This document shows, one piece after another, positions 1-58,555 of a DNA stretch of 58,555 nt. Within the stretch, counting starts at the first letter, position 1, and every line of letters begins with the position of its first letter. Source of the stretch: Acidobacteriota bacterium (GTDB lineage: Bacteria > Acidobacteriota > UBA6911 > RPQK01 > JADFOI01). Below the pieces are notes generated by a model. The model was not told where the DNA came from. It made no database searches and worked only from the letters and a program-made list of their open reading frames with translations. Location of the stretch: assembly GCA_022562935.1 (NCBI GenBank), contig JADFOI010000003.1, positions 1-58,555 on the forward strand, in the 5' to 3' direction. The translations under genes were made by a program, and so were the position numbers.

Positions 1-467
1 AAAACGCGGGCTTCCAGAGAGACTGGAATCTTACCATCCGTGTCCTGTAACTTTTCTTCCAAGATGCGGACGAAGTCGTGCCAAAGCAGTCCTGCGATCT
101 GGTTATTGTGGTAAATTTCGGCTTGGACCGACTTGTTTCTCCCTTGGGTCACTTCGGAGACTGGAGGGAACTTCGCTACAAAGTTTTTGTATGCGATATC
201 CTGGATCTGAACTTTAAAAGCAGGCCCACCAGAATTTCTTAGCGTCATTGTTTTCTCTCTGGCTAACGGGGGTTCGTCACGGATATCGATGTCGTAGTGA
301 ATCACCACTTCAGGCCGAGCCATGGCTGGTTGGGCAGGGATAGGTCTTTCGATGTTCTCGCTTCCCTGGGTGTTTGAATTTGAGGATGCGTGGGCCCGAT
401 TCCAACCCATGAAGATGAAGGAAACAGCAATGATAGCAAGTATGATCAGTAAAGCAGTCACGTTCAT
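1..467 (-). CDS. Hypothetical protein with N-terminal membrane anchor, runs off the left edge (partial)
   Basis: Manual translation from ATG at 467: MNVTALLIILAIIAVSFIFMGWNRAHASSNSNTQGSENIERP..., open to base 1. Not in the ORF track because there is no stop in the window. Confidence 0.6.
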   Translation of the reverse strand, partial: MNVTALLIILAIIAVSFIFMGWNRAHASSNSNTQGSENIERPIPAQPAMARPEVVIHYDIDIRDEPPLAREKTMTLRNSGGPAFKVQIQDIAYKNFVAKFPPVSEVTQGRNKSVQAEIYHNNQIAGLLWHDFVRILEEKLQDTDGKIPVSLEARV

Positions 468-670
468 CTCGATACCCAGATACGTCTTTTCGAATCTCTA
501 TGAATTTCTTCGAAAAAAAGAAGCGGACCTGAAGAGAGGGTAGATATTCTTCAGGTCCTCATATCGATTAAGAAGAGCGTGAAATCACGCACTTCACAAC
601 AGCAGAAGTGTACCCAAACTATGGCTCAGAGTGTGGTGATGACTGTCACGGCTAATCCGGGGTTTTGCTC

Positions 671-800
671 CTAGCCCGGATGATGCATAGGTTCTCGTCA
701 CGAAGCGACGAAGGCGCTGCCCTTGCGTTGCTCACCACGAGCGGGAGAAGCTTCAGGAATAGGGCAAAGACCCTCCGGAATGTGGGAGGCGACTCAGGTG
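671..800 (+). repeat. CTAG-terminated composite repeat (MITE/REP-like), copy 1
   Basis: CTAGCCCGGATGATGCAT...CTTCAGGAATAGGGCAAAGACCCTCCGGAATGTGGGAGGCGACTCAGGTG aligns with the reverse complement of 15013-15173. Confidence 0.7.
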
Positions 801-1333
801 TTTGTATCAAGACAGGTTTACAACGTGTATCAGGACATAGTATACGCTTGACTACGTTTGGACCCGGCAAACCATTTTCCTGGGACAGAAAATCAAGGTT
901 TGTGTCTATCGGGCCAGGCTGCATGAGCAGGCGGGACATTTGTTATCGTTCCAGTTGCGGTCTTATAAAGGACCCTGGCGTTTACTTTCCCTGGAGGTCA
1001 GCTGCATTTGTCTTCTAAGTGACGCCCGTCACAGTAGGCCCTTTCCAAAACCCAGAGAATATCTGAGTAAACAATGAAAGTCTCATGGCATCGTCGCTGC
1101 CCCACGTGTGGGGAAAGAAAAGTCACGAAAAGACACCCCAAATATCACTGTGATCGGTGTCTGATTTACTTCAAAGGAAAAAAACTCGGCTGCTGGCCTT
1201 TTGTTATCCGAATCGCATTCGACCCTCGCTGACAAAGCCGTGAGTCTCCCCACGGCTGCATGATTACCATTGTCTTCCCCTCCTCCAGGTATTAGCATCA
1301 AGCCCATACCAATCACACAGGGAGGAAAGCAAA

Positions 1334-1825
1334 ATGAACAGTTTAATGGTCACACTGTTTGTAGTCGGCATGGTCCTGACGACTCCAGCTCTAGCCGATG
1401 ATGTGGAGGATGTGAAGGCGGCGGTGCACGAATTTTATGTCCTACTCAACTCCACGGATGCGGCGGATGCAAAAGCTTACGCCCAACTCTACGCGGCCGG
1501 AAACACCATCTTTACTGCTGGCGGAGGGCTTCTTGGGAGAACCACTTCTCTTGAAGAACGCGAGAAAGGCTTTGAACGCAGGATTAGGGGCGGCCTCAGG
1601 AACAATTATAATCAGCCCCGGCATTCTGAGGTGGAGGTCTACGGCGGCATGTTTGCTGTTGAAACCTCTTATACGACGGGATCGTCCACCTCACCGAAGG
1701 GTACGATTATGCCGCACCGAAACCGGGCCACCCGCATCTGGATCAAGCAGGGTGGGCAATGGAAGATCGTTCATCAGCATTATTCACCCATGCAGCCCCT
1801 GCAGCTTGGGGAGTTAGCAAGATAG
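1334..1825 (+). CDS. Secreted SnoaL/NTF2-like (DUF4440-type) protein
   Basis: GGAGGA RBS; signal peptide ending ALA; C-terminal R-x-T-x-I-W-x-K-x-x-G-x-W-K-I-V-H-x-H-x-S pattern typical of NTF2-like folds. Confidence 0.75.
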   Translation: MNSLMVTLFVVGMVLTTPALADDVEDVKAAVHEFYVLLNSTDAADAKAYAQLYAAGNTIFTAGGGLLGRTTSLEEREKGFERRIRGGLRNNYNQPRHSEVEVYGGMFAVETSYTTGSSTSPKGTIMPHRNRATRIWIKQGGQWKIVHQHYSPMQPLQLGELAR

Positions 1826-1939
1826 TTCATTTCAAACTCCCAGACGACTCCTCTGCTCTTCTGGCATTGTCTTGAGTAGCTTCAGGGCACAACATTGAGC
1901 GCCATTGCACAAGGGTCTGGAGAAGCTAGGAGGCAACAC

Positions 1940-3361
1940 ATGAAACGCAATTCAATCTCTCGACGACAGTTCATACAAAGCACGGCGGCAGTCTCGCTGG
2001 CCTTTGCCACGCCCAAAATAGCCTGGGGGCAAACCTCGGCGGATGTCATTATCATCGGCGCTGGAATGTCCGGTCTCAGTGCGGCGCTGTCTCTTGAGGA
2101 CCACGGGATCGATGTCCTGGTGCTGGAAGGAAAAAATCGGGTGGGTGGACGCGTCTATAGTATTGACAACGTTCCGGGCAGCCCGGAAGGCGGTGCCAAC
2201 GCCATTGTAGGACCCAGACCGGTCGCTGTGGCCAAGCGGTTCGGTGTTGAGCTCATCGATCGTTCAAACCGTTCGGGGACCAGCCGTGGGCGATTGCTGG
2301 TGTTGAACGGGAAGATTATCTCGCCCTCAGACTGGCCCGATTCGCCGCAGAATCCGTTTCCGAAAGAGTCCAGAGAGAAGATGCCCTGGGCGTATGTTTC
2401 TCCCATCGTTTCACAAAACAATCCGCTGAAGTCCTTGGCAGATTGGGTTGACCCTGCCCATGCATCGTATGACATCTCTCTTCACGCATTTCTGCGGAAA
2501 CAGGGTGTCGGCGACCGTATCATCCAACTTGCGGTGGATACGAACTGTCTTTACGGTACTTCGGCGCACGATGCCTCCGCATTGATGCCGTTGCGAAACG
2601 ACGTATGGCGGCAAAAACTCGGCCGGATCAATTTTGTGGGCAAGGGAGGCAACCAACGAGTGCCTGAAGGCATTGCCAGGAACCTCAAGCGCCGGGTGGT
2701 GTTGCACAAAGCCGTCTCCGGTATTCGATCCGAAGCGGACGGCGTGGATGTCTATTGCTCTGACGGTGCTCAGTACCGGGCCCGCTTCGTGATTTGCTCT
2801 GTGCCCGTCCCTGTTTTCCGCAATCTGCGGATTGAACCGGTGCTGACTGGAATCCAGGAGCAGGCGGTCAAGACGATGGACTACACTCTCAGCACCCAGG
2901 TTCATATAACGGCGAAGCGGCCGTTTTGGGAGGATGATGGTTTGCCGCCCTCCATGTGGACTGATGGTCCAGCAGGCATGGTCTCGGCCAGTCGCAACGA
3001 GGCGGGGGAAATCACCAGCCTTGCCGCCAGGGCAAGTGGATTCATGGCTCGGTACCTGGACCGCCTGGGACCGGAAGGCGCAAAGGCTGCCGTCATCAAG
3101 TACATAGAGGAATTCCGTCCCGCGGCAAAAGGGCAGCTCACCGCGCTGCATTTTCACTCCTGGGAGCTGGATCGTTTTGCAGGCGGCGGTAATTACATGG
3201 TCTGGGGTCCTGGTGAAGTCACCGCTTTCCATGGAAAGCTGTGGGCACGACACGGGCGCATTTCCTTTTGTGGACAGTACACCTCCCTCCTCGATCGGGG
3301 GATGGAGGGGGCCATGGCTTCAGGCGAGCGTGCTGCCTCTGAAGTCATCGAGCGGCTCTAG
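1940..3361 (+). CDS. Flavin monoamine oxidase family FAD-dependent oxidoreductase with Tat signal
   Basis: AGGAGG RBS before ATG 1940; SRRQFI twin-arginine motif; IIIGAGMSGLSAA...LEGKNRVGGR FAD-binding motif; C-terminal GMEGAMASGERAA. Confidence 0.9.
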   Translation: MKRNSISRRQFIQSTAAVSLAFATPKIAWGQTSADVIIIGAGMSGLSAALSLEDHGIDVLVLEGKNRVGGRVYSIDNVPGSPEGGANAIVGPRPVAVAKRFGVELIDRSNRSGTSRGRLLVLNGKIISPSDWPDSPQNPFPKESREKMPWAYVSPIVSQNNPLKSLADWVDPAHASYDISLHAFLRKQGVGDRIIQLAVDTNCLYGTSAHDASALMPLRNDVWRQKLGRINFVGKGGNQRVPEGIARNLKRRVVLHKAVSGIRSEADGVDVYCSDGAQYRARFVICSVPVPVFRNLRIEPVLTGIQEQAVKTMDYTLSTQVHITAKRPFWEDDGLPPSMWTDGPAGMVSASRNEAGEITSLAARASGFMARYLDRLGPEGAKAAVIKYIEEFRPAAKGQLTALHFHSWELDRFAGGGNYMVWGPGEVTAFHGKLWARHGRISFCGQYTSLLDRGMEGAMASGERAASEVIERL

Positions 3362-3674
3362 GCCCGGATGATGGGTTATCCCGGCTAGCTGGAGGTCGAC
3401 GACCCTTGCTTTCACGACCTGCTGTTGCGGATGAATCTTGAGCCGTAGCTGCGCCGCTGTTGCTTCTCCCCCCAACCTGCACAAGCATTGATCTGGCCGC
3501 AATGCCAACTATCCCAGGTTATTTCAACTCTCTTGTTTAGTTTTCAATTCTTCCCAGAGTAGTGAAAAAAAGCTGGGATTTCCGGAATTGCTGGGACGGG
3601 CTGTTGAAATAGTCGGCAAAATTCCAAAGCATTGCCGGGACGGGCAACCTCGCAGTCGTTTATAAAGAAGCACT

Positions 3675-3767
3675 ATGATTCAAACACTCGCTTCCTTTGT
3701 CATCCTGCTGGTAGCAAACCTTGTGCTGCTGGCTGCTTTTCTTGTCGTCAGTGGCTTCCTGGGATAA
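3675..3767 (+). CDS. Candidate 30-aa hydrophobic small protein
   Basis: Manual translation MIQTLASFVILLVANLVLLAAFLVVSGFLG*; single-TM-like; below the ORF-track cutoff. Confidence 0.35.
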   Translation: MIQTLASFVILLVANLVLLAAFLVVSGFLG

Positions 3768-3780
3768 GCCGACTACACTG

Positions 3781-3981
3781 ATGGCTGAGGTAATTGTCAA
3801 AGCGCTGGTCATACTTTCTGTCGCCTATGTCGCCCTTTCGGTGCTTGATTCCATGCATCAGAACTGGTTGAGAAGCTGTCATAAGGAAAAGCTAAGCAAA
3901 CTGGCTGAACTTTTGGGTGAGCTTGTAATCGTTGTGGTTGGGTTGTTTGTGTTTGTTCTCGCTGGACGATGGGCGTTTTGA
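3781..3981 (+). CDS. Small two-TM hypothetical membrane protein
   Basis: ATG 3781, MAEVIVKALVILSVAYVALSVL...LVIVVVGLFVFVLAGRWAF; two hydrophobic segments. Confidence 0.5.
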   Translation: MAEVIVKALVILSVAYVALSVLDSMHQNWLRSCHKEKLSKLAELLGELVIVVVGLFVFVLAGRWAF

Positions 3982-4079
3982 TGGCATCCAGCTTGGCCGG
4001 TCCCTGAAGGTCTACCCTCTACAAAACCCACGGCTTGTCGGAGGCAAGGAACAACCCCTCTTGGTAAGGAGAAGGCATC

Positions 4080-4388
4080 ATGCATCGTAAGGGAAGACAT
4101 TTCATCGGTCGTTTCCTGATCGTAGGGATAGGCTGGACGCTCCTAGTGATCATCGTCGGCAGCATTGGGGTTTATTTTTCCTGGAACATGGCCATGCCTG
4201 AACTGTTTGGAGCGGTTCGCATGAGCTTCAAGAACGCTTTTGGCTTAGTACTCCTTGCCTCCATGGCTTCATGGATCATGGGTCATGGGGTAGTCGGGCG
4301 CCTCCACCGTCGCCGAAGAATGTGGAAGGAAAAAATGTGGAAAGAGATGAGGGATAAAAAGGACCACGATTGTTCCGACCACAAGTAG
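4080..4388 (+). CDS. Small two-TM hypothetical membrane protein with basic C-tail
   Basis: AAGGAG RBS; two hydrophobic helices followed by RRRRMWKEKMWKEMRDKK. Confidence 0.6.
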   Translation: MHRKGRHFIGRFLIVGIGWTLLVIIVGSIGVYFSWNMAMPELFGAVRMSFKNAFGLVLLASMASWIMGHGVVGRLHRRRRMWKEKMWKEMRDKKDHDCSDHK

Positions 4389-4540
4389 GAGCTGACCACC
4401 CAATCCTGGACATCACCGGAACGTGACTCCTGCCCTCGCCCGGCTTTTCCATTGCCTTTAACCCTCACCCGCGTTAGCATCTACGAAAAAGCATATCCAC
4501 AACTTTGGCAGGCGAAAATAAATCCCGAAGGAGCGTAAAG

Positions 4541-5542
4541 ATGAATCTTCTGAGAAGGGCTTTTCTCAAACACTCTGTGGCCAGTCTGGCGGTTTTGCCT
4601 TTCTTACGATCAACTAAGGCCTACGCCCTGACCATGGGAAACGCTAAGTTTGTAGACGTGGATGGGATCAGGACCAGATACTTTGAAGGGGGAAGTGGAG
4701 AAGCCATGGTGCTGGTTCACGGAGGCCACTTCGGTTCCACTTCTTCTGCCGATGGTTGGGCAAATATCTTTGATCATTTAGCCTCGCACTTTCATGTGTA
4801 TGCGTTAGACAAACTCGGAAATGGGTATACGGATAACCCCCGAAGCGATGCCCACTACACGATGGAGGCAGTCATCCGGCATGTTTATAGGTTTATGGAG
4901 ACGCTTGGTATCGAGAAGGTCCATCTGGTCGGTCACTCCAGAGGCGCTCTGCCCGCTGCTCGTATCGCTACCGATCACCCTGAAATGGTCGAGAACCTCA
5001 TCCTTTTCAATAGCAACACCCTGGCTCCCGACGATCCGAATGTACCTTCCCGGACGACTGTGACTCAAACTTCTGCACCTCGAACCCCAACCAAAGAATC
5101 CCTCCTTTCTTCCCTCAGCCGTACGGCATACCGGGATTACTGGACCGATGACTATGTTGAGGCCCGACTCCGCATCGCTGTGCTTCCCAAGGTCAAGGAA
5201 GCTGAGGAGAAGCTGAAGTTGTTGACTTCTAGGTGGGTCGAGCTCAATTCGGAAAAAGTTAAGGAGACCCCTAGACTTGAGACCAGGTGGTGGTATTACG
5301 AGTTGAAGCGTGAAACCTTAAGCCGAATCAGGGCGGGACGTTTAACCAGACCGACCCTGATCATTTGGGGACTCAATGACCCATCAGTCCACTATACTCT
5401 GGGCATGAGCTTGTACAGGATCATCAGCTCGGTCGTGGACCGGGCCCGGTTACACTTCTTCAATCAGTGCGGGCACTCTCCCTACCGCGAATATCCCGAT
5501 GAAGTGAGCCGTCTTGTGGTTGACTTCATCAAGAATTCATGA
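4541..5542 (+). CDS. Alpha/beta-fold hydrolase with Tat-like signal
   Basis: GAAGGAG RBS before ATG 4541; LRRAFL motif; HGG oxyanion motif, GHSRG nucleophile elbow, CGH catalytic His. Confidence 0.88.
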   Translation: MNLLRRAFLKHSVASLAVLPFLRSTKAYALTMGNAKFVDVDGIRTRYFEGGSGEAMVLVHGGHFGSTSSADGWANIFDHLASHFHVYALDKLGNGYTDNPRSDAHYTMEAVIRHVYRFMETLGIEKVHLVGHSRGALPAARIATDHPEMVENLILFNSNTLAPDDPNVPSRTTVTQTSAPRTPTKESLLSSLSRTAYRDYWTDDYVEARLRIAVLPKVKEAEEKLKLLTSRWVELNSEKVKETPRLETRWWYYELKRETLSRIRAGRLTRPTLIIWGLNDPSVHYTLGMSLYRIISSVVDRARLHFFNQCGHSPYREYPDEVSRLVVDFIKNS

Positions 5543-5848
5543 GGCTCCCGGGAAGCCGAGCAAGTTCATACTCCAGGGCGGTGGGAAAAGCTAGACAGAC
5601 AGCCCACCGGAAAACAGATGATCGTTACATTGAAAGCTGGAGACCGCTTGGAATGTGCACTCAAGGAATCGGGGGCCGACGATTTGACCGTCATTACCTC
5701 AACCGGAAGCGAACTGAAGCTTGCGAAATCGGAAGTTCGCAAGGTCGAAACAGAGGACGGTATCAGAGATGGTGTATTGATGTGCGCAGCCGGTGAGGGG
5801 GCTGACTACACCACAACCCCCACCAGCACTGGATTTTGGCCTGTGTAG
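5543..5848 (+). pseudogene. Probable 5'-truncated remnant of a small secreted-type protein
   Basis: The frame is open from just after the hydrolase TGA (GSREAEQVHTPGRWEKLDRQPTGKQMIVTLKAGDRLE...). No RBS before ATG 5618. Confidence 0.35.
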
Positions 5849-5888
5849 TCGTTGTAGTCACCCTTTGCGGGTGTAAGGAGGGGGGTGG

Positions 5889-6257
5889 TCACATGCTGGG
5901 CAGGTATTCCACATACCAATCCCAATAACCAGGAACGGCAAAGAGAAACCAACAGAAAGGCAGAATATACAGGTCTGGAAGAAGGCAAATTACTACTGCC
6001 TTCAAGAAGTTTTTGTGGTCAGTTAGAATGTCCCTGAGGGAGGGTGTAACTACTACCGCACCAATGACTGATATCACTACTACGACATGAGACGCTATCA
6101 TATAGAACGTATGCACTGCCCTGAATGTCACGGACATCCCAGCCAGCCCAAGGGGTGAGAGAGTCCGCTCGTTAACCACCACATCGTAGAGAGCTAAAAT
6201 AGGAAGCAATACCACCACAAGGAGAACTGCAAAAAGTATTAACGTGCCGACTCGCAA
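5889..6257 (-). CDS. Hydrophobic membrane protein, probably 5'-truncated
   Basis: Several TM-like segments. The only start is a TTG at 6257, 1 nt from the repeat boundary at 6259, with no RBS. Confidence 0.45.
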   Translation of the reverse strand: MRVGTLILFAVLLVVVLLPILALYDVVVNERTLSPLGLAGMSVTFRAVHTFYMIASHVVVVISVIGAVVVTPSLRDILTDHKNFLKAVVICLLPDLYILPFCWFLFAVPGYWDWYVEYLPSM

Positions 6258-6258
6258 C

Positions 6259-6406
6259 GACCTGCCCCCACGAATAAGTCCACCTTCTAAGTTAGACCTG
6301 GGACCACTGACCTGCCCCGGGAAACTGTACCAAGCATAGGGTTAGGATTTTCAGGTTGGGACGGGTTGTTTGCTCGCTGAGGGACTCGAACCCCCGACCC
6401 CCTGGA
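6259..6406. repeat. ~150-bp direct repeat, copy 1 (two GACCTGCCCC-initiated segments plus the 3' 36 nt of tRNA-Val)
   Basis: Matches 58401-58555 with about five substitutions and one 7-nt indel. Confidence 0.95.
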
Positions 6407-6444
6407 TGTAAGCCAGGTGCTCTAGCCAACTGAGCTAAGCGAGC
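6371..6444 (-). tRNA. tRNA-Val(TAC), complete, CCA not encoded
   Basis: GCTCGCT-TA-GCTCAGTTGGCTAGAGC-A-CCTGG-CTTACAT-CCAGG-GGGTC-GGGGG-TTCGAGT-CCCTC-AGCGAGC-A folds as a cloverleaf. Confidence 0.95.
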
Positions 6445-6526
6445 ATATTTACATCACGATAACGTCACTCCGGATCTCAGGACTTCTATATCTCCTTACC
6501 TGTCAATAACTTGCCAATCCATGCAA

Positions 6527-6568
6527 CTCCTTGTAAGGGAGGCGCTCTGCCAGCTGAACTAACCGCCC
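6527..6568 (-). pseudogene. 5' half of a second, different tRNA-Val(TAC), truncated in the anticodon stem
   Basis: GGGCGGTTAGTTCAGCTGGCAGAGCGCCTCCCTTACAAGGAG followed by non-tRNA sequence. No T-arm, and no ACCGCCC 3' acceptor strand was found nearby. Confidence 0.85.
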
Positions 6569-6589
6569 ACGGTGGTTGGGGAGGGGAGG

Positions 6590-6617
6590 AGTATAACAGA
6601 AGGAAGGAAGCGCTCAA
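6590..6617 (-). promoter_or_regulatory. Sigma70-type promoter for the tRNA-Val locus
   Basis: TTGAGC-16 bp-TATACT with an extended -10 TG, about 20 nt upstream of the truncated tRNA. Confidence 0.65.
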
Positions 6618-6638
6618 TTATTCTAGCCAGTGCTGCGC

Positions 6639-6881
6639 TTACATCTGCTCCCGCAGGAAGGTCTTGAGACGGTTCTCCAGTTCCTTCGGGATTTCTACTT
6701 GCTGATCTCGCAGTTGCTGGGCCATCTTCGAGCAGTCTCGATACGACTCCAGAAAGTTGAGGCAGGGAGGACAGGCAGCGAAATGCTGGTCTAGTTTCTT
6801 CTGGGTCTCAGAATCGAGATTGTCCTCCAGATAATCCATCAACAAGTCAAAACAGTCCTTGCACTTCAAATCGTTTCTCAT
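6639..6881 (-). CDS. Zinc-binding anti-sigma factor (zf-HC2/ZAS)
   Basis: CKDCFDLLMDYL...HFAACPPC (HxxxCxxC); overlaps the ECF sigma stop by 4 nt. Confidence 0.9.
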   Translation of the reverse strand: MRNDLKCKDCFDLLMDYLEDNLDSETQKKLDQHFAACPPCLNFLESYRDCSKMAQQLRDQQVEIPKELENRLKTFLREQM

Positions 6882-7480
6882 CCTCTGCCCTCAAGATAGT
6901 CTGCCAATTTCTTGCGCACGGCGAGCCGACCCCGGTGAATTCGAGTCTTGGCGGTGGCTTCTTTGAGCCCCAGTAGGGAAGCAATCTGCTTGATCGGATA
7001 CCCTTCGGTATCCCTCAGGACCAGCGGGACGCGATATTCAAAGGGTAGCGATTGGATGGCCTCGTAGAGCTGGCTTGCCAGCTCTGCATTCAGAATGACA
7101 TCCTCTGGGTCCACCGACCAGCGGAAGAGTGAACCGTGAAGGTGGCCATCTTCGGAGAAGGTGGGAGCGTACTCCTCCAATTGGATCTCCCGTCCACGAC
7201 TGGACCGGCGTTTTCTCAGCCACATGATGGAGTTATTGATGGCGATCCGTTTCATCCAGGGCCAGATGTCGCTCTCTTGGCGAAAGGTGTCGATTTTACG
7301 AATGACCCTGAGCAAGGTGTCTTGCAGAATCTCCTCAGCATCAGGCGGATTCTTAGTGTAATTGAGGATCACGCCAAAGAGAGGTCGAGAGAACTGCTGA
7401 ATGAATTCATCAATGACTTCTGTATCAGCATCCTTGAGTCCCTGGATGATCTGCTGCTGTCCTAATTCCTTGGTTTTCAT
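6878..7480 (-). CDS. ECF RNA polymerase sigma factor
   Basis: DAEEILQDTLLR...FRQES...WMKRIAIN region 2; LPFEYRVPLVLRD.EGY..KQIA..LG...ATAKTRIHRGR region 4. Confidence 0.93.
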   Translation of the reverse strand: MKTKELGQQQIIQGLKDADTEVIDEFIQQFSRPLFGVILNYTKNPPDAEEILQDTLLRVIRKIDTFRQESDIWPWMKRIAINNSIMWLRKRRSSRGREIQLEEYAPTFSEDGHLHGSLFRWSVDPEDVILNAELASQLYEAIQSLPFEYRVPLVLRDTEGYPIKQIASLLGLKEATAKTRIHRGRLAVRKKLADYLEGRG

Positions 7481-7575
7481 TTACCGCCTTCTAACCACTA
7501 CCATACAGAAAAGCTCTTCCACTGGGAAGTGTCCCTCCATTGCTTTTCCGTCTCTGGAGTTGATACGATTCGGGT

Positions 7576-10410
7576 ATGAAGTGGCTGATTCTCCTTCTGT
7601 CTTCCGGGGTGGCGATGGCCTCTTTGGAAGCCGAGTCCCTGGCCGTCAGTCCACCTGGAGCCACTCAGACTCCAGAGTATTTCAAAGCATTTGAGTTCAG
7701 GGAAGACAAGGGAAGTTTGACCCGAGTCGTTCTGCGAAACGGTTTGACGATTGTGATCGAAGAACAGGCGCTGGATCCGCTGGCGACTGTGGTGACCTAT
7801 ATCCGGGCAGGTCACTCACAGGAAGAGGCAGGGAATATCGGGGTCACTGACCTTCTCGAGCGGCTCTATCGGCATCGAAGCGAAGTGGTTTCGGAGATGG
7901 TTGGCCTGGGAGCGGTGCTGAAGATCACCACCCGCTACGACAGTACTGTATTTTCTTCTTCTGTTCCGGCTGAAAATGTTCTCAAGACTCTGGAGTTTCA
8001 CGCCGCATTGTTGCAGGCTCCTGAAATTGATTTAGGTGCCATCGGCCGGGAGGTAGAAATCCTCTTGCAAGAGAGACTCCTCCAACTGGATCTGCCACAG
8101 GTCTTTGCCAGGCAGAAACTCCTGGAGTTGGCCTATCCGGAGCAGCGATGGGGAGATCCGCTTTCTTTGGAGAAAAGCTTCACGGGGATGGCACAGACGG
8201 ATGCCACCCTTCAGCAGCTGACTCGTTTTCATGAAGCTCATTACTACCCTGGAAATGTCATACTGGTCGTCTCAGGAGCGGTGCGCCGGGAGAGGATCCT
8301 GGAGAGGGTGGTGGAAACTTATGGCTCGTTGAGATCATCGAAGAAAGCCTCCCAGGTTTCAAAGGAGAACTCTGCTGATCCATCGACGGTGGGGCAAACC
8401 TCGTTTCGGTATCTTCATCTGCGTGGGAACCATCTGCAACCCTATTTACTTTTCGCCTATCGGATTCCGGGGCTTGAGCACGATGATTACTATCCGCTGC
8501 TGGTCCTTTCCTACATTCTGGGACGAGGGCGTGGTGCACTTTTGAAGCAGTCGATGCTCGGGGAGGGCGGTACGGCCGCTGATGTTCGAGTGGAAGTGGA
8601 GGCCCTTCAGAGCAAGGGAACTCTGTTCTTTCTCGTGACTCCTCATCTGCAAAGGGTCGATGGTGCGGAAGTTGAGGTGCTGGCCCAACTGGAGATACTC
8701 AAACAACGGGGAATTCCGATTGCCCAGTTGGACCGGGCTAAAGCTCTCATGTTGAAGGATCACTATCTGGGACTCCAAAGGCTTGAACAGCGAGCCAACG
8801 CACTGGCCCGCTATGAGGCGATGGGAGACTACCTTCAGCGTGACCGTGAGGTGGAACTGCTCACGCAAATCACTTCCAAACAGGTCAGCGATGTGCTGGA
8901 ACGCTATTTGACCGACTCCAATCTCTCCCTGCTGGAATACTTTCCACAAGAGGCCGAATCGCGTCACTTCACTTCTCAAACCCTTCTGGAAACCCTGCGC
9001 CTCCTGGTTCCCAGCGTTGTGAAGAAAAGTGCCGAAGAAGAAGACCCGTTCCAGGTCGCCGAGACCGAGTCCAGCTTCCAGCCCCCAGTATTCAGGCCCA
9101 GCCACTTGAAGTTTGATCTCAAGCACACTTCGATTCTGCGAGGGCCCGTGATTCACTTCAGGGAAGAGCATGCCTTTCCTCTCGTGCATTTTGGGTTTTT
9201 CTTTCCGGGAGGTCGAATCAAGGAATCGAACCAAAACAGCGGGATCACTGAAGTGATGCTTCGAGCCTTGCTTCGAAACGTGGTCTCTCGTGAGAATGCC
9301 CTTTCCTGGATGGATTTGGAGCGTCTGGGAACTGAGATCAGGGTCGTGAATGAACCCGATTTCTTTGGATTTCAGGCCATCGTTCTCTCGCCTCACCTGG
9401 AGAAAGTGTTTGAAACCCTGATCGATTGGACTCGCAGCGCAGCGGTGAAGGAAGAGGATCTTATCCTGGCCCGGCAGGAGGTCCTGGCGCTTCTTAACGC
9501 TGAGAAGGAAAACAGATCCCTGCGGCTTCTGGGCTTGACGCGAAGACGGGTGTTTTATGACCATCCCTATGGCTGGGATCGATACGGGACGTTGGAGAGT
9601 GTTTCCGGCTTTTCCCTGGAGTCTCTTCAAACTTGGGTGGAAAGTGAAATGACGGGTGTCCATCCCTGGATCATGGTCCACGGGGATATCGAAGGGACCT
9701 CCTTTTTAAGGAATTTTGTCTCCACGCTGAGTGACTCCAGCTATGAAGTCCGTAAGCCCATCCAAAGAGGGATATCCCAGCAGGAAGATTCGTCGGAAGC
9801 CAAGGGAGAGCCTATCTTCGAAGAAGAGGAGGATGAGGTGATGATGGCCTTTTCCGGACCAGCCAGGGGAACGCGTGACGAGGCGATTATCGATGTCCTG
9901 GAAGGGGCTTTGTTCCGTCCAGGCGGTCGCATTTCAATTTCCCTTCGAGACCAGGGTCTTGCCTATCAACTCAAAATGTTCCATCAGACAGGCCTCAGTG
10001 GGGGAGCCCTTTTCGCTTCTTTTGCCGCCCTGGATGGAAAGGGAAAAGCAGCCCGCGACGAGTTATTCAAGCAGTTGGGTCAGCTCAAGCAGGTCCCACT
10101 ACGGGAGAAGGAATTTTTCAATGCCGTGGTGGGTGCCATCACCAGGGCTCACGTTCGACAACAATCGGGAGAGGACTACATTGTCGAGCTGGGGCACCAT
10201 GTCTTGGCAAAAGAGGGAGTTGATCCCACTCGACAGTATCTCACCACGCTTAGAAGGGTTAAACGGGAGGACCTCATGGCTCTGGCTAAGAGATACTTTG
10301 GAGAGCAGGAAGCAGAAGTGAAGGAGACAGAAGTGAGGAGACAGGAGACAGAAACCGAAAAGGAGACCCCAGAACCTACAACTCCGAGTCCAAGACCGAG
10401 TTTGAGATGA
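7576..10410 (+). CDS. Secreted M16 (insulinase/pitrilysin-like) family protein, zinc motif degenerate
   Basis: Signal peptide; two M16 halves (LRNGLTIVIEE...; FPGGRIKES..NSGIT). HxxEH is replaced by DLLER. Confidence 0.85.
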   Translation: MKWLILLLSSGVAMASLEAESLAVSPPGATQTPEYFKAFEFREDKGSLTRVVLRNGLTIVIEEQALDPLATVVTYIRAGHSQEEAGNIGVTDLLERLYRHRSEVVSEMVGLGAVLKITTRYDSTVFSSSVPAENVLKTLEFHAALLQAPEIDLGAIGREVEILLQERLLQLDLPQVFARQKLLELAYPEQRWGDPLSLEKSFTGMAQTDATLQQLTRFHEAHYYPGNVILVVSGAVRRERILERVVETYGSLRSSKKASQVSKENSADPSTVGQTSFRYLHLRGNHLQPYLLFAYRIPGLEHDDYYPLLVLSYILGRGRGALLKQSMLGEGGTAADVRVEVEALQSKGTLFFLVTPHLQRVDGAEVEVLAQLEILKQRGIPIAQLDRAKALMLKDHYLGLQRLEQRANALARYEAMGDYLQRDREVELLTQITSKQVSDVLERYLTDSNLSLLEYFPQEAESRHFTSQTLLETLRLLVPSVVKKSAEEEDPFQVAETESSFQPPVFRPSHLKFDLKHTSILRGPVIHFREEHAFPLVHFGFFFPGGRIKESNQNSGITEVMLRALLRNVVSRENALSWMDLERLGTEIRVVNEPDFFGFQAIVLSPHLEKVFETLIDWTRSAAVKEEDLILARQEVLALLNAEKENRSLRLLGLTRRRVFYDHPYGWDRYGTLESVSGFSLESLQTWVESEMTGVHPWIMVHGDIEGTSFLRNFVSTLSDSSYEVRKPIQRGISQQEDSSEAKGEPIFEEEEDEVMMAFSGPARGTRDEAIIDVLEGALFRPGGRISISLRDQGLAYQLKMFHQTGLSGGALFASFAALDGKGKAARDELFKQLGQLKQVPLREKEFFNAVVGAITRAHVRQQSGEDYIVELGHHVLAKEGVDPTRQYLTTLRRVKREDLMALAKRYFGEQEAEVKETEVRRQETETEKETPEPTTPSPRPSLR

Positions 10411-10423
10411 ACCAGTTGTTTAG

Positions 10424-10479
10424 TGTCTGTTGTCTGTTGTCTGTTGTCAGCTGTCAGCTGTCAGCTGTCAACTGTCTGC
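10424..10479. repeat. Heptamer tandem array, 8 x TGTC(T/A)(G/A)(T/C)
   Basis: tgtctgt x3, tgtcagc x3, tgtcaac, tgtctgc. Confidence 0.95.
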
Positions 10480-10495
10480 GCTCCGGTGGTCAGTC

Positions 10496-11557
10496 ATGAA
10501 AGCAGTGATCATGGCGGGGGGGCAGGGAACTCGTTTCTGGCCCGTGAGCCGTGAAGAAAAACCCAAGCAGTTTATAGCCATAGGCGGCTCCAAAACCATG
10601 TTGCAGGAGACTGCGGCTCGGCTTCAACCGTTTCTGGCAGCGGGAGACGTCTACGTGGTGTGCGGCCAGCGGTACGTCCAGCAGGTTCGCGAGCAGTTGG
10701 ATCAACTCCAGGAAAATCAGATGATTGTCGAGCCCTCAGCCCGAAATACAGCTCCCTGTATCGGACTGGCGGCCCTCTATTTGAGGCGTCAGTTTCCCGA
10801 TGAAGTGATGTCGGTTTTTCCCGCCGATCACGTCATCCAGGATGTGGCCGAGTTTCATCAGGTTCTCCAGGCCGCACAGGAGCTTGCAAGAGAGGGCTGG
10901 CTGGTGACCTTTGGAATCCATCCTTCCTATCCGGCAACGGGCTACGGATATGTGGAGAAAGGGGATCTCCTGGGAGATTTTGCAGGGTGTGCGGCTTATG
11001 AAGTGGCCGGATTTACCGAGAAACCGGATCGTTCTCGGGCGGAGCAGTTCTTAAAAGAGGGTAGATATTATTGGAACAGCGGAATGTTTGTCTGGTCCAT
11101 AGACAGGATTCTGACCGAGATGGAAAAGCATATGCCGGAGTTGTACCAGGCCCTGATGGAAATTGACGATCATTGGGAGGACTCCGTGGGTATGGAAAAG
11201 ATCTACTCGGGGCTTGAGAAGACTTCCATTGACGTGGGTGTGATGGAGAAGGCGGAGAAAATTGCGGTGCTCCCCTGCACACTGGGATGGAGTGATGTGG
11301 GCAACTGGAGAGCATTGGAACAGGTCAAAAAAAGCGATGAGAAAGGAGTGATATCCAACGGTCCCCATGTCAATATCGACAGCCGTGATACTGTTCTCTA
11401 CACCTCAGAGGGTAAATTGATTGCTCTGGTAGGAGTCGAGGATCTGGTGGTGGTGGACGCTCCGGATGCCCTTCTGGTCTGTGCCAGAGAACGCATCGAG
11501 GATGTGAAGCAGGTGGTTGAGCATCTGAAAAAACTGGGCTGGGACGAGTATCTGTAG
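10496..11557 (+). CDS. manC: Mannose-1-phosphate guanylyltransferase
   Basis: MKAVIMAGGQGTRFWPVSR...PKQF, EPSARNTAP, GYGY, FTEKP, WSDVGNW. Confidence 0.93.
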   Translation: MKAVIMAGGQGTRFWPVSREEKPKQFIAIGGSKTMLQETAARLQPFLAAGDVYVVCGQRYVQQVREQLDQLQENQMIVEPSARNTAPCIGLAALYLRRQFPDEVMSVFPADHVIQDVAEFHQVLQAAQELAREGWLVTFGIHPSYPATGYGYVEKGDLLGDFAGCAAYEVAGFTEKPDRSRAEQFLKEGRYYWNSGMFVWSIDRILTEMEKHMPELYQALMEIDDHWEDSVGMEKIYSGLEKTSIDVGVMEKAEKIAVLPCTLGWSDVGNWRALEQVKKSDEKGVISNGPHVNIDSRDTVLYTSEGKLIALVGVEDLVVVDAPDALLVCARERIEDVKQVVEHLKKLGWDEYL

Positions 11558-11558
11558 G

Positions 11559-12674
11559 ATGAGTGAATTACTGGATGATTTAGAGGCGATTGGAAAGCTC
11601 GATACACAGGGGATGTGGGGGATTCTCAACTCCTTTGACCGGCAACTGGAAGAAGCTCTTGAGATCGGGCTGAAAGCGGACATCCCTGCCCCCAAAGCCA
11701 TTCAAAATGTGCTGGTTTGCGGGCTCGGAGGCTCGGCCATTGCCGGAGACTTTCTGAGTGCCTATTTGGGAACTGATTTGAAAGTTCCCCTTTCTGTTCA
11801 CCGCAACTATTCCGTTCCCGGGTTTGCCGATGAGAAAACACTGGCCTTGATTTGTAGTTACTCGGGTAATACTGAGGAAACGCTCTCGGCTTTCCATGGG
11901 GCACGCCAGGCCGGATGCTCGATCATCTGCCTGAGCAGCAATGGTCAGCTCCAGCGTGACGCAGGTCAATATGACTACCCCTTGCTGCAGATTCCGGGAG
12001 ACTTTCCACCTCGGACAGCTTTGGGGTACTTGGCGATTCCCCTGCTTGTCGTTTTGAGCCGGGTTGGCCTGGTTTCAGATCGTTCCGAGCAGATCAGCCG
12101 TTCGGTGAGTTGGGTGCGCAACCGAATCGAAAGGTTCGGCTTGGAAACTCCAGCGGAAGAAAATGCGGCAAAGGCACTGGCTTTGCAGGTGCACCAGAAA
12201 ATTCCGGTGATATACGGAAGTCAGGATCGACTGGAGATGGTTGCCCGAAGGTGGCGGGGGCAATTTTCTGAAAATGCAAAGCAACTGGCCTTCTCCAGCG
12301 CCATACCCGAGATGAATCATAATGAAATCGAGGGCTGGAAGCACCCGGCTCCGGCCCTTCGGCAGTTGATCCCCATATTTCTGCGGGACCGGGAAGACCA
12401 TCCTCAAGTGCAGATTCGGACCGGCATTGCTCGTCAGCTGGTGGGAGACAAGTCCGAGGCCTGTCTGGACTTCTGGACAGAGGGAGAGAGCTGGCTGGAA
12501 CGTTTGTGGTCGTTGATCCTGTTGGGGGATTTTGCCAGCCTCTACCTGGCTGTCTTGAATCGTGAGAATCCCACTCCGGTTCATGTCATTGAGGATTTCA
12601 AGAAGCGCTTAAAAGAGCAGACGGAAAAAGGTCATCAAGGTGGGAATGAACCCGGAAATCTTTCGAGAGTATGA
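11559..12674 (+). CDS. Bifunctional phosphoglucose/phosphomannose isomerase (SIS domain)
   Basis: CGLGGSAIAGD, SYSGNTEETL, PPRTA, ENAKQLA, PEMNHNEIEG. Confidence 0.92.
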   Translation: MSELLDDLEAIGKLDTQGMWGILNSFDRQLEEALEIGLKADIPAPKAIQNVLVCGLGGSAIAGDFLSAYLGTDLKVPLSVHRNYSVPGFADEKTLALICSYSGNTEETLSAFHGARQAGCSIICLSSNGQLQRDAGQYDYPLLQIPGDFPPRTALGYLAIPLLVVLSRVGLVSDRSEQISRSVSWVRNRIERFGLETPAEENAAKALALQVHQKIPVIYGSQDRLEMVARRWRGQFSENAKQLAFSSAIPEMNHNEIEGWKHPAPALRQLIPIFLRDREDHPQVQIRTGIARQLVGDKSEACLDFWTEGESWLERLWSLILLGDFASLYLAVLNRENPTPVHVIEDFKKRLKEQTEKGHQGGNEPGNLSRV

Positions 12675-14025
12675 TATTCGCGGAATCGCCGACAAAGACC
12701 TCAACGATGAGGTTGTGGTCACCTTGGGGCGTGCTGTGGGGACCTATCTGCGGCGGCAAGGCCGCAATAAACTCACGCTGGGAAGAGATTGCCGCCTGAG
12801 TTCGACACGACTGAGGGACCGGTTGACCGAGGGACTGCTGTCAACGGGTTGCCGAGTAACGGATATCGGGGTGTGTCCTACTCCGCTGCTTTATTTCTCG
12901 CTTCACCGTCTCGACTGCGATGGGGGTGTGATGATCACGGGCAGCCACAATCCTGCCGAATACAACGGCTTCAAAGTGGCCAAAGGAAAGCTTACGATTT
13001 ACGGGGATCAAATCCAGGAGGTGAGAAAGATCGCGGAGTCGGGGGAGTTTCTCGAGGAAGAAGGGGAAAGAGAGGAAGTCGCCCTGCTGCCTGAGTACCA
13101 TCGCTATTTGGCGGAGGCGTTTGGAAAACTCAACAACCCCTCTCGCGTGGTTGTAGACGCAGGAAACGGAACCAGTGCCCTGATAGCACCTCAGCTCTAC
13201 AGGGATCTTGGATGTGAAGTGATTGAGCTTTACTGCACCATGGATGGGAATTTTCCCAATCATCATCCCGATCCCACCGTGCTGGAGAACCTGCAGGATC
13301 TTATTCAAAAAGTCGAGCAGGAGAAGGCTGACCTAGGAATTGCCTTTGATGGGGACAGCGACCGTATTGGGGTGGTGGATGATCAGGGAAACGTGATCTG
13401 GGGAGACTATTTGATGATTCTGTACAGCCGTGAGATCCTTCGCCGAAGACCCGGAGCAACCATTATTGGAGAGGTCAAGTGCTCCCAAAACCTCTACGAT
13501 GACATTGAAAAGCATGGCGGGCGTGGGATTATGTGGAAGGCGGGACATTCTCTGATCAAGGCCAAGATGCAGGAAGAGGATGCAAGTTTCGCAGGGGAAA
13601 TGAGCGGTCATATGTTCTTTGCCGATCGATACTTTGGATATGACGACGCCATCTATGGGGGTGCTCGTCTCTTGGAGATTCTTTCCGAGAGTGGACAGAA
13701 AATTTCACAGATGTTGGCTGATGTTCCCAGGGTCTATAGTACCCCCGAGATTCGAGTCGATTGTCCGGAGCATTTGAAATTTGAAGTGGTCCGTCGGGCC
13801 CAGGAGTTCTTCAGTCAGCGTTATCAGACGATTACCGTGGATGGGGTCAGACTCCTGCTTGACGATGGCTGGGGTCTGGTTCGTGCCTCCAATACCCAGC
13901 CGGTACTGGTCCTGCGATTTGAAGCGCAGTCACAGGAACGATTGGAAGAAATTCGCTCCCTGATTGAGGACAAGCTGCAGGAGTTCATCGAGGAGACCGT
14001 TGCGGAAAAGGCCCAAAAACTATGA
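12646..14025 (+). CDS. Phosphomannomutase/phosphoglucomutase
   Basis: IFREYDIRG, ITGSHNP, FDGDSDR, GEMSGH, RASNTQP. Confidence 0.95.
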   Translation: MNPEIFREYDIRGIADKDLNDEVVVTLGRAVGTYLRRQGRNKLTLGRDCRLSSTRLRDRLTEGLLSTGCRVTDIGVCPTPLLYFSLHRLDCDGGVMITGSHNPAEYNGFKVAKGKLTIYGDQIQEVRKIAESGEFLEEEGEREEVALLPEYHRYLAEAFGKLNNPSRVVVDAGNGTSALIAPQLYRDLGCEVIELYCTMDGNFPNHHPDPTVLENLQDLIQKVEQEKADLGIAFDGDSDRIGVVDDQGNVIWGDYLMILYSREILRRRPGATIIGEVKCSQNLYDDIEKHGGRGIMWKAGHSLIKAKMQEEDASFAGEMSGHMFFADRYFGYDDAIYGGARLLEILSESGQKISQMLADVPRVYSTPEIRVDCPEHLKFEVVRRAQEFFSQRYQTITVDGVRLLLDDGWGLVRASNTQPVLVLRFEAQSQERLEEIRSLIEDKLQEFIEETVAEKAQKL

Positions 14026-14834
14026 AGAACTATCATGTTCTGATCGTCAGTGACGGCACGGGCGAGACGGGGAACCGGATGCTCAAGGCTGCTATGGTCC
14101 AATTTGGTGAGGATATCTTCGTCACACGCCATGCTAATATCCGCGACAAGGACCAGATACGGGAGCTTCTACAGCGCATATCCAATGAGAACATATTGGT
14201 CTTGCATACTTTTGCTTCCAAGGAGCTGAGAGACTACATCGAAGAAGCGACCGTAGAACAAGGTGCCGAATCCGTTGATTTACTGGGCCCGTTGATGAAC
14301 AAACTGGGTTCTCTTTTCCACCAGGCACCCGTTGCCAAGCCGGGTCTGCTCCATCGGGTGGATGAAGACTACTTCTTGAGGATTGATGCGATCGAGTATG
14401 CCATTCGTCACGATGACAAGCGTTCCGTGAGCGACCTGGATACGGCGGATATCGTCCTTTTGGGAGTGAGCCGCACTTCGAAGACCCCATTGAGCATCTA
14501 TCTGGCCCAGGAAGGATGGAAGGTCGCCAGTATTGCCATTGTGCGAGGGAGGAAGCTGCCCGCCCAGCTCTTTGAAATCGATCAGAACAAAATCGTGGGT
14601 CTTTCTATTGACCCCAAGCGACTTGCAGAGGTGCGCCGTGCGAGGCTCCAGCGATCGGACGTGGAGGATAAAAGCTATGCCGAGATGGATCGCATCAAGG
14701 AAGAGTTAGAGCACGCTCAGTCCGCTTACAGCGACAACCCCAGTTGGCCGGTGATTGATGTCACCGGAAAGTCACTCGAAGAAATCTCCCAGGAAGTTCT
14801 CGGTGCGTTGCTCGGAGAAGACCGGAAGCTTTAG
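14022..14834 (+). CDS. ppsR: PEP synthase/PPDK regulatory kinase-pyrophosphorylase (DUF299)
   Basis: VSDGTGET, RIDAIEYAIRHDD, GVSRTSKTPLSIYLA, DVTGKSLEE. Confidence 0.93.
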   Translation: MKNYHVLIVSDGTGETGNRMLKAAMVQFGEDIFVTRHANIRDKDQIRELLQRISNENILVLHTFASKELRDYIEEATVEQGAESVDLLGPLMNKLGSLFHQAPVAKPGLLHRVDEDYFLRIDAIEYAIRHDDKRSVSDLDTADIVLLGVSRTSKTPLSIYLAQEGWKVASIAIVRGRKLPAQLFEIDQNKIVGLSIDPKRLAEVRRARLQRSDVEDKSYAEMDRIKEELEHAQSAYSDNPSWPVIDVTGKSLEEISQEVLGALLGEDRKL

Positions 14835-14913
14835 TCTGGATTATACATAGGTTCTTGTCACGAAACGGTGTAGGGGCGAACCGGGACCGTCAGGATTGCA
14901 AAGACTCAGGAAT

Positions 14914-15036
14914 GTGGGAGGCACCTCAGGTGCCGAATCCGAAAAGAATGGGGAAGGAATAAGCGAGAGTTATCTTGTGTTCCACGATAGGAGCTATTTA
15001 GGGATCGAGCTGTTCGGCACCTGAGGTGCCTCCCAT
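14914..15036. repeat. Inverted pair of REP-like palindromes GTGGGA-GGCACCTCAGGTGCC-GA
   Basis: Copies at 14914-14936 (+) and 15014-15036 (-); another at 49275-49297; a variant near 782-800. Confidence 0.8.
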
Positions 15037-15173
15037 ATTCCTGAGGATCTCTGCCATATTCCTGAAGTTCCTCCCAATCGGGGCACCCGCTTGCGGGTCG
15101 AGCAACACGGGCGGTGCAGCACGCCGGATGATTTCGTCACTGCAGTAGAGGATTAATGCATAATCCGGGCTAG
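15013..15173 (-). repeat. CTAG-terminated composite repeat, copy 2
   Basis: Similar to 671-800 (inverted) and 32501-32589 (direct). Confidence 0.75.
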
Positions 15174-15189
15174 ATTATCGGTGATCCCC

Positions 15190-16050
15190 ATGAGCATGAT
15201 TCTTGCCGAGAAGTATCACAGCTGTGGCAACGACTTTTTGATCATTGCCTCCAGTGAGATTCCAGAGGAACAGTATTCGAGTCTTTCGCAGGCCATTTGT
15301 GATCGCCACCTTGGCGTTGGAGCGGATGGATGTGTGTTTGTGCGAGACCTTTCTCCCCCTCAGTTCCATCTGAGAATCTTCAATCAGGATGGAACGGAGG
15401 CAGGTATGTCGGGTAATGGTTTTCGCTGTGGCTGCGCCTTTTTGCACCGTCACGACCGGGTGGACCAACCGGAGGTCACACTCGAGACCGGCTCCGGGGT
15501 GAAGATCTACACTTTGCTTGAAGAGGAGGAGGGATTTTGGAGATACAGGTCCCGGATGGGAGCACCCTCCTTTGACCCTGCCGCTATCCCATTTCAGGCT
15601 CCATCGAAGTTGGAACAGGTACAGGAATATTCCCTGGAGATCCAGGGTCAAACCGTCTCCATCAACGCACTGTCGGTGGGTAATCCTCAGTGTGTCGTTT
15701 TTGTCGAGGAGTTCCCCGAAGGGGTGGACTTTGACAGAATGGGCGGGGGGCTGGAGTGCCACCCCTATTTCCCGGAGAGGACCAATGTCAGCTTCGTCCG
15801 GGTTGAGGATTCGCACCGGTTGAAGATCAAGATCTGGGAGCGCGGTGTTGGCCCCACTCATAGTTCGGGGACCGGTTCGTGTGGGGCGGCAGTGGCTGCA
15901 ATCCGCGCCGGAAGAGCGCAATCTCCTGTCCAAGTCCACACCCAAAAGGGATCCCAGTTGGTCGAGTGGAATCCCGGTGAGGAGATTTTTTTGACGGGTG
16001 AGGTCGAGTTTATTGGTGAGATGCAATTTCATGGGAGGCAACGTGCCTGA
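15190..16050 (+). CDS. dapF: Diaminopimelate epimerase-like protein (Ser/Ser active-site variant)
   Basis: KYHSCGNDF, GVGADG, RIFNQDGTEAGMSGNG, VGNPQCV, ERTNV, IWERGVG.T.SSGTGSC. Start codon uncertain (15181/15190/15196). Confidence 0.88.
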   Translation: MSMILAEKYHSCGNDFLIIASSEIPEEQYSSLSQAICDRHLGVGADGCVFVRDLSPPQFHLRIFNQDGTEAGMSGNGFRCGCAFLHRHDRVDQPEVTLETGSGVKIYTLLEEEEGFWRYRSRMGAPSFDPAAIPFQAPSKLEQVQEYSLEIQGQTVSINALSVGNPQCVVFVEEFPEGVDFDRMGGGLECHPYFPERTNVSFVRVEDSHRLKIKIWERGVGPTHSSGTGSCGAAVAAIRAGRAQSPVQVHTQKGSQLVEWNPGEEIFLTGEVEFIGEMQFHGRQRA

Positions 16051-17179
16051 GCGGAATTTAGTCGAGAAAATCCAAGCCGAAACGGATCAGATCATTGAGC
16101 TGTTGCGCAACCTGGTAGAACTGGAGAGTCCAAGTCACCGCAAGGATCTGGTTGATCGGGTAGGGGCTCTTGTTTTGGAGCACCTGGGGGCTCAGGGATT
16201 CACCCCTCAAGTGGTCTCCCGAAAGGAAGTCGGAGATATCGTTTGGGCGGAGTGGGGCGACCAAGAAGAAGGACGCATTCTTGTTCTGTGCCACATGGAC
16301 ACGGTCTGGGAAGAGGGCAGTCTGGCCCGGAATCCATTTCGGGTCGAAGACGATCGAATTTACGGGCCAGGTGTTTTTGATATGAAGGCCGGTGTTGTGG
16401 CCACTCTGAAAATTCAAGAGTACCTGGCGCGAGGCTGGATCTGCCCGCGCCGAAAGGTGCGTTTTCTCTATACGACTGACGAAGAACTCACCAGCACTCA
16501 CAGCCGGGAATTCATTGAAGATTTTGCCCGGGAGAGTGACCTGGTGCTGATCACGGAGCCGCCGCTTCCGGGAGGTGACCTGAAGACGACTCGAAAAGGC
16601 GTGGGGAGCTACGTCGTCAAGTTCCATGGGAAGTCAGCCCATTCCGGCTTGGACCCCGAGAAGGGAATCAATGCGGTAGAGGAATTGGCACAGCAGATTG
16701 TGGGTATCCATTCTTTGTCAGCGCCTGCTTTAGGGACGACCGTGACGGTCAACGTGGTTCGAGGAGGGCATGCTCCTAATGTCATCGCGGAGTACGCTGA
16801 GGCTACCGTGGACACGCGATTCAGAACTCTTGAGGAGGGAGAGCGAGTCGATGGCGAGCTCCGCCATCTCAAGCCCCATGTCCCTGGGATTCGGCTCGAA
16901 ATCGAAGGGGGTATCGACCGACCTCCCATGGTCAAGACACCGCGCTCTGAGGAACTGCTCCAGTCGGCTCAGGAGATCGCGTCGGAATTGGGATTCGATT
17001 TAGGTGAGGGAGAGAGTGGTGGAGGAAGTGACGGGAATATCACAGCCGCCCTGGGGATTGCCACCCTGGATGGTCTGGGCATTCCTGGAGATGGAGCCCA
17101 TGCCTGGCACGAGCATATCGAGATGAGTGCCCTGGCCCCGCGTATCGCTCTGTTGGCCCGCCTGATTGAGCGTCTTTAG
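16043..17179 (+). CDS. M20 family metallopeptidase (carboxypeptidase G2-like)
   Basis: GGAGG RBS, GTG start; HMDTV, GPGVFDMKAG, DEE, EP, GGGSDGN, GDGAHAWHE. Confidence 0.92.
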   Translation: MPERNLVEKIQAETDQIIELLRNLVELESPSHRKDLVDRVGALVLEHLGAQGFTPQVVSRKEVGDIVWAEWGDQEEGRILVLCHMDTVWEEGSLARNPFRVEDDRIYGPGVFDMKAGVVATLKIQEYLARGWICPRRKVRFLYTTDEELTSTHSREFIEDFARESDLVLITEPPLPGGDLKTTRKGVGSYVVKFHGKSAHSGLDPEKGINAVEELAQQIVGIHSLSAPALGTTVTVNVVRGGHAPNVIAEYAEATVDTRFRTLEEGERVDGELRHLKPHVPGIRLEIEGGIDRPPMVKTPRSEELLQSAQEIASELGFDLGEGESGGGSDGNITAALGIATLDGLGIPGDGAHAWHEHIEMSALAPRIALLARLIERL

Positions 17180-17268
17180 CCGACGAAACGTCGGCTAAAG
17201 ACGCGTTCCAGGTTCCAGGTTCCAGTTTTGAATTTGGGATTTTGAATTTCCAGCCGGTCTGCCGGCTG
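17170..17268 (-). repeat. Hairpin-heptamer composite module
   Basis: Minus strand: CAGCCGG-CAGA-CCGGCTG, then (AAATTCA/AAATCCC)n, (CCTGGAA)n, then a perfect 16-bp-arm hairpin at 17170-17204. Confidence 0.85.
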
Positions 17269-17316
17269 GGGTCTCCCGTTTGACTAACTTCCCTGTTCTG
17301 AGTACCTTTGCTCCCC

Positions 17317-18573
17317 ATGAATGAGCCAAGGATCGTGCTGCCGGATGAGGGAGAAAAGATCACATTTGTCAACGGGAAAATACAGGTCCCGAAGAATCCC
17401 TTCATTCCTTTTATTGAAGGCGACGGTATTGGACTGGACATCTGGCGAGCGACTCGGCAAGTGTTGGATGCGGCCGTTAAAACAGCATACGGAGGAGAGC
17501 GCTCGATTGCCTGGTGTGAAGTGTTTGCGGGTGAGAAGGCCAAGAGCAAGTTCGACGAGTGGCTGCCCCAGGAAACAATTGATGCCATCTCTGATTTATC
17601 GGTGGCCATCAAGGGACCTCTGACCACTCCGGTGGGGACGGGAATTCGCAGCCTGAATGTGACGCTTCGTCAGGTTCTGGATCTGTACAGCTGTGTGCGG
17701 CCTTGTCGCTACATCGAGGGGGTTCCCTCACCGGTCAAAGAGCCGCACAAGCTCGACGTGGTCATCTATCGGGAGAACACAGAGGACGTTTATGCAGGTA
17801 TCGAATGGGAGCAGGGAAGTGAGGAGGTCAAGGAGATCATCCATTTCCTGAATTCGAAATTCTCGACCAATATTCGGGAGGATTCAGGCATTGGCGTGAA
17901 GCCGATCTCTATTTTCGGAACCCGACGCCTGGTGCGCCAAGCGATTCGTTATGCGCTGGATCACGGGCGAAGGAGTGTCACTCTGGTTCACAAGGGCAAC
18001 ATCATGAAGTTCACCGAGGGAGCTTTTAGGGACTGGGGTTATCAGCTGGCGGCTGAAGAGTTTCCGGATCTCTGTATTAGGGAAGACGAGCTGTGGGAGA
18101 AAAATGACGGCAAACTTCCGGATGGAAAGATTCTGATCAATGATCGCATCGCCGATGCCATGTTCCAACAAGTGCTCTTGCGTCCCGATGAGTACGAAGT
18201 CATCGCTTTACCGAATTTAAATGGGGACTACCTTTCCGATGCATGTGCTGCCCAGGTTGGGGGGTTGGGCCTGGCACCGGGTGCCAATATCGGCGATCGG
18301 GTGGCGCTGTTTGAGGCCACTCATGGTACGGCACCCAAATATGCGGGCCAGGACAAGGTCAATCCCGGTTCCCTGATTCTCTCGGGAGTGATGATGCTGG
18401 AGCATCTGGGATGGCAGGAATCCGCCGATCTGATTGACTCAGGCCTGCGGAAAACCATTGCTCAAAAGCGCGTCACCTATGATCTGGAGCGCCAGATGGA
18501 GGGAGCAACCCTCTTGAAGACCAGTGAGTTTGCCGCTGCAATCATTGAAAACATGAACGGTGAAGGGAGTTAA
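17317..18573 (+). CDS. icd: NADP-dependent isocitrate dehydrogenase
   Basis: [59 protein letters not shown]. Confidence 0.97.
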
Positions 18574-18574
18574 G

Positions 18575-19513
18575 ATGCGAGCGAAAGTTACCGTTGTGGG
18601 CAGCGGGGCCGTGGGCTCGACCACCGCCATGCGCCTGGTGGAGCAACAACTGGCTGATGTGGTGTTGGTGGATATCCTGGAAGGGGTTCCCCAAGGAAAG
18701 GCGCTGGACCTGGCTGAAGCAGGACCCATAGGAGGCTACGATTTTCAGCTGACAGGATCCAACGACTATGAAACCAGCCAGGGTTCGGATGTGGTGGTCA
18801 TCACGGCCGGTTTGCCCCGTAAACCCGGGATGAGTCGCGATGATCTTCTCCTGAAGAACGCCGGTATCGTGAAGGAGGTCACGGAAAACATCACTCGTCA
18901 CAGCCCCGATGCCATCATAATCGTGGTGAGTAATCCGTTGGACGCCATGTGCCAGGTGGCTAAATCCGTGAGTGGCTTTCCCAGGGAACGTCTTTTTGGA
19001 ATGGCCGGAATTCTGGATTCTGCCCGTTTCCGGAGGTTCATCGCCTGGGAGCTCAACGTGTCCGTGGAGGACACCCATGCCTTTGTTTTGGGCGGGCACG
19101 GCGACACCATGGTTCCACTGGCTCGATATTCCACCGTGGCCGGCATTCCCATAACCGAGCTGATGGCAGAAGATCGTGTGGAAGCCCTCATCCAGCGTAC
19201 CCGGGACGGGGGAGCGGAGATCGTAGGGCTGCTCAAGACGGGAAGTGCCTACTACGCTCCCTCCGCGGCGGTGGCTGAGATGGTGGCCGCCATTTTGAGA
19301 GACAAGAAGAAGATTCTTCCCTGTTGTACTTACCTTCAGGGCGAATATGGAATCAATGATTTGTACGTTGGAGTTCCGGTGAAGCTGGGCCGGAAGGGGA
19401 TGGAGCAAATCATGGAAATAAGCCTGAGCAAGGAAGAGGAAACTCAACTTCAGAACTCCGCCGCCGCCGTTCAGCAACTGGTGGATGTCTTGAAAGAAAA
19501 CGACTACCTTTAA
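18575..19513 (+). CDS. mdh: Malate dehydrogenase (LDH-like type)
   Basis: [52 protein letters not shown]. Confidence 0.96.
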
Positions 19514-19552
19514 CGATTGAAGTTCGGACCGAAACTCAATCGTAGAAAATAG

Positions 19553-19600
19553 AGAGGGGAGCTGGGGGACTGTCCCCCAACTCCCCTCTTTTCTTTCTAT
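19553..19600 (+). terminator. Probable intrinsic terminator of icd-mdh
   Basis: 17-bp GC-rich stem (one mismatch) at 19553-19589 followed by a T-rich tract that continues as a (TTTTCTA)n array. Confidence 0.6.
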
Positions 19601-19621
19601 TTTCTATTTTCTATTTTCTAT

Positions 19622-19665
19622 TCGTTAGGAACGAAGTTCGTTTTAACGAACTTCGTTCCTAACGA
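19622..19665. repeat. Perfect 21-bp-arm inverted repeat overlapping the lysA stop
   Basis: tcgttaggaacgaagttcgtt-tt-aacgaacttcgttcctaacga. Confidence 0.95.
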
Positions 19666-20887
19666 GATCCTCGTAGGTCTCTCTTTGGCGAATGAGCTGA
19701 CAATCCTCTCCGTCCACCAGAATCTCAGGGGCTCTGCGACGAGAGTTGTAATTGGAAGCGAGCACGAAGCCATAAGCTCCGACGTTCATCACGGCCAGGT
19801 AGTCCCCTATTTTCAGTGGGGGCAATAATCGGTTCCGGGCGAAAAAGTCCCCTGTTTCGCAGACTGGACCCACCACGTCCATCTCGATCGCGAGTCCTTC
19901 CTGTTGCTCGACCGGCTGGATTTCGTGATAGGCCTGATAAAGAGAAGGACGCATGAGGTCATTCATGGCCCCATCCACGATCAAAAAATGCTTTTTCTGG
20001 TTGATCTTGTGATAGAGGACCTTGTTCAACAATACGCCTGTATTTCCAACAATAAACCTTCCAGGCTCGAAGAGGATTTGATACTCCTCTCGATGTTCTC
20101 TGAGGAACTCGGCGTACGATTTTAGATCGGCCTCAGTCTCGTCCTGGTAGGGAATTCCAATTCCTCCTCCCAGGTCCAGATGCTTGATGGGCAGGCCTTT
20201 TGTCTCGAAACGGGCGGCCGCTGCCTTCAGTTCAAGAAAAGCATCCAAAAAGGGCTGGATCTCCAGAATCTGGGAGCCGATGTGACATCCCAGACCCACC
20301 AGTTGTACAGGTTGGGATTGCCTTAGCAAATCAATGATTTCCTCGATCCGATCCATGCTGATACCGAACTTGTGCTGTTGGAGGCCCGTCGCTACATAGG
20401 GATGGGTTGGGGACTCCACGTTGGGGTTCAGCCTCAATGAAATATTGGGGCGGACATTCTTTGTCTTAGCCAGGGCGATAAGGGCTTTCAATTCTTCCAT
20501 CGACTCGATATTGAGGCTCAAAAGGGGCATTTCCAGAGCCGTTTCAATTTCCTCGATGGTCTTTCCCACACCGCTGAAAATGATTCGTTCGGGATCCGCT
20601 CCAATCTTCCTCAGTGCGTAAAGCTCGCCTCCGGAGACCACGTCAAAGCCACTCCCTTCTTCCTGCAGCAAGGTCAGGATAGCCAGATTCGAGTTGGCCT
20701 TCACGGCATAGCAAATCAGCGGGTCCAGGGCTTCAAAGCTGCTGCGGAAGGAGCGGTAATTTTGGCGGATTGCATTTTTACTGTAGACGTAGCAGGGTGT
20801 ATCGAACTGTTGGGCTATCCTGCTCAGGGGAATCCCTTCACACTGGAGTTCTCCCTGATGGTAGTGAAAAGCTTGGTTGAGGACCAT
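19643..20887 (-). CDS. lysA: Diaminopimelate decarboxylase
   Basis: YAVKANSNL, FDVVSGGEL, HIGSQI, DLGGG, EPGRFIVG, GPVCETGD, GAYG...SNYNSR. Confidence 0.96.
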   Translation of the reverse strand: MVLNQAFHYHQGELQCEGIPLSRIAQQFDTPCYVYSKNAIRQNYRSFRSSFEALDPLICYAVKANSNLAILTLLQEEGSGFDVVSGGELYALRKIGADPERIIFSGVGKTIEEIETALEMPLLSLNIESMEELKALIALAKTKNVRPNISLRLNPNVESPTHPYVATGLQQHKFGISMDRIEEIIDLLRQSQPVQLVGLGCHIGSQILEIQPFLDAFLELKAAAARFETKGLPIKHLDLGGGIGIPYQDETEADLKSYAEFLREHREEYQILFEPGRFIVGNTGVLLNKVLYHKINQKKHFLIVDGAMNDLMRPSLYQAYHEIQPVEQQEGLAIEMDVVGPVCETGDFFARNRLLPPLKIGDYLAVMNVGAYGFVLASNYNSRRRAPEILVDGEDCQLIRQRETYEDLVRNEVR

Positions 20888-20970
20888 GAGCTGAAGACGA
20901 GGATCTTAACAGAGGGGGTTCGAGGGTGTCTACTTTGCCGGTATCGGATAGCAGGCCCTGGCGTTAGAAT

Positions 20971-21978
20971 GTGTCCATCGTGGCAACTGAATTCGATGTG
21001 GTTACCGGAGGGGCGGGTTTTATCGGTTCCCATCTATGCCGCGCTCTTTTGAGACAGGGTCGAAAGGTTCGCATCCTGGACAACTTTTCCACCGGCACCC
21101 GGGAGAACCTGGCACAGATACAGAAACAGCACCCGGATCAATGTGAGGTTTACGAGCAGGATATTCGTGAGTTGAGCGAGCTGAAGAAACTCTTCCAGGA
21201 GGCGGGTACAATCTACCACCAGGCCGCCATCACCTCGGTCCAAAAATCTGTGGAAGATCCACTGGAGTGCAACAGCGTCAATGTGGAAGGGACTTTAAAG
21301 GTTTTGGTGGCAGCGAAAGCTGCGGGAGCTAAAAAGGTAATCTTTGCCAGCAGCACTTCCGTTTATGGGGACTCTGAGCTTCTTCCCAAGAGAGAGGAGA
21401 TGAAACCCGAGCCAATTTCTCCTTATGCTGTGACCAAGTATGTGGGCGAGCTTTACTGCAAGATTTTCTCAGAAATACACAAGTTGCCGACTCTTGCACT
21501 GCGTTACTTTAACGTTTTTGGTCCCAACCAGGATCCGAAATCCGAGTACGCCGCCGTAGTGCCCCGTTTTATTTCCCGAACCCTGGCAGGAGAAAGTCCC
21601 ATCATCTACGGTGACGGAGAACAAAGCCGGGACTTTATCTTTGTCGAAGACGTGGTCGCAGCCAATCTTCTGGCGGCTGCTTCAGATGTTCAGGGAACCC
21701 ATCTGAATGTCGCATGTGGCCAGGCATTTACGGTCAATGAAGTGGCCAGGATGATTAATGAAATTCTGGGTCTGGACCTCGAGCCGATCTACGAATCTGC
21801 TCGTCTCGGAGACGTCCGCCGTTCAGAGGCCGATATCTCCCAGGCCAGCAAGCTCATTGATTTCAAGCCTAAGTGCTCACTCCGCAACGGTTTGAGCCAA
21901 ACGGTGGAGTGGTTTCAGAACAAGGGCGAAGGGTCTGGCGGAGGTTCTAAAGGAGGTTCTAACGGAGGGAGCCAGTGA
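20971..21978 (+). CDS. NAD-dependent nucleotide-sugar epimerase/dehydratase (extended SDR)
   Basis: VTGGAGFIGS, ASSTSVYG, SPYAVTK (YxxxK), LRYFNVFGP, RDFIFV. Start could be GTG 20980. Confidence 0.93.
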   Translation: MSIVATEFDVVTGGAGFIGSHLCRALLRQGRKVRILDNFSTGTRENLAQIQKQHPDQCEVYEQDIRELSELKKLFQEAGTIYHQAAITSVQKSVEDPLECNSVNVEGTLKVLVAAKAAGAKKVIFASSTSVYGDSELLPKREEMKPEPISPYAVTKYVGELYCKIFSEIHKLPTLALRYFNVFGPNQDPKSEYAAVVPRFISRTLAGESPIIYGDGEQSRDFIFVEDVVAANLLAAASDVQGTHLNVACGQAFTVNEVARMINEILGLDLEPIYESARLGDVRRSEADISQASKLIDFKPKCSLRNGLSQTVEWFQNKGEGSGGGSKGGSNGGSQ

Positions 21979-21979
21979 T

Positions 21980-23272
21980 ATGGATCTAAAAGAGAAAATA
22001 TTGAGCAAGAAGGCCCAGATCGGTGTCGTCGGTGTGGGCTACGCCGGGCTGCCTCTAGCCATGGAATTTGCGCGCAGTGGCTTCAAGGTGCACGGCATCG
22101 ATGTGGATGATGAAAAGGTCAAGGATCTCAATGAAGGGAAGTCCCACATTGAGGACGTCAAGGACGACATGCTCCAGTTTGCCATCCGTGCAGGATGCTT
22201 CGAGGCTCACTCAGACTATGAAGTCGTCTCACAGTTGGACTGTGTGATTCTGTGTGTTCCCACCCCTTTGCGGCAGACCAAGGATCCCGATATCAGCTAT
22301 ATCGTCGATGCGGCCCAGGCCGTCAAAAAACACCTGCACAAGGATATGCTGATCGTTTTGCAGAGCACCACCTATCCGGGTACCACCGAAGAAGTCGTGA
22401 GGGCGGAGTTTGAGAGTGAGAATGTGCAAATCGGCAAGGATCTTTTCCTGGGGTTTTCTCCCGAGCGGATCGATCCAGGCAACCTCAAGTTCACCATCAA
22501 GAACACCCCCAAGATCGTGGGGGGGATCACCCCTCAATGCACCGAGATGGCCAAGACGCTTTATGAGCAAGTCATTGATAGGGTGATTCCTGTATCTTCG
22601 GCAGCCGCGGCGGAAATGGTAAAGCTGCTAGAGAACACTTTCAGGGCTGTGAACATAGGGCTGGTCAACGAAATTGCCATCATGTGCGAAAAACTGGGAA
22701 TCTCTGTCTGGGAAGTCATCGAGGCTGCCGCCTCCAAACCCTTTGGCTTCATGCCCTTTTTCCCGGGTCCCGGTCTGGGTGGACACTGTATTCCCATCGA
22801 TCCTCTCTACCTGTCCTGGAAATTAAAGATGCTCAACTACAATGCGCGTTTTATTGAATTGGCAAGTGAAGTCAACACTCAAATGCCGGAATATTGTGTC
22901 TATCGAATCGTGGGAGTCCTGAACCGGAATCAAAAGTGTGTGAATGGGACAAAGGTCCTGCTTATTGGCCTGACTTATAAGAAGGACGTCAGCGATGTGC
23001 GCGAATCCCCCGCTCTGGACATCATGCGGCTGCTGGAAAAGGGGGGGGCGCAGGTGGACTATTCGGATCCCTATGTTTCACAATTGAGCATTGATGATGT
23101 CGTGAAGAAATCCGTGTCTCTTGAGCCAGCAACCATCCAGGAGTACGACCTGCTGGTGATGGTGACCGATCATTCCGCTTTTGATTACGCAATGATCCAG
23201 AAGTCGGCACAGTTGATTTTCGATGCGCGAAACGTTTTCAGAGAGGCTTTTGACAACGTGGTCAAGCTCTGA
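21980..23272 (+). CDS. Nucleotide-sugar dehydrogenase (UDP-GlcNAc C6 dehydrogenase-like)
   Basis: GVGYAGLP, CVPTP, STTYPGTT, SPERIDPG, KLLENTFR, GGHCIPIDP, YKKDVSDVRESP. Confidence 0.93.
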   Translation: MDLKEKILSKKAQIGVVGVGYAGLPLAMEFARSGFKVHGIDVDDEKVKDLNEGKSHIEDVKDDMLQFAIRAGCFEAHSDYEVVSQLDCVILCVPTPLRQTKDPDISYIVDAAQAVKKHLHKDMLIVLQSTTYPGTTEEVVRAEFESENVQIGKDLFLGFSPERIDPGNLKFTIKNTPKIVGGITPQCTEMAKTLYEQVIDRVIPVSSAAAAEMVKLLENTFRAVNIGLVNEIAIMCEKLGISVWEVIEAAASKPFGFMPFFPGPGLGGHCIPIDPLYLSWKLKMLNYNARFIELASEVNTQMPEYCVYRIVGVLNRNQKCVNGTKVLLIGLTYKKDVSDVRESPALDIMRLLEKGGAQVDYSDPYVSQLSIDDVVKKSVSLEPATIQEYDLLVMVTDHSAFDYAMIQKSAQLIFDARNVFREAFDNVVKL

Positions 23273-23305
23273 AAGTCATGGTGGGTGTGTTGAAGCGGGT
23301 ATGAT

Positions 23306-24544
23306 TTGATGTTGGATCGGTGGATCTCGTTCGCTGTCATTGCTGCAGTGGTGAGCTCTTTGTTGTCCATCGCTGTATCGGAGGTCTGCTTTGGCATCGC
23401 TATCTTACTGTGGGTGGCAGATTGCTGGAAATCCAGAGAGTTTCGCCTGAAGATCCCTTCCTTTACTCCTTTCTTGCTGGCCTTTTTTGTAGCCGTATTG
23501 ATCTCGATTGCCTTCTCCACCGATGTCCTTGGCAGCGCCCCTTATCTGAAGAAGTTCATCAAATTTCTCTACATTTTTTTGATCTTTACCTACCTGAATC
23601 GAGAACGGGTGGAGTTCGCTCTCAAAGCGCTGTTTGGGGTTATGGGAATCAGTGCAGTGTACGGCGTCCTGCAGTACTTTTGGTTGTGGGAGGTCAATCT
23701 GCTCCATCGCATTGAGGGATTCATGAGCCACTGGATGACATTCTCGGGACAGTTGATGTTGGTTTCCGTGGCACTGGCGGGGTATCTGCTCCTGTATCGG
23801 TTACCTTTCACTTTAGCTGGGGAAGAAAAGAAAAGTCCTCAAGAGGCGAGTGGGGGAAAGAAGTGGTCGCCTCTAAACATCCTCCCCATAGGAGCCTGGG
23901 GTATGCTGCTGGCCCTTTTCTTGTTTGTGCTGGTTCTGACCCAGACTCGAAACACCTGGTTAGGGACGCTGGGCGGACTATGTTTGCTCCTAGCCGTCTA
24001 TCGGGTCAGGTGGCTGGTGACAGGCGTGGTCCTTCTACTGGTCGTGTTTCTTGCCCTTCCCAGTGGTTTCAAGGAGCGTTTCTATTCCAGTTTTGACCCA
24101 ACCGATACAACGACACGGGTTCGCATTGAGCTGTTCCTGACCGGAAGAAATATCATCGTTGCACATCCCTGGATGGGCTTGGGCCCGAGCATGGTGTCTC
24201 GTCACTTTCACGACTACACTGGAACGGACGAATTTCCCTCTTGGATCTATCAACATCTTCACAACAATTTCTTGCACATCGCCGCTGAGATGGGAGTGAT
24301 CACCCTATTGATTTGGGTGGCCCTGTGGGTTCGTCTGTTCTGGGATTTCGTGGGTTTTGTGAGAGGTCAAGCCTCCGATCGGTTTTTGTCCTGTATCGCG
24401 ATGAGCGGAGTGGGTGTGCTGGCGGCGTTTCTGTTGGCGGGTCTGTTTGAGTATAATTTCGGTGATTCGGAGATTCTGATTTTGCTCCTGTTTTTCATTA
24501 CGATTCCCTATGTGGTCCATGATGAACAGGAAAAAGGCGCTTAA
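23306..24544 (+). CDS. O-antigen ligase family membrane protein
   Basis: Multi-TM; LTQTRNTWLG, RIELF...PWMGLGP, HLHNNFLHIAAEMG. Confidence 0.88.
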   Translation: MMLDRWISFAVIAAVVSSLLSIAVSEVCFGIAILLWVADCWKSREFRLKIPSFTPFLLAFFVAVLISIAFSTDVLGSAPYLKKFIKFLYIFLIFTYLNRERVEFALKALFGVMGISAVYGVLQYFWLWEVNLLHRIEGFMSHWMTFSGQLMLVSVALAGYLLLYRLPFTLAGEEKKSPQEASGGKKWSPLNILPIGAWGMLLALFLFVLVLTQTRNTWLGTLGGLCLLLAVYRVRWLVTGVVLLLVVFLALPSGFKERFYSSFDPTDTTTRVRIELFLTGRNIIVAHPWMGLGPSMVSRHFHDYTGTDEFPSWIYQHLHNNFLHIAAEMGVITLLIWVALWVRLFWDFVGFVRGQASDRFLSCIAMSGVGVLAAFLLAGLFEYNFGDSEILILLLFFITIPYVVHDEQEKGA

Positions 24545-25640
24545 TATTGCCCTTCTGGGGACTCGTGGAATTCCCGCCAACTACGGAGGGTTTGAAACTT
24601 TTGCCGAGGAACTTTCCACTCGTCTGGCGGATCGAGGACACCGGGTTACGGTCTACGGCCGGTCCCACTTTGTCGATCCGAAATTGCGCTCCTATCGTGG
24701 GGTCGACATTCTGCCGCTGTTTTCTGTGCGCACCAAGTATCTGGAGACCGTGACTCATACTTCTCTCTCTGTTTTGATCGCGCTTTTCAAGCCTCATGAT
24801 GTCGTTTTGATCTGCAATGCCGCCAATGCCTTTCTTTGTTGGATCCCCAAGATCGCCGGCCAGAAGGTGGTTCTCAACGTGGATGGTATCGAGCGACGGC
24901 GCCAGAAATGGAGCCGCCTGGGCAAGGCCTACTATCGCATGAGTGAATTCCTCGCCACAATTCTCCCCGATCGAGTGGTGACGGACGCTCGTTCCGTTCA
25001 AGAATACTATCTTAAGGAGTATGGATTTCGTTCCCCGTTTATACCCTACGGTGCTCCGGTCCAGAAGTGCGAAAGTCGTGAAGAGCTGAAAGCCCACGGG
25101 CTCAGTCCTGGAGAATATATTCTCTACGTCAGCCGGCTTGAACCGGAAAACAACGCTCACCTGGTGATCCGGGCCTATATAGAATCTACAATCGATGATC
25201 CGCTGGTTATCGTGGGAGATGCGCCCTATGCCGAAGTATATATCCGCGAACTCAAGCGCCTGGCCGAGGGGAAAAACATTGTGTTTCCGGGAGCCATTTA
25301 TGGTGTCGGCTACCGCGAATTGCTTTCCCATTGTCTGTGCTACATTCACGCAACCGAGGTGGGAGGGACTCACCCGGCTTTGATTGAGGCCATGGGGGCA
25401 GGTTGTCTGGTGTTGGTCAACGAGACGGTTGAGAATCGTGAGGTGGTGGGTGAGGCGGGTTTTCTCTATCCCTTCAACGAGGTGGGGTCCCTGGCTCAGT
25501 CGATCAGGCGGGTCTCGTCCCGACCGCAAGACTACGGGTTGTACAGGGAGCAAGCTCAGCAGCGTGTTCGTGATCGATACGATTGGGACACCGTCGTGAC
25601 TCAGTACGAGGCTATGTTCCATGAACTCACCGTCCATTGA
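24522..25640 (+). CDS. Glycosyltransferase family 4 (GT-B)
   Basis: IALLGTRGIPANYGGFETF, RLEPENN, EVGGTHPALIEAM. Start at 24519 or 24522. Confidence 0.92.
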   Translation: MNRKKALNIALLGTRGIPANYGGFETFAEELSTRLADRGHRVTVYGRSHFVDPKLRSYRGVDILPLFSVRTKYLETVTHTSLSVLIALFKPHDVVLICNAANAFLCWIPKIAGQKVVLNVDGIERRRQKWSRLGKAYYRMSEFLATILPDRVVTDARSVQEYYLKEYGFRSPFIPYGAPVQKCESREELKAHGLSPGEYILYVSRLEPENNAHLVIRAYIESTIDDPLVIVGDAPYAEVYIRELKRLAEGKNIVFPGAIYGVGYRELLSHCLCYIHATEVGGTHPALIEAMGAGCLVLVNETVENREVVGEAGFLYPFNEVGSLAQSIRRVSSRPQDYGLYREQAQQRVRDRYDWDTVVTQYEAMFHELTVH

Positions 25641-25655
25641 ACCGACGGAAAACCC

Positions 25656-26726
25656 ATGAAGAGTGACCCGCGCTACGAACAGGTCCGTCATCCCATACGA
25701 AGCAACAAGGCGGTATTGGTAAGTCTGGTCACCTACAATGACGAGTCTTTTCTGGGCCGGTGTCTGGAAGCGGTGCGAAGCCAAACGATTCGAGTTCGTT
25801 TGAAGATCTTCGACAACGCTTCTCAAGATGGGACTCGGGACATCGCTCAAAGCTTTGGCGTTCAATTCCACGAATCGACAGAGAATTTTGGCTACAGTTT
25901 CGGACACAACTACAACCTTCTGGATGAAGATTTTGACACTGTTCTGCTTCTGAATGCGGACGTGATTTTACAGGCCAATTATCTTGAAATACTTCTGGGC
26001 GTCCTCGACGAAGTCGAAAAAGCGGGGATGGCAGGTGGAAAACTGTATCGAATGGATAGGAAAGGCCGCCAGATTTCACGAAGGACCTTCCCCGTCCTGG
26101 ATAGCACAGGGATGTTCTTTACTCCTTCCCAGAGGCATTTTGACCGGGGAAGTGAAGAAGAAGACCACGGACAGTATGACATCCGTCAATTCGTTTTCGG
26201 TATCAGCGGGGCGACACTCCTGTGCAAGAAAGAAATGCTAGAGGACTTACGCCTTGGGGATGAGTATCTGGATGAAGATTTCTTTGCCTATCGGGAAGAC
26301 GCGGATCTGGCCTGGAGGGCTCAGATGCGGGGCTGGAAGGCGATCTACGAACCGGGAGCTGAGGCCCTGCACTGCCGTCGCGTTCTTCCCAGGGGCAGGA
26401 GATGGCTCCCCGCCCTCATTAATTACCATTCCCTCAAGAATCGCTATCTGATGCGGATGAAAAACCTGGATACCGCGGTGCGACGACGCTGTTTTCCCTA
26501 TATGTGGATTCGGGATGCGGGGATTTTGGTCTATGTCTTGTTTTTTGAGTGGAATTCGCTCCCGGCTTATCGAGAAGTCTGGCGACTTCGGGATAAATTT
26601 AAAAGGAAAAGAGAACACGTTCAGAGCACACGCTCTGTAAGTCCCGATGCCCTCGCCCATTGGTTTTCCTTCACTCCCAGAGCGCTGAGCGCTGAAGGCT
26701 CAACACAGAAAACAGAAAAAAGATAG
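25656..26726 (+). CDS. Glycosyltransferase family 2 (GT-A)
   Basis: VTYN, DNASQD, NFGYSFGHN, LLNADV, YREDADLAWR. Confidence 0.9.
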   Translation: MKSDPRYEQVRHPIRSNKAVLVSLVTYNDESFLGRCLEAVRSQTIRVRLKIFDNASQDGTRDIAQSFGVQFHESTENFGYSFGHNYNLLDEDFDTVLLLNADVILQANYLEILLGVLDEVEKAGMAGGKLYRMDRKGRQISRRTFPVLDSTGMFFTPSQRHFDRGSEEEDHGQYDIRQFVFGISGATLLCKKEMLEDLRLGDEYLDEDFFAYREDADLAWRAQMRGWKAIYEPGAEALHCRRVLPRGRRWLPALINYHSLKNRYLMRMKNLDTAVRRRCFPYMWIRDAGILVYVLFFEWNSLPAYREVWRLRDKFKRKREHVQSTRSVSPDALAHWFSFTPRALSAEGSTQKTEKR

Positions 26727-26735
26727 GAGCCTCTA

Positions 26736-26882
26736 GCGCGCTTCGCGCGCGTTCCAGGCTCCAGGTTCCAGGTCCTAGTTTTGAATTTTGGATTTGGAAT
26801 TTGTTGGGGCCTGAGAATTTTGGATTTTGAATTTCAGCTGAGAGCTGACGGAAGTCAGCTCTCAGCTGTCAGTTCTCAGCTG
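26736..26882 (-). repeat. Hairpin-heptamer composite module between convergent genes
   Basis: Minus strand: (CAGCTGA)-type array, 15-bp-arm hairpin with TTCC loop, (AAATTCA/C)n, (CCTGGAA)n, GCGCGCGAAGCGCGC. Confidence 0.85.
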
Positions 26883-27625
26883 TTCTGCCATGCCTCAAAC
26901 CCACCCTTAAGGGTGTAGACGTTTTGGAATCCCTGCGTCTTTAAGAACTGGGTGGTGGTGAGACTCCGCTGGCCATGCTGGCAGTACACAATGATCTCGC
27001 GATCTCTGGGCCAACTGCTGACGATTTCCTGCCCGAGCTTCTCATCCACCATCAAGGCCCCTTCGATTTTTCCCTGCTCGGCCTCAGAAGGCGCACGCAG
27101 GTCTAAAACGGTCAATTCCGAGTTTTTGGAGATCTGCTGTTTCGCCTCTTCCACGGTAATCTCCAACTTAGCCAGTGGATCGTAGATCTCGACAGATTCA
27201 TCAATCTGTTCTCCGCAATACTTGTCGTAGGCGCTGGTCAGCACCTTAGCCAGAGTTTCCATCGTCTGGCCCTCAATGTGGTGTCTTTCGACGATGTGCA
27301 CGAGCTTGCCATCGCGGAAGACAGCCATGCAGGGGGAGGAGGGGGCATAACCCACGAACAATTCCCTGGCCCGATCCACCGCTTCCACGTCATTGCCGGC
27401 AAAGGCTGTCGTCAGAGTCTGGGGAAGGATCTCATTCTTAAGAGATTCAAGAAGGGCAGGTCTGGCTATCCCGGCAGCGCATCCGCAGACGGAGTTAATA
27501 AAGATCAGTGTTGTGGAGTCCTTTTGGGCTACCAGGGCATCCACGTCTTTAGCCGTGCGTAATTCCTTAAAACCCGCACGGGTCATTTCATCGCGCATGG
27601 GTTGAACCATTTCGGGATCGTACAT
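26876..27625 (-). CDS. BrxA/BrxB (bacilliredoxin, DUF1094) fused to a C-terminal rhodanese domain
   Basis: MYDPEMVQPMRDE...NSVCGCAAG...PSSP...ERHHIEG; then LDLR...IIVYCQHGQRS...LKGGFEAW. Confidence 0.88.
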   Translation of the reverse strand: MYDPEMVQPMRDEMTRAGFKELRTAKDVDALVAQKDSTTLIFINSVCGCAAGIARPALLESLKNEILPQTLTTAFAGNDVEAVDRARELFVGYAPSSPCMAVFRDGKLVHIVERHHIEGQTMETLAKVLTSAYDKYCGEQIDESVEIYDPLAKLEITVEEAKQQISKNSELTVLDLRAPSEAEQGKIEGALMVDEKLGQEIVSSWPRDREIIVYCQHGQRSLTTTQFLKTQGFQNVYTLKGGFEAWQNS

Positions 27626-27661
27626 AGGTATTCCTCCTTTATTAGGTCACGAGAGATTTCC

Positions 27662-27970
27662 TTATGGAGTCTCTATCTTTATATCGTCGCCTTCGACAAG
27701 AACCTTGTAGCAATTGACCTCCTGCTGAGCGGGCGCTCGCAAAACATTACCCGTCTCCAGATCGAACTGAGCACCGTGCCAGGGACAGGTGACGCTCGTT
27801 GAACTGACCTCTCCTTCAGACAGAGATCCACCCACGTGCGTGCAGGTATCGTCGATAGCGTAGTACTTTCCATCAACGTTGAATAAGGCGATCTTTTTCC
27901 CATCCACTTCAACGCAAAGCGATGCGCCGGGCTGCAGATCTTGTATGGTCGCTACCTTCGTTTCTCCCAT
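27662..27970 (-). CDS. Rieske [2Fe-2S] ferredoxin
   Basis: CTH and CPWH Rieske ligands; 102 aa. Confidence 0.93.
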   Translation of the reverse strand: MGETKVATIQDLQPGASLCVEVDGKKIALFNVDGKYYAIDDTCTHVGGSLSEGEVSSTSVTCPWHGAQFDLETGNVLRAPAQQEVNCYKVLVEGDDIKIETP

Positions 27971-28084
27971 TCTTGAATCCTCCTTTACCCTATCCTCATC
28001 CTCAATTCCGCTCCTCGCATTTTCGTGCCTACCCAGTAAGTATACTTTTTATACCCAGACATAGAAAATCTAAATTTCGCCGCC

Positions 28085-28195
28085 GACCACAGACCACAGC
28101 CGGAAGAGCGGCTGAAATCCAGAAGCTCAAATTCCAAATTCCAAAGATATTCCAAATTCAAAACGGGAACCTGCATAAACGCGCGCGAAGCGCGC
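28085..28195 (+). repeat. Hairpin-heptamer composite module
   Basis: (GACCACA)2, CAGCCGGAAGAGCGGCTG, (AAATTCC/AAATTCA)n, GCGCGCGAAGCGCGC. Confidence 0.85.
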
Positions 28196-28285
28196 TGGGG
28201 GAGTTTGGTGCTAGCCCCAAGGATTTTCCTTTGAATACAGGGGTTTACGCCAGAATTCTGGGACTGTCCCAGAAATGAATTTTTT

Positions 28286-29353
28286 CTATTTTCTTTTTTC
28301 CATTTTCTGTGCTGAGCGCGTTGCACTCAGCGCTAAGTTTGGGTCGGCTATCAGACTCCAGGGATCACTTGCTCCCGGCCGAAGTCGAGCAGCAGCGGCG
28401 ATCATGGCGGCGTTATCCGTGGTCAACTCGGATCGAGGATAGTAAACGGCGAGGTCCTGTTGTTGGAAGGTATCCGTGGCCCGCCGGCGCAATTCGCTAT
28501 TGCAGGAAACTCCCCCTGAGATTTGAATGGAACGGACCTCTCGCCCTTTCAGTGACTGCTTCAAGCGGTGCAGGAGTTGATCGATGATGGAGCTTTGATA
28601 GCTGGCCAACAGATCCAAAATCTCTTGGGGTATGTCTTGGAGAGGATCTGAGGCCTCTCTATCCAGCCGAGAAATGTTGTGCTCGGTCATATAACGTAAG
28701 GCGGCGGTTTTGATGCCACTGAAACTGAAATCAAGGCTTCCGTCGCTGATCTTCGGTATCGAAAAGGGGACAGCTTTCGGATCCCCTTGAGGTGCCAGTC
28801 GATCGATGACCGGGCCCCCTGGGTAGCCTAGGCCCAGGTATTTGGAGAGCTTGTCCAGAGCTTCCCCGGCGGCATCATCTCGAGTTCTGGATAGCTCCTG
28901 ATAGTCGCCCAACTCCTTCAGGTAGAACAGGCTGGTGTGTCCTCCCGATACCACCAAAGAAAGGGCCGGCAGTTCCGCCTCGGGATGATCGAGAAAAATG
29001 GAACAGATATGTCCCTCCAGGTGATTGATTCCCACGAAAGGGATCTTCAATGCGTAGGCCAGGCCCTTGGCATAAGTCAGGCCCACCAACAGGGCCCCCA
29101 TGAGACCGGGTCCCTGGGTCACTGCAAGGGCCTCGACTTGTGTCCAGGTGAGGCTTGCCTCCTTGAGGCATTGCTCGGTGACGAAACAGATGTTCTCGAC
29201 ATGCTCACGGCTTGCCAGTTCCGGAACCACGCCGCCAAAATCCGCATGAATAGAAATCTGTGAGGCCACCACGCTGGAGAGGATGGTTTGGCCGTCTTTC
29301 ACAAGGGCGGCGGTTGTCTCGTCACAGCTGGACTCAATACCCAGAACAATCAT
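28286..29353 (-). CDS. tsaD: tRNA N6-threonylcarbamoyltransferase
   Basis: [48 protein letters not shown]. Confidence 0.96.
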
Positions 29354-30381
29354 TTCTTGAATAGTGCAGGGATGGACTCTCCATAGGGCACTCGAACCAC
29401 ACCTTTTTCCGTGATGATGGCCGAAACGAGGCGATGCGGGGTAACGTCAAAGGCTGGATTGGCGACGGAGACGGCAGCAGGTGCCAGGGTGTGCCCCATG
29501 AATTCGGTCACTTCCTGGGTATCCCGCTGCTCGATGGGGATCTCCTCACCGGTTGGTGTATCCATATCAATGGTGGAAAGAGGAGCCGCGACGTAAAAGG
29601 GGATCCGGTGCTCTTTGGCCAGGACAGCCACCGAATAAGTTCCGATCTTGTTGGCCACGTCCCCATTCCTGGCAATCCGATCGGCTCCCACGATGACGGC
29701 CTGGATCTGATTGGATTTCATGAAGTATCCGGCCATGCTATCCGTGATTAGTGTACAGGGAATACCCTCTTTCACCATCTCCCAGGCCGTCAGCCGCGAG
29801 CCCTGAAGACAGGGGCGGGTTTCGTCGGCAAAGACCTGTATGTTCTTTCCGTTTTCAACAGCCGCCCGGATGACGCCTAAGGCGGTTCCGTAGCCGGCCG
29901 TTGCCAGAGCCCCGGCGTTGCAGTGGGTCAGCAGATTCATCTTCTTGGAGAGGAGTTGTTGTCCATGCTGCCCGATTTGTCGGTTAATCTCGATATCTTC
30001 TCGATGGATGGTGATGGCCTCGGTCGTCAGAACGCTCTGAACTTTCTCCAGCGGCTGGTTCTTGTTCTCCTCGAAAAGCCGGGTCATTCGTTCAATGGCC
30101 CAGAAAAGGTTTCGGGCAGTGGGACGCGTTCTTTCTATCCTGGCAGAGATCTTGGCGAAGTCTTCTTCCAGATGGTCCTTGGTGCTCAGGTTCTTTATGC
30201 CCAGGGCGATTCCCATGGCCGCGGCAACTCCGATGGCGGGAGCTCCTCGAATCACCATGCTCTCGATCGCTTCAGCCACCTCTTCCGCGGTTTGATAGGT
30301 GTTGTAAACTTCCTCGTTGGGCAGCAATCGCTGGTCGATCATCACCACACCCTCATCGGTCCATTCAATCGTTCGAATCAT
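29350..30381 (-). CDS. mtnA: S-methyl-5-thioribose-1-phosphate isomerase
   Basis: [54 protein letters not shown]. Confidence 0.95.
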
Positions 30382-30404
30382 GGCCCAACCTTACAATAGG
30401 AGGA

Positions 30405-30553
30405 AACAACAGACAACAGACAATAGCCAACAGCCGGCAGACCGGCTGAAATTCAAAATTCAAGATTCCAAATTCAAAACGAATTCCTTTTTTCTTTTTT
30501 CTGCGCGCGAAGCGCGCTGAGACCGCAGACCAGCTGATGGCGCGAAAGCTGAC
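30405..30553 (+). repeat. Hairpin-heptamer composite module
   Basis: (ACAACAG)n, CAGCCGGCAGACCGGCTG (30431-30448), (AAATTCA)n, GCGCGCGAAGCGCGC (30503-30517). Confidence 0.85.
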
Positions 30554-30568
30554 AGGAGACCCACTCTC

Positions 30569-32389
30569 TTGCTAAAATTCTCGGAAGTGACTGATTTACG
30601 CAAACTTCTGCCCTACCTCCGTCCCCATTTGCACTTGCTGGTTTTGGCTTTAGTCCTTCTGGTGGCGAGTGGTGCCCTGGAGGCGGTGCTCATTATGCTT
30701 CTGGCACCGATCTTTAACCAGTTGGCGGCAGGGGTGGGAGTGGTTGTCGAAGGAGAGGATAAATTCGCCTTTCTTCAGCAGCTCCTGGGCTTGAATCAAG
30801 ACAATCTGGGCCGGATTGCCTTTTGTCTGGTTGCCTTCGCCTTTTTTAAGGGTCTCTTTCTTTACTGCGCTGAAATTTCCATGAGTTACACCGGTCAGAA
30901 GGTGGTGGCCGCTTTAAGAAAGGGTCTGTACCGGCATCTCCTGGATCAGTCTATGGCTTTTTATGCCTTAAACTCCACGGGGAAATTGATGGCCCGGGTC
31001 ATCAGCGATACCGAGCGGCTTCAGGAAACGGTAAGTAGGACGCTCACCGACTTTATTCGGCAGGTGCTGCTGATGCTGTTTTTTCTGGGTCTGGTTTTCT
31101 ATACCGAATGGAGGTTGGCGCTTCTGTCATTTTTGATCGCCCCGGTGGTTCTTTCGATTACCCTGAATTTGGGTCGAAAAATGCGCAAGGTGAGCCAGCG
31201 CAGCCAGGAGAATTTAGCGGAAATGTCCCATGTTCTTCAGGAGACCATTGCCGGGCAGCAGATTGTTCAAGCTTTTGGAATGGAAGAGTACGAGAAAAAG
31301 CGCTTCGGTCATTCCACCGATCAACTGGTGCGCACCAACCTTAAGGCTGCCCGCATCAGTGCGCTGAGCTCACCCCTGGTGGAATTCATCGGTTATGTTT
31401 CCTTCGTCCCCTTTTTCCTTTATGCCAACTATCAAATTAATCGAGGCTTTACCATCGGTGCCTTTGTCGTTTTTGTGGCCGCACTCTTTCGATTGTATGA
31501 ACCGGTTAGAAAGCTCTCCCGCATGCATTTGTACTTTCAGCAGGCCTTTGCTTCTTCCAACCGGATCTTCGAACTGCTGGATACGCATGTTGATATTCAA
31601 GATATGTCAGGGGCCCGTAACTTACCTTCGATTCAGGAGGGCCTTGTCTTTGAAAATGTCTCCTTCAGCTATCCGGACTCCATCTCGCATCCCGTTTTGC
31701 GCAACATTAACCTGAAAATTCAGAGGGGGGAGATCGTGGCTCTGGTGGGAAGCAGTGGGGCTGGAAAGAGTAGTCTGGCGGCACTGATTCCTCGCTTTTT
31801 CGATGTCGTCTCCGGTAGGATCAGCATCGATGGAAACAACATTCATGAAGTGACGCTGGCCTCTTTGCGCCGCCAGATTGCCATCGTTACTCAGGACACC
31901 TTCCTGTTCAACGATACGGTTAAGAGCAATATTGCCTACGGGAGAGAGGATTGTACTCTGGAAGAGATCATCGAGGCGGCGCGCTTGGCCTTGATCCATG
32001 ACTTCATCACCAGTCTCCCCCAGGGGTACGATGCCGTGATGGGAGAACGGGGACAGGGGGTTTCCGGTGGGCAGCGACAACGAATTGCCATAGCCCGCGC
32101 CATCTTGAAGAAGGCCCCCATTCTGATTCTGGACGAAGCCACCTCGGCATTGGACAGCGAATCCGAGCGTCTGGTTCAAGAGGCCCTTTATCACCTGATG
32201 CGGGATTGTACGACTCTGGTCATTGCCCACCGCTTGTCAACGGTTCGGTTGGCAGACAGAATTGTTGTCCTTGAAGCAGGTGAGATTGTTGAGATTGGAG
32301 ATCATCAAAGTCTGTTGAAGCGTTCCGGTGTCTATCGCAAACTGTACGATGTTCAGTTTGCCGATGTCCAGTTTGCCTCATCTTCGTAG
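30569..32389 (+). CDS. ABC transporter, fused permease/ATPase (MsbA-like)
   Basis: N-terminal TM domain; GSSGAGKS Walker A, VSGGQRQR signature, ILDEATSALD, IAHRLST. Confidence 0.93.
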   Translation: MLKFSEVTDLRKLLPYLRPHLHLLVLALVLLVASGALEAVLIMLLAPIFNQLAAGVGVVVEGEDKFAFLQQLLGLNQDNLGRIAFCLVAFAFFKGLFLYCAEISMSYTGQKVVAALRKGLYRHLLDQSMAFYALNSTGKLMARVISDTERLQETVSRTLTDFIRQVLLMLFFLGLVFYTEWRLALLSFLIAPVVLSITLNLGRKMRKVSQRSQENLAEMSHVLQETIAGQQIVQAFGMEEYEKKRFGHSTDQLVRTNLKAARISALSSPLVEFIGYVSFVPFFLYANYQINRGFTIGAFVVFVAALFRLYEPVRKLSRMHLYFQQAFASSNRIFELLDTHVDIQDMSGARNLPSIQEGLVFENVSFSYPDSISHPVLRNINLKIQRGEIVALVGSSGAGKSSLAALIPRFFDVVSGRISIDGNNIHEVTLASLRRQIAIVTQDTFLFNDTVKSNIAYGREDCTLEEIIEAARLALIHDFITSLPQGYDAVMGERGQGVSGGQRQRIAIARAILKKAPILILDEATSALDSESERLVQEALYHLMRDCTTLVIAHRLSTVRLADRIVVLEAGEIVEIGDHQSLLKRSGVYRKLYDVQFADVQFASSS

Positions 32390-32589
32390 GGCGAGCCAGT
32401 GGCTCGCCCGAACAGTTAGGATGGCACCCGCTCGTGGTAGGACGCAGTCAGAGCCGTGGGCTTTAGCCCACGGGCCAGCCGCTGACCCCTAGGGAGGCCA
32501 GGGGCACCCGCTTGCGAGTCGCGCAGTCGGTGCAGCACGCCGGATGGTTTTGCTGCTGTAGTAGAGAATTTATGAATAGTTCCGGCTAG
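32389..32589. repeat. Cluster of REP-like palindromes plus CTAG-terminated repeat copy 3
   Basis: GTAG-GGCGAGCCAGTGGCTCGCC; CCGTGGGCTTTAGCCCACGG; 32501-32589 similar to 15081-15173. Confidence 0.7.
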
Positions 32590-32605
32590 AGAAAGGACGA
32601 GAAGC

Positions 32606-33478
32606 ATGCGCAGTATGACGGGATTCGGACGGGCCACCCGGTCTACCGAGGAGATGGATCTGGTTGTGGAGATCAAGACTGTAAACAGCCGTTACCTGGA
32701 CCTGAATTTACGCGTTCCCAGGGAGCTGAATTCTTTGGAGCAGGAACTGCGAAAGGAAGTACAGTCCCATCTCGATCGAGGTCGAGTGGAGCTCCACTTT
32801 GAACTCCATCCCAAATCCGGCAACTATCACGACTTGAATGAGGCTCTGGTGGAAAATTATCTTTCCGTTGCCGAGAAAGTGCGATCCATGGGTGCAAAAG
32901 GTGAGTTGGATGTGTCCTCTGTTTTGCAACTTCCTGGAGTGTTCGTGCCCCGTGAGGTGGAATTATCCCCCGAGGGGATTCTGGAGAAAATTGTAGAGGC
33001 TCTTCGGGAAGCCTTGGAGAAAGTCGTCAGCACCCGATCCAATGAAGGAGCGGCCCTAAAAAAAGATTTTCAAGATCGACTCGAGAAACTGATGAAGCTG
33101 ACCGATGGTATTGCAGAGCAAGCGGAACAGATTTTGGAATACTATCGAGAGAAACTGAAGAAGAGGGTTGAGAAACTGACCCAGGAGCAGCATCTGGACG
33201 AGAACCGATTGGCCCAGGAAATTCTCCACTATGCAGATCGTTCCGACATTGCCGAGGAGATCACACGTTTGCGCAGTCATGTCGCCCAATTTCAGGAATA
33301 CTTGTCGGGCTCTGAGGATGAAGCCATCGGCAGAAGGTTAGACTTCATTAGTCAGGAAATGGGCCGGGAGATGAACACCATTCTTTCCAAGTCCCCTCTG
33401 CCCGCCATCTCAGAGCTGGCGGTTGAAGGGAAGACGGAGATCGAAAAGATTCGAGAACAAGTTCAGAATGTCGAATAA
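32606..33478 (+). CDS. yicC: YicC/YloC family endoribonuclease
   Basis: MRSMTGFGR, KTVNSRYLD, RSDIAEEITRL, GRRLDF..QE..RE.NT..SK, IREQVQNVE. Confidence 0.95.
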   Translation: MRSMTGFGRATRSTEEMDLVVEIKTVNSRYLDLNLRVPRELNSLEQELRKEVQSHLDRGRVELHFELHPKSGNYHDLNEALVENYLSVAEKVRSMGAKGELDVSSVLQLPGVFVPREVELSPEGILEKIVEALREALEKVVSTRSNEGAALKKDFQDRLEKLMKLTDGIAEQAEQILEYYREKLKKRVEKLTQEQHLDENRLAQEILHYADRSDIAEEITRLRSHVAQFQEYLSGSEDEAIGRRLDFISQEMGREMNTILSKSPLPAISELAVEGKTEIEKIREQVQNVE

Positions 33479-34088
33479 GGGAAGTCTCATTGTGATCAGC
33501 GCCCCTTCGGGCTCAGGAAAGACCAGTTTGGCAAACCGGGCTCTGGAGGAGCTCCCCAAGCTGAAATTTTCGGTGAGTCACACCACCCGGAAGCCACGGC
33601 TTGGAGAGCGGGATCAAGTGGAGTACTTCTTTGTTTCGGAGAAGGAGTTTGAGGAGATGATTGAGCAGGACACCTTCCTCGAGCATGCCCGGGTCTACGG
33701 GAATTACTATGGGACGAGCCGGGCGTTTGTAGACGAGCAGCTGTCCGTCGGCTATGATGTATTGTTGGACCTTGACGTTCAAGGTGCCGCCCAGGTCAAA
33801 AAGAGCTACCCGGAAGCCATTCTCGTTTTCGTGTTTCCCCCTTCACTGGAAGTACTCAAGACGCGATTGAAGAACCGTAGCTTGGATGATCCAAGTATAA
33901 TTAATAAAAGACTGAGGATTGCCAAAAAGGAAATCCAATGTTACACGAACTATCAGTACTTGATCATTAACAGGAAGATTGAAAAATCGTTGGTTGAATT
34001 GAAGTCCATCATTCAGGTTTCCGGCTGTCGCCTGGAGAAGCGAAAGGAGCTGGCAGCGGAAATCATCAATACCTTTCCAGGAGATTAA
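33468..34088 (+). CDS. gmk: Guanylate kinase
   Basis: ISAPSGSGKT, SVSHTTRKPR, YFFV, NYYGT, LDLDVQGA. Confidence 0.97.
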   Translation: MSNKGSLIVISAPSGSGKTSLANRALEELPKLKFSVSHTTRKPRLGERDQVEYFFVSEKEFEEMIEQDTFLEHARVYGNYYGTSRAFVDEQLSVGYDVLLDLDVQGAAQVKKSYPEAILVFVFPPSLEVLKTRLKNRSLDDPSIINKRLRIAKKEIQCYTNYQYLIINRKIEKSLVELKSIIQVSGCRLEKRKELAAEIINTFPGD

Positions 34089-34089
34089 A

Positions 34090-34293
34090 ATGACGGTTAA
34101 GATCCCAAAACAGTTTGACAGTAAATTCAGGTTTATTCTGGTGGCCGCAGAACGTGCCAAGCAGCTCCAGCATGGAGCACCTCCAAGAATCAAGTCTCAG
34201 TCAAGAAAGCCGGCTACGATCGCTGTGGAGGAGGTGGAGCAAAACCTTGTTCCTTTTGTCATTCTCAAGCCGGGGAAAAGAAAAGAAAAGTGA
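34090..34293 (+). CDS. rpoZ: RNA polymerase omega subunit
   Basis: DSKFRFILVAAERAKQLQHGA; position between gmk and coaBC. Confidence 0.92.
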   Translation: MTVKIPKQFDSKFRFILVAAERAKQLQHGAPPRIKSQSRKPATIAVEEVEQNLVPFVILKPGKRKEK

Positions 34294-35522
34294 AAATTAT
34301 TCTCGCTGTAACCGGTTGCATCGGAGCCTATAAGTCGGCCGTCGTCCTCCGCCTGTTGCAAAAAGAGGGTTTTGAGATCCTTCCGGTCATGACTCAGGCT
34401 GCCCAACAGTTTATTACCCCCCTGACTTTGGAGAAGCTGTCCGGTCACAAGGTGGTTTCCGATCTATTCAGCGATCATACCGTTCAAATTGAGCATATCC
34501 ATCTGGCTCGAGAGAGTCATCTCCTGCTGGTGGCCCCGGCTACCGCCAATATCCTGGCCAAATTTGCCCAGGGCATCGCCGATGATTTCTTGAGTACGCT
34601 TTACCTGTCCACCGTCACACCCGTCATCGTTGCACCTGCCATGAATGTTGAGATGTGGCACCATAAAGCCACGCGGAAGAACCTGGAGATTCTGAGGGAA
34701 AGAGGAGTGGAGGTGGTGGAACCCGGCTCCGGCTATCTCGCCTGCGGGGAAGAGGGCGAAGGGCGTTTAGCAGAGCCCGAACATATCTTGGAGGCGGTGT
34801 TGAACACTTTCAGGCGGGAGAAATCTCTGCTGGGAAAGAGGGTGCTCATTACCGCAGGACCCACCATTGAGGACCTGGATCCGGTTCGGTTTATTTCCAA
34901 TCGCTCCTCCGGAAAGATGGGTTATGCCCTGGCCGGGGAGGCTCAGTCGCGGGGTGCTCAGGTGGTGCTGGTCTCAGGACCTACCCAACTTGAACCTCCG
35001 GAAGGGGTAAATCTGGTCCGGGTTCGCTCTGCTTCAGAGATGGCCAAAGCTGTCTTTCAGCACTTTGCCCGTTCCGATGTGGTGGTGATGGCAGCAGCGG
35101 TTTCCGATTTCACTCCAGCCAATGTCTCCTCAGAAAAGATAAAAAAGAAAGATGCGAAGCCGGTCATCCACCTGGAGAAAACGGTGGATATCCTGAAGCG
35201 ACTGGGTCAGCGAAAAGAGTGGCAATTTGTGGTCGGATTTGCTGCTGAATCGGGAGCAGTGCGGGAGAATGCCCGTAGGAAGCTTCAGGAAAAGGGATTG
35301 GACCTGATTGTAGGAAACGATATCTCCCCACAGGATCAAGGCTTTGAATCCGATTTCAACCAGGTCATCGTCATCGATAGTGACGGGAAGGAAGAGGAAT
35401 TTCCTCTCCTCCCCAAGACGGATGTGGCACGCATCCTCTGGGATAAAATTGAAACGCGCTGCGCGCAAAGAGCCGCAAACCGCAGACCACAGACCGTAGA
35501 CCACATACCGCAGACCGGCTGA
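34290..35522 (+). CDS. coaBC: Bifunctional phosphopantothenoylcysteine decarboxylase/synthetase
   Basis: VTGCIGAYK, APATAN, PAMNVEMW, LACGEEGEGRL, TAGPTIEDLDPVRFISNRSSGKMG, GFAAE. Confidence 0.97.
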   Translation: MKIILAVTGCIGAYKSAVVLRLLQKEGFEILPVMTQAAQQFITPLTLEKLSGHKVVSDLFSDHTVQIEHIHLARESHLLLVAPATANILAKFAQGIADDFLSTLYLSTVTPVIVAPAMNVEMWHHKATRKNLEILRERGVEVVEPGSGYLACGEEGEGRLAEPEHILEAVLNTFRREKSLLGKRVLITAGPTIEDLDPVRFISNRSSGKMGYALAGEAQSRGAQVVLVSGPTQLEPPEGVNLVRVRSASEMAKAVFQHFARSDVVVMAAAVSDFTPANVSSEKIKKKDAKPVIHLEKTVDILKRLGQRKEWQFVVGFAAESGAVRENARRKLQEKGLDLIVGNDISPQDQGFESDFNQVIVIDSDGKEEEFPLLPKTDVARILWDKIETRCAQRAANRRPQTVDHIPQTG

Positions 35523-35634
35523 ATGGATGTCGCCACGTATTGAGTGTCTTAACTTCTGGATCCTGGATTCTCGTTCTGTCGGGACTCTGACTCCTCAAGT
35601 TCTGTTTGCGGTCTGTGGTCTGCGGTCTGTGGTC
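35479..35634. repeat. Inverted pair of ACC(G/A)CAG heptamer arrays
   Basis: 5 units at 35479-35513 inside the coaBC 3' end; 4 complementary units at 35607-35634. Confidence 0.9.
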
Positions 35635-35646
35635 TGTTGAATCGTC

Positions 35647-36627
35647 ATGCCCAAATCAGGTCTCGTTGCCCTCATCGGCCGCCCCAACGTGGGTAAATCC
35701 ACCCTTCTCAATCGACTGGTCGGACAAAAAGTAGCCATCGTCAGCAATAAGCCTCAGACTACACGCAATCGAATTATTGGGGTTCAAACAACCGAAGAAT
35801 GCCAGATGATTTTCCTGGACACGCCCGGAATTCATCGTCCCGGACACCTTTTGAACAAACGGATGATGGAGGAAGTTTATGATTCACTCAGAGGGGTCGA
35901 TCTGCTGGTTCAGGTTGTGGATGTCTCTGAGAGGTATGGGAAGGGAGAAAAGTTTGTCCTGAACCTGGTTCAGAAGACCCAGAAACCGACCATTCTGGCC
36001 CTCAATAAGATCGATCTCATCAGCAAGGGCAAGATTCTTCCCGTACTTGAATTTTACAATCAGCAGTTTGAGTATGAAGAGATGATCCCCCTTTCCGCCC
36101 ACAAGGGGGATAATTTCGAGTTGCTTCGGGAGAAAATCGTAGAGAATCTGCCGGAAGGGGAGTGGCTCTACCCTTCTGAGTACATCACCGATCAACCGGA
36201 ACGATTCATGGTCTCAGAAATCATTCGCGAAAAGGTGTTAAACCACACTCGGCAGGAACTTCCCTACTCGACAGCGGTTCTGGTGGAGGTCTTCGATGAA
36301 TCCAGGAGGCAGAAGGGATTCATGTCGATTACAGCCTCCATCATAGTGGATAAAGGCAGCCATAAAAGGATCGTGATTGGTCGGGCCGGGCAGATGGTTA
36401 AAACAATTGGCACAGAAGCACGGGTGGATCTCCAGGATTTTCTGGATGTACCCAAGCTCTACCTTGATTTGAACGTTAAGGTCCTCTCAGGATGGAGAGA
36501 TCAGGCGCATTTGTTGGATGAGTTGGGTGTCAGGTCCGCGAATTATACTCAGGAACTAAGCATAGACAACAGACTACGGACAACAGAGCGGAAGATGGAA
36601 GTTGGAAGTCAGAATCCAGAAGAATAG
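35647..36627 (+). CDS. era: GTPase Era
   Basis: GRPNVGKSTL, KPQTTRN, DTPG, NKID, KH domain with QELPYS and IVIGRAG. Confidence 0.97.
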   Translation: MPKSGLVALIGRPNVGKSTLLNRLVGQKVAIVSNKPQTTRNRIIGVQTTEECQMIFLDTPGIHRPGHLLNKRMMEEVYDSLRGVDLLVQVVDVSERYGKGEKFVLNLVQKTQKPTILALNKIDLISKGKILPVLEFYNQQFEYEEMIPLSAHKGDNFELLREKIVENLPEGEWLYPSEYITDQPERFMVSEIIREKVLNHTRQELPYSTAVLVEVFDESRRQKGFMSITASIIVDKGSHKRIVIGRAGQMVKTIGTEARVDLQDFLDVPKLYLDLNVKVLSGWRDQAHLLDELGVRSANYTQELSIDNRLRTTERKMEVGSQNPEE

Positions 36628-36699
36628 GAAGCTCAACGCTTCTTAACGGCTTCTTACTTTCGTCTGCTATTGGGTCTGTGGTCTGTGGTTTGTTGAATC

Positions 36700-37332
36700 A
36701 TGCGTGAGGTTGTTGAGCAGCTCAAATTCTTTTCGGATCTAGGCGTGACCCATCTCAACGTGGGAACAGACGACTCTCCCCAATCACTCGAGGACATCCG
36801 TCAGGAGATTGGCGATTGCCGGCGTTGCAAGCTGTGGGAGAGGCGCAATTCCATTGTGTTTGGAGTGGGGAATCCGGAAGCTGATCTGATGTTTGTGGGG
36901 GAGGCTCCGGGGGCGGACGAAGATGCTCAGGGAATACCCTTTGTGGGGCGGGCCGGCAAGCTTCTGACCAAGATCATAGAAGCCATGGGCCTGACCCGAG
37001 AACAAGTCTATATTGCCAACATCGTAAAATGCCGTCCTCCGGGTAATCGCGATCCTCAGCCGGATGAGGTGGAGACCTGTGAAGGCTTTTTATTTCAACA
37101 AATCAAGGCTGTCCAGCCCAGGATTATTGTGGCTTTAGGCAGGCATGCTGCTCAGCTCCTGCTGCAAACGAATACTCCCATTTCCAAGCTCCGGGGAGAA
37201 TTCTTTCAATTTCAAAACAGTCTCCTGATACCTACCTTTCATCCTTCTTATCTGCTTCGCAATCCTTCGTCCAAGCGTCAGGTGTGGGAGGATATGAAGG
37301 CCGTTCAGGCGCGCTTGAAGGAAATGGTGTAA
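36700..37332 (+). CDS. Uracil-DNA glycosylase family 4 ([4Fe-4S])
   Basis: CRRCKL, VGEAPGADED, PFVGRAG, NIVKCRPP.NR, TFHPSYLLR. Confidence 0.94.
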   Translation: MREVVEQLKFFSDLGVTHLNVGTDDSPQSLEDIRQEIGDCRRCKLWERRNSIVFGVGNPEADLMFVGEAPGADEDAQGIPFVGRAGKLLTKIIEAMGLTREQVYIANIVKCRPPGNRDPQPDEVETCEGFLFQQIKAVQPRIIVALGRHAAQLLLQTNTPISKLRGEFFQFQNSLLIPTFHPSYLLRNPSSKRQVWEDMKAVQARLKEMV

Positions 37333-37351
37333 GAGAGAAGACAGGAAACCC

Positions 37352-37432
37352 CAGCCGGAAGACCGGCTGAAATTCAAAATTCAAAATCCCAAACTAGAAC
37401 CTGGAACCTGAATTCCGAAATCAAAACTTGGA
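37352..37432 (+). repeat. Hairpin-heptamer composite module
   Basis: CAGCCGGAAGACCGGCTG, (AAATTCA)n, (CCTGGAA)-type units. Confidence 0.85.
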
Positions 37433-37441
37433 ACAATTCTT

Positions 37442-39700
37442 GTGAGCGCTCTCTTTGCCGATGTGGCCGTGCCTCTCCCTCTCTTCCAGACTTTCACCTA
37501 CTCTGTCCCGGATTCCCTCGGGGACGAGCTTCACCCCGGGTGTCGTGTCTTGGTGCCTTTCGGTACCCGTCATTTGGTCGGTTTGGTGACCCAATTGCAC
37601 CGGGAATCTCGGGAGGGAACGGTCAAACCCATTCTCGAGACTCTGGACCGGAAACCTCTTTTATCTCCTCCACTGCTCAAGCTTGGCCTGTGGGTGGCTT
37701 CTTACTATCTTGCTCCGCCAGGTGAGGCGCTGCGAGTGATGTTACCACCCGGGTTGTTGGCGAAGAAGGTGGCGCTGGATGAAGACCAACCAGTGCAGCG
37801 GTTTTGGCCGACCAAACAACGCTTGGCTGTGGTGGAGATGACCTCTGTTGAGGTCAAATTGACGGCAAGGCAGGAGGAAGTTGTTGAGTTGCTGAGTCAA
37901 AGGACTCTTCCCGTGGCGGTGCAGCCGTTTTTAAGGGATGTGGGGTGTAGTCCGTCGGTACTTCAAAAACTGGTCTCTAAAGGGATCATCCGAATGGAAG
38001 CGGTTGAGAGCTATCGTTCCCCCTGGGCTCAGTCTGAGACCTTTCCGGAAGTCCAAAAGCACGACCTGAACAAGGATCAGCGCCGAATCTTCGAAAAGAT
38101 TGACCAGCACCTCTCCATGAACCGATTTCACAGCATGCTGATCCATGGTGTTACGGGAAGCGGGAAGACCGAGATTTACCTGAACGCCATCGCCAGTACG
38201 CTAGCTCGCGGAAGATCAGCGCTGGTTCTGGTTCCGGAAATCGGGTTGACTCCTCAGATCTCCCGTTATTTTCGAGCCTGGTTTGGAGAAGAGGTGGCTA
38301 TTTTACACAGTGCCCTCTCGGTAGGAGAGCGCTTTGATCAATGGCGGAGAATCCGAGACGGCCAGGCTCGTGTGGTGGTGGGAACCCGTTCAGCCGTTTT
38401 TGCTCCACTCGCTGAGTTAGGAATCATCATTGTGGATGAAGAGCACGACAGTTCCTACAAACAAGAGGAATTGCCGCACTACCATGCTCGTGACGTGGCC
38501 CTCAAACGGGGAGAACTCGAACAAACGTTGGTGATCCTGGGTAGTGCAACTCCTCAGTTGGAGACGTTTTATAACTCTGTCCATGGCGGAGCCCCCGAGT
38601 ACGAGGCTCTCAATTCACGGATTCTGGAACGTCCTCTTCCAACCGTACACGTGGTCGACATGCGGGTCGAGTTTCAAAAGCGAGGCAAAGCGGTTGTCCT
38701 GTCCCAACACCTTCAGGAATCCATCGCCGAAAGGTTGGATCGCAAGGAGCAGGTCCTGATCTTGTTGAATCGGCGGGGATACGCGTCGGTCCTGCTGTGT
38801 CGAAGCTGTGGGAATACAGAGATCTGCGAAAACTGCAGCCTTAGCCTCACCTATCACCAGGATTCCAACCGCTTACTTTGCCACTATTGTGGGTATCTGA
38901 GGTCTGTTCCCCAACGATGTCGAGCCTGCGGCAACAAGTATATTCACTTCCTCGGTCACGGCACCCAGAAGGTTCAGGAAATCCTGAGAACTCTCTTTCC
39001 GAAAGCAGCCATAGCCCGTTTGGATCGGGACACGGTCCAGAGGAAGGGGAGTCTCCAAAGGATTCTGGGGGCTTTCGGGTCGGGTCAGACCGATATCCTG
39101 ATTGGAACCCAGATGATCGCCAAGGGACACGATTTCCCACGCGTCACGCTGGTGGGAGTTTTAACTGCTGAGCAAGCTCTTCGGATGGCCGACTTTCGTG
39201 CTTCGGAAAGAACCTTTCAACTTCTCACCCAAGTTGCGGGGCGAGCAGGAAGAGGAGAACAGCCCGGGGAAGTGATCATCCAGACCTACTATCCCGATCA
39301 TTACAGCCTGAAACACGCTCGTTCTCAAAATTACCGGCTCTTTTTTGAGGAGGAGATCCGTTTCCGGCGCAATTTTCGCTATCCCCCCTTCACAGCCCTG
39401 GCCAACCTCATGGTCCAAGGGCGACCCCAGGCGAAGACCCGGCGGGCGGCAGAACAGGTAGCTGACCTGTTACTTCGGCAACGGACACGCCTTTCAGCTC
39501 AACGGCGCATGCGGGTTCTTGGACCTGCCCAGGCACCTCTTGAGAAACTCAAGGGCGATTATCGGTTCCAGATTTTGATCAAGAGCACCAATCGAAAAGA
39601 GCTTCATGAAGTGCTCGAGTCTGCCATGGAAGAGCTGAGCCAGAAGAGAGTCAAGATAAGAAAGCCTTCCATTGATATTGACCCGATGAACTTGCTCTAA
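37442..39700 (+). CDS. priA: Primosomal protein N'
   Basis: GVTGSGKTEIY, LVPEIGLTPQ, DEEHD.SYKQ, LNRRGY, CxxC zinc motifs, GTQMIAKG.DFP. Confidence 0.97.
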   Translation: MSALFADVAVPLPLFQTFTYSVPDSLGDELHPGCRVLVPFGTRHLVGLVTQLHRESREGTVKPILETLDRKPLLSPPLLKLGLWVASYYLAPPGEALRVMLPPGLLAKKVALDEDQPVQRFWPTKQRLAVVEMTSVEVKLTARQEEVVELLSQRTLPVAVQPFLRDVGCSPSVLQKLVSKGIIRMEAVESYRSPWAQSETFPEVQKHDLNKDQRRIFEKIDQHLSMNRFHSMLIHGVTGSGKTEIYLNAIASTLARGRSALVLVPEIGLTPQISRYFRAWFGEEVAILHSALSVGERFDQWRRIRDGQARVVVGTRSAVFAPLAELGIIIVDEEHDSSYKQEELPHYHARDVALKRGELEQTLVILGSATPQLETFYNSVHGGAPEYEALNSRILERPLPTVHVVDMRVEFQKRGKAVVLSQHLQESIAERLDRKEQVLILLNRRGYASVLLCRSCGNTEICENCSLSLTYHQDSNRLLCHYCGYLRSVPQRCRACGNKYIHFLGHGTQKVQEILRTLFPKAAIARLDRDTVQRKGSLQRILGAFGSGQTDILIGTQMIAKGHDFPRVTLVGVLTAEQALRMADFRASERTFQLLTQVAGRAGRGEQPGEVIIQTYYPDHYSLKHARSQNYRLFFEEEIRFRRNFRYPPFTALANLMVQGRPQAKTRRAAEQVADLLLRQRTRLSAQRRMRVLGPAQAPLEKLKGDYRFQILIKSTNRKELHEVLESAMEELSQKRVKIRKPSIDIDPMNLL

Positions 39701-39707
39701 TGTAAGA

Positions 39708-41225
39708 GTGAAAACGGTTCGAATCCATGGCGAAGTTTTGGAGAAGATGGTTGAACATGCTCGTCGTGAATACCCACTGGAGTGTTGTGGGCTCTTGTCA
39801 GGCAGCGGTTGGGAGATCGATGGCATACAAGCAACCGGGAATCAAAGACAGAGCCGTGAAGAATTTTTCGTCCCGGTTGAGGAACTCTTTGCATTTTTTA
39901 GAGGATTGCGGCGAAGTGGCAGAGAACATCTAGGGATTTACCATTCTCATCCCACGTCCAGGAGCCTTCCTTCCTCTCGTGATGTGGCCGAGTTTCACTA
40001 TCCGGAGGTGAGTTACTGGATTGTTTCCCTGAAGGGAGAAGAGCCGGATGTCCGCTGTTTTCGCTGGGACAAAAGGGATTTTAAAAATGTTGACTTTGAG
40101 GTGTATGAAGATCACGGAAAACGGCCACAACAGTGTAAAATGAAATCAGTGCAGACAATCCCGAGAGAACCGGACATTTTTGCCAATATTCGAGATTCGG
40201 CTCCCGTTGAGCTGCTGGGTTTTCTGGATCAAATTGTCCTCCTGTTGCCTGAGGGGTCCAGATATCGTCTCAAGCAGGTCTTCGATTCTTTGCCTCCCCA
40301 GGGCGATAATCTGCAAAAGGTCCTGGAGCTGGTTCGGAGTCAATGGAAGGACATTCAATCTCAGGAGTGGGTCCGAATCGCAATTGTCGGTCCGGGACAG
40401 ACAGGAAAATCCTCACTCCTTGCTGCGCTGTCCAGACGACAACGGGCTGGATCGACGCCCATCTTCACCCTGGTCGATATTCATGACGAGTATCTGGGTT
40501 TCAAACCCGATGAGACGCTGTCTGAGAAACTCAGGGATTTCGACCTCATCCTGTTGATTCTGGATGGTCGATATGAGCTCTCCAATAGCACAACGGAAAT
40601 GTATGAGAGACTCAACAGCTTGAATAGGCCGGTCCTGGTTGTCCTCAACAAGATCGATCTGGTCCAGACGCCTCGGGATGCGGTCAGAGCGGCCCGAAGG
40701 CGTTTGGGAACCAGCGTATTTGCTACCTCTGTGGATCAACCGGCAACTATTGAGCAACTCTTGAAAGCAATTCTGGACACGGACCCAAAGACCCTTTCTT
40801 CCCTGAGTCAAAATTTTCCAGACTTCCGTCGCGGTATCTGTCATGGAATCGTCAGCCAGGCCGCACTTTCGGGAGCCATCGTGGGGGCCATTCGAATTCC
40901 CATAGCCGACCTTTTACCCATAATGGCCATTCAGACGGGAATGCTCTTGAAGATCGCGCGGACTTTCGGATATCCACTTAACCGGGAAAGAGCCCGAGAG
41001 CTGCTGCCCATGTTGGCGGCTGGAGTTGCCGTCCGAGAGGGGAGCCATTGGCTGAGACGCCGCTATCCCGAATATCGGAAACTTATTTCCATATCCGTTG
41101 CGGGAATCTGGACTTTTGTTCTAGGACATGCGGCCGTTCAATATTTCGACGGTTTGTCCAATTTTCTGAACGACGATCGATCCGCTGACTTTCCGTCGCC
41201 TGCCATGGGTTGGGAGATTCACTGA
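39708..41225 (+). CDS. JAB/MPN (M67) metalloprotease fused to a P-loop GTPase-like and DUF697-like domain
   Basis: PLECCGLL...YHSHP....PSSRD JAMM motif; GPGQTGKS, NKID; hydrophobic GAIVGAIRIPIADLLPIMAIQTGML. One open frame in the track. Confidence 0.8.
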   Translation: MKTVRIHGEVLEKMVEHARREYPLECCGLLSGSGWEIDGIQATGNQRQSREEFFVPVEELFAFFRGLRRSGREHLGIYHSHPTSRSLPSSRDVAEFHYPEVSYWIVSLKGEEPDVRCFRWDKRDFKNVDFEVYEDHGKRPQQCKMKSVQTIPREPDIFANIRDSAPVELLGFLDQIVLLLPEGSRYRLKQVFDSLPPQGDNLQKVLELVRSQWKDIQSQEWVRIAIVGPGQTGKSSLLAALSRRQRAGSTPIFTLVDIHDEYLGFKPDETLSEKLRDFDLILLILDGRYELSNSTTEMYERLNSLNRPVLVVLNKIDLVQTPRDAVRAARRRLGTSVFATSVDQPATIEQLLKAILDTDPKTLSSLSQNFPDFRRGICHGIVSQAALSGAIVGAIRIPIADLLPIMAIQTGMLLKIARTFGYPLNRERARELLPMLAAGVAVREGSHWLRRRYPEYRKLISISVAGIWTFVLGHAAVQYFDGLSNFLNDDRSADFPSPAMGWEIH

Positions 41226-42139
41226 TGGGGCAAGGCGGCAGGGAGGAACTGGCTGAGTTGGCTTTGGGGCGTCGCAAGGGAACGCGCTCCTTGCGCATTG
41301 CACTCCTCATTACCGCGATCTTTCTGATGGTGGAGTTTGTGGGCGGCCTGTGGACCAACAGTTTGGCTCTATTGGCGGATGCCGGACACATGCTCACAGA
41401 TGCCGCTGCATTGAGTCTGAGCCTGTTTGCAATGGGGTTCATTCTCCGCCCAGCTACTTCCGAGAAAACCTATGGCTACTTCAGGGTGGAGATCTTAGCT
41501 GCCCTGATCAACGGTTCGGCTTTGTTGGTGATTGCCTTTTTTATCCTTTACGAAGCCTACCAGCGTTTCCTGCAGCCGGAGGCGATAAAAAGTCTGGAGA
41601 TGCTGGTGATTGCAGCTGCGGGTCTGGTGGCGAACCTGACTTGTGCTCGCATCCTGCACCAATGTGAGGTCGACAGTCTCAATATTCGAGGAGCTTATCT
41701 GCATGTGATAGGAGACGTTCTGGGCTCCGTGGGTGCCATCCTTGCCAGCCTGGTCATCTTGTTCTGGAAGGCTTATTGGGCCGATCCCGCAATCAGTGTT
41801 CTGGTCAGTTTCCTCATTCTGTACAGTGCCTGGAAGTTGGTCAAGGATGCCGTTTTAGTCCTCTTGGAGGGCACGCCGTCCCATGTCAATTTGGCGGCAA
41901 TGAAGCAGGCCCTTTGTAAGGTTGCGGGGGTGGACTCCGTTCACGATCTTCATGTCTGGACATTGACTGCCGGTGTGCATGCCATGACTTGTCATGCAGT
42001 GGTGGCTCAGGCCAACGGCCGGCGTCGGATCCTGGAGCAACTCATTTCCGTCTCTCGGGAGCAATTCAACATTCTTCACGCGACGATTCAGATCGAACAT
42101 GAAAATCCCTGTCCCAATGAAACAACTTTTTGTCATTAG
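41225..42139 (+). CDS. Cation diffusion facilitator (CzcD-like)
   Basis: SLALLADAGHMLTD (TM2), GAYLHVIGD (TM5), VHDLHVW, HATIQIE. ATG overlaps the upstream TGA. Confidence 0.93.
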   Translation: MGQGGREELAELALGRRKGTRSLRIALLITAIFLMVEFVGGLWTNSLALLADAGHMLTDAAALSLSLFAMGFILRPATSEKTYGYFRVEILAALINGSALLVIAFFILYEAYQRFLQPEAIKSLEMLVIAAAGLVANLTCARILHQCEVDSLNIRGAYLHVIGDVLGSVGAILASLVILFWKAYWADPAISVLVSFLILYSAWKLVKDAVLVLLEGTPSHVNLAAMKQALCKVAGVDSVHDLHVWTLTAGVHAMTCHAVVAQANGRRRILEQLISVSREQFNILHATIQIEHENPCPNETTFCH

Positions 42140-42197
42140 CCCCTACCCTCGCTTTCCGAGGTCGGAACTGTCTGGAAGAAAGGACCCGTCCAACTAG

Positions 42198-43079
42198 ATG
42201 CCCAAAGAGTTTGACAGGAAGTCTTCGGATTCGAAGCGTCCGACTGAAGATGATACAGGGGGGCCGCCCGTCAACCGGCCCCTTCAACAGAGTCCGGAGA
42301 CGCTTGCACTCAACTATAACTGGATCGGGCAGTTTCAGAGCCAGCATTCCGACTATTCGTTTGTCAAGAATGAGGAGATTCCCTGGACCGATCTCAAGGT
42401 GGACCTGTTTGAAGCGCGTGTGGCTCTTGTGACCACGGTGGGAGTTCACCTCAAGGATCAGAAGCCCTTCAGTATCTCTCCGGGAGAGATCACCCCGGAG
42501 TTGTCCCAGTTCAATTTCCGGGAAAAGGGAGATCCTAGTTTACGCCTGATACCGGCATCAGTGGATGTCAGCGAGTTGTGGATTGCCCATCCCTATCTGG
42601 ATGTGAGTGGGGTAGAAGAAGATGTCAACGTCGTTTTTCCCTTGAAAAGGCTGCAAGAACTGGAGGAGGAGAACGTCATCGGAGAGATCGCCACTCAACA
42701 TATTTCCTTTATGGGCTACGTGCCCAACCCGGTGGACCTGGAACTTTCTGCAAAGGATGCCGTTGAACACCTCAGGCAAGATCAAGTTGACCTTGTTGTG
42801 CTGACTCCAGGCGAAGTCTTGAGCCACCAGAGTATGGTGGTGATCCAGCGAGCCATTGAAGCAGCCGGCATTGCCACCATCAGCATCGCCCTCTGTCGCG
42901 ATGTGGTGGAATCGGTAGGAACACCCCGATCGGTTCATTACGGTTTTCCCTTCGGGTTTACTCTGGGAGAGCCCAACGATCAGGCAGTCCAGCTGAGAAT
43001 CCTGAAGGATACGCTTCGCTCCCTGGAGGACATCGACCAACCGGGAACCATCGTGGATCTCCCCTACGAATGGGTATGA
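42198..43079 (+). CDS. GrdB/PrdB (reductase selenoprotein B) family homologue without Sec
   Basis: RVALVTT.G.HL..Q.PF, GDPS.R.IP, D.NVVFPL.RL.EL, SFMGY, VIQRAIEAAGIAT, GTPR. Confidence 0.82.
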   Translation: MPKEFDRKSSDSKRPTEDDTGGPPVNRPLQQSPETLALNYNWIGQFQSQHSDYSFVKNEEIPWTDLKVDLFEARVALVTTVGVHLKDQKPFSISPGEITPELSQFNFREKGDPSLRLIPASVDVSELWIAHPYLDVSGVEEDVNVVFPLKRLQELEEENVIGEIATQHISFMGYVPNPVDLELSAKDAVEHLRQDQVDLVVLTPGEVLSHQSMVVIQRAIEAAGIATISIALCRDVVESVGTPRSVHYGFPFGFTLGEPNDQAVQLRILKDTLRSLEDIDQPGTIVDLPYEWV

Positions 43080-43365
43080 CCGCTGACGGCCAGCCATCAG
43101 CGGAAATTCAAAATTCAAAACTCCAAATTCCAAACAAATTCAAAATACCAAACACAAAACCACAGCCGGAAGACCGGCTGAAATCCGAAATCCAGAATCC
43201 CACATCCGAAACGTGACTTCTTCCCATGTCTCCTATCCCCCTTTCCCTCGTCTGTAGTCGCAGTTGTTTCGAATTTTGAATTTGAAATTTTGAATTTGGA
43301 GTTTTGAATTTCAGCCGGTCTTCCGGCTGTGTCTTCCGTCAGCTGTTAGTTGTCAGCTGTCAGCT
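43080..43365. repeat. Largest hairpin-heptamer cluster (two head-to-tail modules plus one inverted)
   Basis: Hairpins at 43080-43103, 43163-43180 and 43312-43329 (inverted), each flanked by AAAT(T/C)C-type 7-mers; CTGTCAG array at the end. Confidence 0.88.
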
Positions 43366-43383
43366 TCTGTAGTAAGCTTGGCT

Positions 43384-44127
43384 ATGCGCTTCGTCGGAGT
43401 CATTCCAGCTCGCTACAATTCCTCAAGAATCCCTGGAAAACCTCTCATTGAAATCGCCGGAAGGCCTATGATTCAGTGGGTATACGACCGGGCCAGCCAG
43501 GCTTCGAGCCTTGCCGAGGTCCTCGTTGCCACCGACGATGAACGGGTTCTGCGCACGGTGGAAGATTTTGGGGGAAGGGCTCTGATGACGCGTTCCGATC
43601 ACCTGAGCGGACTCGACCGGGTGGCCGAGGTGGCTGAAGCCATCCAGGGAGATGTGTTCGTGAACATTCAAGGGGATGAACCGCTGATCGCAGTCGATAC
43701 GATCGAGAAGATTTGTTCCCCTTTTGAGGGGAACGCTCGGGTTCAGGTGACCACTGCTCGAGTGGAGATCACCGACCCGGAAGAGATCAACAACCCTAAT
43801 GTCGTGAAGGTTGTGACCAATGAGCAGGGTCGTGCTCTTTACTTTTCTCGTGCCCCCATCCCTTATCTGCGGAACGAGCCTGGATCCATTTATAAACATC
43901 TGGGCATTTATGGGTATCGTCGGGAGTTCTTGGGGATGTTGTCCAAGTTGAGACCCTCTAAACTGGAAGAAATTGAGGCCCTGGAACAGCTCAGGTTGTT
44001 GGAAAACGGCATACCCATACAGGTGGTCGAAGTCGCCCAAGACAGTATTGGAGTGGATACTCTCGAGGATCTGGACCGTGTCAGACCTCTGTTGGAGAAT
44101 GAGCTCAAAGAGTCGAAAAGGCGATAA
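43384..44127 (+). CDS. kdsB: 3-deoxy-manno-octulosonate cytidylyltransferase
   Basis: IPARYNSSRIPGKPL, VATDDER, VNIQGDEP, VKVV, YFSRAPIP, EALEQLR. Confidence 0.96.
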   Translation: MRFVGVIPARYNSSRIPGKPLIEIAGRPMIQWVYDRASQASSLAEVLVATDDERVLRTVEDFGGRALMTRSDHLSGLDRVAEVAEAIQGDVFVNIQGDEPLIAVDTIEKICSPFEGNARVQVTTARVEITDPEEINNPNVVKVVTNEQGRALYFSRAPIPYLRNEPGSIYKHLGIYGYRREFLGMLSKLRPSKLEEIEALEQLRLLENGIPIQVVEVAQDSIGVDTLEDLDRVRPLLENELKESKRR

Positions 44128-44140
44128 AACGGAGGAGTAG

Positions 44141-45796
<1,656 letters not shown>

Positions 45797-45890
45797 CCTA
45801 TCCGTCCATTGTATCTTGGGGGTGGGTTGTTGGTATCATTCCAGGGTCGTAATCCTTATCCATGACCGGGAACTGATAGCTGGACGATCG

Positions 45891-46736
45891 ATGACACCAA
45901 CCTCCGTTATTCCCCTGGGCCAGTGGAAACTTGGCGGTAACAACCCTTTCTTTTTAATTTCAGGCCCCTGCGTGATTGAGAGCGAGCCGCACTGTATGGA
46001 AATGGCCGGGCGCTTAAAGGAGATCACTGCCCGCCTCAAGATCCCCTTTATTTTCAAGGCCTCATACGATAAGGCCAATCGTACCTCCATTCACTCTCAT
46101 CGGGGTCCTGGCTTGGAGAAGGGTCTTGAGATTCTCCAGAAGGTGGGTCAAGAGTTACAAATACCCGTGACCTCGGATGTCCATGAGGTGAACCAGGTCG
46201 AACCCGCGGCTCAGGTTCTGGATATGCTGCAGATTCCGGCCTTTCTCTCCCGGCAAACCGACTTAATTCAGGCCGCCGCCGCTACCGGAAGGATCGTCAA
46301 TATCAAGAAAGGCCAGTTTCTGGCCCCCTGGGATGTTCAGCATGTTGTGGAAAAAGCTCAGTCGGCGGGGGCTGCTGGAATCATCCTCACCGAGCGAGGC
46401 GTCTCCTTCGGCTACAATAACCTGGTGACGGATTTCAAGGCTCTTCCCATCATGAGAGCCTTGGGCGTTCCGGTTGTCTTTGACGCCACTCACAGCGTAC
46501 AGTTACCGGGTGGGGCAGGGGGTTGGAGCGGCGGTCAGGCCGAGTTTATCCCTCATTTGGCAAGGGCAGCAGTGGCAGTGGGAACGGATGGCCTGTTTAT
46601 CGAAGTCCATGATCATCCCGAGAAGGCCTTGAGTGACGGCGCCAATGCCTTGCAAATCGATGAGGTGGAGAACGTCTTAAGTCAGTTACAGGAAATTGAC
46701 CAGCTGGTGAAAGAGCAGCTGACAGCTGACAACTGA
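45891..46736 (+). CDS. kdsA: KDO 8-phosphate synthase
   Basis: GPCVIES, FKASYDKANRTS, QIPAFLSRQT, KKGQFLAP, DATHSVQLPG, SDG. Confidence 0.96.
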   Translation: MTPTSVIPLGQWKLGGNNPFFLISGPCVIESEPHCMEMAGRLKEITARLKIPFIFKASYDKANRTSIHSHRGPGLEKGLEILQKVGQELQIPVTSDVHEVNQVEPAAQVLDMLQIPAFLSRQTDLIQAAAATGRIVNIKKGQFLAPWDVQHVVEKAQSAGAAGIILTERGVSFGYNNLVTDFKALPIMRALGVPVVFDATHSVQLPGGAGGWSGGQAEFIPHLARAAVAVGTDGLFIEVHDHPEKALSDGANALQIDEVENVLSQLQEIDQLVKEQLTADN

Positions 46737-46744
46737 CAACTACG

Positions 46745-47704
46745 ATGTCTCAGGAAACCGGGCGTAAAGTCTTACAGATTGAAGCGGATGCCATCTCGAG
46801 TCTGATCCCGCGGCTTGGAGAATCCTTCGATCGCGCCGTGGAATTGTTGGCCAACTGCAAGGGTCGGGTGGTGGCCACGGGAATGGGGAAGTCGGGCATC
46901 GTTTGCAGGAAAATTGCCGCCACATTCAGCAGTACCGGTACGCCATCGGTGTTTCTTCACCCGGCCGAGGCGGTTCACGGGGATGTGGGGATGCTCACCA
47001 GCCAGGATGTGGTGCTGGCCCTCTCCAACAGTGGCGAAACGGAGGAGCTGGTGAAGTTGGTGGCGACCATCAAGCGTTTGGGCATTCCCTTGATCTCCAT
47101 GGTGGGCAACACCGATTCCACGCTGGCTAGAAGTGCGGATCTGGTGCTGGATGTTGGGGTGGACCGGGAAGCCTGTCCCTTGGGACTGGCACCGACCGCT
47201 TCCACCACCGCCTCCATGGCCCTCGGAGACGCTTTGGCTCTGTCTCTCTCTGAGAAAAGAGGATTTCATATGGAGGATTTTGCTCGCCTGCACCCCGGCG
47301 GGAGACTGGGTAAGAAGCTGGCAAAGGTGGGGGAACTGATGCATCGCGGAGAGAAAATTCCCAAGGTGACCGAGGAGACGGGAATGGATGCGGTGATTTA
47401 CGAGATGTCGAAAAAGGGTCTGGGCATTACCAGTGTTGTGGCAGAAGATGATCGCCTGGTTGGAGTGATTTCGGATGGAGATTTGAGAAGATTGCTTCAA
47501 GATGAGCGCGAAAAGATACTCTCCAGGACCGCCAGCCAGTGTATGACCAAGAATCCCTTGACCATTAACGAGGATGAGCTCGCTACAGGTGCGCTCCACC
47601 TCATGGAGCAAAAAAAGATCACTTCTTTGATGGTTACGGATGCCTCTGAGAAAGTCATCGGGATTATCCACCTGCATGATCTCTGGGGAATGGAGATGTT
47701 TTAG
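46745..47704 (+). CDS. kdsD: Arabinose 5-phosphate isomerase (KpsF/GutQ, SIS plus CBS)
   Basis: TGMGKSG, HPAEAVHGDVG, SNSGET, APTASTT, HPGG.LG, CBS pair. Confidence 0.95.
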   Translation: MSQETGRKVLQIEADAISSLIPRLGESFDRAVELLANCKGRVVATGMGKSGIVCRKIAATFSSTGTPSVFLHPAEAVHGDVGMLTSQDVVLALSNSGETEELVKLVATIKRLGIPLISMVGNTDSTLARSADLVLDVGVDREACPLGLAPTASTTASMALGDALALSLSEKRGFHMEDFARLHPGGRLGKKLAKVGELMHRGEKIPKVTEETGMDAVIYEMSKKGLGITSVVAEDDRLVGVISDGDLRRLLQDEREKILSRTASQCMTKNPLTINEDELATGALHLMEQKKITSLMVTDASEKVIGIIHLHDLWGMEMF

Positions 47705-47707
47705 ACG

Positions 47708-48265
47708 ATGACCTCATTACCGGATCAAGTCGTGGATAAGCTTCGAAAGATTCGCCTGATCTTATTGGACGTGGATGGTGTGTTGACGGACGGGCGTATT
47801 GGTTTGCTTCCCGGTGGTGAAGAAATCAAGTTCTTCTCTGTTTATGACGGACTGGCTATTCGACTGGCCATGAAGGTGGGCTGGGAGGTCGGTTTTCTCA
47901 GTGGACGCACCAGTGAGGAAGTGTCGGCTCGGGCCCGAGAGTTGGGTATTGAAATTGTCGTCCAGGGCTCTCGAGACAAAGTAGGGGATTTTGAAAAGAT
48001 TCTGAAGGACAGAAACCTGCAAGCCTCGGAAGTTGTCTATATGGGCGATGATCTTCCCGATCTCCCCCTGCTGAAGAGGGTAGGATTTTCTGCCGCTCCT
48101 GGCAACGCCGTGGAATCCGTCAAGCGTGCTGTTCACTACGTTACCAGCGAGAAAGGCGGTGGCGGGGCCGTTCGCGAAGTGGTGGATCTGATGCTTAAAA
48201 CCACCGGTAAGTGGGAAAACATCGTCGAAGAACTGGATAAAACGGGAACCGTGCCGTCGGGTTAA
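47708..48265 (+). CDS. kdsC: KDO 8-phosphate phosphatase (HAD)
   Basis: LDVDGVLTDG, SGR, YMGDDLPD, GGGAVRE. Confidence 0.94.
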   Translation: MTSLPDQVVDKLRKIRLILLDVDGVLTDGRIGLLPGGEEIKFFSVYDGLAIRLAMKVGWEVGFLSGRTSEEVSARARELGIEIVVQGSRDKVGDFEKILKDRNLQASEVVYMGDDLPDLPLLKRVGFSAAPGNAVESVKRAVHYVTSEKGGGGAVREVVDLMLKTTGKWENIVEELDKTGTVPSG

Positions 48266-48277
48266 GGGAAGAGAGAA

Positions 48278-49201
48278 GTGGCGGATTTTCCCAGTTGCTA
48301 CGATCCTGATCGTATAGGCACTCTCTTCTACCCGGATGTAGCGGCCCTGGCCCAGGAGGCAGCTCGAGCCGGGTTGCCTCCCGCCTCCCAGGATCAACAG
48401 CGAATTCAGCTGTTGATCATTGACATGCAGGTGGACTTTTGCCACCCCCAGGGCACCCTTTATGTACCCGGTGCCCTACAGGATATCCGGCGCCTGGTCG
48501 AATTTATCTATCGAAATGCCGGGCGCATCAGCAGCATCACTTGTTCTTTGGACTCTCACCTGCCCCACCAGATTTTTCATCCAGCCTGGTGGGCCGATCC
48601 AGAGGGTCATCACCCCGCTCCTTTTACCCTCATCACCCAGGAGGATCTCAGGCAAGGAAAGTGGCGTCCCTTGCTCGAGCCTGAGTGGTCTACAGCTTAT
48701 GTCCGAAAGCTCGAGGAAGGTGCCAAGAAACAGCTCACGATCTGGCCTTACCATGTCCCCATTGGAGGTATCGGCAATGCCCTGGATCCCGAGTTATGGT
48801 CGGCCGTGTTCTGGCATTCCATAGCCCGCAAGAGTCAGCCCACCTGGTGGAGGAAGGGAAGTATTCCCAAAACGGAACATTACTCGATCGTTCAGCCAGA
48901 GATCCCCGTTGCGGAGGTTCCTGAGGGGGGGAGAGGCTCTTTTCTGGAGGACCTGGAGAAGGATGACGTCATCATCATTGCCGGCGAGGCGGCAAGCCAC
49001 TGTGTTCTGGAAACCCTTGAAGATCTGGTGGATGAGTTTGCCGACAAGCCAGAGACGCTGGACAAAATCTTCATCCTTCGGGACTGTACTTCACCGGTTC
49101 AGCATCCGGATATCGATTTTGCCGCCCTGACGAAGACAAGGTTCTCCGCCTTCGAAAAACAGGGGATTCATTTCATCCTCAGTACCGATCCGCTGCCCTG
49201 A
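48278..49201 (+). CDS. Cysteine hydrolase, nicotinamidase/isochorismatase-like (long form)
   Basis: LLIIDMQVDF (Asp), DSH, IWPYH, RKG (Lys), AGEAASHCV (Cys). Confidence 0.82.
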   Translation: MADFPSCYDPDRIGTLFYPDVAALAQEAARAGLPPASQDQQRIQLLIIDMQVDFCHPQGTLYVPGALQDIRRLVEFIYRNAGRISSITCSLDSHLPHQIFHPAWWADPEGHHPAPFTLITQEDLRQGKWRPLLEPEWSTAYVRKLEEGAKKQLTIWPYHVPIGGIGNALDPELWSAVFWHSIARKSQPTWWRKGSIPKTEHYSIVQPEIPVAEVPEGGRGSFLEDLEKDDVIIIAGEAASHCVLETLEDLVDEFADKPETLDKIFILRDCTSPVQHPDIDFAALTKTRFSAFEKQGIHFILSTDPLP

Positions 49202-49363
49202 GCGCGCTTCGCGCGCGTTCGATCTTTGTAGGGGTCAGCCACCAAACTCCCCCACCCCGAGGCACCTCCGGAATGTGGGAGGCACCTCAGGTGCCGAACG
49301 GCCCTGAGGCCGCTCCCCCATCTTCCCAATCAGGCGATCTTCTGTCAGCTGTCAGTTGTCAGT
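49202..49363. repeat. Repeat cluster between convergent genes
   Basis: GCGCGCTTCGCGCGC, REP-like 49275-49297, CTGTCAG/TTGTCAG heptamers. Confidence 0.8.
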
Positions 49364-49371
49364 TCCTCATG

Positions 49372-52300
49372 TTACCGATAACCCAGAATCGGCGACAACC
49401 CCTCCTCAGCTTTCTCCACATCGATTCCTCTTCGGCGGGCATAGTCCTTGACCTGGTCCCGGTCGATTTGCCCCACTCCAAAATAGCGAGACTCAGGATG
49501 GGAGAAGTAAAAACCGCACACCGAAGCCGCTGGGAGCATGGCAAAACCGTCGGTCAGGCAGACGGGCAAATGTTTCTGGCCTCCCAACAGCTCAAAGAGC
49601 TCAGATTTCAGGCTGTGATCCGGGCAGGCGGGATAGCCAGGGGCCGGCCGAATGCCCTGATATCGTTCCTGAATGAGTTCCTGGTTTTCCAGACTCTCCT
49701 CAGACGCGTATCCCCAGAACTCCTTGCGAACCCTCTGGTGCAGCCTCTCGGCAAAGGCTTCGGCCAGGCGATCTGCCAGTGCCTTGACCAGGATGCTTTG
49801 ATAGACATCCTGATCCTGCTCAAAGGCCGTCACCACTTCTTGAATGCCCATTCCGGCGGTGAGGACAAAGGCTCCAATGTAATCCTTCACACCTGTTTCC
49901 TTGGGTGCGATGAAGTCACTCAGGCAGCGGTTGGGACGGCCCGGTTGTTGTTGGATCTGTTGCCTGAGGTTGTAAAGGGTGATCAGGACTTTTGACCGGG
50001 ATTCATCGCTGTAGACTTCAATGTCGTCATCTCCCACACTGTTGGCGGGAAAGAGTCCAAGCACCGCACCGGCTTCCAGCAGCTCTTCATCCACAATGCG
50101 CTGGAGCAGAAGCTGGGCATTCTGATGGAGTTCTCTGGCCTCCTCACCGACCTTTTTATCTTCCAGAATCTGGGGGAACCGTCCGGGCAGCTCCCAAACC
50201 TGAAAAAAGGGCGTCCAGTCGATGTGCCTTATCAGCTCTTTCAGGGGATAGTGATTCAAGGCCCGGATTCCCGGAAACTGAGGTATGGGCGGGCTGTAAC
50301 TCTCCCATTCAATCCGTACCCTGTTTTTGCGTGACTCCTGAAGAGAGTGGAATCGGATCTGCTTTCTTTTGGCTTCGTGCTTTTCGCGAATTTGCTGGTA
50401 GCGCACGCGCACTTCTTCTGTGTAGGAATCCTTTTGATCGCTGAGCAGGCTGGAGACTACCGACACCCCACGGGAGGCATCAGGGACATAGATCACCGGA
50501 CTGCTGTAATGGGGTGCGATCTTGACGGCCGTGTGAACCTGAGAGGTCGTGGCCCCTCCGATCAGCAGGGGAATATTCAACCCTTCCCGTTTCATTTCCG
50601 AAGCAACATGAGCCATCTGATCCAGTGAGGGAGTAATCAGGCCACTGAGTCCGATCATGTCGACCTGCTTTTCTCGAGCGGTCTCCAGAATACGTTTGGC
50701 AGGCACCATCACTCCCAGATCAATCACTTCATAGTTGTTGCACTCCAACACCACACCGACGATATTTTTGCCGATGTCGTGCACGTCTCCCTTGACCGTG
50801 GCCATCAGGATCTTTCCCTTGAAGTGGGTCTCTCCCGCCTGGGTCTTTTCCTGCTCAATGAAGGGAAGCAGATAGGCCACTGCCTTCTTCATCACCCGGG
50901 CACTTTTCACCACCTGGGGAAGAAACATTTTGCCCGCTCCGAACAAGTCTCCCACCACGTTCATGCCATCCATCAGGGGACCCTCAATCACTTGAATCGG
51001 ACGTGAGTACTCTTGACGGGCCTCCTCCGTATCTTCCTCGATGTACTCGCTCAATCCTTTCACCAGTGCATGGGAAAGGCGCTCCTGGACCGGCTTTTCA
51101 CGCCAGGAGAGATCCGCTTTCACACTCTTGGACTGTCTGACCTGAGACTCTGCGATCTCCAGCAGCCGTTCGGTGGCATCAGGGCGGCGGTTGAGAATGA
51201 CATCCTCCACCCGCTCCCGTAAATCTGTCGGGATCTCTTCATACACCGCCAGCTGGGTAGGGTTGACGATGCCCATATCCATCCCTGCCCGAATGGCGTG
51301 GTACAGAAAAACGGAATGCATGGCCTCGCGAACCACGTCGTTGCCACGAAAGGAGAAGGAAACGTTACTGACGCCTCCGCTCACCTTCACATGAGGCAGC
51401 CGTTTCTTGATCTCCCGTGTGGCTTCGATAAAGTCGACAGCGTAGTTGTTGTGCTCCTCGATTCCCGTGGCCACGGCGAAGATATTGGGATCGAAGATGA
51501 TGTCCTGGGGTGCAAAGCCCACCTCTTGGGTCAGGATCTGGTAGGCACGAGTACAGATTTCGACCTTGCGCTCCCGAGTGTCGGCCTGGCCTTTCTCGTC
51601 AAAAGCCATCACGATGACAGCTGCCCCATAGCCCCGAGCCTTCCGTGCCTGCCGGACGAATTCTTCTTCCCCCTCCTTGAGACTGATCGAATTGACCACC
51701 GGCTTTCCTTGCAGGCACTTGAGACCCGCTTCGATCACCTTCCAGTTGGAGGAATCCACCAGGATCGGAACTCGGCTGATATCCGGTTCCGTTGCCACCA
51801 GATTCAGAAACTGGGTCATGGCCTGAGCACTCTCCAGCATTCCCTCGTCCATGTTGATGTCGATGAGCTGGGCGCCGTTTTGAACCTGCTGGAGGGCCAC
51901 TTCCAGGCCCCGCTCAAAATCGCCCTCCAGGATGATCTTGGCAAAGCGCCGGGAACCGGTGACATTGGTCCGTTCTCCGATATTGACAAAGAGGGTATCG
52001 GGGCCGATGTTCAGGGGTTCCAGACCGCTGAGACGGCACCGCGACTCGATCTCAGGGACGGGCCGCGGGGGGAGGTTGTCCACGGCCTCGGCAATGGCCT
52101 TGATGTACTCCGGTGTGGTCCCACAGCATCCGCCCACCAGGTTCAAGAATCCGCTTTGGGCAAACTCCTTCAGCAGATCGGCCATTTCCCCAGGTGTTTG
52201 ATCATATTCACCGAACTCGTTGGGGAGTCCCGCGTTGGGATAAGCGCAAATATAGGTGTCAGCCAGTTGAGACAGTTCTTCAATATGGGGTCGCAGATCC

Positions 52301-53061
52301 TCCGCACCCAGGGCACAGTTAAAGCCGATACTGAGCGGGCGAGCGTGGGCCACCGAGTTCCAGAAGGCTTCAGGGGTTTGACCCGAGAGGGTCCTTCCGC
52401 TGGCGTCGGTAATGGTGCCTGAGATCATCAGGGGCAGTCGAAGATCGTGGTCCTGGAAAAACTCCTCGATGGCAAAAAGCGCGGCCTTGGCGTTGAGCGT
52501 ATCAAAGATGGTCTCCACCAGAAGGATGTCCACTCCACCCTCGATGAGACCTCGGACCGCCGTTGTGTAGGCCTGCACCAATTCGTCGAAGGTGATGTTG
52601 CGGAGTCCAGGATCCTCCACACTGGGAGACAGAGAGGCCGTTCGGTTGGTCGGACCTATGGCCCCGGCTACGAAGCGTGGTTTGTTGTTTTCCTGCGCCC
52701 TGTATTCATCTCTGACTTTGCAAGCCAGCTCGGCTGAAGCAAAGTTCAACTCGAAGGCCAGATCCTCCAATTGGTAGTCGCCCAGGGCCACCGAGGTGGA
52801 GTTGAAGCTGTTGGTCTCAATGATGTCGGCACCCGCCTCCAGATAAGCATGGTGAATGGACTGAATAATCTCCGGCTGAGTCAAAGACAAAAGATCATTG
52901 TTGCCCTGAAGGCTGCAGCCGTGATCGGCAAAACGCTGGCCTCGAAAATCCTCCTCCTGGAGCTTGTGGGACTGGATCATGGTCCCCATGGCACCGTCCA
53001 GCACCAGGATGCGCTCCTCCAGCAGTCGGATCAGTTCTTCTTGTCGATTCTCTTGAGCCAT
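49372..53061 (-). CDS. metH: Cobalamin-dependent methionine synthase
   Basis: [38 protein letters not shown] (DxHxxG), [15 protein letters not shown] 53061; GTG 53070 is an alternative start. Confidence 0.98.
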
Positions 53062-53176
53062 GATCTTCACTTCTTCCCGGTCAACTCATCCGGGATGGAA
53101 AGATAATTCTACCAAGATCTGGTTTCGGAAGTCCGAGGAAGCCATCCCGGTAGGCCTATGGAGAAGTTTGTTTTAA

Positions 53177-54223
53177 TTATTGATCCGAACATACAGAACG
53201 CTGCTCGTGATCAGTGTTCGCCTCTAACTGTCCGCAGGCCGCGCTGATGTCCAGGCCACGGCTCTTGCGCACGCTGACATTGATGCCCGCCCGCCGCAAC
53301 TCTTGTGCGAACCGGGCGATGTTCCGGGGCGGCGACGGTTCAAGGTCGTGACCTCCGGGATGCAGAGGTAATAGGTTCACGAGAGCGTACAGTCGAGAAG
53401 CCAGGTCGACCAAGGCGGCGGCATCTTCCTTCCTGTCGTTGACCTCTTGAATCATCACGTACTCCAGGGTAACGCGTCGGGCGAATCCAGAGAGAACCGC
53501 CTGAAGGTCAGGCAAGGGGTATCGGCGCTCCACGGGGACCAGAGCCGCACGGCGCTCGGAGATGGCGGAGTGGAGTGACACGGCTAGGCGGAATTGCTCC
53601 GGCCTGGCTGCGAGCTGTTTCAGCCCGGGGATCAGGCCCACTGTGCTGACGGTGATGTGGCGCGCGCCAATGCGGAAGCCGTTGGGATCGTTCAGGATCG
53701 TGAGAGTGGTATCAACGGCGTCCCAGTTGTGCAGAGGTTCCCCCATCCCCATGAAGACAACATTGGAGGGTTTGCCAAACTTCGGGTCGAGCATCATCTC
53801 TCGCACTTGAGACGCGATTTCCCAGCAAGCCAGATGACGTTGAAAGCCCATTCGTCCTGTGGCACAAAAGACGCAGCCGTATGCGCAGCCCGCTTGGGAA
53901 GAAATGCAAAGCGTTGTTCGGCTTCCTTCTGGAATCCAAACCGATTCCACCGCCAGCCCATCGGAAAGCTTCCAAAGCATTTTGACCGTGCCGTCGTTCG
54001 AGACTTGCCGCTGGGTGCACTCGAGGCGTGGAAGCGGTGCCTCCTGGTCTAACGACTCACGCAATTCCAAGGGTAACTCTGTGGCCTCCCCCCAATTCAC
54101 AACGGGACGCTGCCACAGGCGGGGCAAGATTTGGCGTAGGCGGAATCGCGGTTCGTTGCGAGCGGCCAGCCATTCCGTCAAATACCGCTCAGCTTCTGGC
54201 GGCACGAGATTGAGAAGGTTCAT
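53177..54223 (-). CDS. rlmN: Dual-specificity 23S rRNA/tRNA methyltransferase (radical SAM)
   Basis: CISSQAGCAYGCVFCATG, FMGMGEP, ITVST, AACGQL. Confidence 0.95.
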   Translation of the reverse strand: MNLLNLVPPEAERYLTEWLAARNEPRFRLRQILPRLWQRPVVNWGEATELPLELRESLDQEAPLPRLECTQRQVSNDGTVKMLWKLSDGLAVESVWIPEGSRTTLCISSQAGCAYGCVFCATGRMGFQRHLACWEIASQVREMMLDPKFGKPSNVVFMGMGEPLHNWDAVDTTLTILNDPNGFRIGARHITVSTVGLIPGLKQLAARPEQFRLAVSLHSAISERRAALVPVERRYPLPDLQAVLSGFARRVTLEYVMIQEVNDRKEDAAALVDLASRLYALVNLLPLHPGGHDLEPSPPRNIARFAQELRRAGINVSVRKSRGLDISAACGQLEANTDHEQRSVCSDQ

Positions 54224-54317
54224 GGGCGTTCATTTTGGCTGATCGACAGTTCATTTGACAAGGCCTCAGCCGTAAACAAGGTGAAACAAAGCAGTCCTGT
54301 TGTGTCCTCGAGGGCTG

Positions 54318-54326
54318 TGGTATGAT
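54318..54326 (+). promoter_or_regulatory. Extended -10 element upstream of tRNA-Gly
   Basis: TG-G-TATGAT about 40 nt before the tRNA; no convincing -35. Confidence 0.45.
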
Positions 54327-54365
54327 GCTGGCTGCATTAATGACAATCTCCAAGTGTCAATCAGA

Positions 54366-55722
<1,357 letters not shown>

Positions 55723-56112
55723 ATCTAACTCATTATTAATCAATTATTTAAGTTCATTTAACCAGGGTGTCGTAAAAGGACAAATAGGGCCAGGGTGCGG
55801 ATAGGGTGCGGATTTGGGTGGTGAAAATTAGGTGTATTTGGGTGGGGTAGGGAACTCTTCAATCGAGGTTTCAGTATCCAGGGCCCTCCTTGTGTGGTAT
55901 CATGGGATCCTCCACTTCAGTCACCGGGTCTTCTGAACTGGGCCCGGAAGAAATCAAGACCCCATCAAAACAGGACTCTGAATTCGCTTAGAGAAGGCGT
56001 CTAGGGATTGGAAGACGTTCACCCGTTCCCAGTTTCCCCGGCCAAATAGTCGAGAGTCCGCTGGATTCGAGCATCAGAGGTGCGCGAATCCATCAGGTAA
56101 GGAGCAATTGAA

Positions 56113-57342
56113 TTGAGTTTTACACAGTTTTCGTTTGATCCCCGGATAGCCGACGCCATCAGGCAGATCGGCTATACCGTTCCCACTCCCATCCAGCAGA
56201 GGGGCATTCCCGTTGTGTTGGAGGGACGCGACATGCTGGGGTTGGCCCAGACCGGCACCGGAAAGACGGCATCCTTCCTCCTTCCCTTGCTGCAACGCTT
56301 GATGCTAGGCCGCAAGGGGCGGATTCGGGCTCTCATCCTGGCTCCCACCCGGGAGCTCGCCGAACAGATTCACCAGACCGCTGTTGATCTAGGCAAAGGT
56401 TCTGGAGTCCGCAGCATCTCGATTTATGGGGGTGTTGGAAAGCACGCCCAGGTGGGGGCTCTTCGGCGGGGTGCTGAGATCGTGGTCGCCTGTCCGGGAC
56501 GACTACTCGACCATATATCCGGGGGAAGCATCAATCTCTCGGGAGTCGAGATGCTGGTTCTGGACGAGGCGGACCGGATGTGCGACATGGGATTCCTTCC
56601 GGACATCCGGCGAATTCTCAAATACCTTCCCGGAACCCGCCAGACTCTGTTTTTCTCCGCCACCATGCCGGCCGAAATACGAAGACTGGCGGATGGAATG
56701 CTCCGCGACCCGGTGTTCGTACAGATCGAGGCGGGTGTGCCCGCCAAGACCGTTTCCCACACCTTCTATCTGGCCTCCCACGATCGCAAGTACCAGCTAT
56801 TGCTGAGGCTTCTCCAGACGACAGATACCGGTAGGGTGCTCATCTTCACCCGTACCAAGCGGCGTACCCGGAAGCTGGCTGCCGAGTTGAAGAACCAGGG
56901 GTACCGGGTCGCGGGACTCCAGGGCAACATGGTCCAATCGCAGCGCCGGCGGGCCATTGACGGATTTCGCAACGGCCAATACGACATTTTGGTGGCCACG
57001 GACGTAGCGGCCCGGGGCATCGACGTGTCGGAGATCTCACACGTGATCAACTTCGACATGCCGGAATCCGTCGATGCCTATACCCATCGCATCGGCCGCA
57101 CCGGCCGCGCCGAGCGAACTGGCGAGGCCTTCACCTTTGTGACCCATACCGACAGGCCCATGGTGCGCAAGATCGAGGGGGTGCTGAAAAAAGCGGTCGA
57201 GCGCCGGACTTTTCCGGATGTTTTGCGGAACCCGACGAGTTCTGGGGACACACCCGGCCAGGGTCGTTCACGACGGGGCCGTCCTCAGAGTAACTCCAGG
57301 AGAACTCGCGGTAGGCGTCGTGCAGGAAGGTCTCCGCAGTAA
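56113..57342 (+). CDS. DEAD-box RNA helicase (RhlE-like)
   Basis: AAGGAG RBS, TTG start; PTPIQ, AQTGTGKT, APTRELA, LDEADRM, SAT, TDVAARGID, HRIGRTGRA; basic tail. Confidence 0.96.
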   Translation: MSFTQFSFDPRIADAIRQIGYTVPTPIQQRGIPVVLEGRDMLGLAQTGTGKTASFLLPLLQRLMLGRKGRIRALILAPTRELAEQIHQTAVDLGKGSGVRSISIYGGVGKHAQVGALRRGAEIVVACPGRLLDHISGGSINLSGVEMLVLDEADRMCDMGFLPDIRRILKYLPGTRQTLFFSATMPAEIRRLADGMLRDPVFVQIEAGVPAKTVSHTFYLASHDRKYQLLLRLLQTTDTGRVLIFTRTKRRTRKLAAELKNQGYRVAGLQGNMVQSQRRRAIDGFRNGQYDILVATDVAARGIDVSEISHVINFDMPESVDAYTHRIGRTGRAERTGEAFTFVTHTDRPMVRKIEGVLKKAVERRTFPDVLRNPTSSGDTPGQGRSRRGRPQSNSRRTRGRRRAGRSPQ

Positions 57343-57655
57343 TTGCATGGGTAATCAGAGGCCAGTGTTTTGGTTACACCCGTAAACTTAACCCACCCAT
57401 TGGAACGAGGTGGGGATGAGGGAGTTAATGGGGAAGCTTTTTAGACAAGCAGGTGAAGATGCGGACAGAAGTCTCTAATCCGTCTAATCCATAATGTAAC
57501 CCTGGCCCCACTGTCAGTTCTGACAGTTGTCAAACCAGCACGACATCAATAGTCTTCACCGTATGCCGTCAACCTTGTTTCGATAGGGAAATGGGTCGAT
57601 CGTCAGGGTAACCCGTGTCCTGATGTCCGTGTTTTGAGGGAAGGAGCATTCTAGG

Positions 57656-57997
57656 ATGAGAACAAGATTACTCGCTGTGGGGCTTCTATCCTTTGGACTT
57701 GCGGCCTGTGGTGGGGCGACCCGGTTTGCCAGTACCTGGGTCGATCCCGCGGCTCGGCCCACTAACTGGGACGGCCAGAAGGTTGCGGCTTTTGTTTTGA
57801 GTGCTCGGGACTCCATCAGGCTGGGAGCCGAGGAGTCGCTGGCGCGGGAATTGACCAGCCGGGGAGCACAAGGGATCGCCGGGCACACCATCGTGCCCAA
57901 GGAAGTGACTGAAGATCAGGATAAGGTCAGGGAACTCCTGAGGGAGGGAGAGTTCGGGGACAGGCCCACAATGCAAAGGTTAAACCCCTACGGATAA
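57656..57997 (+). pseudogene. Lipoprotein gene, probably 3'-truncated
   Basis: AGGAG upstream; lipobox LAAC. The sequence character changes abruptly after ...DKVRELLR near 57945. Confidence 0.55.
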
Positions 57998-58205
57998 AAC
58001 CTATTTTCTCGGGCTGGCACGGAATGAGTTTCGACAGGTAAATAAAGGGGACAGTGTCTTTAGTAGGTAGTTGACTGCAGTTGGCAAAAGCTTGCTCGAT
58101 CCGTGGTATCGATCCTTGGTGCGCACTGCTTGGCAAAAGCTGCTGTTGTGGCTGTTAAGACCACACCTGGTCCTGTTTAGGTCTGTTTATGGTCGGGTAT
58201 AGGGG

Positions 58206-58397
58206 CTATTGCTGGCCTGTTTGGGGCAGTTCGATAGGGTCTGATTCATCCAGTGACGGCAGCTTGTTTACGGCCTGCCTGTTTGCACCTGGTACCAAGT
58301 GGCCGTAGGTGTCCACTGTCATGCGTATGCTGCTGTGGCCCAACTGATCCTTGACATAGGCCAAGCTTTCACCATTTTGCAGCAAAAGGGTGGCAAA
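58206..58397 (-). pseudogene. C-terminal fragment of a tyrosine recombinase/phage integrase
   Basis: Manual translation FATLLLQNGESLAYVKDQLGHSSIRMTVDTYGHLVPGANRQAVNKL...*: box II LGH and the catalytic Tyr. Cut at the repeat starting 58401. Confidence 0.9.
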
Positions 58398-58400
58398 GTT

Positions 58401-58555
58401 GACCTGCCCCCACGAACGAGTCCACCTTCTAAGTTAGACCTGGAACCATTGACAGTTGACCTGCCCCGGGAAACTGTACCAAGCATCGGGTTAGGATTTT
58501 CAGGTTGGGACGGGTTGTTTGCTCGCTGAGGGACTCGAACCCCCGACCCCCTGGA
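58401..58555. repeat. ~150-bp direct repeat, copy 2; last 36 nt equal the 3' part of tRNA-Val(TAC), cut by the window edge
   Basis: 58520-58555 is identical to 6371-6406. Confidence 0.95.

Follow-up and report, generated by a model that had tools for sequence, protein, structure and literature searches.

Cyanobacteria (Calothrix/Nostoc) carry STRR heptanucleotide repeats, and the SDR of Nostoc punctiforme, reportedly described by Elhai et al. in 2008 in Genome Res 18:1484, are said to be compact hairpins often embedded in tandem heptameric repeats; we know of no gene-bearing master copy described for SDR. In Leptospira and Coxiella, 23S rRNA intervening sequences harbor an S23p/PF05635 ORF, of the family (PF05635/TIGR02436) called “23S rRNA intervening-sequence protein”, which is related to Avd of diversity-generating retroelements. 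Heptamer repeats have further been described as GGGAATC arrays in Xanthomonas (PMC4692102) and TAACTGA repeats in Beggiatoaceae (PMC4679880). It has also been reported that 23S rRNA intervening sequences may carry an S23p/PF05635 ORF and that PF05635 proteins resemble Avd (PMC10053308).

Here we characterize the intergenic 7-base tandem repeats of an uncultured acidobacterium, both in a 58,555-nt stretch of DNA analyzed at full length (the window) and across the genome; these repeats are real and far above chance. Like prokaryotic heptanucleotide long SSRs, they consist of 7-base units typically in 3–6 copies, are strongly intergenic and lineage-specific with several families per genome, frequently form inverted pairs in convergent spacers, and vary in length and sequence between close relatives; their excess, intergenic concentration and several lineage-specific families place them with the STRR-like long SSRs. 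Unlike those described, they belong to an uncultured Acidobacteriota genus, stand in a fixed mosaic with two hairpins (8-mers included) and are tied to a PF05635 gene cassette, a link that we did not find in a full-text literature search. They differ from the Nostoc punctiforme SDR in phylum and in sequence. The cassette shares with 23S rRNA intervening sequences its protein family and a small four-helix-bundle gene in the loop of a long inverted-flank stem, but it lies outside rRNA, has arms of tandem 7/8-mers and is accompanied by hundreds of putative gene-less derivatives. We favor, with moderate confidence, the reading that the arrays are arms or arm leftovers of lineage-restricted hairpin cassettes, most copies of which are gene-less.

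Period-7 arrays exceed chance in intergenic DNA

Tandem Repeats Finder returned arrays at every period-7 place that a first-pass annotation of the sequence had named in the window: TGTCTGT/TGTCAGC arrays (10424-10476, 43338-43365, 46716-46741, 49343-49364), AAATTCA arrays (28128-28145, 30449-30479, 37370-37387, 43104-43146), GTTCCAG arrays, there given as CCTGGAA (17205-17225, 26751-26773), ACCGCAG/GGTCTGT arrays (35473-35517, 35607-35637, 36673-36693), TTTTCTA arrays (19594-19622, 28282-28308) and a tract that drifts in sequence (43180-43211). The GGAAGTT tract at 36590-36609 is present but weak (2.9 copies, score 33), lies within a gene and falls in no genome-wide family. Both ends of the window had been described as array-free, which holds on the right, where no period-7 tract was found beyond 49364, and nearly so in 1–6.4 kb, where the only tract (4269-4289, score 35) is chance-level and ORF-internal.

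Across the whole genome, 538 period-7 rows were recovered compared to 70 in a 3rd-order Markov simulation, counts being lower bounds given the 89% completeness of the MAG and the frequent repeats at its contig ends. Intergenic DNA, which makes up 11% of the genome, holds 70% of period-7 bases, and its 324 period-7 rows compare with a mean of 4.8 expected (maximum 9 in ten simulations); the median copy number per array is 3.6, and ~300 spacers bear arrays. Periods 5 and 6 gave only 3 and 10 intergenic rows. Period 8 is itself in ~20-fold excess (117 rows vs ~6 expected). Periods 14 (73 vs ~1) and 11 (54 vs ~6) were also elevated.

Unit families occur in a fixed mosaic order

In this genome, 93% of period-7 rows belong to eight unit families whose cores are 90–96% conserved, with wobble confined to one or two positions. 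The order of the mosaic is 8-mers, a GCGCGC hairpin (H1), GTTCCAG (W) or AGAAAAT (K), TTTTGAA (T), a CAGCCGG hairpin (H2) and GGTCTGY (G)/TGTCAGY (S), and 57 aligned copies of CAGCCGG-N4-CCGGCTG resolve into a single element of constant order. Neighbor counts follow the same arrangement (W then T 41; T then H2 56; H1 then W 34; H1 then K 18; K then T 14; H2 then G or S 19), and the opposite orders were almost never found. The array sites of the window and the tRNA genes bordering its array-rich syntenic block are as follows:

6370..6445, minus strand: tRNA-Val, left edge of the syntenic block
10424..10479, plus strand: S array (TGTCTGT x3, then TGTCAGC x4), directly 3' of the M16 peptidase gene stop
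17205..17268, plus strand: module of W (GTTCCAG x3, 17205-17225), T (TTTTGAA/TTTGGGA, 17226-17249) and H2 (CAGCCGGTCTGCCGGCTG, 17251-17268)
19590..19622, minus strand: K array (AGAAAAT, read as TTTTCTA x4) by a GC-rich hairpin in a convergent spacer
26680..26885, plus strand: full mosaic of K (26705-26723), H1 (GCGCGCTTCGCGCGC, 26736-26750), W (26751-26778) and T (26779-26834), then a long palindrome and TCAGCTC/TGTCAGT units (26855-26883)
28085..28308, minus strand: mosaic of H2 variant (28097-28114), T (28128-28163), H1 (28181-28195) and K (28280-28308)
30406..30517, minus strand: mosaic in a divergent spacer, with H1 (30503-30517), K (30487-30502), T (30449-30479), H2 (30431-30448) and S (ACAACAG, 30406-30433)
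35473..35637, unstranded: inverted pair of G arrays, ACCGCAG/ACCACAG (35473-35517) and GGTCTGY (35607-35637), ~90 nt apart
36673..36693, plus strand: solo G array (GGTCTGT x3)
37352..37407, minus strand: module of H2 (37352-37369), T (37370-37393) and W (37394-37407)
43104..43365, unstranded: head-to-head module pair, the first T' (43104-43161), H2' (43163-43180) and a GAAATCC array (43180-43211), the second T (43267-43311), H2 (43312-43329) and S (43338-43365)
46716..46741, minus strand: S array (CTGACAA/CAGCTGA) over the kdsA stop codon and the 8-nt spacer to kdsD
49202..49364, plus strand: convergent spacer with H1 (49202-49216), a REP copy of a RAYT-linked family (49270-49295) and an S array (49343-49364)
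54366..54440, plus strand: tRNA-Gly, right edge of the syntenic block

The S array at 10424..10479 overlaps a mechanically called TTG start at 10430, and the left G array (35473-35517) lies within the 3' end of a called ORF.

The order bears on the proposal of Mrazek and co-workers (2007, as summarised in PMC4679880, PMC4692102) that the replisome of a lineage slips in ~7-base steps, under which arrays would form in situ and PF05635 cassettes would only insert into or beside them. In many prokaryotes, heptanucleotide repeats outnumber the other long SSR classes, and slippage has been proposed as the cause (PMC4679880, PMC4692102). Slippage predicts arbitrary units, however, whereas nearly all arrays here fall into a few families in fixed order with two specific hairpins, and in the W family neighboring units differ about as much (1.32 mismatches) as units taken from separate arrays (1.35); taken with the evidence from relatives given below, we regard slippage in situ as an unlikely source of the arrays.

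Core conservation, with variation at one or two positions only, would also suit selected cis-elements, be they RNA stems cut by RNase III, 3'-end stabilizers or terminators, or platforms for nucleoid or OB-fold proteins, to which the PF05635 protein might bind. W and T arrays do pair on one strand via G.U pairs (fold z = −3.3 for the plus strand of 17205..17268, −8.6 for the 26680..26885 mosaic, and −4.0), and the share of spacers with arrays is highest in the convergent class (22%), followed by the co-directional (15%) and the divergent class (9%). Against such a role, K-type modules fold no better than shuffles (z = −0.45), module orientation is unbiased relative to flanking genes (H2: 13 same, 16 opposite), terminator-like sites do not rise above the shuffle level (31 vs 22.5 ± 5.4), and no Rfam match was found. 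Selected function seems improbable to us.

Arrays are restricted to one lineage and turn over rapidly

The array excess is lineage-specific, being found in the genus and missing from most other families of the order, with 15.6, 12.1 and 12.0 period-7 rows per 100 kb in three genus members and 0–4 in three other families. BLAST searches with positions 43080-43377 of the window, in agreement with the Tandem Repeats Finder census, gave 29–51 matches in each of six same-genus genomes, few elsewhere in the family and nearly none elsewhere in the order. Dominant units differ between species while period 7 or 8 is kept (CAGGAGG, AGGAGTC and CTCCTAC in G003; AAATCCG and CACGTTT in G014; GGTCAGGT 8-mers in G005), a constancy of period that slippage would accommodate. 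The first-pass suggestion that unit length rather than unit sequence is favored finds partial support in the comparison between species, but within the genome sequence is tightly constrained, with eight families in strict order around two hairpins, and the excess extends to period 8.

Orthologous spacers are wholly different despite flanking genes that are 85–95% identical. Contrary to slippage, orthologous sites differ by entire modules: the site of 17205..17268 is empty in G003 (36-nt spacer), the counterpart of 37352..37407 has no module in G005 (31 nt) or G003 (8 nt), and the orthologous spacer of 19590..19622 is 4 nt in G005, without an array. The 35473..35637 spacer contains an inverted pair of 8-mer arrays in G005, the kdsA-kdsD spacer shows five array layouts in five genomes, and comparison with G004 identifies the first T'-H2' block of 43104..43365 as an extra insertion beside an AAATCC array. 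Unit number also varies between orthologous arrays, as slippage would have it. For selected cis-elements, this rapid turnover with its many empty sites is unfavorable, although arrays of the 30382 spacer are kept in three species, the 30406..30517 mosaic being retained in G005 with changed copy numbers and matched in G003 by CAGGAGG x12 around the same H1.

The arrays can be compared with the BIMEs and REPINs of enterobacteria and pseudomonads (PMC2817692, PMC3116915), likewise mosaic, non-coding, hairpin-containing interspersed repeats that are lineage-specific, scarcer in foreign DNA and located mostly at gene ends in both orientations; here, however, tandem heptamer blocks replace palindromic units of 20–40 nt. 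RAYT-mobilized (Y1 transposase) elements, or MITEs that depend on a conventional transposase, would fit the three Y1_Tnp genes, several hairpin families and BIME-like layout of the genome, as well as the typical bias towards gene ends. Yet the RAYT genes serve other REP families: these (GGCACCTCAGGTGCC; CCCAGGG-N5-CCCTGGG) flank two of the three Y1 genes, no REP family flanks the third, and H1, H2 or array units flank none of them, so that we do not class the modules as REP, BIME or REPIN. Neither multicopy genes with modules on both sides nor, at filled versus empty sites (17180, 37333 and 43080 spacers; C77 site), terminal inverted repeats or target-site duplications were seen, and MITE membership was rejected on the latter grounds. 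Mobilization by either enzyme is highly improbable.

A PF05635 gene is bracketed by inverted arrays

The sole PF05635 gene of the genome (C77:25553-25942, minus strand; PF05635 118 bits, TIGR02436 110 bits) sits between protein-coding genes and not in a 23S rRNA gene; no rRNA genes were found in the MAG. A W array abuts its stop (25522-25553), two complementary W' arrays (26020-26045, 26107-26128) are each followed by H1, and the ORF is thus enclosed by inverted arms that could pair into a stem. On the minus strand the cassette runs H1, W, gene, W', an order that matches the opening part of the gene-less mosaic except that it encloses a gene. Among 30 PF05635 loci from 20 genomes of the order, 27 have a period 6–8 array no more than 200 nt away and 15 are flanked by arrays on either side, complementary in 12 of these 15, compared to 23.4% and 2.5% of control genes (n = 3037; p = 2e-14 and 8e-17, respectively). 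Within the genus, cassette arms use the families of the window, namely W (G000, G004, G002), S (G003, G002), T (G001), weakly G (G004) and 8-mers (G006, G001, G009); no cassette arm made of K arrays was seen.

Furthermore, PF05635 count correlates with period 7+8 array density across 19 related genomes (Spearman 0.80, p = 3e-5, without phylogenetic correction). Genomes with the gene have 3–29 arrays per 100 kb, while 9 of 11 without it have 0–1, and within one genus G012 lacks both gene and arrays whereas G013 and G014 have five genes and 12–29 arrays per 100 kb. This contrast weighs against slippage, as these sister lineages presumably have similar replication machinery. A host-specific process, as initially proposed, is consistent with the lineage-specific excess, but the factor that tracks it is the PF05635 cassette, with no evident replication property. 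At the C77 site itself, G000 and G004 carry the cassette, G003, G002 and G001 lack it (gaps of 66–102 nt) and G006 has other repeats, and a 72%-identical cassette occupies another location in G002. G005 (93% complete) is array-rich yet has no PF05635 gene; arrays therefore persist without it, a pattern that slippage also accommodates.

Turning to the cassette reading that we favor, a full cassette would comprise a small PF05635/TIGR02436 four-helix-bundle gene flanked on each side by a tandem array of 7- or 8-base units, the two arrays being inverted relative to each other. This genome has one such gene (none in the window) against ~300 array-bearing spacers, and gene-less arrays share with cassettes both unit families (W, S, T, 8-mers) and an H1-W junction, from which we infer that gene-less modules descend from cassettes and that cassettes did not land in pre-existing arrays; cassettes might instead insert into, or be kept beside, arrays of other origin. 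Gene-less copies would be gained and lost quickly in spacers, mostly 3' of genes and in either orientation, with unit number probably altered by slippage as well. A cassette origin may explain the abundance of 7-base repeats in some bacteria.

A bolder version, which we consider doubtful, is that PF05635 cassettes are widespread, undescribed mobile elements without reverse transcriptase or known transposase, and that their gene-less copies are the source of the heptanucleotide excess in cyanobacteria, Xanthomonas, Acidobacteriota and others. The arms would then be tandem 7/8-mers because each subunit of a pentameric four-helix-bundle protein reads one unit, a scheme that, if true, would fit the usual 3–5 units per array; the closest solved relatives (2GSC, 2RLD) have five chains per entry. 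Unlike in diversity-generating retroelements, the Avd-like gene stands here without a reverse transcriptase, as PF00078 had no match in the seven genus genomes (G000-G006) or in array-rich G013 and G014, and no template/variable repeat pair was seen; membership in that class was rejected.

Arrays are scarcer in atypical DNA

Absence of arrays had been read as marking recently acquired DNA. Synteny with G003 and G005 begins at 6527, and with G005 it stops near 54225, so that the window flanks, like genomic islands, are tRNA-adjacent and break synteny with close relatives; the left part is not compositionally atypical (coding tetranucleotide distance at the 68th percentile for 1-6000 and the 85th for 6001-12000). 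When all 6-kb windows of the genome are ranked by composition, arrays occur in 11 of 174 spacers in the most atypical tenth and in 244 of 1455 in the remainder (odds ratio 0.33, p = 1.5e-4). The direction of the claim stands, with flanks beyond the synteny break and arrays about three-fold rarer in compositionally atypical DNA; their scarcity in foreign DNA probably reflects accumulation with residence time. Absence is nevertheless not diagnostic of an island, since 45% of 6-kb windows hold no tract, conserved core DNA included. Four relatives retain two array-poor 20-kb stretches (C166, C179), largely in synteny, and that most spacers, whole conserved stretches of this size among them, do without arrays argues further against selected cis-elements. 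Within the window, 0 of 11 flank spacers and 10 of 20 core spacers bear an array (Fisher p = 0.005); the flank count alone is unremarkable (P = 0.15) because of the genome-wide rate of 15.7%, and the core is unusually array-rich relative to that rate (p = 4e-4).

Period-7 arrays are in excess in intergenic DNA

Using Tandem Repeats Finder, we located ~30 period-7 arrays in the window between 10.3 and 49.4 kb, with arrays present at every place named by a first-pass annotation made by eye; its GGAAGTT tract (36590–36609) is weak, intragenic and fits no family. The same annotation described the window's flanks as free of arrays; none was found in the right flank, and the left has one chance-level tract within an ORF. 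The array-rich core encodes ordinary housekeeping and envelope functions (M16 peptidase, GDP-mannose and KDO synthesis, an isocitrate/isopropylmalate dehydrogenase-family gene, lysA, priA, pyrG and metH), and the closest matches of the CTP synthase are an uncultured Acidobacteriota MAG protein (93%) and one of "Acidobacteriota bacterium bin48" (79%).

Arrays were then counted by unit length in the source genome (GCA_022562935.1, a 3.44-Mb MAG of 188 contigs, 54% G+C, 89% complete), for which all counts are lower bounds because the MAG is incomplete and fragmented, and in which gene models are crude longest-ORF calls made in this analysis. Period 7 gave 538 rows genome-wide versus 70 in a third-order Markov simulation, and 324 intergenic rows versus a mean of 4.8 and a maximum of 9 in ten simulations. 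The same ten simulations gave about 6, 1 and 6 intergenic rows for periods 8, 14 and 11, compared to 117, 73 and 54 observed; periods 5 and 6 contributed only 3 and 10. Intergenic DNA, 11% of the genome, holds 70% of period-7 bases. As the first-pass annotation had expected, period 7 thus lies far above periods 5 and 6, with period 8 also in excess: the period-7 excess is real and large, yet not exclusive to 7. Octamer arrays (NTCGTGCN, GGTCAGGN) are plentiful elsewhere in the genome.

Unit families are sections of one composite element

Most period-7 rows of the source genome (93%) are ≤1 mismatch from one of eight unit classes, each with a core conserved at 90–96% and variable at one or two wobble positions (e.g., GTT[C/T]CA[G/A], TGTC[A/T]G[T/C], GGTCTG[C/T], TCGTGCN[G/T]). 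When the hairpin CAGCCGG-N4-CCGGCTG was aligned over its 57 perfect copies in the genome, a single composite element emerged, here called the mosaic.

Order of sections in the mosaic (letters denote array types; a prime denotes reverse orientation)
Position 1: 8-mers (O)
Position 2: hairpin H1, GCGCGC-N3-GCGCGC
Position 3: GTTCCAG (W) or AGAAAAT (K)
Position 4: TTTTGAA/TTTGGGA (T), with joint TTTGTTTGGGA
Position 5: hairpin H2
Position 6: GGTCTGY (G) or TGTCAGY (S)

Neighbour counts confirmed this order (W to T, 41; T to H2, 56; H1 to W, 34; H1 to K, 18; K to T, 14; H2 to G or S, 19), and reversed orders are nearly absent. Seven mosaic modules, along with solo arrays, lie in the window. Given the fixed order, what had been read as six different families are sections of one element.

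Arrays are concentrated in the genus and turn over rapidly

When window spacer 43080–43377 was used as a BLAST query, each of six same-genus genomes returned 29–51 matches, the rest of the family few and the rest of the order almost none. Period-7 density (rows per 100 kb) is 15.6 in the source genome and 12.1 and 12.0 in the same-genus genomes G003 and G005; three other families give 4.0, 2.0 and 0, and simulations 1–3.5. In a sister genus, G014 reaches 27.8 with units AAATCCG and CACGTTT, and G012 has none in 111 kb. Dominant units also vary by species; those of G003 are CAGGAGG, AGGAGTC and CTCCTAC, and this genome has only about five T–H2 junctions. The first-pass proposal that unit length rather than unit sequence is favoured is therefore borne out between lineages, where the period is constant as units change (source genome vs G003 and G014), and not within the source genome, where sequence is favoured too.

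To describe turnover, 14 window spacers were compared with their orthologues in four genus genomes, anchored in flanking genes 76–96% identical, and were found to be almost wholly remade. Some sites are empty: the spacer at 17180 measures 36 nt in G003, and that at 37333 measures 31 nt in G005 and 8 nt in G003. The 8-nt kdsA–kdsD spacer has five array layouts across five genomes, and an extra T′–H2′ block adjoins an AAATCC array in the source genome where same-genus G004 has the AAATCC array alone. No target duplication was seen at these compared spacers.

Arrays track a PF05635 gene cassette

The sole PF05635 gene ("23S rRNA intervening-sequence protein" family) of the source genome lies on contig C77 (25553–25942, minus strand, 118 bits). 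Its product matches TIGR02436, "four helix bundle protein", and the nearest protein of solved structure is XCC0516 of Xanthomonas campestris (PDB 2GSC, five chains in the entry). A W array adjoins the stop codon, and complementary W′ arrays lie upstream, each then followed by H1; read on the opposite strand, the order H1, W, gene, W′ is the start of the gene-less mosaic enclosing a gene.

Across the order, the family occurs in 19 of 31 genomes. A period 6–8 array lies ≤200 nt away at 27 of the 30 PF05635 loci retrieved, and arrays flank both sides at 15, with 12 of these 15 pairs complementary, compared to 23.4% with an array and 2.5% with arrays on both sides for control genes of the same genomes (n = 3037; P = 2e-14 and 8e-17). 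Among 19 related genomes, PF05635 count correlates with period 7+8 array density (Spearman 0.80, P = 3e-5; Mann–Whitney P = 4e-4); exceptions are G005 (array-rich, gene-less, 93% complete) and G010. Cassette arms in the genus belong to the window's own families, namely W (source genome, G004, G002), S (G003, G002), T (G001), weakly G (G004) and 8-mers (G006, G001, G009), and the arms of the two G003 cassettes consist of AGGAGTC/CTCCTAC and of S units, which rank among the most frequent in the arrays of that genome. Collectively, these data show that the PF05635 gene and the arrays go together.

At the orthologous C77 site, the cassette is present in the source genome and G004, whereas G003, G002 and G001 lack it and show gaps of 66–102 nt in its place; G006 has other repeats there, and a 72%-identical cassette lies at a different place in G002. 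This presence/absence at one site shows the cassette to be mobile as a unit. The most likely reading is that the arrays are arms, some of them decayed or rearranged, belonging to a family of hairpin cassettes in which full members have the PF05635 gene. For every gene-bearing copy there are hundreds without the gene, and we infer that these gene-less modules derive from cassettes.

Knowledge of bacterial heptanucleotide repeats goes back to 1990, and a 2007 survey reportedly showed them to be the commonest long simple repeat; to our knowledge, polymerase slippage is the sole idea offered for their origin. Cassettes may instead home to slippage-made arrays. A slippage signature was looked for and rejected: within the W family, neighbouring units resemble one another no more than units further apart do. 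Likewise known are 23S rRNA intervening sequences that contain an S23p ORF; of the papers returned by full-text searches, none connects them with heptanucleotide repeats. Known heptanucleotide repeats include STRR, the GGGAATC arrays described in Xanthomonas campestris (PMC4692102), which is also the species of 2GSC, and TAACTGA repeats (PMC4679880). That arrays in this Acidobacteriota order track one small gene cassette with arms of the same units turns "why seven?" into a testable question on one protein family and its hairpin. Such arrays also break short-read assemblies.

Other movers were considered and rejected. Of three Y1 transposase genes, two have other REP families at their flanks and the third has none; modules flank none of the three, and no multicopy gene family of the source genome has modules on both sides as an autonomous master copy. 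PF05635 resembles Avd of diversity-generating retroelements (PMC10053308); no RVT_1 was found in seven genus genomes, nor in the array-rich sister-genus genomes G013 and G014, so a retroelement mechanism is not supported.

Placement relative to genes and RNA folding

Arrays are found in 22% of convergent spacers, 15% of co-directional ones and 9% of divergent ones, with no bias in orientation relative to transcription of flanking genes. A terminator role was rejected, as terminator-like sites do not exceed their number in shuffles and H2 has no U-tract, and an Rfam search of the window returned two tRNAs only, with no match for arrays or hairpins. On the strand with a TCTG loop, W pairs with T through G·U (z = −3.3, −8.6, −4.0), and K-type modules do not fold above shuffles. 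Unit frequencies tallied by hand showed that transitions preserving the pairing (G1>A, C5>T, A6>G) occur just as seldom as those disrupting it (T2>C, T3>C), so the wobble pattern does not favour RNA structure.

Arrays at coding ends:
46716–46741, S array containing the kdsA stop codon
35473–35517, G array filling the final ~15 codons of ORF 34290–35522
10424–10479, S array overlapping a mechanically called start at 10430

Since arrays run into coding ends, these repeats may reshape gene ends. At 24498–26726, a 469-aa ORF (24498–25907, minus strand) overlaps consecutive plus-strand ORFs (24510–25640 and 25656–26726) that extend the row of glycan genes on the plus strand; these two are probably the real genes, in which case the 26705–26723 array falls within a gene's last codons.

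Array absence is a weak tendency of atypical DNA

The array-rich block is edged by tRNA-Val (6370–6445) and tRNA-Gly (54366–54440), and because synteny with G003 and G005 stops at 6527 and about 54225, the flanks are variable DNA. Arrays occur in 0 of 11 flank spacers versus 10 of 20 core spacers (P = 0.005); at the genome rate of 15.7%, the flank count has P = 0.15, and it is the core, not the flanks, that stands out (P = 4e-4). At the same locus, flanks lack arrays in G005 and carry them in G003. The first-pass suggestion that array absence marks acquired DNA found partial support genome-wide: when 6-kb windows are ranked by coding tetranucleotide distance, 11 of 174 spacers bear arrays in the most atypical tenth and 244 of 1455 do in the remainder (odds ratio 0.33, P = 1.5e-4). 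Absence is not diagnostic, as 45% of 6-kb windows have no tract and contigs C166 and C179 contain array-poor 20-kb stretches conserved and largely syntenic in four relatives; arrays also cluster by contig (χ2 P = 3e-9). Array absence is thus a weak statistical tendency, by which resident and foreign DNA can be distinguished in bulk statistics and not in single-island calls. A lone palindrome in the right flank (ACTGTCAG-TT-CTGACAGT, then TGTCAA; 57500–57530) is a single S-type unit pair under the array threshold, so this flank is not wholly motif-free.

Other repeat families

A ~275-bp element with terminal inverted repeats TAAGTGTCTCGTTCCATAAATACG ... CGTATTTATGGAACAAGACACTAAC (C179:24977–25256; also C166:33182–33355) has dozens of matches per genome in four same-genus genomes, well over 100 in total at 76–96% identity, and looks like a very successful MITE. 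The REP family GGAATGTGGGAGGCACCTCAGGTGCC lies on both sides of a Y1/RAYT-like gene (C21:31729–32259), with single or paired copies in window spacers (14909–15041 and 49270–49295), and a second RAYT (C21:13317–13883) is flanked by CCCAGGG-N5-CCCTGGG palindromes. Window spacers 14835–15180 and 32390–32605 share a terminal ~100-nt block (..GGCACCCGCTTGCG.GTCG..GCAGCACGCCGGATG..CTGCAGTAGAG.ATT.ATG.ATA.TCCGGGCTAG), and similar blocks occur in relatives in either orientation, in the same spacers as well as in others, which makes them another dispersed repeat family. G029, from another family of the order, has four PF05635 genes, yet few arrays in the 100 kb sampled. Its 62 RVT_1 matches, including about 45 near-identical 449-aa ORFs (e.g., C4:1075815–1076477), suggest that a group II intron-like retroelement has multiplied in a burst.

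Follow-up and report, generated by a model that had tools for sequence, protein, structure and literature searches.

A polar mosaic repeat of cap hairpins and heptamer arrays in the gene spacers of an Acidobacteriota genome

We analyzed a 58,555-nucleotide stretch of DNA from an Acidobacteriota bacterium (GCA_022562935.1 JADFOI010000003.1:1-58555; the window), in which six sites combine small GC-rich hairpins with tandem heptamers. The contents of all six are as an earlier note on this DNA had described them. The sites are copies of one polar mosaic repeat, and no open reading frame was found in any of the six modules. A full copy contains, from 5' to 3', CTGACAA/CAGACCA heptamers, a cap hairpin (H1), AAATTCA/AAATCCC heptamers (the A array), CCTGGAA (W) or TTTTCTA (T) heptamers, a second cap hairpin (H2, GCGCGCGAAGCGCGC), and often CACGAAAG octamers. 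H1 belongs to one of three sequence families, each strongly conserved: H1a with the stem CAGCCGG-N4-CCGGCTG, H1b of the CCGCTGAC type, and H1c, which is CCGGCC-GGA-GGCCGG. H2 is the hairpin GCGCGC-GAA-GCGCGC.

Copy 1 (17170..17269, minus strand) is antisense to its flanking genes and occupies precisely the interval from a stop codon to a conserved promoter-like TTGACT-17-TAAGTT. It is composed of a 16-bp hairpin (17170-17204), GTTCCAG arrays (17205-17225), TGAATTT-type arrays (17224-17249), and H1a CCAGCCGGTCTGCCGGCTGG (17250-17269). The outer 10 bp of the 16-bp hairpin are an inverted copy of the last codons of the upstream M20 peptidase gene, GCGTCTTTAG. Copy 2 (26736..26868, minus strand) fills a convergent spacer with H2 GCGCGCTTCGCGCGC (26736-26750), GTTCCAG arrays (26751-26774), TGAATTT-type arrays (26777-26834), and a 15-bp H1b-type hairpin (26835-26868), and its folding gives z = -8.5 on the plus strand and -7.8 on the minus strand. 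Copy 3 (28097..28195, plus strand) has an imperfect H1a, CAGCCGGAAGAGCGGCTG (28097-28114), followed by decayed AAATTCC arrays (28115-28173) and H2 (28181-28195). Copy 4 (30406..30517, plus strand) is of the TTTTCTA type, with CAGACAA heptamers (30406-30430), H1a (30431-30448), AAATTCA arrays that include the landmark AAAACGAATTC (30449-30488), TTTTTCT arrays (30489-30502), and H2 (30503-30517). Copy 5 (37352..37432, plus strand) is sense to its flanking genes and has no second hairpin; its H1a (37352-37369) is followed by AAATTCA arrays (37370-37395) and AACCTGG-type arrays (37398-37432). Copy 6 (43080..43365) comprises three units: H1b CCGCTGACGGCCAGCCATCAGCGG (43080-43103) with an A array (43104-43160), H1a (43163-43180) with an A array (43181-43211), and an inverted unit, in which a TGAATTT array (43266-43311) precedes H1a (43312-43329); GTCAGCT heptamers follow (43338-43365). 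As single-stranded DNA, the inverted A arrays of copy 6 (43080-43377) pair into one long stem (z = -10).

For a tally of module order, every A array of at least 21 nt in the genome was turned to one orientation. H1 lies 5' rather than 3' of the A array by 95:2 (H1a 50:2, H1b 32:0, H1c 13:0), which bears out the fixed polarity put forward in the earlier note, with differing first hairpins all facing the same way. H2 is found at the other end (3' versus 5', 33:1). The CCTGGAA arrays are on the A-array strand in 58 of 60 cases and 3' of the A array in 49, and a 3' position on the same strand is likewise occupied by TTTTCTA arrays (16/16) and octamers (16/17), with CTGACAA/CAGACCA arrays on the 5' side, same strand, in 32 of 46 cases. 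Perfect hairpins of at least 6 bp, whatever their family, adjoin the 5' end of an A array in 118 cases and the 3' end in 16; 52 of the 168 A arrays have no adjoining hairpin, some of these being inner fragments of split arrays. The idea that structure rather than sequence is conserved did not hold up, given that the identical 7-bp H1a stem recurs at 58 loci of the 3.44-Mb assembly, with A-rich heptamers on one side only, and that copies have landmarks (AAAC, AAAACGAATTC) and the order of unit variants in common. The H1a loop, read on the A-array strand, is CAGA, AAGA, CGGA, or GAGA in 45 of 54 oriented copies, and 107 of 116 H1 stems are perfect. Where H1c lies within an A array, AAATCN plus CCGGCCGGAGGCCGG make up 21 nt (6 + 15) and the 7-nt register is kept, in five of five cases that are possibly not independent events. 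Hairpin arms are sometimes built from adjacent words, as in (CCGCTGA)2 followed by its inverse, or (CAGCCGGAAGACCA)3 before an H1a. Inverted module pairs are tail-to-tail in 17 cases and head-to-head in one, and gene-less inverted pairs have a polarity fixed for each word class (A 21:1, U 10:0, W 4:0, O 10:0).

Of the tandem repeats in the 3.44-Mb assembly, those of period 7 predominate: they form 538 arrays and cover 15.5 kb, compared with 64 arrays of period 6 and 243 of period 8. The commonest heptamer words are AAAATTC, AACCTGG, AAATTCC, AAAATAG, and AACTGAC. Arrays of period 7, 14, or 21 make up 2.4% of intergenic and 0.125% of genic DNA, a 19-fold higher density between genes, and only 6 of the 168 A arrays are inside genes. 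Modules occur in ~141 spacers of the genome, namely in 18.9% of convergent, 7.2% of tandem, and 4.1% of divergent spacers. Long module-bearing spacers were found to contain ordinary genes missed by the gene caller and no transposase. H1 follows the stop codon at a median distance of ~7 nt, often of 0-4 nt; the distance from the far module end to the next gene is short as well (median 16 nt), so that geometry accounts in part for the proximity to stop codons, the modules filling once-tiny spacers. The orientation of arrays relative to transcription, a check proposed in the earlier note, is indeed biased: tandem spacers hold 47 sense and 23 antisense copies (p = 0.006), or ~2:1. Modules are split 73:51 in favor of the G-rich strand (p = 0.06) and genes are split 60:40 in the same direction, and the sense bias is inseparable from a replication-strand bias.

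Each of the seven genomes of the genus has the junction of H1a with AAAT, at 3-48 copies, and the 34 other relatives, long-read assemblies included, have none. The junction also occurs in at least 119 metagenome stretches; viral contigs gave no match. The module order is the same at 80 independent metagenome loci, which were chosen by the H1a+A junction and thus replicate the remaining order relations only. Modules were found in a 10-contig and in a single-contig assembly of the genus, confirming that the arrays are not short-read assembly artefacts. Turnover was compared among genomes whose flanking genes are 77-95% identical, and presence/absence polymorphism was found at the orthologous sites of copies 1, 3, 4, 5, and 6 among the window, G004, G006, L002, G005, and G003. 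The spacer of copy 1 is empty in G003 (36 nt) and holds a TTTTCTA-type copy in G005. At the copy 3 site, an intact copy is seen in G006, an H1b hairpin takes its place in L001, and only CTGACCA-type heptamers are found in G005. The copy 4 site is occupied in the window and in both G006 and G005, holds different arrays in G003, and is empty in L002, with a clean junction within CTGACAA/CAGACCA heptamers; this empty site could represent a deletion between flanking heptamers rather than an excision. Copy 5 is absent from G005 (31 nt) and G003 (8 nt) and present in G006 with other unit numbers, and copy 6 has no middle H1a unit in G004 (flanks 95% identical) and no A arrays in G005. The change in unit number between orthologous spacers anticipated earlier is therefore seen. 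Neither a target duplication at filled versus empty sites nor a constant target or flanking word was found. No two copies were found to be identical, and there is thus no sign of very recent transposition.

Module copies descend from common templates, modules are gained and lost at short gene spacers, and copies change in place by gain or loss of whole heptamers, by module swapping, and by changes in which hairpin arms are preserved or lengthened. Templated events seem to shape the hairpins themselves: relatives L002 and L003 have two compensated arm changes in the copy 2 hairpin at 26835-26868 (CAGCTGAG to CCGCTAAG), and the copy 1 hairpin at 17170-17204 carries the gene-end inverted copy. 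We consider it somewhat probable that the six sites belong to one genus-specific family of non-autonomous mosaic extragenic repeats, which dispersed as copies and then slipped. Spread would be by copy-and-paste without target duplication, either through an enzyme acting in trans or through recombination via the heptamer arrays found beside many sites. Changes in unit number may be due to replication slippage, and template switching within quasi-palindromes may keep the stems perfect. Copies would survive mainly where they are least harmful or somewhat useful: immediately after stop codons, between convergent genes, and in sense orientation. At such positions, by analogy with the REP hairpins of E. 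coli, module hairpins probably finish in mRNA 3' ends. The earlier note saw no responsible enzyme in the window, and we found no mobilizing enzyme there or in the genome, and no transposase between H1 and H2 ends. The gene spacers of this uncultured bacterium and its genus hold ~140 copies of a fast-changing, ordered hairpin and heptamer repeat that has no detectable enzyme of its own.

A different mechanism for the arrays had been raised in the earlier note: each hairpin would template or prime the local addition of heptamers by a polymerase or reverse transcriptase, and arrays would grow outward from it. Arrays do begin flush with the hairpin and on one side only, some hairpin arms derive from neighboring words, and one arm copies an adjacent gene end (17170-17204). 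However, dispersed copies have in common an irregular order of unit variants and the non-periodic landmarks, alignments of the copies show gaps of 7, 14, or 21 nt, and orthologous spacers are found filled or empty. Together, these findings point to the dispersal of pre-formed composite copies that slipped later in place rather than to arrays grown at each hairpin, and the existence of hairpin-free arrays is a further argument against addition in place, to which we give hardly any credence. Mobilization by a RAYT (a Y1 transposase of the IS200 group) that works in trans on H1 or H2, which would make the modules a REP/REPIN system, is very unlikely too, if a little less so. Consistent with such a system, the units are extragenic and palindromic, inverted doublets of largely uniform polarity fold into long hairpins, target duplication is absent, and one clean loss is seen (L002); the loops of H1a are strand-asymmetric and conserved, as expected for single-strand recognition, and the genome has three Y1 (IS200/RAYT-type) genes. 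Each of these genes is, however, flanked by its own, different REP (GCCCTGAAGGGGCG..., GGCACCTGAGGTGCC...). Copy number does not follow the Y1 genes either (G005 has 19 modules and no such gene, G003 has 3 modules and two genes), and 560 kb of module-bearing metagenome contigs contain no Y1 gene. Elements of the IS200/IS605 type have subterminal hairpins, cause no target duplication, and insert beside a fixed 4-5-nt word on one replication strand. Set against palindrome-associated derivatives of these elements, the modules show hairpins at both ends, no duplication, and no constant flanking word, and their 73:51 strand split equals the gene-strand bias. MITEs are defined by terminal inverted repeats and target-site duplication. 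The orthologous presence/absence does fit a MITE, and we rejected this class as the two ends are different hairpins, target sites are not duplicated, and no parent autonomous element with the same ends was found.

Location speaks for another reading, in which the modules are host-selected 3'-end devices whose hairpins, placed after the stop codon, would end transcription or hold off 3' exonucleases, the arrays being spacers and the similarity between copies a product of concerted evolution rather than mobility. Modules are enriched in convergent spacers, the sense bias is 2:1, H1 lies 0-12 nt behind many stop codons, copy 1 is placed between stop codon and promoter-like sequence, and stems stay perfect. 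Modules occupy whole spacers that must otherwise house terminators, and canonical hairpin-plus-T terminators in the window are barely above chance (32 versus 22.5 +/- 5.9 expected, and 26 versus 19.9 +/- 4.3). Intrinsic, Rho-independent terminators consist of a GC-rich hairpin followed by a U run on the transcript. No U run follows the hairpins in either orientation: H1 is followed by A-rich words (AAAUUCA), and H2 by octamers or, on the other strand, by GUUCCAG, which does not fit this class. In addition, one third of the tandem-spacer copies are antisense, sister-genome orthologues manage without a module in spacers of 8-36 nt, and the free variation in copy content argues against purifying selection on each copy; we hold a 3'-end device to be unlikely. 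A minor but real possibility ties the modules to a cassette around a small four-helix-bundle gene (S23p/TIGR02436, Avd-like fold), of which they would be gene-less or chimeric arms. The protein or the cassette-moving process would make or spread polar heptamer arrays, and a module would combine a left-type arm (H1 + A) with a right-type one (W/T + H2). The only S23p gene of the genome (G000:C77:25607-25921, L221) has two units of GCGCGCTTCGCGCGC plus a GTTCCAG array upstream, and an CCTGGAAC array begins at its stop codon, with the W-H2 junction as in modules. In the genus, S23p copies have arms of CCTGGAA, CTGACAA, or CAGGAGG words, and in one of them the stop codon is followed by an H1a-like hairpin and an A array. 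Bracketing by inverted arrays, as seen for S23p, is found at only 18 of the 2639 genes of this genome, and in other Acidobacteriota genomes the S23p gene lies between inverted period-7/8 arrays at 22 of 30 loci, the word being lineage-dependent. Gene-less inverted W and U pairs have the polarity of the S23p arms, and the dispersed word type tracks the arm type: (NAGGAGG)3 has 189 matches in G003 and none in five genomes, and CCTGGAA-type arrays have 36-118 matches where the arms are of the same or a related type, 6 in G003, and 14 in the S23p-free G005. Yet the H1+A part, the core of the module, adjoins an S23p gene in a single case and on one of its sides, the 19 H1a modules of G005 occur without any S23p gene, and the covariation of word and arm amounts to about two or three independent lineages. 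The S23p gene may also just sit in existing arrays, or its arms may have been homogenized with them, and the protein has no known activity. As the six modules are without an open reading frame and the S23p arms carry W words and H2, we regard this as a relation to the S23p cassette rather than membership.

Returning to the mosaic repeat family that we favor, neither Rfam nor the papers searched contained a named family of this layout, in line with the earlier note, in which none was recognized. BIMEs combine palindromic units with fixed linker motifs into mosaics. The modules here are alike, with 58 H1a loci, 141 spacers, only 6 of 168 arrays genic, and a fixed order, and they form inverted doublets as REPINs do (17 tail-to-tail versus 1 head-to-head; z = -10 for 43080-43377). 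As with the REP/BIME sequences of enterobacteria and the REPINs of Pseudomonas, they are high-copy extragenic palindromic units with inverted doublets that fold as long hairpins and with a lineage-specific sequence; they are located downstream of genes and not in promoters, and no target duplication accompanies them (PMC3116915, PMC3337134). In contrast to these elements, the linkers here are heptamer and octamer tandem arrays of variable unit number, the two cap hairpins are unlike each other, and no RAYT gene is flanked by module hairpins, the module-bearing G005 having no Y1 gene at all. Heptanucleotide repeats (STRR) were reportedly described in heterocystous cyanobacteria by Mazel in 1990, and small dispersed repeats (SDR) lodged in STRR arrays of Nostocaceae are said to have been described by Elhai in 2008 (cited in PMC5861425). 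They resemble the present system in forming several intergenic tandem-heptamer families with small hairpin units inside arrays, comparable to the 21-nt H1c units within A arrays. Cyanobacterial STRR words are CCCCAGT, TTGGTCA, and CAACAGT; words and hairpins are different in our Acidobacteriota metagenome-assembled genome, where several array types follow a long fixed order between two cap hairpins, and we know of no such order in the description of STRR/SDR.

An intervening sequence with an S23p open reading frame is found in the 23S rRNA of Coxiella and Leptospira, and as in the S23p copy of our genome, a gene of this four-helix-bundle family lies there between inverted, pairable arms (PMC4990558). 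Our S23p cassette differs in lying between protein genes and in having heptamer arrays as arms, made of the CCTGGAA words and H2 hairpin of the modules; the modules themselves are gene-less. TAACTGA direct repeats of marine Beggiatoaceae, cyanobacteria, and Bacteroidetes are also intergenic tandem heptamers, one base away from the CAACTGA/CTGACAA class found 5' of H1, but they are mostly located just upstream of start codons and were described without hairpin caps or ordered partner arrays (PMC4679880), whereas our modules are mainly behind stop codons. The paired heptanucleotide-repeat sites of Geobacter metallireducens, read as IHF/HU binding sites, are multicopy and intergenic; they consist of 3-5 tandem heptamers and for the most part form inverted pairs with variable spacing, and no cap hairpins or multi-array order were reported for them (PMC2700814). 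The window also contains heptamers outside the six modules. A TGTCTGT/TGTCAGC array of the CTGACAA/CAGACCA word class (10423..10476, minus strand) stands alone without an A module, and a convergent spacer (49202..49362, minus strand) holds H2 GCGCGCTTCGCGCGC (49202-49216) and CTGTCAG heptamers (49342-49362). An inverted pair spans the spacer at 35473..35637, with CAGACCA/CAGACCG arrays at 35473-35517 (plus strand) and TGGTCTG at 35607-35637, words of the class found 5' of H1. The CAGACCA-class inverted pairs of the genome all have the polarity of this one (10:0), and its orthologous spacers (L003-L007) hold inverted arrays of other unit variants.

We re-read the six sites between 17170 and 43365 at which hairpin-then-heptamer units had been described, checked their coordinates and found the described arrangement at all of them. 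Copies 1 and 2 lie on the minus strand (17170-17269 and 26736-26868), copies 3, 4 and 5 on the plus strand (28097-28195, 30406-30517 and 37352-37432), and copy 6 spans 43080-43365. At each site a short-loop GC hairpin sits flush with AAATTCA/AAATCCC-type heptamers, on a single side only. These are usually followed on their 3' side by CCTGGAA-type or TTTTCTA-type heptamers and then by a second hairpin, mostly GCGCGCGAAGCGCGC. Tandem Repeats Finder located 62 short arrays in the window, the majority with a period of 7. The assembly, of which the window is contig C154, comprises 3.44 Mb in 188 contigs at 54% G+C; in it, period 7 accounts for 538 arrays and 15.5 kb, period 6 for 64 arrays and period 8 for 243. 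Arrays of period 7, 14 or 21 make up 2.4% of intergenic DNA versus 0.125% of genic DNA.

We analyzed the order of the parts genome-wide by tokenising the sequence into word classes, namely A (AAAYYYN), W (AACCTGG type), T (TTTTCTA type), U (CTGACAA/CAGACCA type) and the O octamers CACGAAAG. Perfect hairpins were sorted into three families of 5' cap hairpin (H1a, H1b and H1c) and a GCGCGC-GAA-GCGCGC-type 3' hairpin (H2), and all A arrays of at least 21 nt were put in one orientation. H1a lies 5' of the A array in 50 cases and 3' in 2, H1b (CCGCTGAC...GTCAGCGG) in 32 and 0, and H1c (CCGGCC-GGA-GGCCGG) in 13 and 0; H2 lies 3' in 33 cases and 5' in 1. W words share the strand of the A array in 58 of 60 cases and are 3' of it in 49, T words are 3' on the same strand in 16 of 16, O octamers in 16 of 17, and U words are 5' on the same strand in 32 of 46. 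The complete order is U, H1, A, W or T, H2, O. The exact H1a stem, CAGCCGG-N4-CCGGCTG, is present at 58 loci in the genome with A-rich heptamers on one side, and its loop reads CAGA, AAGA, CGGA or GAGA on the A-heptamer strand in 45 of 54 copies. The module as a whole occupies ~141 of the ~1560 spacers of at least 40 nt, ~21 kb in total. The same relations were found in 80 metagenome loci retrieved via the H1a+A junction, where only parts outside that selection were counted (W 31:6, T 12:0, H2 18:1, H1b 9:0, H1c 6:0).

The genes flanking the modules in the window are ordinary housekeeping genes, and the closest relatives of the encoded TsaD are found in uncultured Acidobacteriota genomes (85-92% protein identity). 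A cyanobacterial origin, guessed from the likeness to the STRR repeats of that group, is thus ruled out, the host being an acidobacterium. The junction of H1a with AAAT is present in all seven genomes of the genus, in 3 to 48 copies, and in 0 of 34 further genomes from the family and order; a reversed control pattern had 0 matches. Metagenome contigs contain at least 119 stretches with the module junction. Viral contigs gave 0 matches to the module, and a viral or plasmid vector was therefore set aside. In relatives down to ~74% identity, the syntenic region is densely occupied by period-7 arrays made of other words; such arrays are sparse in other phyla. The modules form an extragenic repeat family that is polar, mosaic and non-autonomous and belongs to a single Acidobacteriota genus.

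We compared the spacers with those of genus relatives that share the window's gene order over 6.5-54 kb. DNA identity to the window is 95% for G004, ~92% for locus L002, 91% for G006 (locus L003), 89% for G005 (locus L004, 10 contigs) and 77-80% for G003 (one contig). Copy 5 is present in the window and G006, and its place is taken by a spacer of 31 nt in G005 and 8 nt in G003. Copy 1 is of W type in the window and of T plus W type in G005; in G003 the site consists of 36 nt, which correspond to the conserved promoter-like stretch that follows the module in the other genomes. Copy 4 is shared by the window, G006 and G005, with 4, 9 and 4 A units and 2, 0 and 4 T units, respectively, and is missing from L002, which is nested among carriers, with a clean junction inside the CTGACAA/CAGACCA heptamers. 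The middle H1a unit of copy 6 is missing from G004. Unit number, which the earlier note had proposed to compare between orthologous spacers, is hypervariable in this comparison, and modules have been gained at these spacers and, at least once, cleanly lost. The orthologous sites compared show no target duplication. The concern that the arrays could be assembly artefacts is answered by the presence of modules in the 10-contig and single-contig assemblies. Short-read contigs of the relatives and of the window's own genome (G000) tend to end at modules (contig C299 of G004 stops at position 37438 of the window, and in G000 the edges of contigs hold 9 arrays), and copy numbers in fragmented genomes are thus underestimates.

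Copies at unrelated loci have common non-periodic landmarks, AAAC within the A array and AAAACGAATTC between the A and T arrays, as well as an identical irregular order of unit variants. When eight T-type copies were aligned, the differences between them were gaps of whole heptamers. Repeat addition taking place independently at each hairpin, one of the explanations offered earlier, does not predict the common landmarks, the irregular unit order or the whole-heptamer gaps. A composite sequence that was dispersed and subsequently slipped predicts all of them, and the copies are accordingly dispersed ones rather than arrays built up locally.

We next considered how the hairpins are maintained. 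Stems are perfect in 107 of the 116 hairpins abutting A arrays, and the nine imperfect ones contain too few mismatches for a G-T versus A-C judgement of an RNA or a DNA hairpin. The 15-bp hairpin of copy 2 differs from its counterparts in L002 and L003 by two compensated pairs, and H2 variants such as GCGGGC-GAA-GCCCGC are likewise compensated. Copy 1 has a different second hairpin in place of the usual H2. The outer 10 bp of its stem pair the final codons of the gene upstream (GCGTCTTTAG) with an inverted copy of them, and this gene end is conserved in G005 and G003. Template switching within quasi-palindromes is a known mutational process and may be what keeps the stems intact; selection on folding would leave the same pattern.

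A simple gene caller based on codon scores predicted 2639 genes (83% coding) and placed only 6 of 168 A arrays within them. The share of spacers with a module is 18.9% for convergent, 7.2% for tandem and 4.1% for divergent ones. In convergent spacers an apparent 56:7 preference for the sense orientation relative to the nearest gene is a geometric artefact and was discarded, because H1 is short and the 3' part long, so that the array is always nearer to the gene on the H1 side; only tandem spacers are thus informative on orientation. Here 47 modules are sense, with H1 read first in the mRNA, and 23 are antisense (p = 0.006). The codon that H1 faces is a stop in 64 cases and a start in 23. The stop-to-H1 distance has a median near 7 nt and is 0-4 nt in 19 of 57 close cases; the far end of the module lies a median of 16 nt from the next gene. 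Modules largely fill formerly tiny spacers, which alone would produce short stop-to-H1 distances. Targeting of stop codons was rejected as a rule, since the other module end is also near the next gene and both flanking words and stop codons vary. The forward strand of the module coincides with the G-rich strand in a ratio of 73:51, using contig skew as a proxy in a fragmented assembly, and genes split alike (60:40), so that transcription and replication biases are inseparable here. The sense-to-antisense ratio is 30:9 for leading-strand and 8:5 for lagging-strand genes.

Acidobacteriota terminators are poorly known. No U run follows the hairpin in either orientation, and a simple terminator scan of the window scored barely above shuffled sequences. 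Hairpins and inverted pairs are predicted by folding to be very stable (z = -2.8 to -10), and it is possible that the hairpins act as barriers at mRNA 3' ends. The most terminator-like site of the window is the convergent spacer at 19514-19642, where a 17-bp hairpin (AGAGGGGAGCTGGGGGAC...) is followed by four TTTCTAT units; the orthologous spacer in G005 measures 4 nt. Three CTGACAA units place a TGA in all three forward frames, because 7 is not a multiple of 3 (30406-30430 in the window, and genome-wide). The reverse strands of A arrays (TGAATTT, 43266-43311) and T arrays (TAGAAAA, 30489-30502) also contain stops in all frames, and translation entering a module from either side stops within 21 nt. 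The TGA of the CTGAC word serves as the stop codon of many genes.

Heptamer tandem repeats have been noted in scattered bacteria since 1990, and we know of no accepted origin or role for them. Cyanobacterial STRR with lodged mini-hairpins, reportedly described by Elhai in 2008, a study cited in PMC5861425, are among the elements closest in kind to the module. So are the REP/BIME/REPIN elements (PMC3116915, PMC3337134). Further kin are the Beggiatoaceae TAACTGA repeats (PMC4679880) and, in Geobacter metallireducens, paired heptanucleotide sites (PMC2700814). Rfam holds no matching family at gathering or E <= 1 thresholds, and our literature search found no description of the layout, nor of such repeats in Acidobacteriota, in agreement with the earlier note, which recognised no named element of this layout. 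By the defining test of each, the module is neither a REP-RAYT system nor a MITE. The window had been said to encode no responsible enzyme; this holds, and genome-wide there is also no IS200/RAYT-type (Y1) transposase gene with module flanks. Of the three Y1 genes in G000, one is without repeat flanks and the other two are each flanked by a REP family of its own, different from the module. Module number does not track Y1 genes across the genus (G005 has 19 H1a modules and 0 Y1 genes, G003 has 3 modules and two Y1 genes), and no Y1 gene was found in 560 kb of module-bearing metagenome contigs. An autonomous parent element was sought in long module-bearing spacers, which contain ordinary genes and no transposases.

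A second candidate is the S23p gene, a small four-helix-bundle gene with an Avd-like fold. G000 contains one copy (L221, G000:C77:25607-25921, minus strand; PF05635, TIGR02436; nearest structures 2GSC and 2RLD). Upstream of it lie two units of GCGCGCTTCGCGCGC plus a GTTCCAG array, and a CCTGGAAC array begins at its stop codon; these arms consist of the W words and H2 hairpin of the module itself. The S23p gene is present in 85 of 151 Acidobacteriota genomes sampled. Of 30 loci retrieved from other Acidobacteriota genomes, 22 have it bracketed by inverted arrays of period 7 or 8, the word varying by lineage (S23p loci examined here and in the genus: L220-L223, L225, L228 and L230-L259). Only 18 of the 2639 genes in G000 are bracketed by same-class inverted arrays. 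Inverted pairs without a gene show one polarity per class (A 21:1, U 10:0, W 4:0, T 2:0, O 10:0), which for W and U matches the S23p arms. S23p copies in the genus have arms of W, U or CAGGAGG words, and the H1+A core occurs beside the gene once only, as an H1a-like hairpin and A array behind the stop.

In the seven genomes, which represent few independent lineages, the dispersed word type follows the S23p arm type. (NAGGAGG)3 is found 189 times in G003, where CCTGGAA-type arrays number 6 and the arms are CAGGAGG and U, 8 times in G002 and 0 times in the other five. CCTGGAA-type arrays number 66 in G000, 56 in G004 and 36 in G002, all with W arms, a second copy in G002 having a TGTCAGC array on one side. 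The count is 118 in G001 (arms CCTGACC / GGTCAGG, period 8-9; the second copy has the H1a-like hairpin and A array), 96 in G006 (GGTCAGGC octamers on one side) and 14 in G005, which is without an S23p gene. The link between S23p and the arrays is suggestive, and cause may run in either direction. It is conceivable, if unlikely, that heptamer arrays and cap hairpins are products of an S23p-centred system, in which the gene would travel between inverted heptamer arms, the arms or the protein in trans would seed lineage-specific arrays, and modules would be recombined left and right arms without the gene. If true, the S23p-centred reading would explain where the heptamer repeats of bacteria, such as STRR, come from and would assign a role to a widespread protein without known function. 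The lineage is an unusually clean case, with a strict hairpin/array order, a sequence limited to one genus, filled and empty sister sites, and one sister genome that has few arrays and neither candidate gene; these features render both origin (the gene, if any, behind the spread) and use (a possible effect of the hairpins on mRNA 3' ends) directly testable. Modules also break short-read assemblies and are metagenome markers for this uncultured genus.

Several other repeats were seen alongside the module. The L097 spacer of the sister species (G003:C1), orthologous to window 30382-30568, contains ~12 tandem CAGGAGG/TAGGAGG units, which are Shine-Dalgarno-like, together with an H2 hairpin and inverted CCTCCTG units. 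The REP families of the RAYT-like Y1 genes L081 and L083 (G000:C21) are GCCCTGAAGGGGCGGCAGGGAATAGCCCAGGG... and GAATGTGGGAGGCACCTCAGGTGCC; the latter is also found in a spacer of locus L005 and resembles a period-21 array, CCTGAGGTCCCTCCCATATT, at 15020-15076 of the window. The 216-nt spacer at 32390-32605 is full of GC-rich hairpins (GGCGAGCCAGTGGCTCGCC, GCCGTGGGCTTTAGCCCACGGGC), and its orthologs measure 22 nt in G006, 46 nt in G003 and 157 nt in G005; it is another variable repeat family, not built from heptamers. Copy 3 is abutted by a second dispersed repeat of ~80 nt (GGGGGAGTTTGGTGCTAGCCCCAAGGATTTTCCTTTGAATACAGGGGTTTACGCCAGAATTCTGGGACTGTCCC, 28196-28275), which has further copies on contigs C37 and C38 and in spacers of relatives (L003 spacer A, L004 spacer B), and looks like a separate MITE-like family.

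Follow-up and report, generated by a model that had tools for sequence, protein, structure and literature searches.

The open reading frame at 39708..41225 (+ strand) of the 58,555-nucleotide stretch of DNA analyzed here (the window) joins a JAB/MPN+ (JAMM) peptidase to a ~360-aa protein, labeled GT697 here, in which a three-helix N-terminal region precedes a reduced G domain and a DUF697 domain. Comparison of this locus with its relatives indicates that the fused gene is a real, recent, and reversible joining of two neighboring genes. We consider it probable that the peptidase matures the sulfur carrier ThiS and that its fusion to GT697, its neighbor in the operon, is simply tolerated. According to this reading, the fused JAB half would keep the job of the free JAB, that of a metal-dependent peptidase exposing the C-terminal Gly-Gly of a sulfur carrier, and the substrate would most likely be ThiS, which is made either with a tail after its GGG or as one protein with ThiG. 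Joining the two proteins would not be mechanistically required for this activity.

Architecture of the fused gene

The frame begins at a GTG, is open throughout, and encodes 505 aa. Gene callers elsewhere have chosen the ATG at 39747, which gives a product of 492 aa; we favor the GTG because JAB orthologs show conservation ahead of M14, in a stretch that the structure model folds as a strand and a helix. The peptidase domain occupies aa 1-135 (39708..40112, +) and is recognized by its Pfam family (Prok-JAB, PF14464, aa 9-120, E=2.3e-20, 73 bits against a cut-off of 25), by its motif, and by its AlphaFold2 model. The original prediction of an intact JAMM motif is borne out, with E25 in PLECCG (aa 23-28), H79 and H81 in HSHP (aa 79-82), and S89 and D92 in PSSRD (aa 88-92), and the motif is invariant among 13 JAB orthologs. 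The linker that follows (aa 136-155; 40113..40172, +) combines the former JAB tail with what is left of the intergenic spacer and with the ATG at 40140-40142, where the GTPase gene used to begin. This internal ATG had been pointed out together with an out-of-frame TAA (40136-40138) and an upstream TTTTAAAAA tract (T/A), and all three are present.

The remainder of the chain corresponds to GT697. Its three-helix N-terminal region (aa 156-222; 40173..40373, +), delimited by ortholog alignment and the model, has no family match in Pfam; the helices lie at aa 167-213 of the model, and the region is conserved in 30/30 aligned orthologs, with an F, a P, and a W invariant. The reduced G domain (aa 223-358; 40374..40781, +) matches MMR_HSR1 (aa 223-315, 27.4 bits, cut-off 21.9) and GTP_EFTU (aa 272-355, 28.0 bits, cut-off 26.5). 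As had been claimed, it carries a G1 P-loop, GPGQTGKS (aa 228-235; 40389-40412), and a G4 motif, NKID (aa 314-317; 40647-40658), whose K and D are invariant across the GTPase-DUF697 family, and it is missing the G3 DxxG, the degenerate site reading VDIHDEYLG (aa 256-264; 40473-40499). The C-terminal DUF697-type helical domain (aa 359-492; 40782..41183, +) has a marginal match to PF05128 (aa 379-442, 28.6 bits against a cut-off of 27.7) and contains a hydrophobic helix-break-helix at aa 377-417 and a hydrophobic helix at aa 459-477, with Kyte-Doolittle 19-residue peaks of 1.9 and 1.8, in agreement with the hydrophobic DUF697 C-terminus that had been proposed. NCBIfam gave sub-threshold matches only, to desampylase (63 bits against 130) and to Era/Der/MnmE-type G domains. 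Prok-JAB, MMR_HSR1, and DUF697 are thus found in one chain here, although most relatives carry two genes. The architecture appears to be undescribed, as originally suggested, with no description of a JAB, a G domain, and DUF697 together in the libraries of families and the papers that were searched; the component families are known.

The gene is closely packed between its neighbors on the same strand. The stop of priA (37442..39700, +) lies 8 nt ahead of the fused ORF, and a cation-diffusion-facilitator (CDF) gene (41210..42139, +) overlaps its 3' end by 16 nt and belongs to the same operon. A scan of 37300-42300 found no promoter- or terminator-like sites above chance within the operon, and the base composition of the fused gene is unremarkable. 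The claim that no ubiquitin-like or E1 gene is encoded nearby also stands, as there is no ThiS/MoaD-family or ThiF-type E1 gene on the window's contig, all of the genome's matches being on other contigs.

Structure models and relationships of the GTPase half

AlphaFold2, run on a 31-row alignment for the whole fused chain, gave a model with a mean pLDDT of 80 and a pTM of 0.60, compared with a pTM of 0.75 for GT697 alone, so that the JAB has no confident placement against the remainder of the protein. The linker is predicted to be disordered over ~20 aa (pLDDT <50 at aa 138-153), and its sequence is without a Gly-Gly. The JAB model closely resembles PfJAMM1 (5lda, TM 0.90) and DSY2949 (2kks, TM 0.81). 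The fold of the G domain is nearest to the G domains of EngA, EngB, and Era, and is modeled with five strands. Because only ~18 residues separate the P-loop GKS from the G3 strand throughout the GT697 family, the family lacks switch I and strand beta2. Most of its members have the DxxG motif, in the form VDxQGL or (D/E)xxGL, and it was a deletion of the residues GL that removed DxxG in the window's subclade, from fused and split proteins alike (P0001-P0015, P0019, P0036). The DUF697 part is modeled as five long helices, for which no matching solved structure was found, and our reading of the literature on DUF697 found no functional account.

From these features, the GT697 half may be regarded as a putative membrane-associated, guanine-nucleotide-binding protein that is unlikely to act as a canonical switch. 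It could represent a one-chain counterpart of pairs consisting of an NTPase and a DUF697 protein, such as YcjX and YcjF, which are nearly always adjacent and are stress-responsive (PMC3041696). It also shares the order of a G domain followed by a hydrophobic helical DUF697 domain with proteins of the MMR_HSR1 plus PF05128 type, and NCBI gives two GT697 orthologs the corresponding name, 'GTP-binding DUF697 domain-containing protein'. Unlike these proteins and YcjX/YcjF, however, GT697 adds the three-helix N-terminal region and is without switch I, the window's subclade is without the Gly of DxxG, and an N-terminal JAB occurs only here. The top whole-chain Foldseek matches, IRG/IIGP1, mitofusin/BDLP, and IniA, likewise run from helices to a G domain to a helical domain, but this likeness is loose (TM ~0.3, rmsd 11-13 A), concerns the layout, and does not speak for kinship.

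An ancestral gene block restricted to one order

Orthologs in species-representative genomes all come from Acidobacteriota metagenome-assembled genomes (MAGs). GT697 is encoded in 57 of 61 relatives, which represent 27 genera of one order of Acidobacteriota, and in 41 of these 57 a JAB ortholog lies directly upstream; across the 61 relatives, the ortholog is found nowhere else. In split relatives, the free JAB is ~135-150 aa and GT697 ~360 aa, and the spacing between the two genes is mostly -4 to about +70 nt, ATGA overlap included. They sit in the conserved arrangement Era-UDG-PriA-JAB-GT697, with CDF, KdsB, and PyrG frequently coming next, and this block can be recognized down to 42-46% identity. 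Two co-transcribed genes within Era-UDG-PriA-JAB-GT697(-CDF) are the ancestral and usual state in the order. An even sample of 200 genomes from the phylum placed both the JAB ortholog and GT697 in this single order, with GT697 present in 16/16 of its genomes versus about 0/185 elsewhere, and distant proteins with a G domain and DUF697 (from Chloroflexota, Burkholderiales, and others) had no JAB neighbor.

GT697 is also kept without the JAB ortholog in 16 genomes from at least seven lineages, with its N-terminal region unaltered. These 16 genomes contain only a Mec+-type paralog (29-39% identity) or no JAB whatever; they include three nearly complete genomes of one genus (G038, G057, G060) that have kept GT697 and have no JAB and no ThiS/MoaD-family gene. 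Both the JAB ortholog and GT697 are missing in two genomes (G012, G013). Downstream of the pair, the kdsB region is disrupted or preceded by an insertion in the close relatives L001 and L005 (about 7086-8426) and L002 (7061-8212), L001 having a minus-strand 174-aa ORF there and L002 a DDE transposase.

Origin, reversal, and repetition of the fusion

A search of 5.8 billion proteins returned five clusters at 88-98% identity (from ENA, Logan, and JGI) that are fused, with lengths of 492-495 aa. All the other clusters, whose identity ranges between 91% and 44%, have lengths of 355-363 aa and start precisely at the internal ATG. The same fused ORF is present in assemblies from ENA (L003, L004, L066), Logan (L065, a 119-member cluster), and JGI (L067), as well as in genome G004. 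Since several relatives are fused, it is not the case that all relatives have two separate ORFs, the outcome named beforehand as contradicting a fusion, although most of them are indeed split. In the split relatives L068 and L069, the two genes are in the same frame, with one TAG and a ~50-nt spacer between them, and an alignment of the junction against these two shows that the window and L003, L004, L065, L066, and L067 have in common a 45-nt in-frame deletion that removes the JAB stop; G004 has the identical deletion. It took away the stop together with most of the spacer and tied an intact JAB to GT697. The original prediction had cautioned that one indel could have joined two genes; this came close to what happened, a deletion having joined them, but not as an assembly error, as at least six other assemblies carry the fusion. 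The protein tree of the GTPase part did not settle whether the fused forms make up one clade, and the shared deletion is the better marker of the fusion. The combined alignment of JAB and GT697 (A4) includes read-through rows from L068 and L069.

The fate of the junction varies among close relatives. In L067, the internal ATG has changed to ATA. In L001 (784-kb contig, 85% identity), the genes for the JAB (149 aa) and GT697 (361 aa) meet in an ATGA overlap. Whole-genome searches within the window's own genus found the gene fused in G004 and split in G002, G003, G005, and G006. In G001, the deletion of the fused type is accompanied by a linker TAA (EDHG*QLQQCKM), and G001 is thus a secondary re-split of the fused gene by nonsense mutation in a sister species. 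This first fusion is limited to some members of the window's genus.

When 1.84 billion cluster representatives were searched, a further fused protein, P0091, came to light, of 519 aa and with 52% identity over aa 5-489. Its JAMM motif is intact, it has a different linker of ~35 aa that retains the old Met, and its G3 site is a normal ETPG; it is present on 3 contigs in the context PriA-[JAB-GT697]-UDG, and its nearest genome relative (L011) has split genes. This distant family fused its JAB-GT697 pair independently. The split genes share a frame in 8/41 cases, which is not above chance. Several further candidates were rejected: a PriA-JAB fusion in L007/G037, which comes down to a long alternative frame that happens to be open in this GC-rich genome; G048 as a third fusion, as there is a stop after the JAB and GT697 is frameshifted; and G015, G054, G044, G055, and G022, in which the matches cross in-frame stops and the genes are split. 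The GT697 ortholog of G048 (L073, G048:C14:825491-826960) extends across two frames, the cause being either decay of the gene by a frameshift or a fault in the assembly.

The JAB and the state of ThiS

Sulfur-carrier JAMM/MPN+ enzymes have defined substrates, CysO for Mec+, QbsE for QbsD, and the SAMPs for HvJAMM1/PfJAMM1. It is established biochemistry that a free C-terminal glycine is required for the adenylation of ThiS-type carriers, and the known agents that expose the C-terminal glycine of a carrier are JAMM enzymes (Mec+, QbsD, HvJAMM1). The window's own genome encodes three members of the ThiS/MoaD family, one CysO-like, one MoaD-like, and ThiS itself, which ends in HFVGGG-EEEKCLMI and so has an 8-aa tail after GGG. 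The tail exists because thiS (C19:6955-7191, - strand) overlaps thiG (C19:6197-6970, - strand) by 16 nt, the codons of the ThiS tail covering the RBS and ATG of thiG. Elsewhere in the order, too, ThiS either carries a tail, of 1-9 aa, or continues in frame into ThiG.

The ThiS-family C-termini were read in the relatives, and ThiS was tailed or ThiG-fused in 39/41 JAB-positive genomes, whereas in the 19 JAB-negative genomes it ends exactly at GGG in 5 and is absent in 7. Tailed or fused forms against all others thus stand at 39:2 in JAB-positive and 7:12 in JAB-negative genomes (Fisher p=2.4e-6 by genome), or at 21:2 and 2:7 once lineages are collapsed (Fisher p=3.3e-4), with the counts being drawn from related genomes of one order and the association being a phyletic correlation. 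The same contrast recurs within genera: in g17, the JAB and ThiS-ThiG are both present in three genomes and both absent in four; in g15, two genomes have the JAB and the fusion, and one has no JAB and a plain ThiS; and in g4, the difference between G009 and G012 follows the same direction. Exceptions occur on both sides. Among JAB-negative genomes, the five of genus g6 have a ThiS-ThiG fusion and G013 has a 2-aa tail; among JAB-positive genomes, G022 and G031 have a plain ThiS; and G008, which is 72% complete, is a further exception.

It follows from the distribution of the two traits that the presence of the JAB is tied to the state of ThiS and not to GT697, as far as the gene content of these genomes indicates, and the most economical reading is that the priA-linked JAB would mature ThiS. 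The tailed or ThiG-fused ThiS of the order therefore leads to the prediction that a dedicated JAMM peptidase beside priA should be needed. Against this, trimming of ThiS could instead be the work of the Mec+ paralog. The priA-linked JAB has the same fold, catalytic motif, and free size as Mec+, QbsD, DRJAMM, and HvJAMM1/PfJAMM1. Like DRJAMM, which cleaves a MoaD-MoaE fusion in trans (PMC8832034), it has its gene at a distance from that of the presumed substrate. It differs from these stand-alone enzymes in being fused to a GTPase-DUF697 protein in the window, and its assignment to ThiS comes from a phyletic correlation. It also differs from the operonic Mec+/CysO type in that it is not adjacent to a sulfur carrier or cysM, whereas its paralog on C48 is.

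Tolerated fusion or functional module

If the JAB and GT697 formed a functional module, the membrane GTPase would be the target or the partner of the peptidase, which might, for instance, be held at the membrane under nucleotide control or strip a modifier off GT697 or off clients of GT697, and the fusions would be 'Rosetta stone' evidence of a complex. We regard this as unlikely. The JAB does lie directly upstream of GT697 in all 41 genomes that have it, with a spacing that would suit translational coupling, and the shared order-limited range of the two genes and their joint absence in two genomes fit such a module, as do the two independent fusions and the loss of the internal ATG in L067. 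However, the unrelated housekeeping genes of the whole block are syntenic as well, and adjacency alone is for this reason weak evidence for a module. We accordingly place a tolerated fusion of neighbors ahead of the module because GT697 persists alone, the block is syntenic, G001 has undone the fusion, AlphaFold2 gives no confident docking, and the JAB tracks the state of ThiS; in addition, the linker offers no Gly-Gly to cut. The nucleotide-gated or self-cleaving protease of the original prediction finds no support for much the same reasons, namely, the restriction of the fusion to certain lineages, its reversal in G001, the disordered linker, and the 16 genomes with GT697 and no JAB. A more specific form of the module, in which the peptidase and GT697, with its lack of switch I, make up a physical membrane complex whose nucleotide or membrane status controls access to the peptidase, strikes us as doubtful. 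Were it true, maturation or recycling of ThiS-type carriers would be linked to the membrane, or ThiS/MoaD-type tags would be removed from membrane proteins, and the function of DUF697 GTPases would for the first time become approachable.

For the tolerated fusion, the evidence points to a lineage-restricted joining of neighboring genes with no sign of a new mechanism, and its main value therefore lies elsewhere. The locus provides a clean natural case of fusion, fission, and re-fusion, consisting of a 45-nt deletion, its reversal by a nonsense mutation, and an independent repeat. It also gives a modest lead for GTPase-DUF697 proteins, in the form of a vertically inherited, order-specific family without switch I, and this family and the association of ThiS tails with a JAMM peptidase are the more useful by-products of the analysis.

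Other carriers, defense, and artifact

A different carrier might be trimmed or deconjugated by the JAB, either MoaD with its GG+2 tail or CysO, with the fusion to GT697 again being incidental, but we judge this to be quite improbable. The MoaD-like protein of the window's own genome (C107:15356-15586, - strand) ends in GG-TG, the best NCBIfam match of the JAB is the sub-threshold desampylase, and DRJAMM acts on MoaD-MoaE (PMC8832034), all of which would suit a MoaD-type substrate. MoaD-type carriers across the order nearly always end in GG plus two residues (TG, AA, SR, RL, and others), with or without a priA-linked JAB. The C-termini of the relatives gave no association between MoaD tails and JAB presence, such tails being equally frequent in JAB-positive and JAB-negative genomes. 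CysO-type carriers, for their part, adjoin a Mec+-type paralog of their own in JAB-positive and JAB-negative genomes alike. In the window's genome, this is the cluster CysM, Mec+-type JAB, and CysO at C48:20106-21807, in which CysO ends in GG-AL and the JAB paralog (C48:21053-21484) adjoins both CysO and cysM; the cluster, which thus holds a second Prok-JAB paralog, is itself next to cysH, cbiX, and cobA-like genes. Elsewhere in the genome, a 257-aa frame with a weak Prok-JAB match (27.7 bits) lies beside a ThiF-type E1-like match (66.9 bits) at C105:16422-17406 (- strand), and the pair may be an E1-JAB module of another kind.

A defense-type JAB, of the CBASS Cap3-like or Bil deubiquitinase type, with a GTPase effector is scarcely credible, as the shared JAB fold (8tyx) and low-scoring matches to the JABs of PADLOC (24 bits) and to LeoA are set against a vertically inherited housekeeping block conserved across an order, an ordinary base composition, and, unlike in CBASS and Bil systems, the lack of any E1, Ubl, or CD-NTase (cyclase) partner beside the JAB in a variable island.

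The long ORF is also very unlikely to be an assembly or sequencing artifact, because independent assemblies share the junction: although the window comes from a draft MAG of 188 contigs and contains a strain-mosaic patch at 39542-39991, at least six other assemblies, which come from four sources and have diverged to dS 0.3-0.4, share the identical junction. Nor does it look like a decaying pseudogene. Pairwise comparisons within the fused clade at this divergence gave a dN/dS of 0.17-0.3 for both halves, which places both under purifying selection; the shallowest pairs are noisy, with a JAB dN/dS of 0.5-1.1 on ~10 changes. As for the patch, the window and contig L004 are identical over ~4.5 kb except for two stretches of mismatches, one at 39542-39991 with 32 mismatches in 450 nt, which runs from the 3' end of priA through two-thirds of the JAB, and a lesser one at 37592-37741 with 7 mismatches in priA. 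These patches have the look of a recombination tract or of a MAG consensus that mixes strains.
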